A stretch of DNA of 63,496 nt, taken from Mobula hypostoma. Lineage: Eukaryota. The stretch is taken from NCBI RefSeq assembly GCF_963921235.1, contig NC_086106.1, positions 32,798,001 through 32,861,496 of the forward strand, given 5' to 3'. The position numbers were made by a program, and so were the translations under genes. The notes below the pieces were generated by a model. That model was given only the letters and a program-made list of their open reading frames with translations. It made no database searches and was not told the origin of the DNA. Below are positions 1-63,496 of the stretch, piece after piece (the stretch's first letter is position 1; the number at the start of each line of letters is the position of its first letter).

Positions 1-201
1 GACCTGGGCAAGAGATTCCTATTACTCGGCGGACTATGGGATTTCGGGATGTTTTAAAATCATTCTTGAAGCGTTGTTTCTCTATTCTACTAACCATTAG
101 GCGTGATGTGCTTAGGTCTGTCTGATATATGAGTACAAACAATGTGATACGACCAAAAGATTGTAATGAGCATCTACCCCTCGCTATCTTTATGTATTTA
201 T

Positions 202-321
202 CATGCATTCCACGGAGAGGACGCACAGCGACTCCTTACAGTGGACGCCGGGATTGAACACCAAATTTCGACGCCCCGAGCTGTAATAGAGTCTCGTTAA
301 ACACTACGTCACCGTGGCGCC
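202..321 (-). mobile_element. tRNA-derived SINE head
   Basis: Minus strand GGCGCCACGGTGACGTAGTGTTT...GGTGTTCAATCCC resembles Pol III A and B boxes, followed by a SINE-like core. Confidence 0.5.
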
Positions 322-1532
322 TTTGTCGCGAGAGAGTCAAGCTGACAGGGGTCCGTTTATATAACGAATATTGAAGATTTATAACCGTCGGGAAGATTTG
401 GAAGGTTTATACGATATCCATCTATTGGTTATCTTATCACGGTGTGTTGCAGTGACCATTTGGTATAGGTTGTCTATTTTATGAATGTTTGCGCTAAGGC
501 CTTTAAGTTATTTAGAAATATCAAAGTCAACGGAGGCACCATTTAATTTTGAAGTTAGTATACACAATAAGCGTCATCTGTAATCTGCATCTTCTGGGCG
601 CAGGTTGTAGTGACTTTGCTTCTGGGTCGCCCTATTTTTAACAACACGATAACATTGTACTAGTTGTGTACTGGCTCAATATTCCGGGCAAACATTGTGA
701 AGAACGGGCCATCATTCCACTATTGGGAAACCTGCAGATTTGATTGACAGCGGTTTTACAAACAAATTAAATGTTCTTTCCAGTGTCTTTTAAAAAAAAA
801 ACGAAATTTTACCGACGCTTTAACATATCAAGCATGCGTCATAAGTGGCTGAATCACTGGAGTTATTGTGTTCCGTATTTGTCGACTTTACGTACTTCCA
901 TAACACTTAACCGTGATGTAAGATTTTGCAAATGACTAAAACTCAAATCTCCTGCGAGATTTCTGATACATCAACCTTATTTTTCCAAACAGAATTTAGT
1001 ACCACGATCTTTCTTTTGCATGCATCGAAGTCGTTCAGTCCCCGTGTTATTTGTGGCACGCCAAGCATTCCTGCCCTTTTAGTCGTTCGCAGAATGTACA
1101 GTTCACCTATTAACACTGAGCCAGCAGATTTACTCTGCCTTCCAGTGGCACAGCCTGTAGAGTCATAGGGCACTACAATGGTGAATCCATTACATGAATT
1201 CTACAATACGTCTTGTGCACCTCCCGCTTTCTGAGTTTGGTGATGAGGAGTACGAGTGAAGCATGCAGTTAAAATTTGAAGCTGATATTCACATGACCAG
1301 CCTCCTTTCCACACACACTCCTACAATTTAGAGTTAACACCTAAATATGTCATGAACTCTTGTGAGGAAACGACGCTGGGAAGCTACCATTTATTTTTTG
1401 ACACTCTATCTATAAATGTTTATCCTGGAAGATTACAAAATGCTTCACGGAATGAGGTCATACTGAATATGTATGTTTCTGGAATTTCATTACAAGCATA
1501 TTAACTTCAAAATATCCCGCCCCCGCCCCCAG

Positions 1533-2440
1533 TTAATTTGTTGGCGATTGTGATACTGTCCCGAGGAAGATGCGGTCTCTCCAGATGTATCACGCGGTAC
1601 TTGGTGTCCATGGCGGTGACGGATCTGTTGGTTGTTATCTCCACTGTCATATTCAATCGGATTACTGCCCTTTATTCTCAATTTAGTTTTATGTCCTTGA
1701 CTCCGTCTTGTACTTTGAAAACGGTGATAATCTATGCAGTCATCGAGAGTTCGGTCTGGTTGACAGTCGCTTTTACCTTTGATCGATTCGTGGCCATTTG
1801 TTGCCAGAAGTTGAAAACAAAATATTGCACCGAGAGAACGGCGGCATTTGTCATTGGGACAATCTGTGTGTTGAGCTGTTTGAAAAGCGTCCCATGGTAC
1901 TTCATCTACGAGCCGCTGTACATAATTGACAATAAGCCCTGGTTTTGTACCAGAAAATTAATCTACAGCACATTACTGGCGTGGACATTGTATGATTGGT
2001 TTGCACGGATTTTCAACCCAGGGCTGCCGTTTGTCTTAATTATACTCTGCAATGTGATAACGGTGAGGCACATTCTTGTGGCTAGCAGAGCCCGCAGGAA
2101 CATCAGGTCCCAGATTAATAGAGATAAAAACAGCGATCCAGAGATGGAGAGTCGGAGAAAGTCTATCATTTTACTCTTCCTGATCTCCGGCAGTTTTATC
2201 CTTTTGCGGATGACCTATGTTGTAGATTTCCTCAGCATCGAAATTTCACATGAACCATATTTCAGTGGTTCCAATTTCAGTGACCCCAGGTTCATTCGCC
2301 AGGAAGTTGGAAATATGCTTCAGCTGCTGAGCTCTTGCACTAACACCCGTATTTATGTGGTGACTCAGAATAAATTTAGAGAGGAGTTGAAAAATGCAGC
2401 ACTATATTTCTGGGATCGAATTGCTACGTTAGGAAGATGA
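1533..2440 (+). CDS. GPR139-like class A GPCR, main (second) coding exon, TM1 C-half to stop
   Basis: Open frame: NLLAIVILSRGRCGLS, MAVTDLL (TM2), TFDRFVAICC (DRY-like), LPF (TM5), DPEMESRRKS, CTNTRIY (TM7). A pyrimidine tract plus AG at 1531-1532 gives a phase-1 acceptor. The ORF-track start at TTG 1538 is not a true start, and exon 1 was not found. Confidence 0.88.
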
Positions 2441-2462
2441 AGGTGCAGCAAGCTGCGGGTAC

Positions 2463-2499
2463 AGTTACTCGCTAGTTACTCGCTAGTTACTCGCTAGTT
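2463..2499 (+). repeat. 11-bp tandem repeat (AGTTACTCGCT)x3.4
   Basis: Direct reading, just 3' of the GPCR stop. Confidence 0.95.
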
Positions 2500-4389
2500 T
2501 AAAACCTGTCATCGTTCGACCTGCTGTTCTGTAATAAATTGGTCTCTGCCGATAAATGGACGATAAATAATTGGCGCTCTTCAACTCGCATGATTATCTT
2601 TTCACTGATGTTAGAAATATGTCCATTGAACATTTGAATCATGAAGCTCACCCTAGTCTACAATCATATCTTTTCTACTGTTTTGCGATTTCCCAATTGG
2701 CTTTTAATTACTTGACTCCGGTGTCCACCCAATTCCACTTTCCAATAACGCCAGAAGTATAAGGTTCCTGATTATAGTTACTCTCCGAGGGCGAATTTTG
2801 TTTTAACCATACATTTCAGTTTTGGCTGTCGTTATAAAACTCTTACACCTGAGTTTTGTAGCATTAAACCCAGTCAACTGTTGTTGCATTAACCGAATCA
2901 GTCGGTCATATTCCAGGCCAGTTATCTACAGCTTTTTCAGTTAGTCATAGTTAAAATCCTTCCTCTCTGGTGCTATTGTAATAATGCATTTTGAAATCCT
3001 ACCTATATGGTTTCTGTATTGTCGTGGGCAGTAAGTTATGCTATACCCCAGGTAAGCCTAAGAAGTATATTACAAAGGTTCAGGACAATGTACCCGCTTT
3101 GCTACAGTCTAATGCGGTGCATGAAATATTGTAATAACAGTGTGACTTCCGATATTTCGAAGTAATGAAGTGCAGAGTCTTAGACCATTTACCATTCGGC
3201 AATCACTCCTCCCATGGAGCCGTCTTGGCGAATCTTTCCTGCATCACATCTCTGGCAGTAGATTCCTCGGCAATCTTGTTTCGTGCATGTTAGACAAGGG
3301 ACATAAAAATGGAAACTGCTCGGAACGCAAGTACATCAGACTATAACTATGGAAAAGGAAAAAGATGAAATATCTCATGAACCACCTTTTATCAGCTCTG
3401 ATCAACAGGAAAACAATGACGTAGTCCCGGCAACAGGGAAATGCGCACGAAACGAAATAAGAGTTCATGAATAAAACATATGACACAACCACCGTATATT
3501 ATGCTATCTGTCAATACCTGTTGGGAGATGGCATAATTTACGACGCTTGTGTAAAATGTCACTGATGATGTCGTTGTGTTGGCATGATTATCAGACCAAT
3601 AGTACTTTTAAACGAATTGTAGAAGATTTATTTCTTCGATAGTCAAGAAAAGAAAGAACGTACGCTAATTTTAGGGAATTAGACATAACGTCCGAAAGAC
3701 TGTCCTGAGGATGGACAATCAGAAGACGAATTGGATCACGTTGTCCCGCCTACCATATGTATACATTCTGTCAGAGAGGATTCAGATTAGTTCAGATTCG
3801 CCAGGTTGCCAAGAATTAGACTGATGATGCCCCCAACCCACCCGGAGTGTTGAGCATGACAACTATTGTGGCCATTATACTAAAGTGAAAAAACAACGGT
3901 CTTCCTGAAAGCGTGTTGTTGTGTCTCTGCACAACTACATACCGATTAAATAAAAACACGTACGCCGGGGGTGGCTTTAACTGGGGTATTCACACTGCAA
4001 CAAGAGAGAACAATGCGTATGGCGTAGACAACAACGCAAACTCAAACAAAATTTATATCCGTAATGTTAAGTGGGGGGGGGGGGGGTCATTGCTCTAAAA
4101 GAAATAGATCCATACATTACACTTCATCGGCCTTCAGATTAATGCAAAATAAAACTGTACATGTACAAAACATTCAATTTCCCTTCATAACCCACAGTCC
4201 AAATAAACATGCTTTCACAATGACAGTCCATAAGTGACATCACAGTTCCAAAGATTCGGACTTTGAGTAGTGCTCTGTTTCTTTCATAATGGTGCCTCTG
4301 GACCTGTGGAGTGGCATCAGGTTTGGCAGGAGCCTTGTCTGAGACAACGTTCTCGGTTTCCAGCGTCACGGTGCTGACGGTGACATCAT

Positions 4390-4745
4390 CACAGGCTGCC
4401 TCCTGCCAGAGGCCTCATTTGAGTGCTTTGACTAAGCATGCCACATACAAGCCTGTCCCTCAGTCCATCTCTAAAGGCACACACTGGGAAAGTTTGCGCA
4501 GTTCAGCAATGTATTCAGAAAAGCTTTCATCTTTTGACTGGTTCCTTCAGTCAAATCTAAATCTCTCAGCTATTGCTAGAGGTTCAGAACTCAAGTGATT
4601 TTGTAAAATTGTAACAATTTCATCGAACGTCTTCCTTGCGGGCTTGTCAGCGGTTACTAGGGCTTTCCTTTGCTCCTTCACGTTGTTCGTGTTGCAATAC
4701 AGTTCAACCTTCTCGATATACGACTCCCAGGCTCTGCAGCGTGTT
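4390..4745 (-). mobile_element. Ty3/Gypsy gag fragment, decayed
   Basis: WESYIEKVELYCNTN...FDEIVTILQNHLSSEPLAIAERFRF, then GLRDRLVCGM in another frame. Confidence 0.75.
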
Positions 4746-5595
4746 GTGTCCTTGAGCAAGCTGCATCGGCCCTTGCCCTTCCCTTGGAAAATATCGGTGG
4801 CATGGAGATGGGAGACTTGCAGCATGGGCAACTGCCGGTCTTCCATTCCTGGGAGGTTATCAACGCGGGGTCTAGGATAGTATATAAAAAGACACGGCAT
4901 TTAACTTCCCGAATTCAATGCATGCCCTTAGCATGCCATCCTTCTTGGGGCCGAGAACCATATGAATGCTCTGACTATTTGAAAGCTTCATGGCTCCCAG
5001 CTCCAGAATGGTCCGAATCTCCTCCTTCAGGGCTCTTCAGGTCGCTCTGGCACTCTGTAATAGTGTTGGCGTACTGAACCCTGGTCAGCCTACAGCCTAC
5101 AGAGAAGAAGTCATCACCCTGACACAGTCGTGTCAAGAAAAGAACCTCTCCCTGTATGTGGCAAAACAAAAGAGCTGGTTGTGGACTGCAGGAGGGCCGG
5201 AGGCAGGCTAACCCCTATTGACACCAATGCATCTGGGCTTGAGAGGGTGAATAACTTCAGTTTACTCGGTATTCACATCACCGAGGCCCTCATCTGGTCT
5301 GTAGATACCGGCTGTGCGATGAAAAATAAAGCACAACAGGACTTTATCACCTCAGGCGGTTGAAGAAGTTCGGCATGAGTCCCCAGATCCTAAGGACTTT
5401 CTACAGGGGCACAATTGAGAGAATCCTGATTGGTTGTATCACTGCCTGGTATGGGAACGGTACCTCCCTTCATCGCAGGTCTCTTCAGACAGTTGTACGG
5501 ACAGCCCAACCGCATCTGTGGATGTGAACTTCCCACTACACAGGACGTTTACAGTGTCGCGTGCGTTAAAAGGACCCAAAGGATCATTGGGGACC

Positions 5596-6091
5596 CAATT
5601 CAGATATGTCCATACATGGCCTCCTCTACCGCCATGATGAAGCTAAACTCAGGTTGGAGGAGCAACACCTCATATACCGTCTAGGTAGTCTCCAGCCCCT
5701 TGGTATGAACATAGAATTCTCCAACTTCCAGTAATTCCCTCCCCCTCCTTTCCCCTACCCCTATGTCACTCTGCCCCCTCCCCCAGCTGCCTATCACCTC
5801 CCTCATGGTTCCGCCTCATTCTACTACCCATTGTGTTTTCCCCTATTCTTCCTTCACCCTTCCTGCCAATCACCTCCCTGCCTCCCCTCCCCCACCCCTT
5901 TATCTTTCCCCTTACTAGCTTTTCACCTGGAACCTACCAGCCTTCTCCTTCCCACCCTCCCCCTACCTTTTTTTATAGGGCCTCTGCCCCTTCCCCCTAC
6001 AGTCCTGATGAAGGGTTCCGGCCCGAAACGTCGACCGATCTTTTCCACGGATGCTGCCCGACCTGTTGAGTTCCTCCAGCGTGTTGTGAGT
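5596..6091 (+). mobile_element. Penelope-like element 3' fragment (GIY-YIG C-terminus plus pLTR)
   Basis: SDMSIHGLLY...LRLEEQHLIYRLGSLQPLGMNIEFSNF*, pyrimidine-rich UTR and hammerhead motif; flanked by 10-bp ATTGGGGACC duplication (5586-5595, 6092-6101). Confidence 0.88.
6001..6035 (+). ncRNA. minimal type I hammerhead ribozyme motif in pLTR
   Basis: GTC-CTGATGA-A-GGG(TTCCGG)CCC-GAAAC-GTC|GAC. Confidence 0.7.
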
Positions 6092-6267
6092 ATTGGGGAC
6101 CTAAGGCACCCCCAACCAGAATTTGTTCCAGCTGCTACCATCCGGGAAACAGTACCACAACATGAAAGCCAGAAGTAACAAGCTCCGGGCCACCTTGTTC
6201 CAGTGATTAATTCAGACTGATTAATTCACGCTGACACAATTGTATTTTTAAGCTATATTGACTGTTC

Positions 6268-6846
6268 CTGGTAGCTTTATATCGCAAGATGCTAGAAGTA
6301 AAGTAGAAATAAAAAGAGGAACCGAAATTGTCAAAACCAACTTTCGAAAAATGAAACTAATTTTTACCAATAGACACATTTCTATGACAACAAGACTTAG
6401 GCTACTGAAATGTTACATCTGGTCAATCTTGTTATATGCTTCCGAAACATGGACTATAACACCAGAACTCCAAAGAAACTTAGAAGCAACAGAAATGCAG
6501 ATTCTTAGAAGAATGCCGAAAATATCATATAGAGATAGGGTAACTAATGAGACAGTACTCCAAAGTGCCCATACAAAAAGATGTTTAATGAGTACATTAC
6601 ATGAGAGGAAACTTGAATTCCTGTGCTATGTCATCAGAAATAGAGAAATAGAATGCCTTACGTTACATGGCTGTATGCCCGGGAAACGCAGAAGAGGAAG
6701 GCAAAGAAGAAAATATATGGACACTGTGAAAGAACTAACAGGTATAAGTGTGCGAGATATTGACGCTGCATGGGATCGTTCTATGTGGAAAGCCATGATC
6801 GCCCAAGTGTGCAACGCACAAGACACCTGAAGAAGAAGAAGAAGAC
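6268..6846 (+). mobile_element. RTE-clade LINE 3' end
   Basis: RLRLLKCYIWSILLYASETW...GKRRRGRQRRKY; (GAA)n tail; 9-bp TGACTGTTC duplication (6259-6267, 6847-6855). Confidence 0.88.
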
Positions 6847-7535
6847 TGACTGTTCTGTTGTATATCTTACTGTATATACTATTTATTACAAATTACTATA
6901 ATTTGCCAATTACACATCAGACAGAGACGTAACTCCTCACGTATGTGAAAAATGTAAGAAATAAAGTCAATTCAATTCAATTCATATCATTTCAATTCAA
7001 TTCAGGTCTGATCCTGATGGAATCTTTGAGGACATTTGTCAGTCTTGGTCTCTGGTGAAACAGCTGTTAAAAGTCAGATAACTCCATTTGCAGCTCAGTT
7101 AGGTGCTAGCCAGCGATATTGCAGAGGTCAACCTTCCCAAGCCTCTTAATATCATTATTAATAGGAACTTCATCTGTACAAGTCTCAACAGAAGGAGGAG
7201 AGCGGGCGTATTTCTCAAGGTTCTATTGCGGGCATGACCTTCTAGGCCCTTTGGGTCCTCCCGTGCACAAACTAGCTTCCAAGTCAGGAAAAGGTTGTAA
7301 CTCAGCCATTGCTTAGTTTTTAACACGAGTCACGACAAACTAAGAAACAGCACTCTCTACCCCTGGATTAACAAATGGATGTCATCGGCTATTTCCTTTC
7401 TTCAGTAACTTTGTAACACAGGCAAATCTACACCCCCCCCCCACCCCCAGAATCATGACAGCTGGTAGTCTCTCCAGCACCATGAAATTCATCAAATACT
7501 TATGGCTATCCAGCTCAGTGGTGAGTTCTGCCATA

Positions 7536-9830
7536 AAACCATATGACATAAGAGAAGAATTAGGCAATTTGGCCCATCGAGCCTGTTCCACTATTTCATC
7601 GTGGCTGCTCTTACCTTCTCTCCATATTCCTTTATGTCCTAATCAAGAATCTGGTATTCTCGGCATTAAATATACGTAAAGTCTTTGCCAGCGCAGCAGC
7701 CAGTGGCAACAAATTCCACGCATTCATTACTTCCTGGCTGAAGAAATTCCTCCTCATCTCCGTTGTAAAGGGTGCCCCTCTATTCTGAGGCTGTGTCCTC
7801 TGGTCCTAGACTCTCCACCATAGGAAACATCCTCTCCACTCTATCGAGATCTTTCATCATGTGATACTTTACAATTCCAGTGAATACAGGTTCAAAGCCA
7901 TTGAACGCTCTTCATATGGTAATCTATTCAATGCTGGAATCAAGTTCATGAAATTGCTTTGAAGCTTTTCCAGTGTCCGCACATCCTTTCTAAGAAAAAG
8001 GGCCCAACACTGCTCACAATACTCCAAGTGAGGCCTCACCAGTGCTTTATAAAGCCTCAACATTACATCTTAGCTTTTATATCCTAGTCCTCTTGAATTG
8101 AGTGTTATCACTACATTTGCCTTCGTCACTACCGATTCAACCTGCAAATTAACCTTCAGGAAATCCTCCACAAATAATTCCAATTCTTTCGAGGGAGAAG
8201 GAGGAGAAGATGGCGGCGCGACGCAGAGCGCGCGGCTGTTCCGAATCATAAATATCGTATCTGTGAAGTAGGATGCCGTGCGCAATCCTGATTTGATACA
8301 GACGGACGTAAAGAAGCACGGAGGAACATCTGGAGAAACTTCTGAACTGGCTGCTTCGCTGTCGTGGCTACTGTGCGATCGAGAATCACCAGAGGTAAAG
8401 GCCCCAAATCCTCGGCCTTGCCTATTGCCTGTTGCCGGGGCCGGGGTCGAAGCGCTCGGCAGAGATGGTGCTCGGTGTCGGAGAGCTGGTCGGAGGCTCG
8501 GAGTTTTCGGACGGACTCGGATTCGGACTGTGGTCAGATGCTTCCGGGATGCTGCATCGGCAAGTTTGCGGCGCTGGAGGTTCACCGTCTCCGTGAGATA
8601 ATGGGACTTCCGAGAGACCTTGAGATTTTACCGTGCCTATGGTCTGTTCTTATTAAATTACGATATTGCTTGCACTGTTGAAACTATATGTTACAATTAT
8701 GTGGTTTTTGTCAGTTTTTCAGTCTTGGTTTGTCATGTGTTTTCTGCGATATCATTCTGGAAAAACATTGTATCATTTCTTAATGCATGCATTACTAAAT
8801 GACAATAAAAGAGGACTGCGTGTCCTCATAATCTAATCTAATCTAAAGTCCCTTTGCGCCTCATATATTTGACTTTTCTTTCCATTTATAACATTGTCAA
8901 CTCTTCTATTTCTTCTGTCAAAGTGCATGACCATGCACTTCCTGACACTATATTCCATCTAACACTTCCTTGATCGTTCTTTTTCTATATTCTCTATTCT
9001 TCCTCAGAACTATCTGTCCCTCCACCTATCTTTGTATTGTCCGCATGCGTTAGAACAATGCCAGCAGCAATTCCGTCGTACAAGTTATTGACATATAACA
9101 AACAAAGAAGCGGTCAGAACACAGTCCGCTGTTGAACACCACTAGTCACAGGTAACCAATTAAAAAAAGGTTCCTTTTATTCTCACACTTTGCACTTTGC
9201 CTACTGCCAATCAGCCACTGCTTTATCCATGCTAGTATCTTTCCTGTAATACCATGGTCTCTGAACTTGATAAGCACCCTCATGTGTGGCACCTTGTCAA
9301 ATGCCTTCGGAAATTAGAAGTACACAATATCATGCGATTGTCCTTTGTCTATCCTGCTTGCTTTTCATCAAAGAATTACAACAGATTTGTCATTTAAGAT
9401 TTTCCTTTGAGGAAACCATGCTGACTGCGGCCTATTTTATTATGTGTCTCCAAGTACCCCGAAACCATATACTTAACAATCGAATTCTACATCTTCCCAA
9501 CCACTGAGGTCAAACTAACTGGCTTATAATTATCTGTCTTCTGCCTCTTTCCCTTGTTGAATAGTGGAGTAATGTTTGCTATTTTCCAGTCTCCCGTAAA
9601 CATTTAAGAATCTAATGACGCAATCTAATGATTAATCTAATGATTAATGACACAATCTCATCAGCTTCTCCATCAGAACCCTGGCTTATACACCGTCTGG
9701 TCCAGGTGACATATCTACTTTAAGATATTTAAGTTTCCCAAGATCCTTCTTCTTAGTAATGGCAACTTCAGACACTTCTAACCCATTGACACTCTCGAAC
9801 TTACAGCATACTGCTAGTGTCTTCCATAGT
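7536..9830 (-). mobile_element. CR1 LINE RT/3' end, decayed, with nested insertion
   Basis: MLRLYKALVRPHLEYCEQCW (7869-8063), 3' tail near 7540, and RT remnants continuing past 8846. Confidence 0.75.
8191..8846 (+). mobile_element. non-autonomous LINE-dependent element
   Basis: GC-rich 5' end with AAGATGGCGGC, AT-rich 3' end with AATAAA and (ATCTA)n tail; splits a CR1; no credible protein. Confidence 0.6.
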
Positions 9831-10299
9831 GAAGCTTCTTATTGTGCTGCCGGAACTAGTTGGAAAAGGATTCCTGCTTCATTTACTCAAAAGCCCTTCG
9901 CTTATACTCTTCAAAGATGACAAATTCAACGACAAGTTGGTTTTCAATTTGGAAGCAGGCATGCAAGTTAACGTCATCGGTATCCTGCATCTTATTTACT
10001 TAAACTGGAGTACCTTTATTTCCATCTGTGTGTGGCTTCCCTATTAATCTCTCTTTTATGAGAACTCCAGCCTTGTGTTTAACGTGTTGAGTCTCAATAT
10101 AGCGGAGAGAAGAGCGCGTTTCACAGAATTAGTTTATTAGATTGACGTTGGCTTTAATAGTGATCGGAATTTTCTTTCCAGTGTTCGTAGTAAAGAAGGA
10201 TATTCTCTCGGACATCTAACATATAAGTCAGTTATATCACAATGGCTAAAACATTAGAATAATTTTCCTTACAGTACATATTTTCTTAATTTTAAGTAC

Positions 10300-10420
10300 T
10301 TCTATAACATTATCTGTTAGTGTAAGTTTCTGCAAATGAACACGTTTTCTCTGACTTCATTTGATACTTTCGAGAGGCTGCACTTTCCTTGCAATAGGAT
10401 CACAATCGTAACAAAGTTAG
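10300..10420 (-). pseudogene. GPR139-like GPCR relic A (start of main exon)
   Basis: Acceptor TCTCTTACAG then (A)NFVTIVILLQGKCSLSK, homologous to the start of the 1533 exon; then VFIC-QKL resembling VAICCQKL after an apparent deletion. Confidence 0.7.
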
Positions 10421-10699
10421 CTGTAAGAGAGGTGGAGAAACCGGATGATAATTGGTAGCCAGTCTTCTGACAAGTTTATCAGTAAAAGGGCGGATATGAA
10501 ACTCACATATTTGACAGCTGATTCGGCGATTAAAATAGATCGATTATCTACTTTTGCATTAAAATAATTATTCCAAACGCACATAAAATATCGAATGTAA
10601 CATATGATACAAACGTTGGTTCCAAACATAGGAAGACTTTCGTGTTTCAGGAGACTGAATTCATCGTTTAAAAATCAAACCGACCAACAATTTTAAACA

Positions 10700-11257
10700 A
10701 CATACATCAAAGTTGCTGGTGAACGCAGCAGGCCAAGCAGCATCTATAGGAAGAGGTGCAGTCGACGTTTCAGGCCGAGACCCTTCGTCAGGACTAACTG
10801 AAGGAAGAGTGAGTCAGGGATTTGAAAGTTGGAGGGGGAGGGGGAGATGCAAAATGATAGGAGAAGACAGGAGGGGGAGGGATGGAGCCAAGAGCTGGAC
10901 AGGTGATAGGCAAAAGGGGATACGAGAGGATCATGGGACAGGAGGTCCGGGAAGAAAGACGGGGGGGGCGGTGACCCAGAGGATGGGCAAGAGGTATATT
11001 CAGAGGGACAGAGGGAGAAAAAGGAGAGTGAGAGAAAGAATGTGTGCATAAAAATGAGTAACAGATGGGGTACGAGGGGGAGGTGGGGCCTTAGCGGAAG
11101 TTAGAGAAGTCGATGTTCATGCCATCAGGTTGGAGGCTACCCAGACGGAATATAAGGTGTTGTTCCTCCAACCTGAGTGTGGCTTCATCTCCACAGTAGA
11201 GGAGGCCGTGGACAGACATGTCAGAATGGGAATGGGATGTGGAATTAAAATGTGTGG
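10700..11257 (-). mobile_element. Penelope-like element 3' fragment
   Basis: VATHFNSTSHSHSDMSVHGLLYC...GMNIDFSNFR*; 15-bp CAACAATTTTAAACA duplication (10685-10699, 11258-11272). Confidence 0.88.
10760..10795 (-). ncRNA. minimal hammerhead ribozyme motif
   Basis: Minus strand AGTC-CTGACGA-A-GGG(TCTCGG)CCT-GAAAC-GTC|GACT. Confidence 0.7.
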
Positions 11258-11299
11258 CAACAATTTTAAACACGTGAGAGTTCTAATAAGTTACAGCGT

Positions 11300-11470
11300 A
11301 GTACGTGAAATATACAAAGCTGTACAGAGCAGTAATTTTATTAAAAAGTCAAACAGAACTATGAAGGGACTGGAATCAGATTATAGAGAGCGAGAAATCA
11401 TGAAGACTCAAAAAATAACTTCAGTAACTGTCGTTCAAACATTGACTCTTCTTCAAGAATAGAAACATGT
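11300..11470 (-). pseudogene. candidate GPR139-like relic B (ICL1-TM2)
   Basis: Minus-strand FNKITALYS versus FNRITALYS in the 1533 gene; upstream LFLKKSQC-LNDSY*SYFLSL loosely aligns with VILSRGRCGLSRCITRYLVSM. Confidence 0.4.
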
Positions 11471-12088
11471 CAAGGCGAAATCCAGTGCTCATTTCGACTT
11501 TGACCAATAGCATCAGTGAGGTGTTGCAACAGAAGATGATATCTGATTGTTCATTTCTTATTTTTTTTTCATTGTTTTGGTGGAATTTTGGTTTTGGCAC
11601 AAGAATGCATTACATTTCACAACCCATTTTATCGTTTGGAAAGGTCGACATATCGATTGTCAGGTCTGAATTCGCTTCTATCAACGAATGGAGGGTAGAA
11701 ACTGTGACTTGTCTTGACAATAATTCGTTTCGAAAATTCAACGAAGAGCTTATTTGCTATGTAACGAATAATAGAATTATACTTAATATAAATAGATGTA
11801 AATAACAAGGCAGGAGGCACCTTTACAGGGAAGCTCATAATAAATACTCCATCCACACGAGTGCTGTTAGTTTAACAGCGCCAATCACGGCGTTGTAGTG
11901 AATTATTACATTAAATTATTATTTAAATGAAACCAGTATCAGCTAATTCGTTGATAATAAGCAGCCGATACTGAAAGAGCAAGTTAAAGTTTAGGTTTAT
12001 TGTACATTTATCACAAGCACCATATTAAATACTATTTCCACAATAACATTAACAGATAAAGAGTATTATATATGAACCCCCCTCCCCC

Positions 12089-13988
12089 TGTTACTGGGCG
12101 TCTCCGGAAATCCGGCTCGTTAGCCTCTCGTTAAGAGCCACTAGGTTCCGCGGCGATAAACTCACCTTTTTCAGGCTTCATACGATTCTCGGGTGTCTAC
12201 CAATTTAGTCCCGCCCACCCAAACTCCGGTTTGCGTGAATGCTGTGTGATTTACTGCCCCGGCCATCGCCCGACGTCAAGAAATAACAGATCGTATACTG
12301 CATACAGTTAATAAGGAGCATATTTAAGCATGTTAACTTAAGATAACAATTATTAAAAGGAAACAGAAAAAAACGAAAAGGACCCATTATACTTAAACAG
12401 TCACATGTGCACGGTGGAGCTCAAATCTTACCTTGTCTGTGACTCGCACGCTGAACTCGTAGTCTGCGTGAAAGCACTTCATGTCGCTCGAAATGCATCT
12501 TGAACGTACAGGCTCTCCCACGGGAGTATTGCTCCTTCCTCCTGGAAGCCATTCATCTGCACAAAGCAACTTGTGCAACAGGGACGCCATCCTCCACGAT
12601 CTTCACTCCTGTCTTAGTAGTAGTAGTAGTAGTCATACTTTATTGATCCCGGGGGGAATTGGTTTTCGTGACAGTTGCACCACAAATAATAAATAAATAA
12701 TAAATAGTAATAGAACCATAATAGTTAAATAGTAATATTATATTATGCCAGTAAATTATGAAATAAGTCCAGGACCAGCCTATTGGTTCAAGGTGTCTGA
12801 CCCTCTAAGGGAGGAGTTGTAAAGTTTGATGGCCACAGGCAGGAATCACTTCCTATGACGCTCTGTGTTGCATCTCGGTGGAATGAGTCTCTGGCTGAAT
12901 GTACTCCTGTGCCCACCCAGTACATTATGTAGTGCATGGGAGACATTGACCAAGATGGCATGCAACTTGGACAGCATCCTCTTTTCAGACACCACCGTCA
13001 GAGAGTCCAGTTCCATCCCCACAACATCACTGGCCTTACGAATGAGTTTGTTGATTCTGTTGGTGTCTGTAACCCTCAGCCTGCTGCCCCAGCACACAAC
13101 AGCAAACATAATAGCACTGGCCACCACAGACTCGTAGAACATCTCAGCATCGTCCGGCAGATGTTAAAGGACCTCAGTCTCCTCAGGAAATAGAGACGGC
13201 TCTGACCCTTCTTGTAGACAGCCTCAGTGTTATTTGACCAGTCCAGTTTATTGTCAATTTGTATCCCCAGGTATTTATAATCCTCCACCGCGTCCACACT
13301 GACCCCCTGGATGGAAACAGGGGTCACCGGTACCTTAGCTCTCTTCAGGTCTACCACCAGCTCCTTAGTCTTTTTCACATTAAGCTGCAGATAATTCTGC
13401 TCACACCATGTGACAAAGTTTCCTACCGTAGCCCTGTACTCAGCCTCATCTCCCTTGCTGATGCATCCAACTATGGCAGAGTCATCAGAAAACTTCTGAA
13501 GATGACAAGACTCTGTGCAGTAGTTGAAGTCCGAGGTGTAAATGGTGAAGAGAAAGGGAGACAAGACAGTCCCCTGTGGAGCCCCAGTGCTGCTGATCAC
13601 TCTGTGAGACACACAGTGTTGCAAGCACACATACTGTGGTCTGCCAGTCAGGTATTCAAGAATCCATGATACCAGAGAAGCATCCACCTGCATCGCTGTC
13701 AGCTTCTCCCCCAGCAGAGCAGGGCGGATGGTGTTGAATGCAATGGAGAAGTCAAAAAACTTCTTCTCCCAGCTCCCGGCAACAACGACCTCTCCCCCGA
13801 CGTTCTATAGAAAATTCTCCCACTTCAACCATTCTAATTGGCTGACACCACATTCCGAAGGTGAACAACAAAGCCCCTTCTCTCAGCTGACCACCAAACA
13901 AGCTACAAGCAGAACAGACTGGTCTTACAAAACTGTAAATGAAATGCCTACAGCATAGAATTAAAAACAAATTAACCAGGGAGTTACA
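12089..13988. mobile_element. probable LTR (solo or orphan) split by a Rex1 insertion
   Basis: Begins TGTTAC, ends GTTACA; non-coding parts about 530 and 230 bp either side of the Rex1; no TSD seen. Confidence 0.35.
12615..13760 (-). mobile_element. Rex1/Babar LINE, RT to 3' tail
   Basis: STGAPQGTVLSPFLF, QKFSDDSAIVG, KTKELVVD, YKYLG, KGQSRLYFLRRL; (ACT)n tail at about 12615. Confidence 0.9.
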
Positions 13989-15254
13989 TATGGACGTGCG
14001 AGTTGACATAAAGCGCAGTTACTACATATAGTTAAATGTACAACAGACTTATTACTACTGGCGCTGTCAGAAGTAATGTATACTGGGTGGTAACAGGGTA
14101 TTTAGAATTCTCACGGCTGGGTGCGAGAAGCTGTTACCCAACTTTGTAGTAGTGTGGTACCTTCTGCCTGACGGTAGGAGGTCTAAGAGATTACGGGACG
14201 GATTGTGCAGGTCAGACAGATAGAAAACGGAAGCTGATACAGAAAATAATGACAGGTGATCATTTTAACGATCAGTTACATAAGTCGATGCCGTGACAGA
14301 ATTATTGCCATTATCCAGTTTGAAGTAGAGCATTTTTGCATTGCCGTGTAGATCTACAATCGGAACAAATAGAGCGTAAACCGAGATGAAGTCAAGCCGA
14401 ACGGGAAAAGGGTCAATAGAATGTTAGCACTGATTTCAGAGCAATACAAGGCATTCATGATCATGACCCGTGAAAGAATAAGACAATGCTGTAAAATAAA
14501 TTATTTTTGTAATAATCCAATGAGAATAATTATAGGAAGAGATTCCCTTTGTCAAGAGACGTTATTACGTTCGTATTTCATTAAGAAAAGACAACGAATA
14601 ATCAGTGGATAATCAGAGCCCCCACACGGAGACTGAATAGTTATAATCAACGGGACATTTAGCTATGACATGGTCAAAAATTAAATAATATCTTATTCAT
14701 ATAAACTTTACAGACAACCCCGAAAGCGGCGAGAACAGAATAATAAATCGCAAAGACTGGTCCATTTCCAGGCGCATGCATTTCCCGTGACGATGTGGAG
14801 GTAAGCCGTAGTCACTGAAAACAAAGTATTTGACGCGTCTATTTATATCTGATGTCAACTACCAGAGAGACCATTCGGTTGAATCGTCACAATTGTTCAT
14901 TACAATTTTCTGAGCAAATTAAAGCAGTCGTGTTCAGGCGTATGCTAATCAATCCAGCCGAAAACATTAAAATTTAAGACCAATTGATAAAGCTAAATAA
15001 ACCAATTGATTCAGCTAAAAACAGAATCCTTGTATCTGATGAGATAAAGGTAAGCTGGAAATAGATTAGAAAGACTGTGGATTAGTACCGGACACGCAGT
15101 AAAGTAAAATTGAATGTGAAGTGGTAATATGACATGAAATTGACTGAAACGCAGTGCGAAGCGATAGGAAAGATTGATTTTAGGTTATTGGGAATTTCAC
15201 CCTTGTGACCGATAGATCCGTTCAAATATATTGAATGACCCGATTCATTAACCA

Positions 15255-15715
15255 ATCTACACGTTTAGGATTTGTAACATGTATCATAAACTGCGATCAT
15301 AAACCTCTTGTATTGAGCAGTGGTGCCCTGGGGAAGAGGCGCTGGCTGTCCTCTTAATATATTGTATACCTCTATCATGTCTCCTGTCATCCTGCTTCTC
15401 TCCAAAGAGTAAAGCCCTAACTCTCTTAATCTCTGATCAAAATCCATACTCTCTAAACCAGGCCCCATCCTGTTAAGCCTCCTCTGTAACCTTTCCAATG
15501 CTTCCACATCCTTCCTAAAGTGAGGCGACCAGAACTGGACACAGTACTCTAAGTGTGACCTAACCCGAGTTTTATAGAGCTGCATCATTACCTCGCGACT
15601 CTTAAACTCTTAAACTCTATCCCTCGACTTATGAAAGCTAACACCCCATAAGCTTTCTTAACTACCCTATCTACCTGTGAGGCAACTTTCAGGGATCTGT
15701 GGACATGTGGACATC
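15255..15715 (-). mobile_element. CR1 3' fragment
   Basis: LYKTRVRSHLEYCVQFWSPHFRKDVEALER. Confidence 0.85.
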
Positions 15716-16009
15716 TGTGTACATCGGAAGTTTATTATCAAAGTACATATACGTCACAGTTTCAATGATGGGGCGAATGAATTTGAGTGAGGTTATCCCC
15801 AATATCCGTGCTGGGTTCGAGCTGGTGATCTCTTTGGAAACTCACCCGGCAGAAGCATGGCAAACCACTGCTGCAACTTGCCTGGTACGCGGTTCCCCAC
15901 TATGTCAGAGAGGTGTGGAGGGAGATCGTCCACGAACCGGAGAAACTCCGGATGCGACGTACCTTTCCTTTCCATCCCCACTAGTTCAATAGTCTGATGG
16001 CTGAAGGCT

Positions 16010-18330
16010 CATAATTGTCCCTAATCCCGCGTTGTGAGTTCTGAGGGTCCAGTATCTTTTTGGTGATGGCAGCAGCGAGAGGAAAGCATGGTTTGTATGG
16101 CGGGGGTTCTTGATGATGGATGATGCGGCAGCCCTCCGTGCAGATATGCTCAACGACGGGGAGGGCTTTACCCGTGGTGGGCTGAGCTGTATCGACTACA
16201 TTTTGTAGGAATTCATTTCAAGAGCTTTGGTGTTTTTATACCAGGCCCTGATGCAGCCAGTCAAGATAAACTCTATTACTTATCTACAGACGTTTGTCAA
16301 AGGTTTGATATCCTGTCGGACATTCGCAACCTGCTGAGGAAATAGAGACGCTGCAGTGTTTTCTTCATGATCGCACTCGCGTGCTGGTCTCAGGACAGAT
16401 CCTCTGGAATTATAAAACTAAAGAATTTAAAGTTGCTCATCCCCTCCACCCATGATCCCCCGGTGAGGACTGAGCACGGGCCTCCGGTTTCCTCCTCCTA
16501 AGGTTCCTTCGTCTTGCTGCCATTGAGTGAGACGTTGATGTTGTAGCACTACTCAGCCAGATATCCACTTTCCCTCCCTTGTGCTGATTCATCACCACCT
16601 TTGATCGGCCAACAATAGTGGTGTCGTCTACAAGCTTATACATGGCATTGGAGCTGTGAGAAATATAAAGCGGGTAAAGCAGGGCGATAGGAATACAGAC
16701 TTGTGGTGCACCTGTACTGATGGAGAAAATGGGGGTGATGTTGTTGTCAAATTGACCTGGGGTCTGCAAGTGAGGAAATCCAGTATCCAATTGCACAAGC
16801 CAAGGTCTTGAATTGTCTTGATTAATTTTGAGCGGATGATGGTATTGGATAACGAGCTGCTGACGATGAAGAGAGTCTTGATGTATGCATTTTTGTTGTA
16901 CAGACTTTTAAGGATTGAGTGATGAGCCAATGAAACAACATTTCAAAGGTTCAAAAGTTCGAAGGTTCAAAGGTCAAATTTAATGTCAGGTAGATGTACA
17001 CAGTATACATCCTGAAATGCTTTTTCTTCGCAAACAGTTAAACGTGAGAACGCCAAAGTACCCCCTCCCTCCACCAGCAGAAAAAGCGCGCATGTGTTCC
17101 ATCACCAAGCCCAAGCGTGTGCTAAACAATAGCAAAGGCATAGCCCAGAGTTACCCTAAAAGCTTCGCATTTCACCGGAAATTCGACAAACCTCCCTGAC
17201 CTGGGAAAGGGCAGTTTCCCCCATTTTCACAGCGAGCGGGAGACATAACAACAACACGCTGGTTTACGATGTTAAAAGTCCGTTCCCTCGCTTTTTTCAA
17301 GCTCTGTGTTGAAAGATCGCAAAGACCTCAGGTCTTCTGGCCCACAGCGAAAGACTTTCCGGGCTCCCCGACGACACACGAGTCTCCTGCCGTGACACCG
17401 ACTCTCGATCCGCCCTTCTCCAGAGCCCTGAGATCTTAGGCTTCCGAAAACGATCGTGATTCCCAGGCCAAACCCTTGGCATGTGGAATAACGGCCAGTC
17501 GTGGAAACCCGAGAACGGGTCCATTCCTGCAAAGAACCAGGTCAGGGTCTGCAAGGGAAAACTACAATATTAAAGGTAGAAATAGAGCTGTTTCCGAAGA
17601 TGCAAGCGGAAGGAGTCTCCGCTAGGCGCCATCGTCCCTCCTAAGCTCCTAAGCATTTGCTGTGGATCTGCTGTGTCAGTGGGTAAAATGGAGCGGATTG
17701 CGGTCGCTTCTCAGACATGAGTTGATGTTTGTCATCACCAACCTTTCAAAGCACTCATCACAGTGGATCTCAATTCTACTGGACGATAGTCATTCAGGCA
17801 GGTTACAACGTTCTTCTTAGCCATCGGTATAACTGAAGCATGCTTGAAGCAGGTTGATACCTCAGACTGCCGAAGCGAAAGGTGAAAGATATCACTGAAC
17901 GTACCAGACTGTTGATCAGCACTGGTCTTTGGTATTCGACTAGGTACCCCAGCTGGGCTAAATGTCTTCCGTTGGGTCTTCCGCTAAATTCTGGTCTTAC
18001 GTCGTCCTAGAGAGTGAAATCACATGGTTGATGGGGCTGTGGGAGGTCGTGAAGTTTCCTCCATGTGTTGACGGGCAAAAGGAGCAGAGAAGACATTAAG
18101 CTCATCTGGGAGCGAAGCCTTGCTGCCACCTACGTCGCTTGGATACAGGTTTTAATAGAGCTCAAACCATGCCACAGCTTCTGGGATTCACGTTTGGTCC
18201 GGAATTATCACTTCTCCCTTGAGATGGCTTTTCGGAGATCGTACCCGCACCTCTTATATCTCACATGGTTGCCAGACTTCAATGCCGCTGATCTGGCCCT
18301 CTGTAGTTTGATTTTCTCATGGTTTATCCC
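16010..18330 (-). mobile_element. decayed Rex1/L2-like RT fragments, interrupted at 16945-17650
   Basis: DLGLCNWILDFLTCRPQ, ISTGAPQ, YKLVDDTTIVG remnants. Confidence 0.6.
16945..17650 (-). mobile_element. non-autonomous LINE-dependent element
   Basis: 5' GGAGCTTAGGAGGGACGATGGCG; 3' ATTAAATTTGACC plus (TTTGAACC)-like tail; non-coding. Confidence 0.55.
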
Positions 18331-18999
18331 GGGCTTCTAGTTGTGGAAGACACGGAATGATTTTTAGGGACACACACTCCTACCGGTTGCATTACTTTAA
18401 GCCCCCTAATCAAATCCGGTTCATGACACAACACCCAATCCAGAATAGCTGATGCCCTATCAGGCTCAACCATAAGCTGCTATAAAAAGCTATCTTGTAG
18501 GCATTCTACAAATGTTCTCTCTTAGGATCTAGCACCAACCTCAGTTTCCCAACCTACCTGTATATTGACACCCCACCCCCGCTTGACTATCGTAGCACTG
18601 ACCTTTGGACATGACATTTCTATTCTCTTTGACATTTATATCCCACATCCTGACCACTGTTTGGAGCTCTGTATATAACACCTATCAGAGCCTTTTTACC
18701 CTTGCAGTTTCTTCACTCTACCCACAAGTATTCTACATCTTCCGATGCCGCCTATTTCTCAGGATTAGATTGTCGGATTGACCGTCGATGTTGTGTCATA
18801 GCTGTCCTACGCAAGCCAGAACAGTACCATACAGGGAGCGAACTGTTGCCCATGCAGTCCGCCCCACTCTCCACGCAGCTGATGAATTCAACGGAACGAC
18901 AGAGAGGTTTGGCACCAGCGGCATCACAGGAATTGCCGGTCAACGATGAAGGTCAGAATCAGAATCAGATTGAATATCACTGGCATATGTCATGTTTGT

Positions 19000-19690
19000 T
19001 TTGATTTCAGGCAGCAGGATATTTCAATGCATAATAATAATAACTGTAAATTATAACACGAATATATATAAAATAAATTAACTGAGTAGTTCAAAAATCA
19101 AGGGAAAAATAGTGGGGTAGTGTTTATGGATCTACTCTCCATTCAGAAATCGAATGTCAGGGTGAAAAAAGTTGTTCCTGAAACCTTGGGCGCGTGTCTT
19201 CAGGCTCTTATACCTGCTCCTATATGGTAGCAATGAGAAAAGGGTATGTCCTGGGTGAGGGGGAGGGGGGTCCTTAATGATGGATGCCGCATTTTTGAGG
19301 TATCGCCTTTTGGAGCTGTCCACGATGCTGGGGGCGATAGTGCCCCTGATGGAGGTGGCTGCGTTTACAACTTTCTGCAGCATTTTCCGATTCTGCAGTG
19401 GTCCCTTCATACCACACCCTGATGCAATCGGTTAGAAAGCTCTCCACGGTACATATGTAGAAAATTCCGAGTGTCTTTGGTGACATACGAAGCTCCACAA
19501 ACACTTAATGAAATATAGCCGTGGTCGTGGCTTCTTTTTAATTGCATCAATATATTGAACACAGAAAAGGTCTTCAGAGATTTTGACACCCAGTAACTTG
19601 ATACTGCTCACCCTTTCTTCGATTGATCCTCGATGAGCATTGGAGTGTGTCCCTCCACTTCCCTTTCCTGAAGTCTTACTGACGGTGAGT
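19000..19690 (-). mobile_element. Rex1-type LINE 3' fragment
   Basis: ERVSSIKLLGVKISEDL, LQKVVNAA, HPGHTLFSLLP..RYKSLKTR..FRNNFF. Confidence 0.75.
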
Positions 19691-19984
19691 GCGAGGTTGT
19701 TTTTTCCGACACCACTCAACCAAGTGATGAGTTTTCCTTCTGCTAAATGAAAACTTCCAACCACGTCGGACGAGCTCCATCTGCCCGCAGTGACTGGTGT
19801 TAAGGCGCCAGGAACCCGCCTTTGTCCCTTCTCCTGTCAGTAGAAACACAGACAAGAGACAGGATAAGGAACAAAAATAATAAGGGCTGCCAATAAACAA
19901 GAAATAAATATCACCACTGCCAAATTTGTCAAATCAAAAGCGTTCACTCGCCCTTTTTTCTAATATACAATGGTTCAGATTAAT

Positions 19985-20205
19985 CATCTGGCCATCCCAT
20001 ACATTCCATTGTATACATTCCAGGCATAATTTACTTATTACTATTTAATTATTTATGGTTTTATATTGCTATATTTATACTCTATTCTTGGTTGGTGCAA
20101 CTGTAACGAAACCCAATTTCCCTCGGGATCAATAAAGTATGTCTGTCTGTCTGTCTACCTATCTATCGATCTACCTAATTATCTATCTATCTATCTATCT
20201 ATCAT
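19985..20205 (+). repeat. LINE/SINE 3' end with (GTCT)n/(ATCT)n microsatellite
   Basis: CCCTCGGGATCAATAAAGT followed by tetranucleotide repeats. Confidence 0.7.
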
Positions 20206-21459
20206 GATATCGCCTCTTTCTTTTATTTTTCCATCCTTCATAGCTTCCAGGCCAGGTTTAATTAACCTTTCACGCAAAACTGACAATTCGCGTCATCTGA
20301 TTGATTAAGTTCGACTGGAACAGGTATAACTACGACTCCAAAGTCAAATAGACCTGATGCAACATACAGATTGTACTTCGAAGCTCGTCAATAGCCTACT
20401 GCAATCTACCGTTATGCGCTTTGCAGATCACAATACTGCCAGGCCACGTTATTGACAAATTAAGCAGCTGGAACATATACACCCATCTATTGTCATTAAT
20501 AACAGAATAAACGAGCAACGGCCCAAACAAGTCATTCTTCATCGCCTTCATTTAAGATGTCCTAAAACGGTTTGATGACATCTTTGACTATTTCACCTGG
20601 ATGAAAACATGTTGTTCTGGAGTCATATGGTTTTATAGTCTCATATCTACCACCAAAGAAACATCTGATTGTCTCCGAATGCCCATCGCATTGATTATTC
20701 AAAATCCACGTGGCCAAATCCTCATCTGTGACACAACCTAAATGAATTGTCACCCGTTTCACTTATTGTTTTCTTCAGCTTTTCATCTGCGATCTTCTCT
20801 TTTCAACGTAAGAAACTAATGAATATCGAGGGGGAGGTAAATATCCCTCCACTGATTCACAAGACAGTGGAAGACAACACACAAGCACAGAAAATAATTA
20901 GTGACAGTAGCTACATCGATTCACCTTTATTAGAAAAGGACTGCAGTAGAAAGAGAAGGAAGCCTTGTTGAGATTGTGGGGAGGGTCTTCTTGGCTCCCA
21001 GGTTTTGTAATATTTGAAACTTTACTTTCCTTTCCAAATGAGCGTGCATTGGATTCGGAAGAATACGCAAAGCATGGTGATTGAGAAAACAGCGTTGGCC
21101 CAAAGAAATGTTGTCTCGCCTCCGTAGGCGAGAATATAAGATAACACATGATTCGCTGTGGTATCTAATGGCGAAACATACACGAGGGACAGAATGGCCT
21201 TATATGGTTCCAATTCACATGTTCCTGCAGTGCAACGAGTATGACACTGTGTTTTAGTATTTATATTTGGATTATTTAACGATACAAATCGTAACCAATT
21301 CAATTACTGTCCACCCACATTCACATCCAGTGTTAATATTCGATTTTCAAACACATCAGCATAACAGTGTCCAAAATTGAACTGTCGCGGGCGTTGTTTT
21401 TGTGGAAACTGGAAAATCTGCTCCGTATCATGGTTAATATTTTCTGCACCTTGAATGTG

Positions 21460-22040
21460 ACTTAGCTGCCAGGTCTAAGTGCTTCAGCCTCTTCCACTCA
21501 TAGGCAGTTTCCACTCCTTCCTCCCATGGGATTGTAAACTCAATGAGGAGGACTGTCCTGGCGGCCATAGACTACAATACTCTGTCTGGGCAGAGAGATG
21601 TGGTGATAATTTCCGTGGGGAACTGTAGCTGGCTGCAGTGATCTGCCCTCGTGTTCCACTCCTTGCCTGTGGATAGAAGTCCTGAAAGAGCTCTTGGGCG
21701 GCTGCGTTCGGTGCTCCTCCCAGCCTTAACAAATAGGATGACTTGTCGCCCTGCTGGGGAAAGGCTGCTTCCGGCCTGCAGGTCTCCAAGGTCACTGCAG
21801 CTTCTTCAAGACCTGGTCATGCCGCCATCTGTAGTGCCTTTTGGACAGCACAGTCTTGCATCCTACCAGGATGTGTTGGAGGTTAGCACTGGTGGTATCA
21901 CACAGGGGGCAGCTATCCTCATTGCCTAACCACTAGTGAAGATATCGAGGGTTGGGCAAGGTTGTCCTGAGGAGAAAGCTGAGTCTGGCTTTTGCGACCT
22001 TCCACAGATCAGACCAGCGGAATGACCTGTTGACTGTGCC
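21460..22040 (-). mobile_element. HERO-like (R2 superfamily) non-LTR fragment: zinc knuckle plus restriction-like endonuclease
   Basis: LQHILVGCKTVLSKRHYRWRHDQVL and PDRVL*SMAARTVLLIEFTIPWEEGVETAYEWKRLKH (PD..E.TxPWE motif). Confidence 0.75.
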
Positions 22041-22914
22041 CTCCCATATAGTCCATCTTCCCTGGTGGCCCTCATAGAGTTAGTCTTCCCTCTTCATTCT
22101 GTGTCCTGATGCAAGGTCTCGACCTGAAAATTCGACTTTTCCTTCCACAGATGCTGCTCGACTCCTGTGCTCGACCAGCAGATTATTTGCTGTTTAAAGT
22201 AAATTACATCTCCAATCGCCAGTGCACGAAAGAGTTGAGCCAATTATAGATCTAGCCTGGCATAATTTGTCTACACGGAATCATCGTCGAGTGTTGAAAA
22301 ATTCTTGTGTCCCGCAAGATCCGGGCTAATTCCAACAAGGTCTTCATATATTGTAGGGCGCTTTAATAGACCGCCTATAACGTAAGGATGAACCCACTTC
22401 TTGCCCTCTTTTGTCTACAGGCACTGCACTTACTTTCCCCGTAACTTTAACGCTATAGTCTGCATTTTTTCTATTTTTGTTGTTTTACCAAAATGTACTT
22501 ATGTATTTGATGATCCTCCTGGATGTCTTGCAAACAAAAGCTTTTCACCATATCTCGGTATTTGTAGCATTCAGGATGTATATAGTATACATTTCTCCGG
22601 TATTAAATGTACCTTTGAAACCTTTGAATAAACTAATTACCAATTATTAAACGGTACTTAAGGTGACGGTGAAGACTTCTCATACACGGCTAACATGTCT
22701 GGTAGAGATATAAAATGAGATGCATGAGGATAGAATGACGGAACAGGGATGCTGTAACTGGAGAAAAACACACAGAAGTCAGAAATCGAAAACAAAAGAG
22801 AAAACGCTCGAAACACTCAGCAGGGCAGTCAGCGGGGGAAGCAGAATATCGTACCTGAGAAGCTTTCATTAGAAAATGAAAGTGTGATGCAAACTGGAAA
22901 GGCAAAGTCTTTAA

Positions 22915-24085
22915 GTGAAAGACGAAGTTGCAAGAAACGCGATATTGATGTTAAGGATGCTATCAGACCGAGCTATTAAAGCGCAAACAGATTTGTTTGT
23001 TTGTTTTATCGACGTTACAAAAGCATTTGATAAAGTGAAGCACAATAATTTATTTGAAATATTACAGGAAACTCTGGATCTTCTAGGTTCGAAAGACCTC
23101 CGCTTAATCAGAAATCTGTACGGTGAACAAACTGCCGTTGTAAGAATAGATGGGGAAGTGAGTCAGTATACGAAAATCAAGAAAGGCGTCAGACAAGGGT
23201 GTGTTTTCTCCCCTGATTTGTTTAATGTGTACAGTGAAACAATATTACAGAAAATAAGAGACATCTTGGGAATCAAAGCTGGCGATGAAAACATCAATAA
23301 CTTCAGATATGTGGATGACATTGTGTTAATTGTAAGTACGGAGGAAGAACTACAAAACTTAATTGATATAATTGTTGAAGAAAGTGAAAAAATGGGTTTA
23401 TCTATCAATTGCAAAAAGACAGAATGTATGGTGATATCCAAAAAGAAGGACAATCCTATCTGCAGGCTGAGAATAAATGGGGAAGACATAAAACAAGTAC
23501 AAAACTTTTGCTACTTAGGAAGCTGGGTGAGATCAGATGGCAGGTGCGACATGGACATCAAAAGAAGAATCAGGATGGTAAAATACACCTTTACGAGAAT
23601 GAAGAGTATACTGACCCACACTAAGCTAGGCATGATAACCCGCCTCAGAGTACTGAAATGTTACGTTTATCCTGTTATGTTATGTGGTTCAGAATGTTGG
23701 ACAATATCTAGTAACTTGAGGAAAGAAATTGAAGCAGAGATGTGGTTTTTGAGGAGGATGCAAAGAATATCATGGATGAAACGAATATCTAACGAGGGTG
23801 TCATGAACAGAGCAAGCACAATAAGGGAAATAATGTATGAGATCATGAAAAGGCAACGTAACTTCATTGGACATGTGAGTAGGAAAGAGGAGTTAGAATG
23901 CACGGTAATTACGGGAAAGATCTGAAGGGAAGAAAGCAAGAGGAAGACAAAGACAAACGATGATGGAGACAGCAGCTAGAGAACTGGAAATGAATTCCAA
24001 TGAATTGATCCACTTGACCCGAAACAGGAACGTGTGGGCCATGGCAGTCAAAGCTCAAAATGGGCATGGTACCTGATGATGATGA
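22915..24085 (+). mobile_element. RTE-clade LINE, RT to 3' tail
   Basis: FIDVTKAFDKV, GVRQGCVFSPDLFN, FRYVDDIVL, FCYLGS; (GAT)n tail at about 24075. Confidence 0.9.
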
Positions 24086-24609
24086 GTAGTAAACTTTCGC
24101 GGGGCCCAACAAAAAGAAGAAAATTTGGACTGAAAATGGCTTCATGATAGAAAGTAAGAGCAAATAATCAACCAGTTTTAGAGCGGGAGGACTGTTTGCA
24201 ATGAGGTTCTGCAAATTGTAGGACTAGATCTCCTTATATTCATGATATATAAGTGTGGAGGCCATGAAAAACAAAGTTGCAAATGCTAATAAACTTAGCA
24301 TTGTGTTCGGTAGTGAGGAAGAAACTTCCACATTGACGGGAGCTATCTGTGGACTACTTTATTGGTACAGAAATGGCAAGTGGAATTTAATCCAACGATT
24401 TGTGAATTACCACAGCTAGCGAAAGCAACAGGAAAAGGGAATCTATGAAAATAAAATAAATGCAGTGAAACTCAGAAGTACAGAGAACAGAGGACTATTG
24501 CTGTGGACGTTCACATTTAACTTGAAGGTAACGGGAAGAAATGCTATACCTGTCCATTCACTACTACTTAGAGCAGCAAACAGTCCTTCCAGTTGAGGCA
24601 ACAGTTCAC

Positions 24610-25345
24610 CTGCAAGTCTGCCGGGGTTATTTATTGTACCTGATATTCTTGGTGCGAGACCCGACATTGATTGGGGGACTGCTTTGTCGAGCACTTCCTT
24701 TCTGTTCGTAGCAGGCATGAGTTCCCGGCCAACCATTTAAACTCCACTCCCCTTTGTGATATGTCGGTCTATGGCATTCCTCTCCTATCACAATGAGGCC
24801 ACTCTCAGATTGGAGCAGCAACGCTTCATATTCCGTTGCATAACCTCCAACTTGACCGCATGAACAGCGATTTCTCCAAATTCTGATTTTTTTTTCTCTC
24901 CCCCTTCTCTTTTTATCCGTTTCCTCATTTTGGCTCCCCTCTTATCCCTTGTCTTCTCCTCACATGTCTACCACGTCCCCCCGTGCCTCACCATCCACCA
25001 TTTCTCCAATGCTCGGTCTCCTCTCCGATCAGATTCCTTCTTCTTCAGACCTTTATCTTTTCCAGCTATCGCCTCCCAGTTTCCCACTTTATAACCCCTC
25101 CCCCGCCCATCCACTTAACCTCTCATTTGGTTTCACTTGTCATCTGCCATCTTGTATTCCTTCCTCTATTTCACCGACTTTCAAATTCTGTTTTCTTCCC
25201 CTTCCTTTCCATTCCTGACGAAGGGTCTCGGCCCGAAACATTTACCTTGAAGGTAACTTATTCTTCTCCATAGATATTGCCTGACTTGCTGAGTTCCAGC
25301 AACACGTTTTGTGTTTTACTCTGGATTTCCAGCATATGCAGGATA
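24610..25345 (+). mobile_element. Penelope-like 3' fragment, decayed
   Basis: GIY-YIG tail remnants (ATLRLEQQRFIF), pyrimidine-rich UTR, CTGACGAAGGGTCTCGGCCCGAAAC at about 25215. Confidence 0.75.
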
Positions 25346-25439
25346 TCTCGTGTTTATGTAAAGGAGCTGGTTAAGAAGGGACATGACCCCTTTACTTTAA
25401 TGAACAAAGAACAGAATATAAATGTAATGCAGCGAGTTC

Positions 25440-26008
25440 AAGCTGCAAAATGAGTAAAACACTCTTGGATCACAGCGTACATCTTTGGTCACCGCACAAC
25501 AGCAGGATGTACCTACTTCCGACCAGCTGGAGGATGACGAAGAGACAATGGCTAGATGGCGCTATCTTCCATGCAATAAGGGACAGTGGGAGGAGATAGC
25601 GCATTAAACAGGAATGACAATTTGGTTAATAGCCAGGACGCATAGGTCTATGCTTAGGGGTCCACAGTCGATAGGTGGATTTTGGAGAGGGAGGGCTAGG
25701 GATAGCGACAAGAAGCGGCGGGAGGGGATGATGATTAATGGATTCATTCAAGGACTGCAGACTGTGGAATGCGATCAGGAAGGAAGGTGATGTGTAGAAC
25801 CAGAGAAGGGAGGGTGCTGACAACAAGAAGGAGAAAAGAGACTATGTGGGTATCGGGCAGATGGAAACGGGCCAGCTGGCGAAATAAACTGGGTAACAGG
25901 GCGACTGTGGTGGAGTGAAAGGTGCTTGCAAGAGAGATTGGTAGATCAGAAGGAGGGGGGAAACAGAGGAGTAAGGGTTACCTGACATCGGAGATTTCAG
26001 TGTTCATG
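25440..26008 (-). mobile_element. Penelope-like 3' fragment, strongly decayed
   Basis: MNTEISDVR* resembling MNIEFSNFR*, then purine-rich (plus-strand) UTR. Confidence 0.45.
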
Positions 26009-26039
26009 CTCTCTCTCTCTCTCTCTCTTTCCCCTGAAA

Positions 26040-26930
26040 AAATTATTTTGTGGCGATTGAGATCCTATCTCGAGGGAAATGCGGCCTCTCCTAATGTATC
26101 TCAACTGACCTGGTATCCATAGCAGTAACGGATCAGGTGGTCGTATTCGCCCAGGTCATCATCAACCTGCTCAGGGGGATGCATCTTCCGGGTAGTTTCC
26201 TGTCAGTCACTGCTGTGTGCGGTGTCACCAACTTGCTAACATTTGCAGCCAGTGTCAGTTCAGTCTGGTTAACGGACAGCTTTACTTTTGATTGATTGTT
26301 AGTTATTTGCTGCCAGAAACTTAAAACAAAATATTGCACCGATCGGATGACGGCAGTCGTTGTAGGGACGATCCATTCGCTGAGCTCTTTAACCGGCATT
26401 CCTTTTTAACGTCATACATGACCCGATTTATGGAGATTATAATGTACCGTGATGTTGCAGAATGAAGGAAATCCGCTATACTTCACCCGTGGGAATGGTA
26501 TCTGAGTGGTTGGACAGCATCACGTTCCCCTGTCTCCCGTTCCTTTTGATTTTGCTGGTCAATGCGCTGACGTTCAGGCAGATTCTGGCCACGAAGCAAG
26601 TCCGCCAGAGGTTCCAGGTTCAGAGCAGTTGAAGAACTCAGAGTGATCCGGAGATGGAAACCCAGAAAAAGTTAATCATTTTCCTGCTTTCCTTCTCGGG
26701 AAGTTTCATCCTGTTATTGATGACGTATATTATGCTGTTTCTGCGGGTGCCCGTTCTCAAAGACTACAACTTTCAATGACCCAATGACTCTCGGTTCATT
26801 CTGCGGGAAATCGGATACATGCTTCAGCTTCCGAGCTCCTGAACAAACCTACATTTATGCAGAGATCCGATCATTTCTAAATGGGTGAAACAAGGCGGCC
26901 AAGTATCAACTGAATCTCCTTTCTAACTTC
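26040..26930 (+). pseudogene. GPR139-like GPCR pseudogene, whole main exon
   Basis: VAIEILSRGKCGLS*CI, SSVWLT.SFTFD*, ICCQKLKTKYCT, PCLPFLLILLVNALT, SDPEMETQKK, SGSFIL, RFILREIGYMLQL; several stops and frameshifts; collinear with the 1533 gene. Confidence 0.9.
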
Positions 26931-27374
26931 TTTATTCCACGAAGGAGATAAAATGCAACATGAATTCTATTTCATTTAAATCGTAACTTCTTTAAAGATA
27001 GCAGTTGCGAAAGAATGGTCTTCTAATCTGAAGAGTTGCTAAATGAAAGCTTTCATTGGTTTGTGGTATCCTTAAGCCAATTACCATCTAAGGTTGGACT
27101 TCGGAGGTGTGGTATCCATCATATAGTACAGAAATCCTAAAATGCCAATGTCACAGTTTGCTGATAGGTAATCTGTCGGTATAATGCACAACCATCCATC
27201 TTACTGGAAGTTGACATTTCTGTATCAGTAAAGTGGAAATATCCTAGTTTACTGAGAGGTGACTTTCTGTTTCAGAAAGATACCTCTCACTTTTCCAACA
27301 GATGTCCTTCCTGTATCTTCTTACAACAGAAATAGAGCTCCCTGTTTATTGACATGGATCCTTACAGTAATGAT

Positions 27375-27865
27375 AACCAAGGAAGATTGGGGAAACTATA
27401 GAAAGGGTGCAGAGTAGATTTACAAGGATGTTGCCTGGATTGGGGAGCATGCTTTATGAGAATAGGTTGAGTGAATCCGCCTTATCTCCTTGGAGCGGAG
27501 GAAGATGAGAAGTGACCTGATAGAGGTGTATAAGATTATGAGAGGCATTGATCGTGTGGATAGTCAGAGCCTTTTCCCTCTATGGCTAACATGAGGGGGC
27601 ACAGTTTTAGGGTGCTTGGAAGTGGGTACAGTGGAGATGTCACAGAGGAGTTTTTTTACACAGAGAGTGGTGAGTGCGTGGAATGGGCTGCCAACGACGG
27701 TGGGGGACGTGGGTACAATAATAGGGTCTTTGAAGAGACTCCTGGATGAGTATAAAAATAGAGGGCTAGGGGTAACCTTAGTTAATTTCTAAGTAAGTAC
27801 ATGTTCGGCACAGCATTGTGGGCCGAAGGGCCTGTATTGTGCTGCACGTTTTCTATGTTTCTATC
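27375..27865 (+). mobile_element. CR1 3' fragment
   Basis: ERVQSRFTRMLPG-like sequence, FFTQRVV, (TTTCTATG) tail. Confidence 0.8.
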
Positions 27866-29825
27866 TAAGTCCACAATTAACCGCTATTTGCCTTCCTGGA
27901 CAACGGCAGAACCAACCGCATGTGGCCGACAGGTGGCTTTCCAATGCCACACGCAACGATCGTTATGTGGTAAACCACACTGTTGTACTACTGACAAAAA
28001 TGAACATCCTGTTGTGGCGTGATATCTACGTATCTACAAAAATGACAGGTGTTCCTTACTGGCACTGAAACTTGTCACCACTTTGTACGTTGAGACATTA
28101 CCGGTCATTTCAGTTTGGTGATTTGAAACTGACAGATATACTGTAAAATGCATTTAAACAAGATCTATGTAGGACTTGTCTTAAAGTAGGTCCTGTTTTA
28201 TGTTAGGTGCACATGCAGGGTAGCCTCTCGAACAACGTATGGTTGTTTATCTTATCTGGAATAATAATTTAAAAATCTTTTGTTGAACTTACTCTGGAAT
28301 CGGATAGTCTGCTTGATGTCGTTTCATTGAAGCAGCAAGGCTCATAATTCAAGAATATTGCCTCTGAAATGATAGCCAGGCACCACGCAGACACATACTG
28401 TCCTGGTCCAAACCATTCTCAATGTTTATTGCTTGTTTGTTTGTTTATTTATTTACTTTTTTTTCCTCAATTCATGCTGACAAAACCTGAGGTACGGACA
28501 CATTCATTTCTCAATTGCAGGAACTTTAGAACTATCCAAATGCTGTTTAGTACTGTGGCTTTCTGAACAATTACCTAAGTATTTCTGTGTAGACATAATT
28601 GTTTATTGTTATTGTGTCATGACTTTGGGATGATATCAGTTGTAGATATTACCATCGGGACAATGTATACTCTGTTCATGTTCCAAGTCTTTCAATTTCC
28701 TCTTTTAATTCAGCATATTTTTGGTGCTTTCCACTTCTTGATTTTTCTAAGTGTTTGGAATGGCTTTTAAGTTGCTCTTGCTTGTTTATCCTGTATTATT
28801 ACACCATTTGTGGGATTCTTGCAATTATAGTAAGGAATGGTTTATTTTTTGAGTTTGCATTTTAAAGCAAGATTTTTGTAATGTTGGTTTATTTTATTAT
28901 TATTTCTCTTTTATCTCTTTCCTTTTATATTTGCACAATTTGTTGTTTTGTCTTACATCGGTTGTTGTCCGTCTTGTTAAATGTGGTCGTTCATTGATGC
29001 TATTGTGTTTCTTGTATATAAGGTGATTGTCCACAAGAAAATGAATCTCAAGGTTCAATATAGTGATATATATGTAATGTGGTAATAAAATTACTTTGAA
29101 AGTCTGCCCCACCCTCTTTGACCTTCACCGTTTCGCCTGAAATATATAACATATATATTCATTGTTTTATTGTTAATTAAAATATAACAGAGACTGATTG
29201 AAATAAAGGGGTCATTTTAGTACACCTGTACAAAGACTGTTGACATTAATCTCTTAAAATAACATAAATTCTAAATCATATTGCTATTGCACCGCGTGTT
29301 TAAAATAATAAACATGAGAATTAAGTTATAAGATTTGGTGCAGAAAAGGCGAAGGAAAACAAACATTCGTTACCTCAATGAGACTTGCTGCTGCACTAAC
29401 GATATTTTACATCTGACTTTTATTTGGTTGTTTTGAGAATTTTGCATGCAACACGCTTCATCAGTCAGTGCTCCCCTACAATTAAAGTCGATCAAGTTCA
29501 TCACTGAATAGAATGACTCCAGTGAATATTCATGGTGTCGCTAAACTATATACAATAATTACCGTTTTTAATCTGTGAATATTCAGTGTCACTTACAAAT
29601 TACAGATGGAAAAATATAAGCAGAGCGAAGCCAAATCTAACTGGCTCAACCATGTACTATTCAAATACAGATGTGTTCACCAGGTCTGCGAGGATATCAA
29701 AACACATCACCCAACGCCACGCGTTTCCCCAGCCATCTAGCTGGCGTCAAGCCGGGATGTGATGTTTCCTGTGAATTTACAACTTGGGTTGTAAAATTAA
29801 CAGAAATTCGCTGCTTCATTTGTTA

Positions 29826-31505
29826 GTAAGCAGGTACAGGTATTTTGGAACTGTCTTCACTAGGGAAGACACAAACAATCTCCCAAATGTAATAGTGGCC
29901 AAAGGACCTAGGGTAATGGATGAATTGAAGGAAATTTATATTAGGCAGGAAATGGTGTTGGATAGGCTGTTGTGTCTGAAGGCTGATAAGTCCCCGGGAC
30001 CTGATGGTCTGCATCCCAGGATACTTAAGGAGGTGGCTTTAGAAATCGTGGACGCATTGGTAATCATTTTCCAATGTTCTATAGATTCAGGATCAGTTCC
30101 TGTGGATTGGAAGGTGGCTAATGTTGTCCCTCTCTTCAAGAAGGGAGGAAGAGAGAAAACAGGGAATTATAGACCGGTTAGCCTGACGTCGGTTATGGGA
30201 AAGATGCTGGAGTCAATTATAAAAGATGAAATTACGACAAATCTGGATAGCAGTAACAGGATTGGTCCGAGTCAGCATGGAGTTACGAAGGGGAAATCAT
30301 GCTTGACTAATCTTCTGGAATTTTTTGAGGATGTAACTATGAAAATGGACAAGGGAGAGCCAGTGGATATAGTGTACCTGGACTTTCAGAAAGCCATTGA
30401 TAAAGTCCCACATAGGAGATTAGTGGGCAAAATTAGGGCACATGGTATTGGGGGCAGAGTACTGACATGGATTGAAAATTGGCTGGCTGACAGAAAACAA
30501 GGAGTAGCGATTAATGGGTCCCTTTTCGTTTGGCAGGCGGTGACCAGTGGGGTACAGCAGGTTTCAGTGCTGGGACCGCAGCTGTTTACAATACATATTA
30601 ATGATTTAGATGAGGGAATTAAAAGTAACATTAGCAAATCTGCCGATGACACAAAGCTGGGTGGCAGTGTGAGATGTGAGGAGGATGTTATGAGAATGCA
30701 GGGTGACTTGGACAGGCTGGATAAGTGGGCAGATGCATGGCAGATGCAGCTTAATGTGGATAAATGTGAGGTTATCCACTTTGGTGGTAAGAACGGGAAG
30801 GCAGATTATTATCTAAATGGAGTCAAGTTAGGAAAAGGGGAAGCACAACGAGATCTAGGTGTTCTTGTACATCAGTCACTGAAAACAAGCATGCAATACA
30901 GCAGGCAGTGAAGAAAGCTAATGGCATGCTGGCCTTCATAACAAGGGGAATTGAGTATAAGAGCAAAGTGGTCCTTCTGCAGCCGTACAGGCCCCTGGTG
31001 AGACCACACCTGGAATACTGTGTGCAGTTTTGGTCTCCAAATTTGAGGAAGGACATTCTTGCTATTGAGGGAGTGCAGCGTAGGTTCACAAGATTAATTC
31101 CCGGGATGGCGAGACTGTCATTTGTCAATATAAGATTATTAAGGGATTGGACACGCTGGAGGCAGGAAGCATGTTCCCGCTGATGGGTGCGTCCAGAACC
31201 AGAGGCCACAGTTTAAGAATTAGGGGTAGGCCATTTAGAACGGAGTTGAGGAAAAACTTTTTCACCCAGAGAGTGGTGGATATATGGAATGCTCTGCCCC
31301 AGAAGCCTGTGGAGGCCAAGTCTCTGGATGCTTTCAAGAAAGAGATGGATAGAGATCTTAAAGATAGCGGAATCAAAGGTAATGGGGATAAGGCAGGAAC
31401 TAGATACTGATTGGGGATGATCAGCCATGATCACAGTGAATGGCGGTGCTGGCTCGAAGGGCCGGATGGCCTACTCCTGCACCTATTGTCTATTGTCTAT
31501 TGCTT
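29826..31505 (+). mobile_element. CR1 LINE, 5'-truncated RT
   Basis: KSPGPDGLHPRILKE, YLDFQKAIDKVPH, GVQQVSVLGP, ADDTKLGG; (CTATTGT)n tail. Confidence 0.92.
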
Positions 31506-31514
31506 ATTGAGCAC

Positions 31515-31790
31515 TTTTTCTATGATCTTAGTTACTTATCTTTCTTCCTCTGGTGTTACGGCAGCAATGAACGTCTTCCACTTCCGTCTGGCCGATGGAT
31601 TATTTATCGTTGTTTTCGTAATAATTCTGCTTGACCAGGAAGGGTTGTTAGACCTTAGGTGGATCACCCTTAGTCTGGCTGCTACCCTTCGACCTGGTTT
31701 AGCATGGGTGAACCCCACCAAGAGACAAAACATAAAGCCCTGTCAAAAAAGCTCTCCGGGTCATTGAGGCACGACAGGATTATTGTCCTT
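31515..31790 (-). mobile_element. short internally deleted RTE-type derivative (5' UTR joined to 3' end)
   Basis: Minus strand GTGCCTCAATGACCCGGAGAGC...GGGGTTCACCCATGCTAAAC (RTE/Expander-like 5' end) followed by ARRKWKTFIAAV* and a TAAG/TAAC tail. Confidence 0.5.
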
Positions 31791-33411
31791 TTGGAGGAAC
31801 CTTTCTATTATGGTTTAAAGAATCGAGGGGCGGCACTGCATGCTGGGTGCCAACAAGATGTTTGTACCTGCCATTGTGGGCTCCCGTGCCATAGCTTTGC
31901 CATTCCTAATAATTCAAAGATCTTCAGTCCGTGGCCAATTAACCGAAATAAATCATGATGTATCTTAGATTCAGGTTGGTTCGCCTGTATGGTTCGCAGT
32001 TCCTAAAAATTAATCTAATAATTAAAAAAAAACGGTGCTACATTTCTATAAACTTGATGTGGTCTTTCTCCCATCGATACCTATCGGTTTTTATACTATT
32101 TTCTAACAGAATTCAACTCCTGATCATTTTAAGTATAGTAAGCCATGTTGTTCCCTGTCCACATGTTCGCTTCGTCTGTCGCTCATGGCAAATTCGTGCT
32201 ATTTTAGTTTAAGTCCGTGTTTTAACAATTATATCGCTTATTAATATGCATAATGTTATATCTGACATCAAAGGCTCAACACTAATTCGATCGAGCCACG
32301 TTAAAAGCATATTTTACCTCTTAAAATCCACTGTTTTTAATGGGGAGGGAGATCATTTATTGATTGCTTTGCATCTTATTTTAAATTCTAGATTAATTCA
32401 TCAAAAGTATTTTACTGTGTTACAGCCTTAAAATTTCAAGTGTGTCTTTCACCTTGTGGCTTAGGCTTCTTCGCATATTCAGATATAATTCCGTTTTCCA
32501 GTACTAGTCTGACCTGTTATTATTTACCAACACCTGCTAATGACCTACCAATACACAGTCATATCTGCTGCACGTAACTGAACACTGCCCTTTGTCAACG
32601 AATCACAGAATAATAGGCAGAGGGGCGAACGCTCCTTCTAATATATTGCTGCATTCCATAGCTAAATATAGAATCCGCACAGCAACAAATAAAGCATATT
32701 ATATTGCAGTTCAATTCCCGCCGTGGCATTTCAAATGTACTCAAATACAGCATAAATATATGCCTTATGAGTACAAATGCTTTGGATTAGATTGTTATCT
32801 GAACTCGAGATCAATTCAAATAGCTAATACAGCACCTTAGGCTCGTTTCCGTACATTAAAACAAGTCAGAATCTATTTTGAGCACATCTTTTTGATTATT
32901 ACATTATTCTCATATTGTTAGCAAAATATTACTCTCTAGAAAAAAAAGTCAGGTTTATATGTGAACGCATAGACATTAACTGACCCTCTAAACTACACAG
33001 ACTAGCCTGATGAAATTTTGATGAAAAGGTGTGCCAAAATAACATCTGGTAATAAACCGTCATTGAATAAGTTTTATTCTGGTAAGTACGATCCCAAACA
33101 TCTTTTGAAAGTTTGTCCATTAGTGGTATTTCAATTCTGTGAACTGTAACGCTTCAAACTGAGATTCAGTGACCTTACCTCGCCGTTGAGTTCGCTTGAA
33201 ACCTTAACGTGGCTAAATGAGTAATGGTTGGTTTAAGAGCTGATAAAGCAACACAAAGAAAGCGGAAAAAACTTTCGGGCAACCTGTTTCCACAGAGCTC
33301 ATTGTTGAGAGATATTAAAGGAGTGCAGCTTAAGGCTTGCGGAAATGGCTGTTAATCTTCTCTCTCACAGACGATAGTCTCCTCTGGTTTAATCTTTCTC
33401 GAAGGATACCT

Positions 33412-33450
33412 AGTATTTGTACAGACTCCGACGTCTCTTGCTTCTCTGTG
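33412..33450 (-). promoter_or_regulatory. 23-bp-spacer recombination signal sequence of V1
   Basis: CACAGAG + 23 nt (AAGCAAGAGACGTCGGAGTCTGT) + ACAAATACT directly after YFCAV. Confidence 0.9.
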
Positions 33451-33721
33451 TGTACTGCACAGAAGTAAGTTCCGGTGTCTGTCGGGCGTAAGGACGAGAT
33501 GGTTAAAGAACTACGGCTCTCTGAACTCTGACGAGTAGCTGTAAATCGACCACTGTATTCTTCCTTCTCCGACGCCATTATCAGGAATTCCGGTGCTTCG
33601 TCTGGATGCTGCACAAACCAATACATCTCCGAGAATGGGATGGTCGCTTCACAATGCATCACCATGGTCTTCCCCTCGCTGGGAGCTTGCGATGGAGACG
33701 ATTGCACCAGGTTTTCCTCAC
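33451..33721 (-). CDS. TCR alpha/delta-like variable segment V1, V exon
   Basis: Acceptor TTGTTCTAG; EENLVQSS..EGKTMVMHC, MYWFVQHPDEAPEFLI, GRF, SLTISSLRPTDTGTYFCAV: both Ig cysteines, the tryptophan and the DxGxYxC motif; open frame; followed by an RSS. Confidence 0.9.
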
Positions 33722-34070
33722 CTAGAACAACCAGCGTCATTAATGGGTGAAATACGACCAGATGTCTCCAAAATGTATTTAACGGATATGGGAACGTACA
33801 ATACTAAGCACCAAGGGCCCCATAACCTTTGGAGTCCTGATGATAATAAACGGTCAAAATGTGTACGAATTATCAATTGAATCCCTGAATATAAATCGTT
33901 GCCTTTTGAAGAAGGGTTAACATCACCACGCCATATTTCAGGATTCTGACCGGTGGGGTAAATTTCCATTTCAAAGATTTAACCAGGGTTACCCATCTTG
34001 AAAATTTAAGCAAGCTGAGTTCTTTCCATCGATTTGAAAGGTGACCGTTGATGTGCCCCTTGATGGATAC

Positions 34071-34113
34071 CTCTGAAAGCAGTGACATACAGAACGCACT
34101 CTGGATAGGACAT
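34071..34113 (-). CDS. leader exon of V1
   Basis: ATG..MSYPECVLYVTAFR + G|GTATCC, phase 1, in frame with the V exon across a 349-nt intron. Confidence 0.7.
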
Positions 34114-34299
34114 GGTTAACTGAAAATTCAAGGTGAGAGATTGCTTTCCTTTAGAGCACGTTAGTGTCCGGGGGTGGGGGAGAGTGCTGATAGTTGTCTT
34201 GGGATACAAGAAAGTTGATAAACCGCAGGGTCAGTGGTTCCTGTAGCTGGACAAATCAGTGTTCATGTCAGTGGTGAGGACTTTTCAACATTAGGAATT

Positions 34300-35365
34300 A
34301 GTAAGGCATTTAATAACAGTGGTCTCATCTAGAGAGTTAGAACCTATGTAACTAGGGAAGGCTGGCACTCGACCGGAAATTTACTTAGGAATTGGAAGCA
34401 GAGGGTGGAAGTGCTGGGCTTTTTTTCCGATTGCAAACCCGTGGCCAATCGTGTCCGATAACAATTGTTGCCAGCCTTGTTGTGGTTAAAATATGCACTA
34501 ACCAGTTAGGGGTCAATGTAGGAGGCATGATAAGCAAGGTTGAAGACAGTATGAATATTAGAAGTGTTCTAGATGGTAATGAAGGTTACAACTTGTGGTA
34601 GAGCAGTTAGAAAGTTGGGTGGAACAGTGGTACGTTGAAATTAACCTGACAAATGCAAGGTTATGCATTTCGGGAGGGCAGACAAGGGCAGGGCGTGCAC
34701 AGTAAAGGGTAGGCCCAAGGGAGTATTGATGAACGGAGGAATCTTGTAGTTCAAATCCATTGGAATATTTTATTACATTGTCCGTGGCACAGACGATAAG
34801 AGTCTGGATGTTATGTTACGACCTCATAAAACATCGATTAGGCCGCACCGAGAGCACTGCGTGCAATTCTCGCCGATGTATTATAGGAAGGATGGGGTAG
34901 CGCTGAACAGGTTGGAGGAGACATTTACCTAGCTTGCAATATTTTAGCTATAAGAAGAGAATGAATTGTAAGGATAGGTTAGGTGCTTTTTTCCCGGTGC
35001 AAGGGAGGGCGAAGGGTGAGCTGACGGAGATATATAAAATTACGAAAAGGATATGTGAAACAGATAGTACATTTCCCTGTGATCAGTGAGCTCAAGCCAG
35101 GCGGCCATATATTTAAGGTGAAAGGTAGAAGGTTTAGCGAAATCAGGGTTTTATTTCACACACAACGTGATTGCAGTCCGCAATGCGCTGCCTGAAAATG
35201 TGACGGAGGCAGATAGTCACGCGACATCTTAGCAGGTACTTGAATCTTTAAGGCGCAGACGCCCACGCGTTTGATATAAGTAAATGGGATCAGTGTAGGG
35301 CAGCAAGGACATGGCCTGCCGGAGGTACATTTGTCTGCTGTTCGTCTGTGTGACTCTATGAAACT
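34300..35365 (+). mobile_element. CR1 fragment, strongly decayed
   Basis: Degenerate RT and 3'-end motifs (DKCKVMHFG-like, FISHNV-like). Confidence 0.55.
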
Positions 35366-35773
35366 GAACTATATATATAGAACTATATATGTAAAATGGA
35401 GCAAAAGCTATGGCGAAGGTAAAAAGAAACTTCCTCTTCCAGCAGCCGTTTGGATGGAGAAGGTTGAGAGGGTTTCTAAGCCGTTTGACCTGCTTCTGTG
35501 TGCAGCTTTATGAACTAATAGCTTCACAGTTCCGAGGGGGAACATTCGAGATATATATTAAAGCTTTTGTAGCAAACATTGTCACTCATTTAAATTGTAA
35601 TTTCAAATTTATATGTTCTTGCGTTTTATTCCGTGTATGTGGGAAATGATTCCTATCGAAATGCGTTTTAATGTTCCACAAATATCAATTGCCTCATCCC
35701 ACATCCAGCTATTATTCTATGCCTTGGTGTGGTTCTACAGAATCTGTGCTATGGTTCCTAGGCAATATAATCA

Positions 35774-37363
35774 ACACTCACAACAAGCTGGAGGAACTCA
35801 CCAGGTCGGGCAGCATCCGTGGAAACGATCAGTCAACGTTTCGGGCCGGAACCCTTCGTCAGGACTGAAGAGGGAAGGGGCAGAGGCCCTATAAAGAAGG
35901 TGGGGGGAGGGTGGGAAGGAGAAGGCTGGTAGGTTCCAGGTGAAAAACCAGTAAGGGGAAAGATAAAGGGGTGGGGGAGGGGAGGCAGGGAGGGGATAGG
36001 CAGGAAAGGTGAAGAAGGAATAGGGGAAAACACAATGGGTAGTAGAAGGAGGCGGAACCAAGAGGGAGGTGATAGGCAGCTGGAAGAGGGGGCAGAGTGA
36101 AATAGGGATAGGGAAGGGAGGGGGAGGGAATTACCGGAAGTTGGAGAATTCTATGTTCATACCAAGGGGCTGGAAACTACCTAGACGGTATATGAGGTGT
36201 GGCGCCTCCAACCTGAGGTTAGCCTCATCATGGCAATAGAGGAGGCCATCTATGGACATATCTGAATGGGAATATGAAGCAGAGTTGAGGTGGGTGACAA
36301 CCGGGAGATCCTATCTGTTGTGGCGGACGGAGCGGAGGTGCTCGACGAAGCGGTCCCCCAATCTGCGTCGGGTTTCACCGATGTAGAGGAGGCCACACCG
36401 GATGCAATAGATAACCCCAACAGACTCACAAGTGAAGTGTTGCCTCACCTGGAAGGACTGTTTGGTGCCCTGAATGGTGGCAAGAGAGGAGGTGTAGGGA
36501 CAGGTGTAGCACTTACGCTTACACGGATAAGTGCCGGGTAGGAGATCCATGGGGAGGGATGTGTGGATCAGGGAGTCGTGGAGGGAACGATCCCTGCAGA
36601 AAGCGGAGAGGGGTGGAGAGAGAAAGATGTGCTTAGTGGGGTGGGGGGGGGGGTCCTGTTGAAGGTGGCGGAAGTTGCGGAGGATAATGTGCTGGATCCG
36701 GAGGCTGGTGTGGTGGTAGATGAGGACCAGGGGAACTCTGTCCCTGTTGCGGTGGCGGGAGGATGGGGTGAGGGCCGAAGTGCGGGAAATGGAGGAGATG
36801 CGGGACGGGGCATCATTGATGAAGGCAGAAGGGAAACCGCGATCCTCAAAGAAAGAGGACATTTGAGATGTCCTGGAACGGAAAGCCTCATCCTGGGAGC
36901 AGATGCGGCGGAGACGGAGGAACTGGAAATAGGGAATGGCATTTTTGCATGTGGCGGGGTGGGAAGAGGTATAGTCGAGGTAGTTATGAGAGTCAGTAGG
37001 CTTGTAGAAGATGTCACTGGACAGAATGTCTCCAGAGATGGAGACCAAGACATCGAGAAAGGGGAGAGAAGTGTCCGAGATAGAGCAAGTGAATTTGAGG
37101 GCTGGGTGGAAGTTAGAAGCAAAGTCGATGAAATTGACGAGCTCAGCATGGGTGCAGGAAGCAGCACCAATGTAGTCGTCAATGTAGCGAAGGAAAAGTT
37201 GGGGAGCAGTACCAGAATAGGTTTGGAGCACAGACTGTTCCAACGAAGAGGCAGGCATAGCTGGGACCCATGCGAGTGTCCATAGCTACACCCTTGCGCC
37301 ACTCTCCTTGCCATGCGAAGATACCTACGGGCGCTGTCCCTCTTTCTACCGGTGCCACGCCCG
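35774..37363 (-). mobile_element. Penelope-like element, 5'-truncated, RT plus GIY-YIG plus pLTR
   Basis: GVAMDTRMGPSYA, FLRYIDD, LPFLD, YKPTDSH, VIYCIRCGLLYIGETRRRLGDRFVEH; 15-bp TAGGCAATATAATCA duplication (35759-35773, 37364-37378). Confidence 0.93.
35830..35867 (-). ncRNA. minimal hammerhead ribozyme motif
   Basis: CAGTC-CTGACGA-A-GGG(TTCCGG)CCC-GAAAC-GTT|GACTG. Confidence 0.65.
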
Positions 37364-37812
37364 TAGGCAATATAATCATCTTGATGTGCAGTGACCAGGT
37401 CTGTATGTTGTGCGCCAGATGGGGCCTTGCACAAAACACAAGGTTCGAAATAGAAACTGAAAATGCTGGAAATATTTAGACGGTCGGGCAGCGTCCGGTG
37501 AAGGAAAAACACATTTAAAATTTCAGGGCAACCATACTTCATCAGATTTGCTGTTCTGAGTCACAGGATACTACAGATTATAGAGCATAGAGAATATACA
37601 GCAACAAATGATCTTCCAATGGAATTAAACAGGTAGAGCAACATCTATGGAGGGGGTAGGAACTACCGAAGTTCTGGGTCTTAATCCTACATCAGATCGC
37701 AGTTTGATGAGAAACATTTTGTTCCTCTATCCGAGTCATTATTAAATTTAACAGTAACTAATCATATCTTAACATGACCGTCTTGTGTAAGCTTTCATAT
37801 TTCAGTACTTAC

Positions 37813-37864
37813 ATCTCATAAAACTGATTCTAATAGCGAATACTAATCCGAAAATGTTCAGCAT
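37813..37864 (-). other. leader-like exon with no V exon found
   Basis: ATG..MLNIFGLVFAIRISFMR + T|GTAAGT, perfect donor, phase 1, 52 nt. Confidence 0.35.
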
Positions 37865-39974
37865 ACTTCCTTTGCTCAGGTCCGACCAGTGTATTCGGGG
37901 ATTCACTGCCAGAAACCCGCTCTTCTGAATTACCTGACCGATGAAATGTACGATGAATATCTTAAACTGGGTTTTGCATTGTCACATGCTACTTCCATCA
38001 GCATTTCCGTCATTGAGAAATTAGCGACATTGTTTCAGTTCTGACTAGGATTATCAAATGTAGCTGCAGATTAATGTGCAACATTGAATACATTCACATG
38101 ATTGAATTATTTACCTCACCACAATAATGGTTAACCGAACCCCTGTCAACGCCAGAGTGCACTTTTGAAGCGCAGGACAAATAAATGAAGTGGACATGAG
38201 CTGACCTTAAGGGCAAATGAGCATATTACTAAGTTACAATCATTATCAATCTTATCAAAGTATCTGTGACCTGAAAAAGTTACCAGTTTTTCTTTACATT
38301 TGATGGTGCCTGGCTTGTTGAGTGTTTACAACGTGTTTTTTTTTTCATTTCCAACACCCGTCATTTCTTTTTCAGACTCGAAACGTTACTACCACCGTAA
38401 TAACCTTATAACATTTGCAGATTAAAGTGAATTGTCGCTGAAATAACAAGCATTACGGATCGCTTTGCTTGATTTAATGTTTTTGCTTATGTAAAGAAAT
38501 GTTGAAACTTTGAAATAATGCTCAGCCGCCCAGACGCAGCCACGTAAAGTCCAATCGGGAGAAGGAATTTATTTGCACGGAGAAGGAAGGCAGCTTTATG
38601 CCAGAAATCCAATAATCCACAGGATATGCTCTTTTTATGTGAATCTGCTTGATTCGTTGCCTTAAGTATATGCTTCTTCTAGAATAAGAATTAAAGTTTG
38701 CAAACCTTATCGTGGATAGATGTAGCTACATCTAATACAACAGATCATATTATCTTGACCAAAATAGGTTGTAAATATTAAAAGTTTCCTTTTTGCTGAT
38801 TGGCCCATGTAAGGCAGCAAGAATTTCAGTCTCTAGAAAATGCTCATTCAAAATTAATTCAGTTAAATTGGCAGTGCGTCACCCGGGTGCGAGGGAGATT
38901 TCCGCTCTGCTGCTTATACATCAGATATTTTCCATGCACAGAACACAATGCCCACTTAGACACTAACAAATCGACGTTTATCTGAGTAAATAGAGGTCCA
39001 GCTCTTAATAGCTGTGGTTTAAGAAAAACCATACTGTGGGATGGAGGGACGTTTGCCGATACTTGGGTCCAAATTTTACCGTTCAAGATATGTATTCATG
39101 ATGCAGGTGCAGTTCCGGTTTCAACGGTAGCTTTACATCTGAAATTATCTGAGAGAAGATTGCTGCTCGAAAGGGAATAGATAAATTCTGGAGTGAAGAT
39201 GAAACTGAAAGTTGAAGACTGGCGAAGTCGCACTTGTTGAGTGCTTACAACATTGTCTTGGTTTTATTTTAAATTTTGTTGAAAGACTGGACTCCTGTGG
39301 CGACATTACTGCAAAGTATGTCAATAAAAGTTGCATTTTGCATGGGGTGCATTTCTGACCAGAAATTTACAGTGAGTTTCGGAAACACGGATCTCTTCAT
39401 CTACCGCTCGGTTTAGGGGATTTAAAAAAAAATGTTAAATATACGATAGCTATTTTGTTTGGAGAACTAATAGAAATCGTTCAGACATTTGTGGAAAATT
39501 TGGATCACTATAAACTCATGGGAGTCAAATCCAATGACCAGGCGTGAAAGGTTAATATTAAAATTGCGGGGAAAATTTATGAAACTTAATATATGAATTA
39601 GATTGATTTGACAGTGATTGGCATTTCAGCGCGAGGTATTTGTATGCTTGCATGTTTGAGTACAGCTAGGAATGGGCGTTTTCCAGAGGAATGAATGGAA
39701 TAATAATGAGGGTAAAATTCAGTAGGAAGTCACGTCTCACAAAGCGCCTTAATCGTTTGATAATGAATGATTGCTATACTTTATTGATTGGCTTCTGTAA
39801 TTGGCCAAAAGCGTTACTCCTTGTATCAGAAAGTCTGACGCTAAAATACAAACAGGTATCAGTTCAGGTTATATCAATAGCAATCGGAACTGCTCCTTCT
39901 CCTTCTTTGCCTGACGCTCGGGATCGACGATGATTGGGTTCAATTCCGTTTTGTAGGTTCTGAGAACAATAATG

Positions 39975-40720
39975 AAAATAATGAGGCTAGTATAACGCGG
40001 TACATGCCATTCAGACCCCGATGTTGTGCCAACGTTTGACATACTCGAAGATCAATCTCACCGACATTTCCCCAATAGCCCTCCACTTTTCTTTCCTCGA
40101 CGCGCCTCTCTAAGGATCTCTTAAATAATCCCTCGGTCTCTAGCACCACTACAACCAGCGCGGTCAACGCACCTACCACTCTGTGTGTAATATGGTACTG
40201 TAGCGATGTGCTACACACTGCGCTGGAATATGACCCGTAGTCGGTGAGTCGGGGTTGCGATAAAAGAGATTTATTCAGACTTCGCGGCCTCCTTTAAAGC
40301 CTTCCCGTTCCCGCGCGCGGGATTTCCCCCCTGCTGGTGAAGATAGCCTGGCGCCCTTTTGGGGGCCGACCTATCTGCCGGCGCGCGCCGGTTCGTGTCT
40401 GCTAGAAAGTGTGTCGCCACAGTACCTCTGATATTCCTCCTAAAATCTCTCCTCAAATCACCTAAGATTAATGCCCCTCATATGAAACATTTCTGCTGTG
40501 GGAACTAGCCTTTGGTTGTCCTCTCAATCTATGCCTTTTATCATCTTGTACGTCTCTATCAAATCACCTCATGCCCTCCGTTGCTCCAAAGGGAATAAGC
40601 CTGGCTCGCTCTCATAAGACATGCTCTCGAATTCAGACAGCAAGCTGGGAAATCTCCTCTGCACTCTCTCTAAAGCTTTCACATCCTTCCGATAATGAGG
40701 CGACCAGAACTGCAAAGATT
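39975..40720 (-). mobile_element. CR1 3' fragment hosting a solo LTR
   Basis: Decayed CR1 3'-end sequence either side of 40199-40421. Confidence 0.65.
40199..40421 (-). mobile_element. solo LTR, 223 bp
   Basis: TGTAGCGA...TCGCCACA termini, 4-bp GTAC TSD (40195-40198, 40422-40425), AATAAA on the minus strand. Confidence 0.85.
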
Positions 40721-42479
40721 TTGTCAAGTAGTACCTGGAGTACCGTGTACTGTTTTAGTTATCCTGTATAGAAACAACCTTGTTAAACTTGGAAAAATGC
40801 AAAAAAGGTTATGAAAATGCCTTATGGTTATGGAGAGTGTGGGTGGAACTGTTATTTCCCTACAACTATCAGGCTTCTGAACTACCGTGAATAACTTGCT
40901 CACCACGACTGGGAACTGATTCGACATCCTACAGAATCAATTCCAAGCACTCTACAACTCGTGTTCTCGGTTCTATTTTTTTGTTTACGCAATGTGTTTT
41001 GACATTGACATTGGTCGTCAACGTTTGTTTATGTATAGATTTTCAAAACTTTTATCATATTTATTTTCCTGTAAATCCCTGAGCAACATAAATCTCCAGG
41101 TACTATTTGGTAACATACACGCACACTTCCATATAAATTTACTTTCGCTTTGACTTTCTTCCTTGGAGTATGGTAGACTGAAGTGTGCCATTTTCAAGAT
41201 GTGTAACATTAAGAAGGGAACAGATATGCTGAATGTAGAAGTCATATTCCTAGGAAAAGAATAAAAATTAGAAGCCATCGGATCATGCTGAGAAGGAAAA
41301 GAGTTAAAAAACAACACTGATAGACAGCTTCTTCAGACAACCGGCGGTGGTTATACAGAACGGGTTGCCAGAGGAATTGGTGCAATAAGGACGCTTAAAA
41401 AGGCATTTGGACAGGTATGTCGTTTAGAGGGATATTGTCCCAATGAAGATAAATGGGACTCGCTTCGACCGATATCTGGTCGCACTGAGAATCTGGCCGA
41501 AGGACCTGTTTCCGAGCTTTATGACTCTATGGTTTCCATGGGTGGTTTAGGACATGATTGAACGTGCGGGCCTCTGAGGAATTTGCGAGGTCGTGCCCAT
41601 CTTACTGCAGTTATGCTGGGAATTTCATAGCGCCATAGTTATAGAGGGAAACAGCACGGAAGTAGGCCCATCCGCCGGAGTTCCCAGTGCCGACAAATTC
41701 ACCGACCTCATCTAGTCCCTTTGCCTTTTTGGCATCTAACCTCATCCACAAGAGGATTAGATAGCCTGGTCGCTCAAGCAACAGCTACGTAAAGACCAAT
41801 GAAAGGTTCAAAGCTTCATTTATTATCAAAGAATACAACTCATTAACAAAGGATACAAATCATGGAACAAATGTGTGAAAAAGAAAAGTTCAAGGATGAA
41901 AAGAATTAGAGTACATTTATTATCAAGTATGTATTAAGTATACAATCCTGTCTGTTCCTACAGACAACGACGAAACAAAGAAAACCATGGAACCCGTTCA
42001 AAGAAAAACATCAAACACCCCCCCCCCCACACACAAAAAAAAAGAACAAATCACGCAAACGGCAAAAGCGAACGAAAAACAGAGAACATAAAACATCAAG
42101 CCGCAAAGTCATTGAAACAGACTAGGGATGTTCAGTTTAGTTCACCTCAGTTGAACTGTGTCGTTTTTTGACTACAGGCTGCATGGGCAGTCCGCTTCGA
42201 TCAAAACCACACAAAACAACAATGAAAAAGGGAGTAACCAGAAATCAGAAAAACATCATGACATGACCAACAGAGTCCAACCCACAAACCACGTGGATTA
42301 AACTTTTCCCTCAAGACCTCGGTACCATCCTCCTGCAGCATCGAGCGAGAGGGAGAGAGAGAGAGAGAGACCAATCGAATGCACGCACCTTCCTCTGAAA
42401 GAAGCGAGAGAGTGTGAGGGAGAGACCATGAATCATAATTTATTTTATAGTCTCTTAGATAAGCACAGGAATAATTTTA

Positions 42480-43640
42480 AAAAATGAGGACCATGCTGGA
42501 TGAAAGGGTTAGATTGCTTTTCAGGTAGGTTAAAAGGTCGATACAACATCGTGGGCCGAAGAGCCTGTACTCTGCTTTAATATTATGTGTTCTATGTTCT
42601 AAATCCTTTAAATACATTTTCCTTCTCTGAATGTTAATGCACTGAATTGGCAACATGCCATTAAAAGATTGTAATAGTATCCGCCTCGACATCTTCCTTC
42701 GTCAGCACGTTCCATATTCCCGCCAAGTCCTTTTGAAATCTTACCTTTAACCCATTCCTTCTGGTTATAGACTCTGCTACGCTTCAGAGGAAAAATTCCT
42801 AGTCTATCCAATCTCTACTTACAACTCAAGCCCCAGACTAAGCAAATTTCCAGCGGAATGACATCCTTCCTATAATTGGACGATAAGAACTGCACACAGG
42901 GCCCCAAGCATAGTCTCACTGATATCTTCTACACTTGCGACATGTCGTCTCAATTCCTGTATTCTGTACCCTGAATGACGAAGGTAAGCGTGCCAATCAC
43001 CACCTTACAAACCTATCTTCCTGTGTCTTCACAATCATGGAACCATATAAATGCAATTGTAAGTCCAGTTGCTATGTAGCATTTTCCTGGTAAATTTACA
43101 TTTACTTTGTACGGTCTGCTCTAGAAAGTGAAATTCTCCAATTTGTCCGAGTTAAATTCCATCGGCCATCCTTTGGTCTACATCCACAGTTTACCTTCAT
43201 CAACTCTTCCAAAAACTCTAATTAATCGGACGCGATTTTCCATGGACAACGCTATGCTGACTGTTCCTTATCACTCCTCGCCTTTCTCGAATCCTGGAAT
43301 GAAATCGGTAACTTTTCCACTACCGGTTGTGGGCGCTGCGGCCTATTGTTTTCTGGCTTGAATGAAAGACAGCGTTAGCCACCCTTCAGTCTTCTGTTAC
43401 CTCGCCCGTCGCTGCGGATGGTGCAAAGACAAGTTCTGGGGACTCTACAATTTCTTACCACAATATTCTAGGACACATTTAGTCCTGCCGCAGGTATTTG
43501 TCTACCTTATGATCACTATCATCACCTCCTTTTGGTGACATGAATAGAATTCAAGACCTCGCTTTTTATATTCCTCAATCCCCTAGTTTCCATGGCCTGC
43601 TCCGCGGTAAATACAAACGATGAATATTCATTTAGATTTC
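42480..43640 (-). mobile_element. CR1 fragments, decayed
   Basis: MDRLGIFPLKRSR and degenerate RT motifs. Confidence 0.55.
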
Positions 43641-43675
43641 AGACACTTCCTTTCTCTCTGCATATAAACGACTTC

Positions 43676-46600
43676 TGTAGTAGGTGCGGCTGCCAGGCTG
43701 GGTTTGAACCGGAGTTGCTATGGTGAAGTTACGTATATTTAACCAGTAGACCTCAAGAAGAGACTTAGACCTGGTGGACTCAAGTGCAGAGGAGACCAGA
43801 GACGAGGATGGAGTTAACAAAGAATCTTCACTTGTGGACTGGTTTGCAGAGTGCAGAGGCTATGACACGAGTATCACTATACAGAGTGTAGGTAAATTCA
43901 AGACTGAACAATGGTGAACAAAACACAAGGAACTTAAATAGGAAAGCAAAACAGGTCACGTATGTACTGGTAACTAAAACAAGACACTGGTGAAGATAAT
44001 CACCTTATACTTGGAAGGAGAATCGGAGCCTGGATGATTCTGGCGCCCCTAGTGATCGGGCCGAAGCATGACAGAACTCCCCTCCACGCCCTCCCCCCAC
44101 CCCTGGGAGGGAATCCACGACCTTTCCTTTGGGCCATAATCCTCCCAATCGACCAAGTACTGGAGCCAGCCAGGAACCAGACACGAGTCCAGAAGCTGAC
44201 GGCTGCCGGGTGAATGTCAATGATGCAAGGAGCCGGGTTCCGGGTCTGGCGCCAGCAGACTGCACAGAAGGGGCTTTAGATGGGAAACATGGAACGTGGG
44301 GCTAATATACATGACGTGTGCCAACTGAAACGGTAAGTGACTGCGTTGATCGGTGAACCTTCAACAATCCTACCTGGCTTGGTGCCAATTTCCGAGGCAG
44401 CCAGACCTTCTGACCAGGACGGCAAGAAGGGCCTAGCCTCCTTCGACGGTTGGCATGCCGCTGTTATTGCACAGAGGCCTTTAGCAGGGCTGCTCCAGCT
44501 TTTCCACACTTTTGCCAGCAACGACGGACGAACTGCTCAGCAGACAGTTTCCCACCATGGGCTTGCTCGGTAAACAGACGGAGTTGATCACCAAACTAAC
44601 GCTCAAAGGGAGACATCCCCGTAGAAAAGCAAACTCTGCCCAGAGCAGGTGATCACTCCATGTTGATTGATTTACCGATGCAAGGCAGCTCAGGGTGTTC
44701 TCCATGTCCTAGTTGCTCCACTTCCGTCTGCCGCTTGGACTGGGGGTGAAATCTCGATGAGAGGCTGACCGTTCTCCCATGAGATGATGGAAGGCTTACA
44801 GGAACCGAAATGTAAACTGCCGGCGTCGGTCAGAAACTACATCCCGGGAAAACATACGTTGCAGCATAAGGTTGGCCGTCGCCAAAGCGGAGGGAAGCTA
44901 GGATAGGGTCACAATGTGACAGGTCTTGGAGAACCGGTCCACCACCACCATAATCACGATGGTGGCTAGGCCGGTAGTGAACTCCATAGAGATATGGGGC
45001 ATGAACGGGAAGGAATGAGCAGTAGGTCCAGTGGCCCCTGTGGCCGGAATCTAGGTTCCTCTTTCTGGGTGCAGAAATGACGGGCTGCCACGCATGATTT
45101 AACATTCCTAACCATGCCCGACCACCAGACCGCCTCTTCAATAATTCCTCCGTTCGAGTACTACCCCGGGATGCCCTACGATGTCCCCACTGTAACATAC
45201 CTTAACTGAGAGAATTAGGGAAGAAAGAGCAACGCGAAGGACATTTCTATGGGTCTGCCTCTTGCTCTTGTGCCCTCCCGATGACGGTAGCAACCTGCTA
45301 CCGGGGCGGTGCCACCAGCCCGGACTTCGAGAGGATACAGTGCCTGTAAAATCAATTCAACCTACTTGGAAGTTGTCATGTTTTATTGTTTTGCAGCAAT
45401 GAATCCCAGTGGATTTAATTTGGCTTTTTTGAGACTGATCGAGAGAAAAAGACTCTTTAGTATAAAAGTAAAAACAGATCTCTACAAAGATATCTATATT
45501 AATTACAAATATAAAGCTCAAAATAATTGTTTGCATAAGTATTCACCTCCTTTAATATGACATGCCAAATCATCACCGATGCAGCCAATTGGTTTTAGAA
45601 GTCATATAATTAATTAAATGGAGATCTGATTTTGGAGACCTGTGTGCATTTATGGTGTCAAATGATTGTAGTAAAATACAATTGTATCTGGAAGGTCCAA
45701 CTGCTGGTGGGTCAATATCCCGGCAAAAACACCATAAAGGCCAAAAAAATACACTCCATGGATACAAGAAAATTTCCAAGTCACTGAATATCCATTGGAG
45801 TACAGTTAAGACATTCATCATGAAATGGAAAGAATATAACACAGCTGTAAATCTGCCTAGAGCAGGCCGTTCTTACAAACTGAGTGACCATGCAAGCAGG
45901 GGACTAGTGAGGGAGGCCACCAAGAGACCTATGATAACTCTGGATGAGTCACAAGCTTCAGAAGCTGAGATGGGAGAAATTGCACATACAACAACTATTG
46001 CCCTCTTGCTTTCTCAGCCGCAGTTTTATGGGAGAGCGGCAAAGAGAAAGCGACTGTTGAAAAAGACGCACATGAAATTTCGGCCAGAGTTTACCAGAAG
46101 GCATGTGAGAGACTGTGAAGTCAGCTGGAAGGAAGTTCTATGCCTTGATGAAACCAACAACTGAGCTTTCTGGCTGTCAGTCTGAACACTGTTTGGCGTA
46201 AGCCGAACACCGTGCATTATCAAAACACACCATCCCTACTGTGAAGCATGGTGGTGGCTGCATGATACTGTGAGGATGCTTCACTGCAGCAGGACCTGGA
46301 AGGCTTGTGCAGGTAGAGGGAAAAATGAATGCAGCAAAATATAGGGAAATCCTGGAGGAAAACCTGATGCAGACTGCAAGAGGACTGAAACTTGGGAGAA
46401 AACTTGTTTCCCAGCACGACAATGACCCCAAGCATAATGTCAACTCTACAGAAATGGCTTAAAAACAACGAAGTTAATACCCTGGAGTGGCCAAGTCAGA
46501 ATCCACACCTCAATCTAATTGAGAATTTGTTGCTGGACTTGAAACGGGTTGTTCACTCTTGATCCCCATGCAATGTGACAGAGCTTGAGCAGTTTTGTAA

Positions 46601-47755
46601 AGAAGAATGGGGAAAAATTGCAGTGTCCAGATGTGCAAAGCTGAAGGAGATCTATCCACACAGAGTCAAGGCTGTGATTGCTGCCTAAGATGCATCAACT
46701 AAATACTGTCTTGAAGGGGGTGAATACTTATGCAATCATTTATTTTCTGTTTTATATTTGCAATAAATTTAGATAACTTCGTAGAGATGTGTTTTCATTT
46801 TGACACAAAATAGTCTTTTGCTGTTGATCAGTGAGAAAAAGCAAGATAAAGTCGAGCGTAAAGCAATAAAACGAACACCTCTAAGGGGGCGAATACATTT
46901 TATAGGCACTGTAGGTTCTGGAACGGCGGTCAGGTCTTGTGGTTCAAACTGCCTGAAGAGAGCGTCAGGCTTCTGATTCGTCGAACAGGATGGTAGGTAA
47001 TGACAAAATCAGAAGGGTTAAAAGAGAGAGACCACCGACCCTGGTACCAAGTTAACCGCTTCGCTTCTTTGATATAGGCTAGGTTCTTCATATCGGTCCA
47101 GACTACAGATTGATGCTTTGCCCTTTCCACTTAACGTCACCGCTCCTTCAATGCTAATCTGACCGGCAATAGCTCTCTATTTCCTGTGTCATAATTCATT
47201 TCTGCCGGGAGAAGAAAACACGGGGATGGAGTTTCTGGTCAGACAGTGGTCGCTGCGAAAGAGCAACCCCAAACTCCGTGTCTGAAGCGTCTATTTCAAC
47301 AATAAATGGCAGCTCAGTGTAAGGAAGGAGAAGGACAGGAGCCATTGTGAAGTGATGCTTCAGGTTCTGGAAAGCTACCTCGGCTTCTAGGGTCCAGCGA
47401 AATGGTCCGGAGAATCCTTTAGTCAGAGCAGCAAGAGGTGCTACGATGGAATTGAGTTGCAGGTGACCTTCGGTTAAAAAAAAATACCAACCCCAGAAAT
47501 CGCTGCATCTACTTGATCTTGGTGGATTACGACGAATCCCTGGCGGCATGGGCCTTGCTAGGGTCCATCTGGAGTTTCCCCTTAGAGACCGTAAAGCCGA
47601 GGAAGAATACACAGAGATGTGGAACTCACTGTTCTCCAGTTTGATGAATGTTTGGTTGTGCAGTAAATATTGAAGGACCCGTCGAATATGTTGGACGCTG
47701 GCGCTCCCTGGTAGTCAGACCAAAGCATGAAAACTTCATTGATCCTTAGGAGGAC
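43676..47755 (-). mobile_element. chromodomain-bearing Gypsy (chromovirus) 3' half with 3' LTR, decayed
   Basis: RNase H IVEIDASD..G.ALSQ (47196-47612); integrase remnants; TYRF..PTFHVSHLKP; chromodomain [18 protein letters not shown]; polypurine tract at about 44074-44098; LTR TGTCA..CTACA at 43676-44073. Confidence 0.85.
45338..46911 (+). mobile_element. Tc1-family DNA transposon, full length, defective transposase
   Basis: TA|CAGTGCCT...AGGCACTG|TA; imperfect TIRs; GYKKISKSLNIHWSTV, DET, HGGG, QHDNDPKH. Confidence 0.95.
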
Positions 47756-47774
47756 GTGTCCTCTCCCTGTTTAC

Positions 47775-48027
47775 ACAAAATAATCTGCAGATGCTGGGGT
47801 CAAAGCAACACTCAAAACACGCTGGAGGAACTCAGCAGGTCGGGCAGCATCCGTGGAAACTATCAGTCGACGTTTCGGGCCGGAACCCTTCGTCAGGACT
47901 GCAGCATAGGGCCTCTGCCCCTTCCCCCTACAGTCCTGACGAAGGGTTCCCGCCCGAAAAGTCGACTGATCGTTTCCAAGGATGCTGCCCGACCTGCTGA
48001 GTTCCTCCAGCGTGTTGTGAGTGTTTC
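47775..48027. mobile_element. palindromic Penelope pLTR-only insertion with two opposed hammerhead motifs
   Basis: Inverted arms 47807-47901 and 47931-48025; 16-bp TCCTCTCCCTGTTTAC duplication (47759-47774, 48028-48043). Confidence 0.88.
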
Positions 48028-49067
48028 TCCTCTCCCTGTTTACTGCTTTGCGCTTAATATGCTTGCAGACCCTCTTAGACTTCTTTTCACCTCATCAGCT
48101 GGGGGGGTATTTCAATATTTTTCTTTGCTTTTCCACGATTTCTCTCAAGTGTACTCCTACATCTCTTATACTAGTCAAATAATTCGCTCCATATAAATTG
48201 TCAAACCTGTTTTTTTCCCTTTTTTCTGACTAGAACCTGAATATCCCGTGTAAACCAATATTATATAATCTTGGCAGCCCTGCCCGATCTTTAACAGAAA
48301 CACGATATTCTAAAACTCTCAATCCCGACTTGCCAAACGTACTTTTCCCGACAGTTTCTCTCAAGCAATCATTGCAAGTTTCTATCTAATGCCTTCCAAT
48401 TTTGTTTTACTTCGATGCACTACTTTGATTTGTACGATATTGCTGCAGGTGTGGGATGCCAATGATTGCAGTAACCTTCTCCATTCGTATCTTCTCAGAC
48501 TATTCGACAGATCACGCTAATTTGCAGTAAGACCCGGGCGAACTTCAGTCAGACACTGATGAGCTTCAAGAGACATTCGCACTACATAAGTGTCGAATCA
48601 TTACCATCTTCAACGGGAAGGAGTCTAACCAACTGCTTCCGGCGTGCAGTGGCATAAATATCCTGAGCGTCTTCTCCAGAGGTAGCCTTAGCTGGAGCAG
48701 GTACATAGAAACTAAGACTGCAAGTGTTCTTCAGGTTGCATACTCTGACACACGTCACTCACCTCTCGATATTCAAGACACTTTGCATTTTCCACAATGC
48801 ATAAGCCGAAAGCCTCGTGGAAAACTCGCCGCTTACAGCACTAACTTAATTGGAGCAGATTCAAGCCGTTTGCATCAAGCATCCATCCAATCAGACTCTC
48901 TAAGGTTGTAATTTCACCATTCAGCCCCTCTACCACGTGCCAGCGATGCAGGAATTAGAGGGATAGTACGACTGAAAATGTGCCGCTGCACAGCTCTTTT
49001 TTTTTTAGGTCAAACTCACACGCAGCGATACGAGAGTAAGCAAGCACACACTCTTGTGCTTTTTGAA

Positions 49068-50870
49068 ACATAGAAACAGAGAAAACCTACAGCACAATAC
49101 AGGCCCTTCGGCCCATAAAGTTGTGCCGAACACGTCCCTACCTTAGAAATTACTGGGGTTACCCATAGCCCTCTATTTTTCTAAGCTCCATGGACCTATC
49201 CAAAAGTCTCTTAAAAGACCCTATCGTATCCGCCTCCCCCACCGTTGCCGGCAGCCCATTCCACGCATTCACCACTCTCTGAGTAAAAAAAATACCCCTG
49301 ATATCTCTTTTGTAGCTACTCCCAAGCACCTTAAACCTGTGCCCTCTTGGGAAAAGCTTCTGACTACCCACACGATAAATGCCTTTCATCATCTTGTACA
49401 CCTCTATCAGGTCATCGCTTATCCTCCGTCGATCCAAGGAGAAAAGAACGAGTTCACTCAACCTGTTTTCATAAGGCATGCTCCCCAATTCAGGCAACAT
49501 CCTTGTAAATCTCCTCTGCACCCTTTCTATCGTTTCCACATCCTTCCTGTAGTGAGGCGACCAGAACTGAGCACAGTACTCCAAGTGGGGTCTGACAGGG
49601 TCCTATACAGCTCTAACATTACCTCTCGGCTCCTAAGTTGAATTCCACGATTGATGAAGGCCAATACACCGTATGCCTTCTTAACCACAGAATCAACCTG
49701 CGCAGCTCTTTTAAGCATCCTATGGACTCGAACCCAATGATCCCACTGATCTTCCACACTGCCAAGAATCTTAACATTATACTATATTCTGCCATCATAT
49801 TTGACCTACCAAAATGAACCACTTCACACTTATCTGGGTTGAACTCTATCTGCCACTTCTCAGCCCAGTTTTGCATCATATCAATGTCCCGGTGCAACTT
49901 CCGACAGCCCTCTACACGATCCACAACACCCCCAACCTTTGTGTCATCATCAAACTTACTAAACCATCCCTCTACTCCCTCATCCAGGTCATTTATAAAA
50001 ATCACGAAGATTAAGGGTCCCAGAACAGATCCCTGAGGCACACCACTGGTCATCGACCTCCATGCAGAATATGACCCGTCTACAACCACTCTTTGCCTTC
50101 TGGGGGCACGCTAGTTCTGGATCCACAAAACAATGTCCCCTTGGATCCCTTGCCTCCTTATTTTCTCAACAAGCCTTGCATGGTATACCTTATCAAATGT
50201 CTTGCTGAAATCCAGATACCCTGCATCTACAGCTCTTCCTTCATCAATGTGCTTAGTCACATCCTCAAAAAATTCAATGAGGCTGGTAAGGCATGACCTG
50301 CCCCTGACAAAACCATGCTGACTGTTACTAATCATATTATACCTCTCCAAATGTTCATAAATCCTGCCTCTCACGATCTTCTCCATCAATTTACCAAACA
50401 CTGAAGTAAGACTCACTGGTCTCTAATTTCCTGGGCTATCTTTACTCCCTTTCTTGAATAAGGGAACAACATCCACAACCCTCCAATCCTTCGGAACCTC
50501 TCTCGTCCCCATTGATGATGCAAAGATCATCGCCAGAAGCTCAACAATCTCCTCCCTCACCTCCCACAGTAGCCTGGGGTACATCTCATCCGGTCCCGGC
50601 GTCTATCCAACTTGATGCTTTCCAAAAGCTCCAGTACATCCTCTTTCTTAATATCTACATGCTCAAGCTTTTCAGTCCGCTGCATGTCATCACTACAATC
50701 ACCAAGATCCTGAAGTGAAGTATTCATTAATTACCTCTGCTATTTCCTCCGGTTGCATACACACTTTCCCACTGTCACACTTGATAGGTCCTATTTTTCA
50801 CGTCTTATCCTCTTGTTGTTCACACACTTGTAGAATGCCTTGGGGTTTTCCTTTTACCATTTATGAATTC
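49068..50870 (-). mobile_element. CR1 LINE RT to 3' tail
   Basis: YLDFSKTFDKV, GVPQGSVLGP, SKFDDDTKVGG, EYCAQFWSP; (TTTCTATG) tail. Confidence 0.9.
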
Positions 50871-52769
50871 CAGTTCTCTGTCGTAATTTTCTTTGTGTGT
50901 GTGGGGGGGGGTGCGGGGGAGATGGTTTGAAATCATAGTATCAAAGCCCTTAGTTTGGTAGTATTACGTACTCATGCTATCTAGTGGCCTGATAACTACG
51001 GTGTTCCTCTGTGTGCCACAGAGTTCCCGGTCCGGACCCATATTGAGTGAAATGCAGGGAGAGAAAAAAATACCATATTATAAAATTCGGGACGTTCACC
51101 TTTGTCACTAAGTTGTGACCTGCTCCAAGCACAGGGAAGTTACTGATTAACCACATTATTTCCGTGTATTAAACTTGAAACTTCAGGAAACTAATGAAAT
51201 GGAAAGACAATATTATGAGCCCAATATTATGAATCAACAGCGTCCGCCAACAAAAACACCATAAAATTTCTAATCAGGGCAATGAACGTACTAAGAAGGA
51301 TAAGGAAATAATATGTTAAAATTTACAGTGCCGTGGTTTAATTCTCAAACATGCAATATCATTAAAGTAGTACTGCTGCAAAGGATGGCTGTTAAGTGTG
51401 TTGCATTAATATTATTTGTTAAACATGTATGAATGAAAAGTGTATTATTGAACATAATAGTAAGTATAGTTTTGTGGAAATATTCTATAAATGTTGGCTC
51501 CATGCGAGACAAGATTTGTTTGGATGCTAGATCAATCTCACAGGAACTAAACAAGGACGATTCCATATGATATATGAGAAACAGTTTAGTTTTGCTTCTG
51601 CGCGTAAGTAAAAGCATTTCATGTTTCACATGTTTTCTGTATCCATTACCTATAATGTAACTCCTAAAGAAATAATCGGGTTAAAGAACTTCATGTAAAT
51701 ATATACCTTTAATATCATTGAATATCTGAACTCTTAGATCGAGCTGTCTGTTGTTTCTGGGCTACAGGTGCACTTCCGATTTCAAACGGCAGCTTCTAAC
51801 CTCCAAATAACTGATAGGAAATCGGGCAAAGTAGGTAATAGATCGTAACTAACTTGAGATAGACGTCAGCGTTAATGTATTACAGGTGATGCATAATCTT
51901 TTCAATACTAATGACATCACTTTTCAAGTGTTGGATACATTTATGAGATGAAAATTATTGAGAGAAACATGAACTGGGACAGAAAATGTTACTGTGTCAA
52001 TTAAGATGGAAGCATTCCAAGATAAGAAATATTGAAACATTAATTGCAACGTAATGCCGGAAGAATACGATACATAGAAGTATTTGGAAACCATTTGACC
52101 CCTTAAACAAATTCCGCTGTTTAATATTATGATTGACCCTATGCATTACACATATGGCTGCCCAGAGCACAACTTCTCCAATTCACTCAGTAAATATCTG
52201 CGCATTTTCTCTAGCGCTGATACATCATGTTATTATGCTCGTCTCTTCATTTTATACAGTTATAGAAACTAATAGAACACTAGATATTCTTTACTTCCAT
52301 AATTTATTTGATTCCACTTCACCTTTTTTTTCCAACTTTTCTAAAGTTCAGTAAAAGACTTGAAGAATTTTTCAAGATTTACTTCCTCCAGATTCATTTT
52401 CTGGTTAAACTATTGCCTACAAACATATTCTGCCCTTCCTCTCAGTATTTCAGTTCTATTCTCATCCTCCTATCCTTTGACACTGCTCTCTCACTTATTT
52501 TGATTTATTGTGCTTTCAATCCCAAGGACCTCCTCCTCCTTCTCCCTCTGCTTCCAGTAATCCCATAGTTGCATATGCCTCAACCAAACCATATATCATC
52601 TCCTGCATGTATCCTCAAGTCCCGCAGTAATGTCGTCGCAAAAGGACATTTCAAGCATGTTTGGTACTCTTTATATCCATTCATACATTAGATAGGAATA
52701 AAGAGAAATGGAAGCAAATGTGTTGCTGACAAAAATGGCGAGAGAAGAACAACAGATACCATAGAATAG

Positions 52770-53830
52770 GCACTATAGATTGTACAGCCTAGTCCATCAC
52801 AATAAAAGACCTCCCCGCCATTTAGCACATCTACTAGGAGCGCTGCCGCAGGGAAGGCCGTACTCTCTTCTCGCTTTTGGCATCGGGAAGAAGTTACCAG
52901 AGCCTTAGGTCCACAGCAGCAAGTTCAGGAACAGTTATTACCCTACAAACATCAGGCTTCTAAACCAGCGTGGATAACTTCACTCACCTGAACACTGAAC
53001 TGAATCTTCAACCTGTAGACTCACCTTCAAGACTCGTGTTCTCATTATTTTTCCCATTATTATTATTAACTTATTATTATGCTTTGTATTTGCACAATTT
53101 GTCTTCTGTTTCACATTGTCAGGCTTTGTGTGTAGATTTTCACTTCTGCATACATGTGCTTGTGTATATGACAATAAATATGACTTTTACTTTAACATTT
53201 CAGTGAAACGATTATTGATTAACTGGAAGAATCTGTGGCCTATTGATTTTGGTGCTGAATTCAACCATAACATCAAGTCAAGTTGAATTTGTTTTTAACT
53301 GTGCAAGTATGGCGATGCATTGGTACAAAGAAATTCTTGCTCTTTGCAACATCACTGACAGATAGATTCAGACAACAACTTACAGAAGAAAAGTGGTGAA
53401 AAAGAAATAAAAAAGAAAACGACTAATGCAATAAAGCATAATCAGAGACAAGTTCATGGTGGTGCAAGGGGTGGTCAGTCACGTTTCATTGCTGAAATAA
53501 GAGTACAGTTGTGCAGATCAGTTCAGGAAACTGATGGTTATAGGAAAGTAGCTGTTCCTGTACCTAGTGGTGTGGGATCTCAGGCTACTGTAGTTCCTGC
53601 CCTTCGGCAGCGGTGAGATGATGGCACGGCCGGATGTTGGGGATCCTTCACGACAGATGCTGCCTGCTTGAGGCAATGGCTCCAGCTGCTGTCAGAGGTG
53701 GGGCGGCCGATGCCTGTGCTTGATCAGAATGTGCTCATTACACTCCACAGCGTCTTGTGTTCCCATTCATTGGAATTACCGGATCAGGCAATGATGGAAC
53801 CAGCCGGGATACTTTCAAATGTGCATCTGT
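52770..53830. mobile_element. two Rex1-type 3' fragments in opposite orientation
   Basis: Plus strand 52770-53200 (FSLLASGR, FRNSYYP); minus strand 53270-53830 with TCAAG tail. Confidence 0.6.
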
Positions 53831-53989
53831 GGAAGTTTGTTAGAGCGTTTAATGTTAGAAGTATTGGAGTATTGAAGTGAGGTAGGTATTCCACATTACA
53901 ACACAGGTTACACATAAAATGTGCTTAATTGTGGCTTAGTAGACGAGGAAGATTTCCGCAGTAAATAAGGCAGAGAAGCCACAATCGGG

Positions 53990-56900
53990 GATATAAGACC
54001 ATAAGACAAAGGAGCAGAAGTCGGCCATTCGGCCCATCGAGTCTGCTCCGCCATTTTATCATGAGCTGATCCATTCTCCCATTTAGTCCCACACCCCATA
54101 ACCTTAAGATGCCCTGGCTACTCAGATACCTATCAATCTCTGCCTTAAATACAGCCAATGACTTGGCCTCCACTGCTGCCCGTGGCAACAAATTCCATAG
54201 ATTCACCACCCTCTGTCTAAAAAAATTTCTTCGCATTTCTGTTCTGAATGGGCGCCCTTCAATCCTCAATTCATGCCCTCTCGTACTAGACTCCCCCATC
54301 ATGGGAAATAACTTTGTCACATCCACTCTGTCCATGCCTTTCAACATTCTAAATGTTTCTATGAGATCTCCCTTCATTCTTCTAAACTCCAAGGAATACA
54401 GTCCAAGAGCGGACAAACGTTCCTCATATGTTAACCCTCTCATGCCCGGAATTATTCTAGTGAATCTTCTCTGTACCTTCTCCAATGTCAGCACATCCTT
54501 TCCTAAATAAGGAGACCAAAACTGCCCACAGTACTCCAAGTGAGGTCTCACCAGCGCCTTATAGAGCCTCAGCATCACATCCCTGCTCCTATACTCTATC
54601 CCTCTGGAAATGAATGCCAACATTGCATTCGCCTTCTTCACCACCAACTCAACCTGGAGGTCAACTTTAAGGGTATCCTGTACGAGGACTACCAAGTCCC
54701 ATTGCATCTCCGAACTTTGAATTCTTTCCCCATTTAAATAATAGTCTGCCCGTTTATTTTTTCTGCCAAAGTGCATAACTATACACTTTCCAACATTGTA
54801 CTTCATTTGCCACTTCTCTGCCCATTCTTCCAATCTATCCAAGTCTCTCTGCAGACTCTCCGTTTCCTCAGCACTACCAGCCCCTCCACCTATCTTCGTA
54901 TCGTCAGCAAACTTAGCCACAAAGCCATCTATTCCATAATCCAAATCGTTGATGTACAATGTAAAAATAAGCGGCCCCAACACGGAGCCCTGTGGAACAC
55001 CACTGGTAACCGGCAGCCAACCAGAATAGGATCCCTTTATTCCCACTCTCTGTTTCCTGCCAATCAGCCAACGCTCTATCCACGTATGTAACTTCCCCTT
55101 AATTCCATGGGCTCTTATCCTGTTAAGTAGCCTCATGTGCGGCAACTTGTCAAAGGCCTTCTGAAAATCCAACTATACAACATCCACTACATCTTCATTG
55201 TCTAACCTACTGGTAATTTCCTCAAAAAATTGTAATAGGTTTGTGAGGCAGGATTTTCCTTTAAGGAATCCCTGCTGAGTTCTGCCTATCTTGTCATATG
55301 CCTCCAGGTACTCTGTAACCTCATCCTTGGCAATCGACTCCAACAACTCCCAACCACCGATGTCAAGCTAACAGGTCTATAATTTCCTTTTTGCTTCCTT
55401 GCCCCCTTTTTAAATAGCGGAGTGACATTTGCAATCTTCCAGTCCTCCAGAACCATGCCAGAATCTATCGACTTTTGAAAGATCATCGCTAATGCCGCCG
55501 CAATCTCCACAGCTACTTCCTTCAGAACACGCGGGTGCATTCCATCTGGTCCAGGAGATTTATCTACCTTTAGACTATTCAGCTTCCTGAGTACTTTCTC
55601 TGTCGTAATTGTGACTGCGCACACTTCTCTTCCCTGCCACCCTTGAGCGTCCGGTATACTGCTGATGTCTTCCTCAGTGAAGACTGATGCAAAATACTCG
55701 TTCAGTTCCTCTGCCATCTCCTTATTTCCCATTACAATTTCTCCAGCATCATTTTCTATTGGTCCTATATCTACTCTCACCTGTATATACTTGATATATA
55801 CCTCTCTTTATATACTTGAAAAAGCTTTTAGTATCCTCTTTGATATTATTTGCTAGCTTCCTTTCATAGTTAATCTTTTCCCTCCTAATGACCTTCCTGG
55901 TTTCCTTTTGTAAGGTTTTAAAAACTTCCCAATCCTCTGTCTTCCCACTAATTTTTGCTTCCTTGTATGCCCTCTCCTTTGCTTTAACTTTGGCTTTGAC
56001 TTCTTTTGTCAACCACGGTTTCATCCTTTTTCCACTCGAAAATTTCTTCTTTTTTAGAATATACCTGTCTTGCACCTTCCTCACTTCTCGCATAAACTCC
56101 AGCCACTGCTGCTCTGCCGTCTTTCCCGCCAGTGTCCCTTTCCAGTCAACTTTGGCCTGTTCCTCTCTCATGCCACTGTAATTTCCTTCACTCCACTGAC
56201 ATACCAACACATCAGATTTCGGCTTTTCTTTTTCAAATTTCACAGTGAACTCAATCATGTTATGATCACTGCCTCCTAAGTGTTCCATCACCTCCGATTC
56301 ATTACACAATACCCAATCCAGTACAGCCGTTCTCCTAGTAGACTCAACAACAAGCTGTTCTAAAAAGCCAGCTCGCAGACATTCTACAAATTCTCCCTCT
56401 TGAGATCCAGTGCCCACCTGATTTTCCCAATCCACTCGCATGTTAAAATCCCCCACAATTATCATAACACTGCCCTTCTGACAAGCCTTTTCTATTTCCA
56501 GTTGTAATTTGTAGTCCACGTCCCTGCAGCTATTTGGCGGCCTATAAATAACTGCCACCAGGGTCCTTTTACCCCTGCTATTTCTCAGCTCAACCCATAA
56601 AGATTCTGCACCTTCCGATCCTATATCACCTCTTTCTAATGATTTAATATTATTTCTTACCAACAAAGCCACGCCTCCCCCTTTGCCTACCTTCCTATCC
56701 TTCCGTTACACCGTGTATCCTTGGATGTTCAGCTCCCAGAGACATGCATCCTTTAGCCAGGTCTCAGTGATGGCCACAATATCATACCTGCCAATCTGTA
56801 GCTGTACGACAAAATCATCCACCTTATTCCTTATGCTGTGTGCATTTAAGTATAACACCTTAAGACCAGTATTTGATACTTTTCGCTTTGATTTCACTGC

Positions 56901-57990
56901 AACTTTATTGCACTGCAACTCATCCCACTGGCTACAAATTTGCCCCATCACCTGCCTGTCTTTCCTGACATCTTTACTGCTCATTATCTTAGATTTATTT
57001 CTGTTTCCCCTTTCTCCGCTCTGTCATCCCGGTTCCCATCCCCCTGCCAAATTAGTTTAAACCCTACCTAACAGTTCTATTAAACTTTCCAGCCAGGATA
57101 TTCGTCCCCTTCGGGTTCAGGTGTAACCTGTCCTTATTGAACAGGTCATAATTCCCCCAGAAGAGATCCCAATTATCCAAGAATCTGAAACCCGGCTCCC
57201 TACACCAGTCTCTCAACCACACATTCATCTGCCTTATCCTACTATTCTTGCCCTCGCTATCACGTGGCACAGGTAGCAATCCCGAGATTACCTCCTGGAG
57301 GTCCTGCTTCTCAGCTTCCTTCCTAACTCCTGGAAATCTCTCTTCAGGACCTCCTCCTTAGTCCTATCTATGTCATTGGTACCAACATGTACCTAGACAA
57401 CTGGCTGCTCACCCTCCCCCTTTAGAATATTCAGGACCCGATCTGAGACATCCCGTACTCTGGCGCCTGGGAGGCAACACACCATGCGGGTATCTCTGTC
57501 AGGCTCACAGAATCTCCTGTTTGTTCCCCTGACCTATGGAATCCCCCACGACTACCGCATTTCTCTTCTCCCTCTTTCTCTACTGCACAACAGCGCCAGG
57601 CTCAGTGCCAGAGACCCGGTCACCGTGGGCGTCCCCTGTCAGTTCATCCCCCTCAACAGCATCCAGAACAAGATATTTGTTGCTGAGGGGGACAACCACA
57701 GGTGTGCTCTCCACTATCCGGGCATTTCCCTTCCTTCTCTTGACAGTGACCCAGTTTTCTGACCCCTGTAGCCTAGGGATGACTACCTCCCTGTAGCTCC
57801 TGTCTATCACGTTTTCACTTTCCTTAATAAGCAGTAGGTCATCAAGCTGCCGCTCCAGATCCCTAACACGGTCTCTGAGGAGCTGCATCTCGGTGCACCT
57901 GGCGCAGATGTGGCCATCAGGGAGGCTGGAGGTCTCCCAGGATTCCCACATCTGACACCCTGAACAAAGCACTAACCCTGCAGGCATGCT
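53990..57990 (-). mobile_element. near-full-length CR1: ORF1 (CxxC, coiled coil, SGNH esterase) plus ORF2 (APE, RT), frameshifted
   Basis: CSGC..CARC; DRLHLNPKGTNILA; LYLNAHSIRNK, AITETWL, VGDFN, SDHN; DFQKAFDKLPH, FADDTKIGG; tail at about 53990. Confidence 0.92.
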
Positions 57991-58134
57991 ATCTAATTCT
58001 ACAGGAATGAAACATTTGAAAGATTTTCTGACCCACTGGCTATAAATGGCCACAAGTCTTCAGTCCTTATATTCGTTTATCGTTTTGCTAATTTTTGTGA
58101 TCACGGGTTCCCAGTTTTAATTTTATTGTAGATT

Positions 58135-59322
58135 ATTTTCAAAAGGCTTTTGACAAGGTCCCACACAGGAGATTAGTGTGCAAACTTAAAGCACACGGTA
58201 TTGGGGGTAAGGTATTGGTGTGGGTGGAGAATTGGTTAGCAGACAGGAAGCAAAGAGTGGGAATAAACGGGACCTTTTCAGAATGGCAGGCGGTGACTAG
58301 TGGGGTACCGCAAGGCTCAGTGCTGGGACCCCAGTTGTTTACAATATGTATTAATGACTTGGATGAGGGAATTAAATGCAGCATCTCCAAGTTTGCGGAT
58401 GACACAAAGCTGGGTGGCAGTGTTAGCAGTGAGGAGGATGCTAAGAGGATGCAGGGTGACTTGGATAGGTTGGGTGAGTGGGCAAACTCATGGCAGATGC
58501 AATTTAATGTGGATAAATGTGAAGTTATCCACTTTGGTGGCAAAAATAGGAAAACAGATTATTATCTGAATGGTGGCCGATTAGGAAAAGGGGAGGTGCA
58601 ACGAGACCTGGGTGTCATTATACACCAGTCATTGAAAGTGGGCATGCAGGTACAGCAGGCGGTGAAAAAGGCGAACGGTATGCTGGCATTTATAGCGAGA
58701 GGATTCGAGTACAGGAGCAGGGAGGTACTACTGCAGTTGTACAAGGCCTTGGTGAGACCACACCTGGAGTATTGTGTGCAGTTTTGGTCCCCTAATCTGA
58801 GGAAAGACATCTTTGCCATAGAGGGAGTACAAAGAAGGTTCACCAGATTGATTCCTGGGATGGCAGGTCTTTCATATGAAGAAAGACTGGATGAACTGGG
58901 CTTGTACTCGTTGGAATTTAGAAGATTGAGGGGGGATCTGATTGAAACGTATAAGATCCTAAAGGGATTGGACAGGCTAGATGCGGGAAGATTGTTCCCG
59001 ATGTTGGGGAGGTCTAGAACGAGGGGTCACAGTTTGAGGATAGAGGGGAAGCCTTTTAGGACCGAGGTTAGGAAAAACTTCTTCACACAGAGAGTGGTGA
59101 ATCTGTGGAATTCTCTGCCACAGCCAACTGTTGAGGCCAGTTCATTAGCTATGTTTAAAAGGAAGTTAGATATGGCCCTTGTGGCTACAGGGGTCAGGGG
59201 GTATGGAGGGAAGGCTGGGTTCTGAGTTGGATGATCAGCCATGATCATAATAAATGGCGGTGCAGGCTCGAAGGGCCGAATGGCCTACTCCTGCACCTAT
59301 TTTCTATGTTTCTATGTTTCTA
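58135..59322 (+). mobile_element. young 5'-truncated CR1 with open RT C-terminus
   Basis: 349-aa uninterrupted ORF (GVPQGSVLGP, FADDTKLGG); (TTTCTATG)n tail. Confidence 0.93.
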
Positions 59323-60624
59323 TTCCATTTCACACCAAAATGGATAACTTCCAGGAACCTCAGAAAATAAATTAGTTGCAGATATTCCCAATCCGTTAAT
59401 CGATCAACATATAATTCAATGTCACGGTCCCTTCTATACAATGCAATAATTCCTTATCCTCTTGATGAACACATTTCTTCTCATCTCTGTTCAGAAAACA
59501 TCTTTAGCTGACATATTGTTCTTAGAAAGAATTAGATCTGATTAAAGCATTGAATAACAACCGAGATCTGCGCAAATGATTTTCTTCCCTCTGTGATGCA
59601 GAAATTTAGGGTAATTTTTGATTGGTGTATTACGACTTTGAAATGGACGCTCCCAAACAGGGATAATATTTCCCCATTACTAGCGAATCTAACGCAAAAC
59701 TGAAAAGAAAACAATTTGAATGCCATTCGCAAGAACAGTTCAGAGTGACTCCATTGCAGAAGGATAGGCGTTCAATCTACTCGTTATTTAAATCACTATT
59801 TTCGTGAGTGCGTCAGTGTTGCTAACAGACGCAGAGACTGAATATTTGATTTCTTTATCTTCAATTATTTAAAATATTTCAATGTATTGATGTCAAAACT
59901 CGTGGCATTATTGTCATCATATATTAAGCATGTTACGAACCTCATGTAGGAAAATGGAGTTACTGTAGATGGGTAAATGGTCGGATGAACCCTCGTGGAC
60001 CAAAGGGCCCGTTTGTTTCGGTAGAAGTCTATGAGTAGAAAGAAAACAAACCTTAAATTGTGTTAGAGCAGAGATGCATACGTTTTAAAGGAAGATGTGC
60101 TGACAGTTGGCCAGCATTGGATTGAATGGGGAGTCTAGAGTCTGCAATATGCGCGCGTGGAAATCCTGAACATGCTGCAGTGCGTTCTACAGCTTCTGAG
60201 CCGTTGTCTACCGAGCGGATGACTGCCAGTTAGTGCATTATGGCTCTTTAGTACTTTTCCTCTCTTCACAGGTGCTCTTGGCCTTCATGCAGCCTGTTGC
60301 GCTTCTAACCATATCGTCACCAGCCGCACTGTCAGGAATGGCGGGTTTAGATGCATATACAACTGCCAATTCTGAGCGTTTCTGCAAATCAGAATGTTGA
60401 CTCCGACCGATTTCTATCCGTGAAAACAGTCCGGATGGGGGAATGGTGCCTTTATGCTTTTGGGTTAATAAATTAGTCCCTGGAACGACATACTGTTTCA
60501 TGCGGAGAGAGGCGTAAAACCGTTTTTCCCTAAACCTTCGATCCCAAGTTTAAAGAACTCCCGTTGAGTCGAAAAACGAGAGAAAGTGGAACTACTGCGA
60601 TTAAGGGGCGAGGCAATAACACTA

Positions 60625-61790
60625 TAAGACATGGGGGCAGATAAATGCTGATTTATTATCACTCCGCAATCCATTTTCCTTCCTTCTCCCCGAAACTATC
60701 AACTCCGTCATCCAGATCATTAACCAGAGACTCCCCTTTGTCTACCCTGCCGGTTATTTCCTCAAAAAATACCAACTGATTTCTCAGACGAGATTTCCCC
60801 TTATGGGAACCATGCTGACCGGCCTATTTTGTCATGTGACCTGAACTCTCATCCTTAGTAATGGACATCAAAATCATTCCAATAACTGAAGTCCAATTAA
60901 CTGGGCTTTAATTTCCTGTATTTTGCCTCCCCCCCCCCCTTCTTAAAGAGTGCAGTGACATTTGCAATTTTCCATTCCTCCTGAACCATTCCAGAATATT
61001 TTGACCTGTGAAATATCAACACTAATGCCTTCACAACTCTTCAGCTAACTCTTTCAGAACCCTGGGATGTAGTCTATCTAGTCCAGGTGATTTTATCTAC
61101 CTTGCAGCTTCCCAAACACCTTTGCTGTAATAATGGCGACTGCATTGACTTCTGCCCGTTGATACTCTCGAATTTCTGACATACTGCTGGTGTCCTCCAC
61201 AGTGAAGACTGATGGAAAATACATATTGCGTCCGTCCGCCATTTCTTTGTATCCATTATTACTTCTCCAGTGTTATTTTCTAGCAGTGTGATATCCGCTC
61301 TCTCCTCTCTTTTACTCTTTATATATCTGAAAAACTTTTGGTATCCTCTTTTATATTATTGACCGCCTTAACTGTATATTTCATCATTTCTCTCCTGAAT
61401 GTTTCTAGTTGCCTGTCGATATTTAAAAGTTCTACCTGCCAATTCTCTACCTTCTTAATAAGTTTTTATTGGACATAATTATATGCCCACATTTTTTGCT
61501 TTTATACTGTCTTTGAATTCCCTTGTACCCTCATCCTTATTTTATAGTAATACTTGTTCTTTGGGGTGAATATATTCTGTGTCTTCCAAATTACTCCTAG
61601 AAACCCTAGCTGGGGTAGTTCTGCCGTCGTCCTTGCTAGTGTGGCCTTCCAATCGACCTCGGCCAGCTACTCTCCCGTGACTCTGTAATTCGCTTTACTC
61701 TGCTGTGATACTGATACATCTGATTTTAGCTTCCCCCCCTCAAGCTGTAGAGTGAATTCTATCATATTACGAATACTGCCTCCTAGTTCA
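60625..61790 (-). mobile_element. CR1 APE/RT fragment, decayed
   Basis: SPGPDRLHPRVLKE-like and SHKGNL-like remnants. Confidence 0.65.
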
Positions 61791-62000
61791 GCTCACTAAT
61801 TAAATCGGTTTCATTAAACAATACCCAATCCAGTTGAACTCATAAAGTGATTTAACTGAAGAATAAATAGCGGAAAATTAGAACCTATTTCATATAGCTA
61901 ATATCCTTCACCAAATCCGCCACAAATCAAATTAAGAAGGATATCTATTGCAGTGGATTTGTGATTAGAATTCACAAAGCCGACAAGGCCTTGTCCTGCT

Positions 62001-62039
62001 AGTTTTTGTATTGGAGCCCAGGGATATTGTAACGTGGTG
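62001..62039 (-). promoter_or_regulatory. 23-bp-spacer RSS of V2, non-consensus heptamer
   Basis: CACCACG + 23 nt + ACAAAAACT after YYCAAKR. Confidence 0.8.
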
Positions 62040-62347
62040 CCTCTTGGCCGCGCAGTAATACACGGCGGAGTCGGAGAGCTCTGTGCGTGAGATGTTTAAA
62101 GGAATGCTTTTGTTAAGTCTCTCCTGTTCTGCGTTAAACCGTTTTTCGAAAGCTGGCGCGTTCACTTCAAACTTGGATGTGTGCCTGACCAGCATATACT
62201 GCAGTCCACTTGCCGCGTATTGGACGTACCAAAAAAGGTAAGCGGCTGTGTATGTGGCCGGATAGCTGCACGGCAAAATCGCAGTACTCCCTTCATTTAC
62301 CACCAAAACTGAAGGAAATTGGGACAAGCTGTCCTCAGAACTAGCTT
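62040..62347 (-). CDS. TCR alpha/delta-like variable segment V2, V exon (leader uncertain)
   Basis: Acceptor AATTTCAG; ASSEDSLSQ..EGSTAILPC, YLFWYVQY, KRF, SIPLNISRTELSDSAVYYCAAK; open frame. Confidence 0.9.
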
Positions 62348-62624
62348 CTGAAATTAAATGATCAAATATTAATTAACAGAAATGTAAAAAAAAGACAGCG
62401 ATTTTATATCTTAGACAGTATCTATACTTTAACAACAATAAACGTCGGAAATGCTGAGTCGAGTTTTTCGAAAGACGAATAAAAACAACAGACGGGTAAT
62501 TAAATTGCCATGTACTGTCAGATTATAACCCTTCCAGCGCACCCTTTTGCGGTGTCTGGGAACAGGAAAATCACTGAGTTCATAGCCTAACTTTGATAAC
62601 TTTTATCCTTAGCCTAGTACAGTT

Positions 62625-62763
62625 NNNNNNNNNNNNNNNNNNNNNNNNNNNNNNNNNNNNNNNNNNNNNNNNNNNNNNNNNNNNNNNNNNNNNNNNNNNN
62701 NNNNNNNNNNNNNNNNNNNNNNNNNNNNNNNNNNNNNNNNNNNNNNNNNNNNNNNNNNNNNNN
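62625..62763. other. assembly gap (139 N)
   Basis: Run of n. Confidence 1.
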
Positions 62764-63070
62764 TCACTACCCCTCCTGATAATGCCGTAAGAACTCACTA
62801 CCTCTATAGAATGCATCATTAATTTCTAACAAAGAAAATTCCAAAATGAAATAAGCATTACAATCGCATTAAGTACATACCCGGTGATATAGATACGAGG
62901 AAAAGAAACACGTTGATACATAATTTTAGGATCCATAATGTGCAGTGGTAATAATTGGCAACGTCCATATTTTATTGCACCCGATCGAAAACAAACCTGA
63001 ATGCTTGTTATTTTAAACTGCCAATTGCATGAGTAGTGTGTGATTAGATGCAGTATGTGTATTTCAGCAG

Positions 63071-63345
63071 TGAACCTCTACTGGGTGCAATCTTGCTTCT
63101 GATAGGTGGAGTATAGACAAGAGGTGGATGAAGAATGAAGAGTAAACGAATTATAATCGTGATAGATGTTTCAGTGTCGTTGATTTTGATAGGCCCGTGT
63201 TATCTCATTGACATTTTATTAGTGAAATACACTGTTGTGGCTGTCATATATCTCTCGCACATTAATTGATGCCTTATGAGTTGTTTCAGAAAATTCCAGA
63301 TACTTCCAGGGTGTAATGTCTCTTATTGTTTTATTTGCCTGCATC
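63071..63345 (+). pseudogene. candidate GPR139-like relic D
   Basis: Acceptor TTTCAGCAG then (V)NL..GAILL; MKSKR--IIIVIDVSVSLILIGPCYLIDIL aligns with MESRRKSIILLFLISGSFILLRMTYVVDFL; QILPGC with QLLSSC. Confidence 0.45.
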
Positions 63346-63496
63346 ACAATCGAGCTCAAAACTAATCCAGACCCTGGATTAAAAGTTCAAAGTAAATTTA
63401 TTATCAAAGTATGTATGTACATATATTTAAATCATTTCGGTTTGGAGCTGAATTTTAAGTCTGCGATTCGGTCATAATGATGTATTAGATGCAACT

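Follow-up and report, generated by a model that had tools for sequence, protein, structure and literature searches.

The window analysed here is the whole 63,496-base stretch of Mobula hypostoma DNA. We regard it, with moderate confidence, as an old inherited neighbourhood in which a decaying cluster of GPR139-like passenger genes lies beside two divergent V segments of the TCR alpha/delta type. The receptor-V neighbourhood was probably inherited and not produced by a recent joint duplication, since the same receptor lineage is also found among V-type segments in the whale shark.

Three genuine copies of a GPR139-like receptor with two exons were identified in the window by a family-profile search. 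The first-pass annotation had claimed at least three paralogues in both orientations, and this agrees with the open copy near the start of the window (G1), the relic at 10.4 kb and the pseudogene at 26 kb, two of them on the plus strand and one on the minus strand. The coordinates of these copies, of the two V segments and of the single assembly gap are given in Table 1.

Table 1. Positions of receptor copies, V segments, recombination signals and the assembly gap in the window.
Feature	Position	Strand	Evidence or remark
G1, open exon 2 of a GPR139-like receptor, 302 codons + stop	1533..2440	+	family profile
Truncated GPR139-like gene, exon 1, 23 codons + 1 base	14781-14712	-	profile 1-23, E 6e-7
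Truncated GPR139-like gene, start of exon 2, ~18 codons	10420-10367	-	profile 21-42, E 3e-4
GPR139-like pseudogene, exon 2 only	26042-26860	+	profile pieces, E 2e-19 to 1.5e-3
V1 recombination signal	33412..33450	-	CACAGAG, 23-base spacer, ACAAATACT
V1, open V exon, TCR alpha/delta type	33451..33721	-	Pfam V-set, E 2.8e-16
V2 recombination signal	62001..62039	-	CACCACG, 23-base spacer, ACAAAAACT
V2, open V exon, TCR alpha/delta type	62040..62347	-	Pfam V-set, E 1.9e-13
Assembly gap	62625-62763		278 bases upstream of V2 exon

G1 matched the family profile over positions 23-322 (E 7e-155) and the Pfam domain 7tm_1 (E 6e-22). Its exon 2 acceptor, CCCCCAG at 1526-1532, is a polypyrimidine tract followed by AG at 1531-1532. 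At the 83 profile columns that are ≥95% conserved G1 had 3 mismatches, which is inside the family range. FDRF follows helix 3 and NTRIY lies in helix 7, in keeping with the family motifs FDRF and N-T/P-x-I-Y, and the D, R, N and Y of these motifs are invariant in 93 family members. Damage had been suspected from the R residues in LLRMTY and NTRIY. Both columns are variable across the family, which has W/Y/R and F/C/S at these two positions, and the suspicion was dropped. Exon 1 should lie upstream of the window start, because introns in relatives measure ~0.6-8 kb and only 1532 bases precede exon 2 here. No annotated protein in the database was at least 90% identical to G1, so G1 may itself be inactive. 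None of the few candidate RNA runs on record contained G1 or V1, a result that does not prove either of them silent.

The relic on the minus strand at 10.4 kb is genuine, and an exon 1 that the first-pass annotation lacked was found for it. The ATG of this truncated gene is at 14781 and its donor, GTAAAG, at 14711. A 4291-nt intron in phase 1 ends at the acceptor TTACAG. Beyond 10367 the family similarity ends and a stop codon follows. The pseudogene at 26 kb has six in-frame stops (26092, 26293, 26450, 26630, 26777 and 26840) and one frameshift, between 26406 and 26414. Its DNA is 74.5% identical to exon 2 of the Rhinoraja gene P0025. Death of receptor genes, as had been proposed, is thus visible in 2/3 copies.

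Weaker relics had also been reported at 11.3, 14.3 and 63.1 kb. The first two are chance matches, one being out of order with the truncated gene and absent from the profile search and the other scoring E 28 in it. The third (63138..63245, plus strand) is marginal: it matches profile positions 231-266 at E 0.02 through a hydrophobic stretch only, lacks neighbouring pieces and lies past the gap, and we did not count it among the relics. Two minus-strand hits colinear with the truncated gene, at 6.39-6.32 and 5.20-5.06 kb, had E values of 16 and 6.8 in high-copy transposon sequence and were rejected.

Profile, motifs and exon structure make all three copies members of the elasmobranch 'probable GPR139' expansion, and they show no difference in kind from the proteins given this name in NCBI annotation. 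The database contains 2579 relatives; among the 120 matches listed, nearly all are elasmobranch 'probable GPR139'. In genes of this family, 23 codons and 1 base make up exon 1, a phase-1 intron follows and exon 2 contains the remainder of the coding sequence. This plan is found in the truncated gene and at loci L001, L003, L005 and L006 (skate, whale shark and sevengill shark). The best solved-structure match of the receptor is human GPR139 (7VUG to 7VUJ), with E 1.5e-8 over 125 residues covering helices 1-4. A rhodopsin-type fold and a DR motif after helix 3 are common to both. Human GPR139 is a single conserved gene, whereas the elasmobranch family has thousands of members, and these differ from the human protein in having a DRF motif and in replacing NPxxY by NT(C/F)IY. 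The close full-length similarity and single copy that mark a GPR139 orthologue are both lacking in this family; an orthologue would in addition be expected to respond to aromatic amino acids. Within the library that could be searched, we found no published description of the family.

Exactly two V exons were detected in the window using a small V profile and Pfam, and both are on the minus strand. Each encodes a V-set domain with two cysteines and the conserved tryptophan behind a phase-1 acceptor; V1 shows the Cys, Trp and YFC. Among named Atlas clusters, those closest to V1 are TCR V alpha, and in comparisons with solved structures it is similar to light-chain as well as TCR V domains. The best single-domain solved structures for V2 are TCR V alpha and V delta, and in the Atlas it falls with TVA and TCR alpha/delta variable clusters. 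Searching the database with V1 gave no match and with V2 three distant ones, none of them a named shark V gene. The earlier claim that TCR alpha/delta-type V segments have a GPCR family other than olfactory receptors beside them is upheld; the family belongs to class A and is closest to GPR139.

Both V segments carry 23-spacer recombination signals exactly at the ends of the V exons, as the first-pass annotation had stated. They are the only two 23-spacer signals in the window scoring at least 12/16, and each abuts one V exon. The V2 heptamer is weak, matching at 4/7 positions. No J segments or J-type signals were found in the window, and the small V profile found no further V relics there. 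The search for a V1 leader exon gave nothing adequate, the best candidate having 9 codons, and there was no V2 leader exon between the V exon and the gap. We infer from the orientation they share that V1 and V2 may be part of the rearranging TCR locus. Alternatively, they could lie outside the working TCR alpha/delta locus as orphons or dead outliers, in which case the window would be a GPR139-like region with stray V relics where nothing rearranges. We consider this unlikely, though it deserves to be weighed seriously. The want of a usable leader exon, the weak V2 heptamer, the absence of V1 from every RNA run on record and the dead appearance of the whale shark V relics that adjoin the G1 orthologue all speak for it. 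They have to be set against two V exons whose reading frames are entirely open, which retain the canonical residues and bear correctly spaced signals, and against a V2 leader that may fall in the gap.

Both V segments point towards lower coordinates, and the three receptor copies are all found on the side that their signals face. The receptors had been described as lying among the V segments. They do adjoin them, but interleaving would depend on the unsupported 63.1-kb piece. The rest of the window is debris of LINEs, LTR retroelements and Tc1-type transposons.

Such repeat-rich DNA raises the question whether the assembly is misjoined, be it at the gap, close to it or in another part of the window, and no repeat or gene could be aligned across the gap. 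The gap affects only the V2 leader exon and the 63.1-kb piece, however, while the three receptor copies and V1 are more than 28 kb away from it in unbroken sequence. Positions 1-1554 and 2349-4100 are covered by contigs of a sister species in unchanged order, and the independent whale shark and horn shark assemblies have the same kind of neighbourhood. An assembly artefact is therefore highly improbable. The sister-species contigs break inside the multi-copy receptor exon.

The age of the receptor lineages was examined using a phylogenetic tree. G1 falls in a clade of 14 members from sharks and batoids (98% support), where it adjoins a Mobula birostris gene. The pseudogene groups elsewhere, in a clade shared with genes from skate and electric ray (100% support). 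Each clade contains several elasmobranch species. In DNA comparisons the only match between G1 and the pseudogene was 349 coding bases at 67% identity, ending at the coding exon. No flanking homology was found between these two copies, nor any shared flanks of V1 and V2, and every other repeat in the window is a transposon. The identity between V1 and V2 is ~23-28%. Given separate old clades, no common flanks and divergent V segments, there is no sign of co-duplication or of recent birth, only of decay.

These results bear on the proposal of the first-pass annotation that chemosensory-like receptors are being born and lost inside the V array in this lineage, duplicating together with V segments. 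The very large family, the two dead copies out of three and the mixture of orientations would be expected from such turnover. The birth it supposes does not fit two copies in different, strongly supported clades that predate the Mobula hypostoma lineage, and the co-duplication does not fit copies without paralogous flanks beside V segments that are unrelated beyond the fold. The same association is seen in sharks, which also removes the restriction to this lineage. We judge the proposal improbable as a whole.

The neighbourhood was then compared with other elasmobranchs. In the whale shark, the G1 orthologue has a V2-like V exon with a 23-spacer signal 5.5 kb upstream and, 5.2 kb downstream, a second V relic whose heptamer is identical, so that this member of the G1 clade is flanked on both sides by signal-bearing V-type relics. 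The heptamer is CATAGTG in both relics and the first cysteine is absent from one, so they are probably dead. In the horn shark, a V-set gene model of 242 residues on the other strand encloses both G1-clade genes, and two further family members are on the same chromosome outside any such model. This V-set model could be a non-rearranging immunoglobulin-superfamily gene. In Rhinoraja, one chromosome carries orthologues of both G1 and the pseudogene, separated by ~87 kb. For the skate and sevengill shark orthologues, flanks of 10 kb contained no V segments. The context of the Mobula birostris, catshark, Mustelus and horn shark genes was taken from gene tables. On this limited comparative evidence, the sequences suggest that the receptor-V association predates the shark-ray split.

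Under the inherited-neighbourhood reading, which we prefer, the receptor genes would be passengers, comparable with the olfactory receptor genes that adjoin the V end of TCR alpha/delta in tetrapods, and their origin would be separate from that of the V segments. The cluster would now be decaying in Mobula hypostoma, where an open exon survives in one copy, another is truncated and the third has several disabling mutations. Were V1 or V2 used in a deletional rearrangement, the receptor genes would be excised from the chromosome of that T cell.

Cartilaginous fish have very few classical olfactory receptors. A bolder form of the inherited-neighbourhood reading would make the GPR139-like family a large sensory receptor set of cartilaginous fish. 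The G1 lineage would have stood beside TCR alpha/delta-type V segments since before the shark-ray split, mirroring the tetrapod olfactory arrays through a common need for chromatin that permits the choice of one gene. This we hold to be doubtful. The neighbourhood might also be kept by function, either through a common chromatin or regulatory setting, such as stochastic choice of one gene, or through putative expression in lymphocytes. V-type segments do accompany G1-clade genes in no fewer than two distant lineages of elasmobranchs, and tetrapod olfactory receptor genes are found at the same end of the locus (PMC3457774). Upkeep by function is nevertheless improbable when the copies in the window are decaying and the skate flanks hold receptors without V segments, and large families in gene-poor, repeat-rich DNA meet fairly often by chance. 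The neighbourhood by itself is no proof of a functional link between receptors and immune locus.

If the reading of old inheritance with decay is true, the window would be a cartilaginous-fish equivalent of the passenger families at antigen-receptor loci, with a different receptor family. The G1 clade would then be a landmark by which the V end of the TCR alpha/delta region could be located in elasmobranch genomes and compared among them. The analysis also brings a very large 'GPR139-like' family to attention.

Two known systems invite comparison. Trypsinogen genes lie inside the mammalian TCR beta locus, where they too are non-immune passengers within a rearranging locus, but the locus and the gene family are others and the products are secreted enzymes. 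In tetrapods, olfactory receptor genes are found at or among the V segments of TCR alpha/delta and have been conserved there over long evolutionary time (PMC3457774, PMC8945572). The parallel that the first-pass annotation drew with these genes is a fair one, as both cases have an unrelated multi-copy class A receptor family adjoining V segments. The ray differs in that its family is nearest to GPR139, has two coding exons instead of one and belongs to a cartilaginous fish, and its V segments are putative members of a working locus.

The open frame at 1538-2440 encodes a rhodopsin-type receptor (Pfam 7tm_1, E 6e-22) with 2579 relatives in the database. Nearly all of the 120 listed relatives are elasmobranch proteins with the NCBI name 'probable G-protein coupled receptor 139', and the best match among them is a Mobula birostris protein with 86% identity. 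Human GPR139 was the best match among solved structures, though only with an E of 1.5e-8 over the first four helices; the 'GPR139' label is a loose one for the elasmobranch family. Literature searches found no published mention of a GPR139-like family in chondrichthyans. Family genes are built from two coding exons. Exon 1 contributes 23 codons plus one base and exon 2 the remainder, and the intron between them measures roughly 0.6-8 kb. This plan was observed at loci of skate, whale shark and sevengill shark and also in the gene spans of Mobula, catshark and horn shark. A predicted intronic mini-exon at L001:10834-10911 gives the annotated Leucoraja erinacea protein P0002 26 extra residues that are absent from all relatives, and is therefore probably an annotation artefact.

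A profile of 93 family members was run against all six frames of the window. The sequence features described in the first-pass annotation were mostly real. The open receptor exon had been placed exactly and has a splice acceptor, the minus-strand relic at 10.3-10.4 kb proved to have an exon 1 with a donor as well as an acceptor for exon 2, and the plus-strand pseudogene at 26.0-26.9 kb was recovered. Weaker relics proposed at 11.3 and 14.3 kb were rejected as chance matches. The candidate at 63.1 kb, beyond an assembly gap, matches only marginally and through hydrophobic sequence (E 0.02).

Receptor genes, V exons and related features in the window and in two other elasmobranch loci (L003, Rhinoraja longicauda; L005, whale shark)
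Feature	Position	Strand	Details
Open receptor G1, exon 2	1533-2440	+	open; polypyrimidine tract and AG acceptor at 1531-1532
Truncated receptor gene, start of exon 2	10420-10367	-	first 18 or so codons; TTACAG acceptor
Truncated receptor gene, exon 1	14781-14712	-	ATG and GTAAAG donor
Receptor pseudogene	26042-26860	+	six stops and one frameshift
V1 exon	33721-33451	-	heptamer CACAGAG; 23-base spacer; nonamer ACAAATACT
V2 exon	62347-62040	-	heptamer CACCACG (weak); 23-base spacer; nonamer ACAAAAACT
Assembly gap	62625-62763		278 bases upstream of V2 exon
Rhinoraja family genes	L003:2703-3599, 12523-13428, 19369-20274
Whale shark V exon, V2-like	L005:2880-3170		5.5 kb upstream of G1 orthologue
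Whale shark G1 orthologue, exon 1	L005:8698-8763
Whale shark G1 orthologue, exon 2	L005:9908-10831

With just 1532 bases of window upstream of exon 2, exon 1 of G1 is expected to lie before the first base of the window. G1 departs from the family at 3 of 83 strongly conserved columns, a count that falls within the spread of the family itself. Two arginines that at first seemed damaging fall at variable family columns and are no evidence of decay. No annotated protein in the database is at least 90% identical to G1, and G1 was present in no RNA run searched. In the truncated gene a 4291-base intron separates exon 1 from the start of exon 2, where family similarity ends after ~18 codons and a stop follows. 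Directly ahead of the pseudogene, a (CT)n run (26010-26030) occupies the expected splice acceptor site, and the AG acceptor appears to have been lost.

The window contains exactly two V exons. Both are open reading frames that retain the canonical cysteines and tryptophan, and both begin with a phase-1 acceptor. They are most closely related to TCR V alpha and V delta, and by solved structures V1 resembles light-chain V domains as well. V1 and V2 are only about 23-28% identical. The claim of two V segments with recombination signals was borne out, the 23-spacer signals lying exactly at the V exon ends. These were the only sites in the whole window scoring at least 12/16 with a 23-base spacer. 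Because shuffled sequence also gives around two per window, the weight rests on their exact position. An adequate leader exon was found for neither V exon, the best for V1 being a 9-codon candidate and V2 having none before the gap. A search of the window for J segments found none. Starting 24 bases past the V1 nonamer is a weak CTCF-like box (CCAGAGGAGACT; 33376-33387, minus strand); nothing similar was found at the same offset past the V2 nonamer.

The window is vertebrate DNA with a G+C content of ~42%. Almost all of its long open frames are transposon debris, comprising LINE reverse transcriptases and endonuclease, LTR-element RNase H, and Tc1-type transposase, and every repeat detected by self-comparison was of transposon type. 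The stretch at 4600-6000 is an extremely high-copy repeat, with a summed contig depth of several hundred thousand in a DNA run from a sister species, and is abundant in putative RNA runs too. One element is present as inverted copies with 92-93% identity (5595-6095 and 36270-35772; 5975-6094 and 47906-48025). A minus-strand open frame of 315 residues (36311-37258) carries a GIY-YIG-like motif close to its end and had no Pfam match; it probably represents the endonuclease-coding end of a Penelope-like element. DNA contigs from a related organism match the flanks of the open receptor exon at roughly 95-97%. No repeat or gene in the window was found to span the assembly gap, which matters only for the V2 leader exon and the unsupported piece at 63.1 kb.

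The first-pass annotation had proposed that receptors were being born and lost inside or at the edge of the V array and possibly duplicated together with V segments, in which case the receptors of the locus might form one clade. In a tree of 58 sequences G1 fell in a 14-member clade (98% support) of sharks and batoids, ordered much like the species tree, with a Mobula birostris gene as its sister. The pseudogene grouped with genes of skates and electric rays in a separate clade (100% support), and it shares 74.5% DNA identity with P0025 of Rhinoraja. At the DNA level G1 and the pseudogene resemble each other over 349 coding bases only (67% identity), and no matching DNA was found in their flanks. 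With separate old, multi-species clades and no flank match, the copies record decay without a sign of birth, and co-duplication of a V-plus-receptor unit is unsupported.

The array had also been described as specific to this lineage, which other elasmobranchs do not support. The orthologous sites lie at 4.76-4.79 Mb of NC_063373.1 in whale shark, on a 59.5-Mb chromosome in horn shark, at 45.05 Mb of CM054021.1 in Leucoraja and at 4.67-4.78 Mb of CM130178.1 in Rhinoraja. In whale shark, V relics flank the G1 orthologue. At 26.2 bits the upstream V exon just clears the Pfam V-set cut-off of 26, and it and V2 are reciprocal best matches (37%). After it come a CATAGTG heptamer, a 23-base spacer and the nonamer ACAAAAACT. 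The second relic is 5.2 kb downstream of the orthologue on the other strand and also has a CATAGTG heptamer. Both look dead, since the CAC of the heptamer is gone and the first cysteine is missing from one relic. The altered heptamer common to both (L005:3140-3210 and about 15950-16000) suggests that the V segment was already disabled when it was duplicated in inverted orientation. The two horn shark genes of the G1 clade are enclosed by a V-set gene model of 242 residues that runs on the opposite strand, and two other family members lie on the same chromosome outside it; the numbers are small, and the model may be a non-rearranging immunoglobulin-superfamily gene. In Rhinoraja the G1 and pseudogene orthologues share a chromosome and are separated by ~87 kb. 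At L003 three family genes lie within 23 kb, so the receptor cluster is intact and denser in the skate than in the ray window; two are tandem G1-clade copies, and one has an intron of only ~0.6 kb. The 10-kb flanks of the skate and sevengill shark orthologues, which are shorter than the 31 kb separating G1 from V1, held receptors and no V segment.

The window is better read as a long-standing, inherited neighbourhood of passenger receptor genes that is decaying in this ray. It probably belongs to the TCR alpha/delta region, at the far end of its V segments. V1 and V2 are oriented towards lower coordinates, and all three receptor copies are on that side; deletional rearrangement of V1 or V2 would place the receptor genes inside the excised interval. 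A functional tie between the receptors and the immune locus would go beyond the evidence. For comparative work the neighbourhood is a useful landmark, and it draws attention to a receptor family not yet described. The olfactory receptor gene OR10G3 is the IMGT 5' landmark in 6/9 species (PMC8945572). The arrangement seen here is of the same kind as that olfactory receptor landmark of the TCR alpha/delta locus, but it involves another receptor family, in cartilaginous fish.
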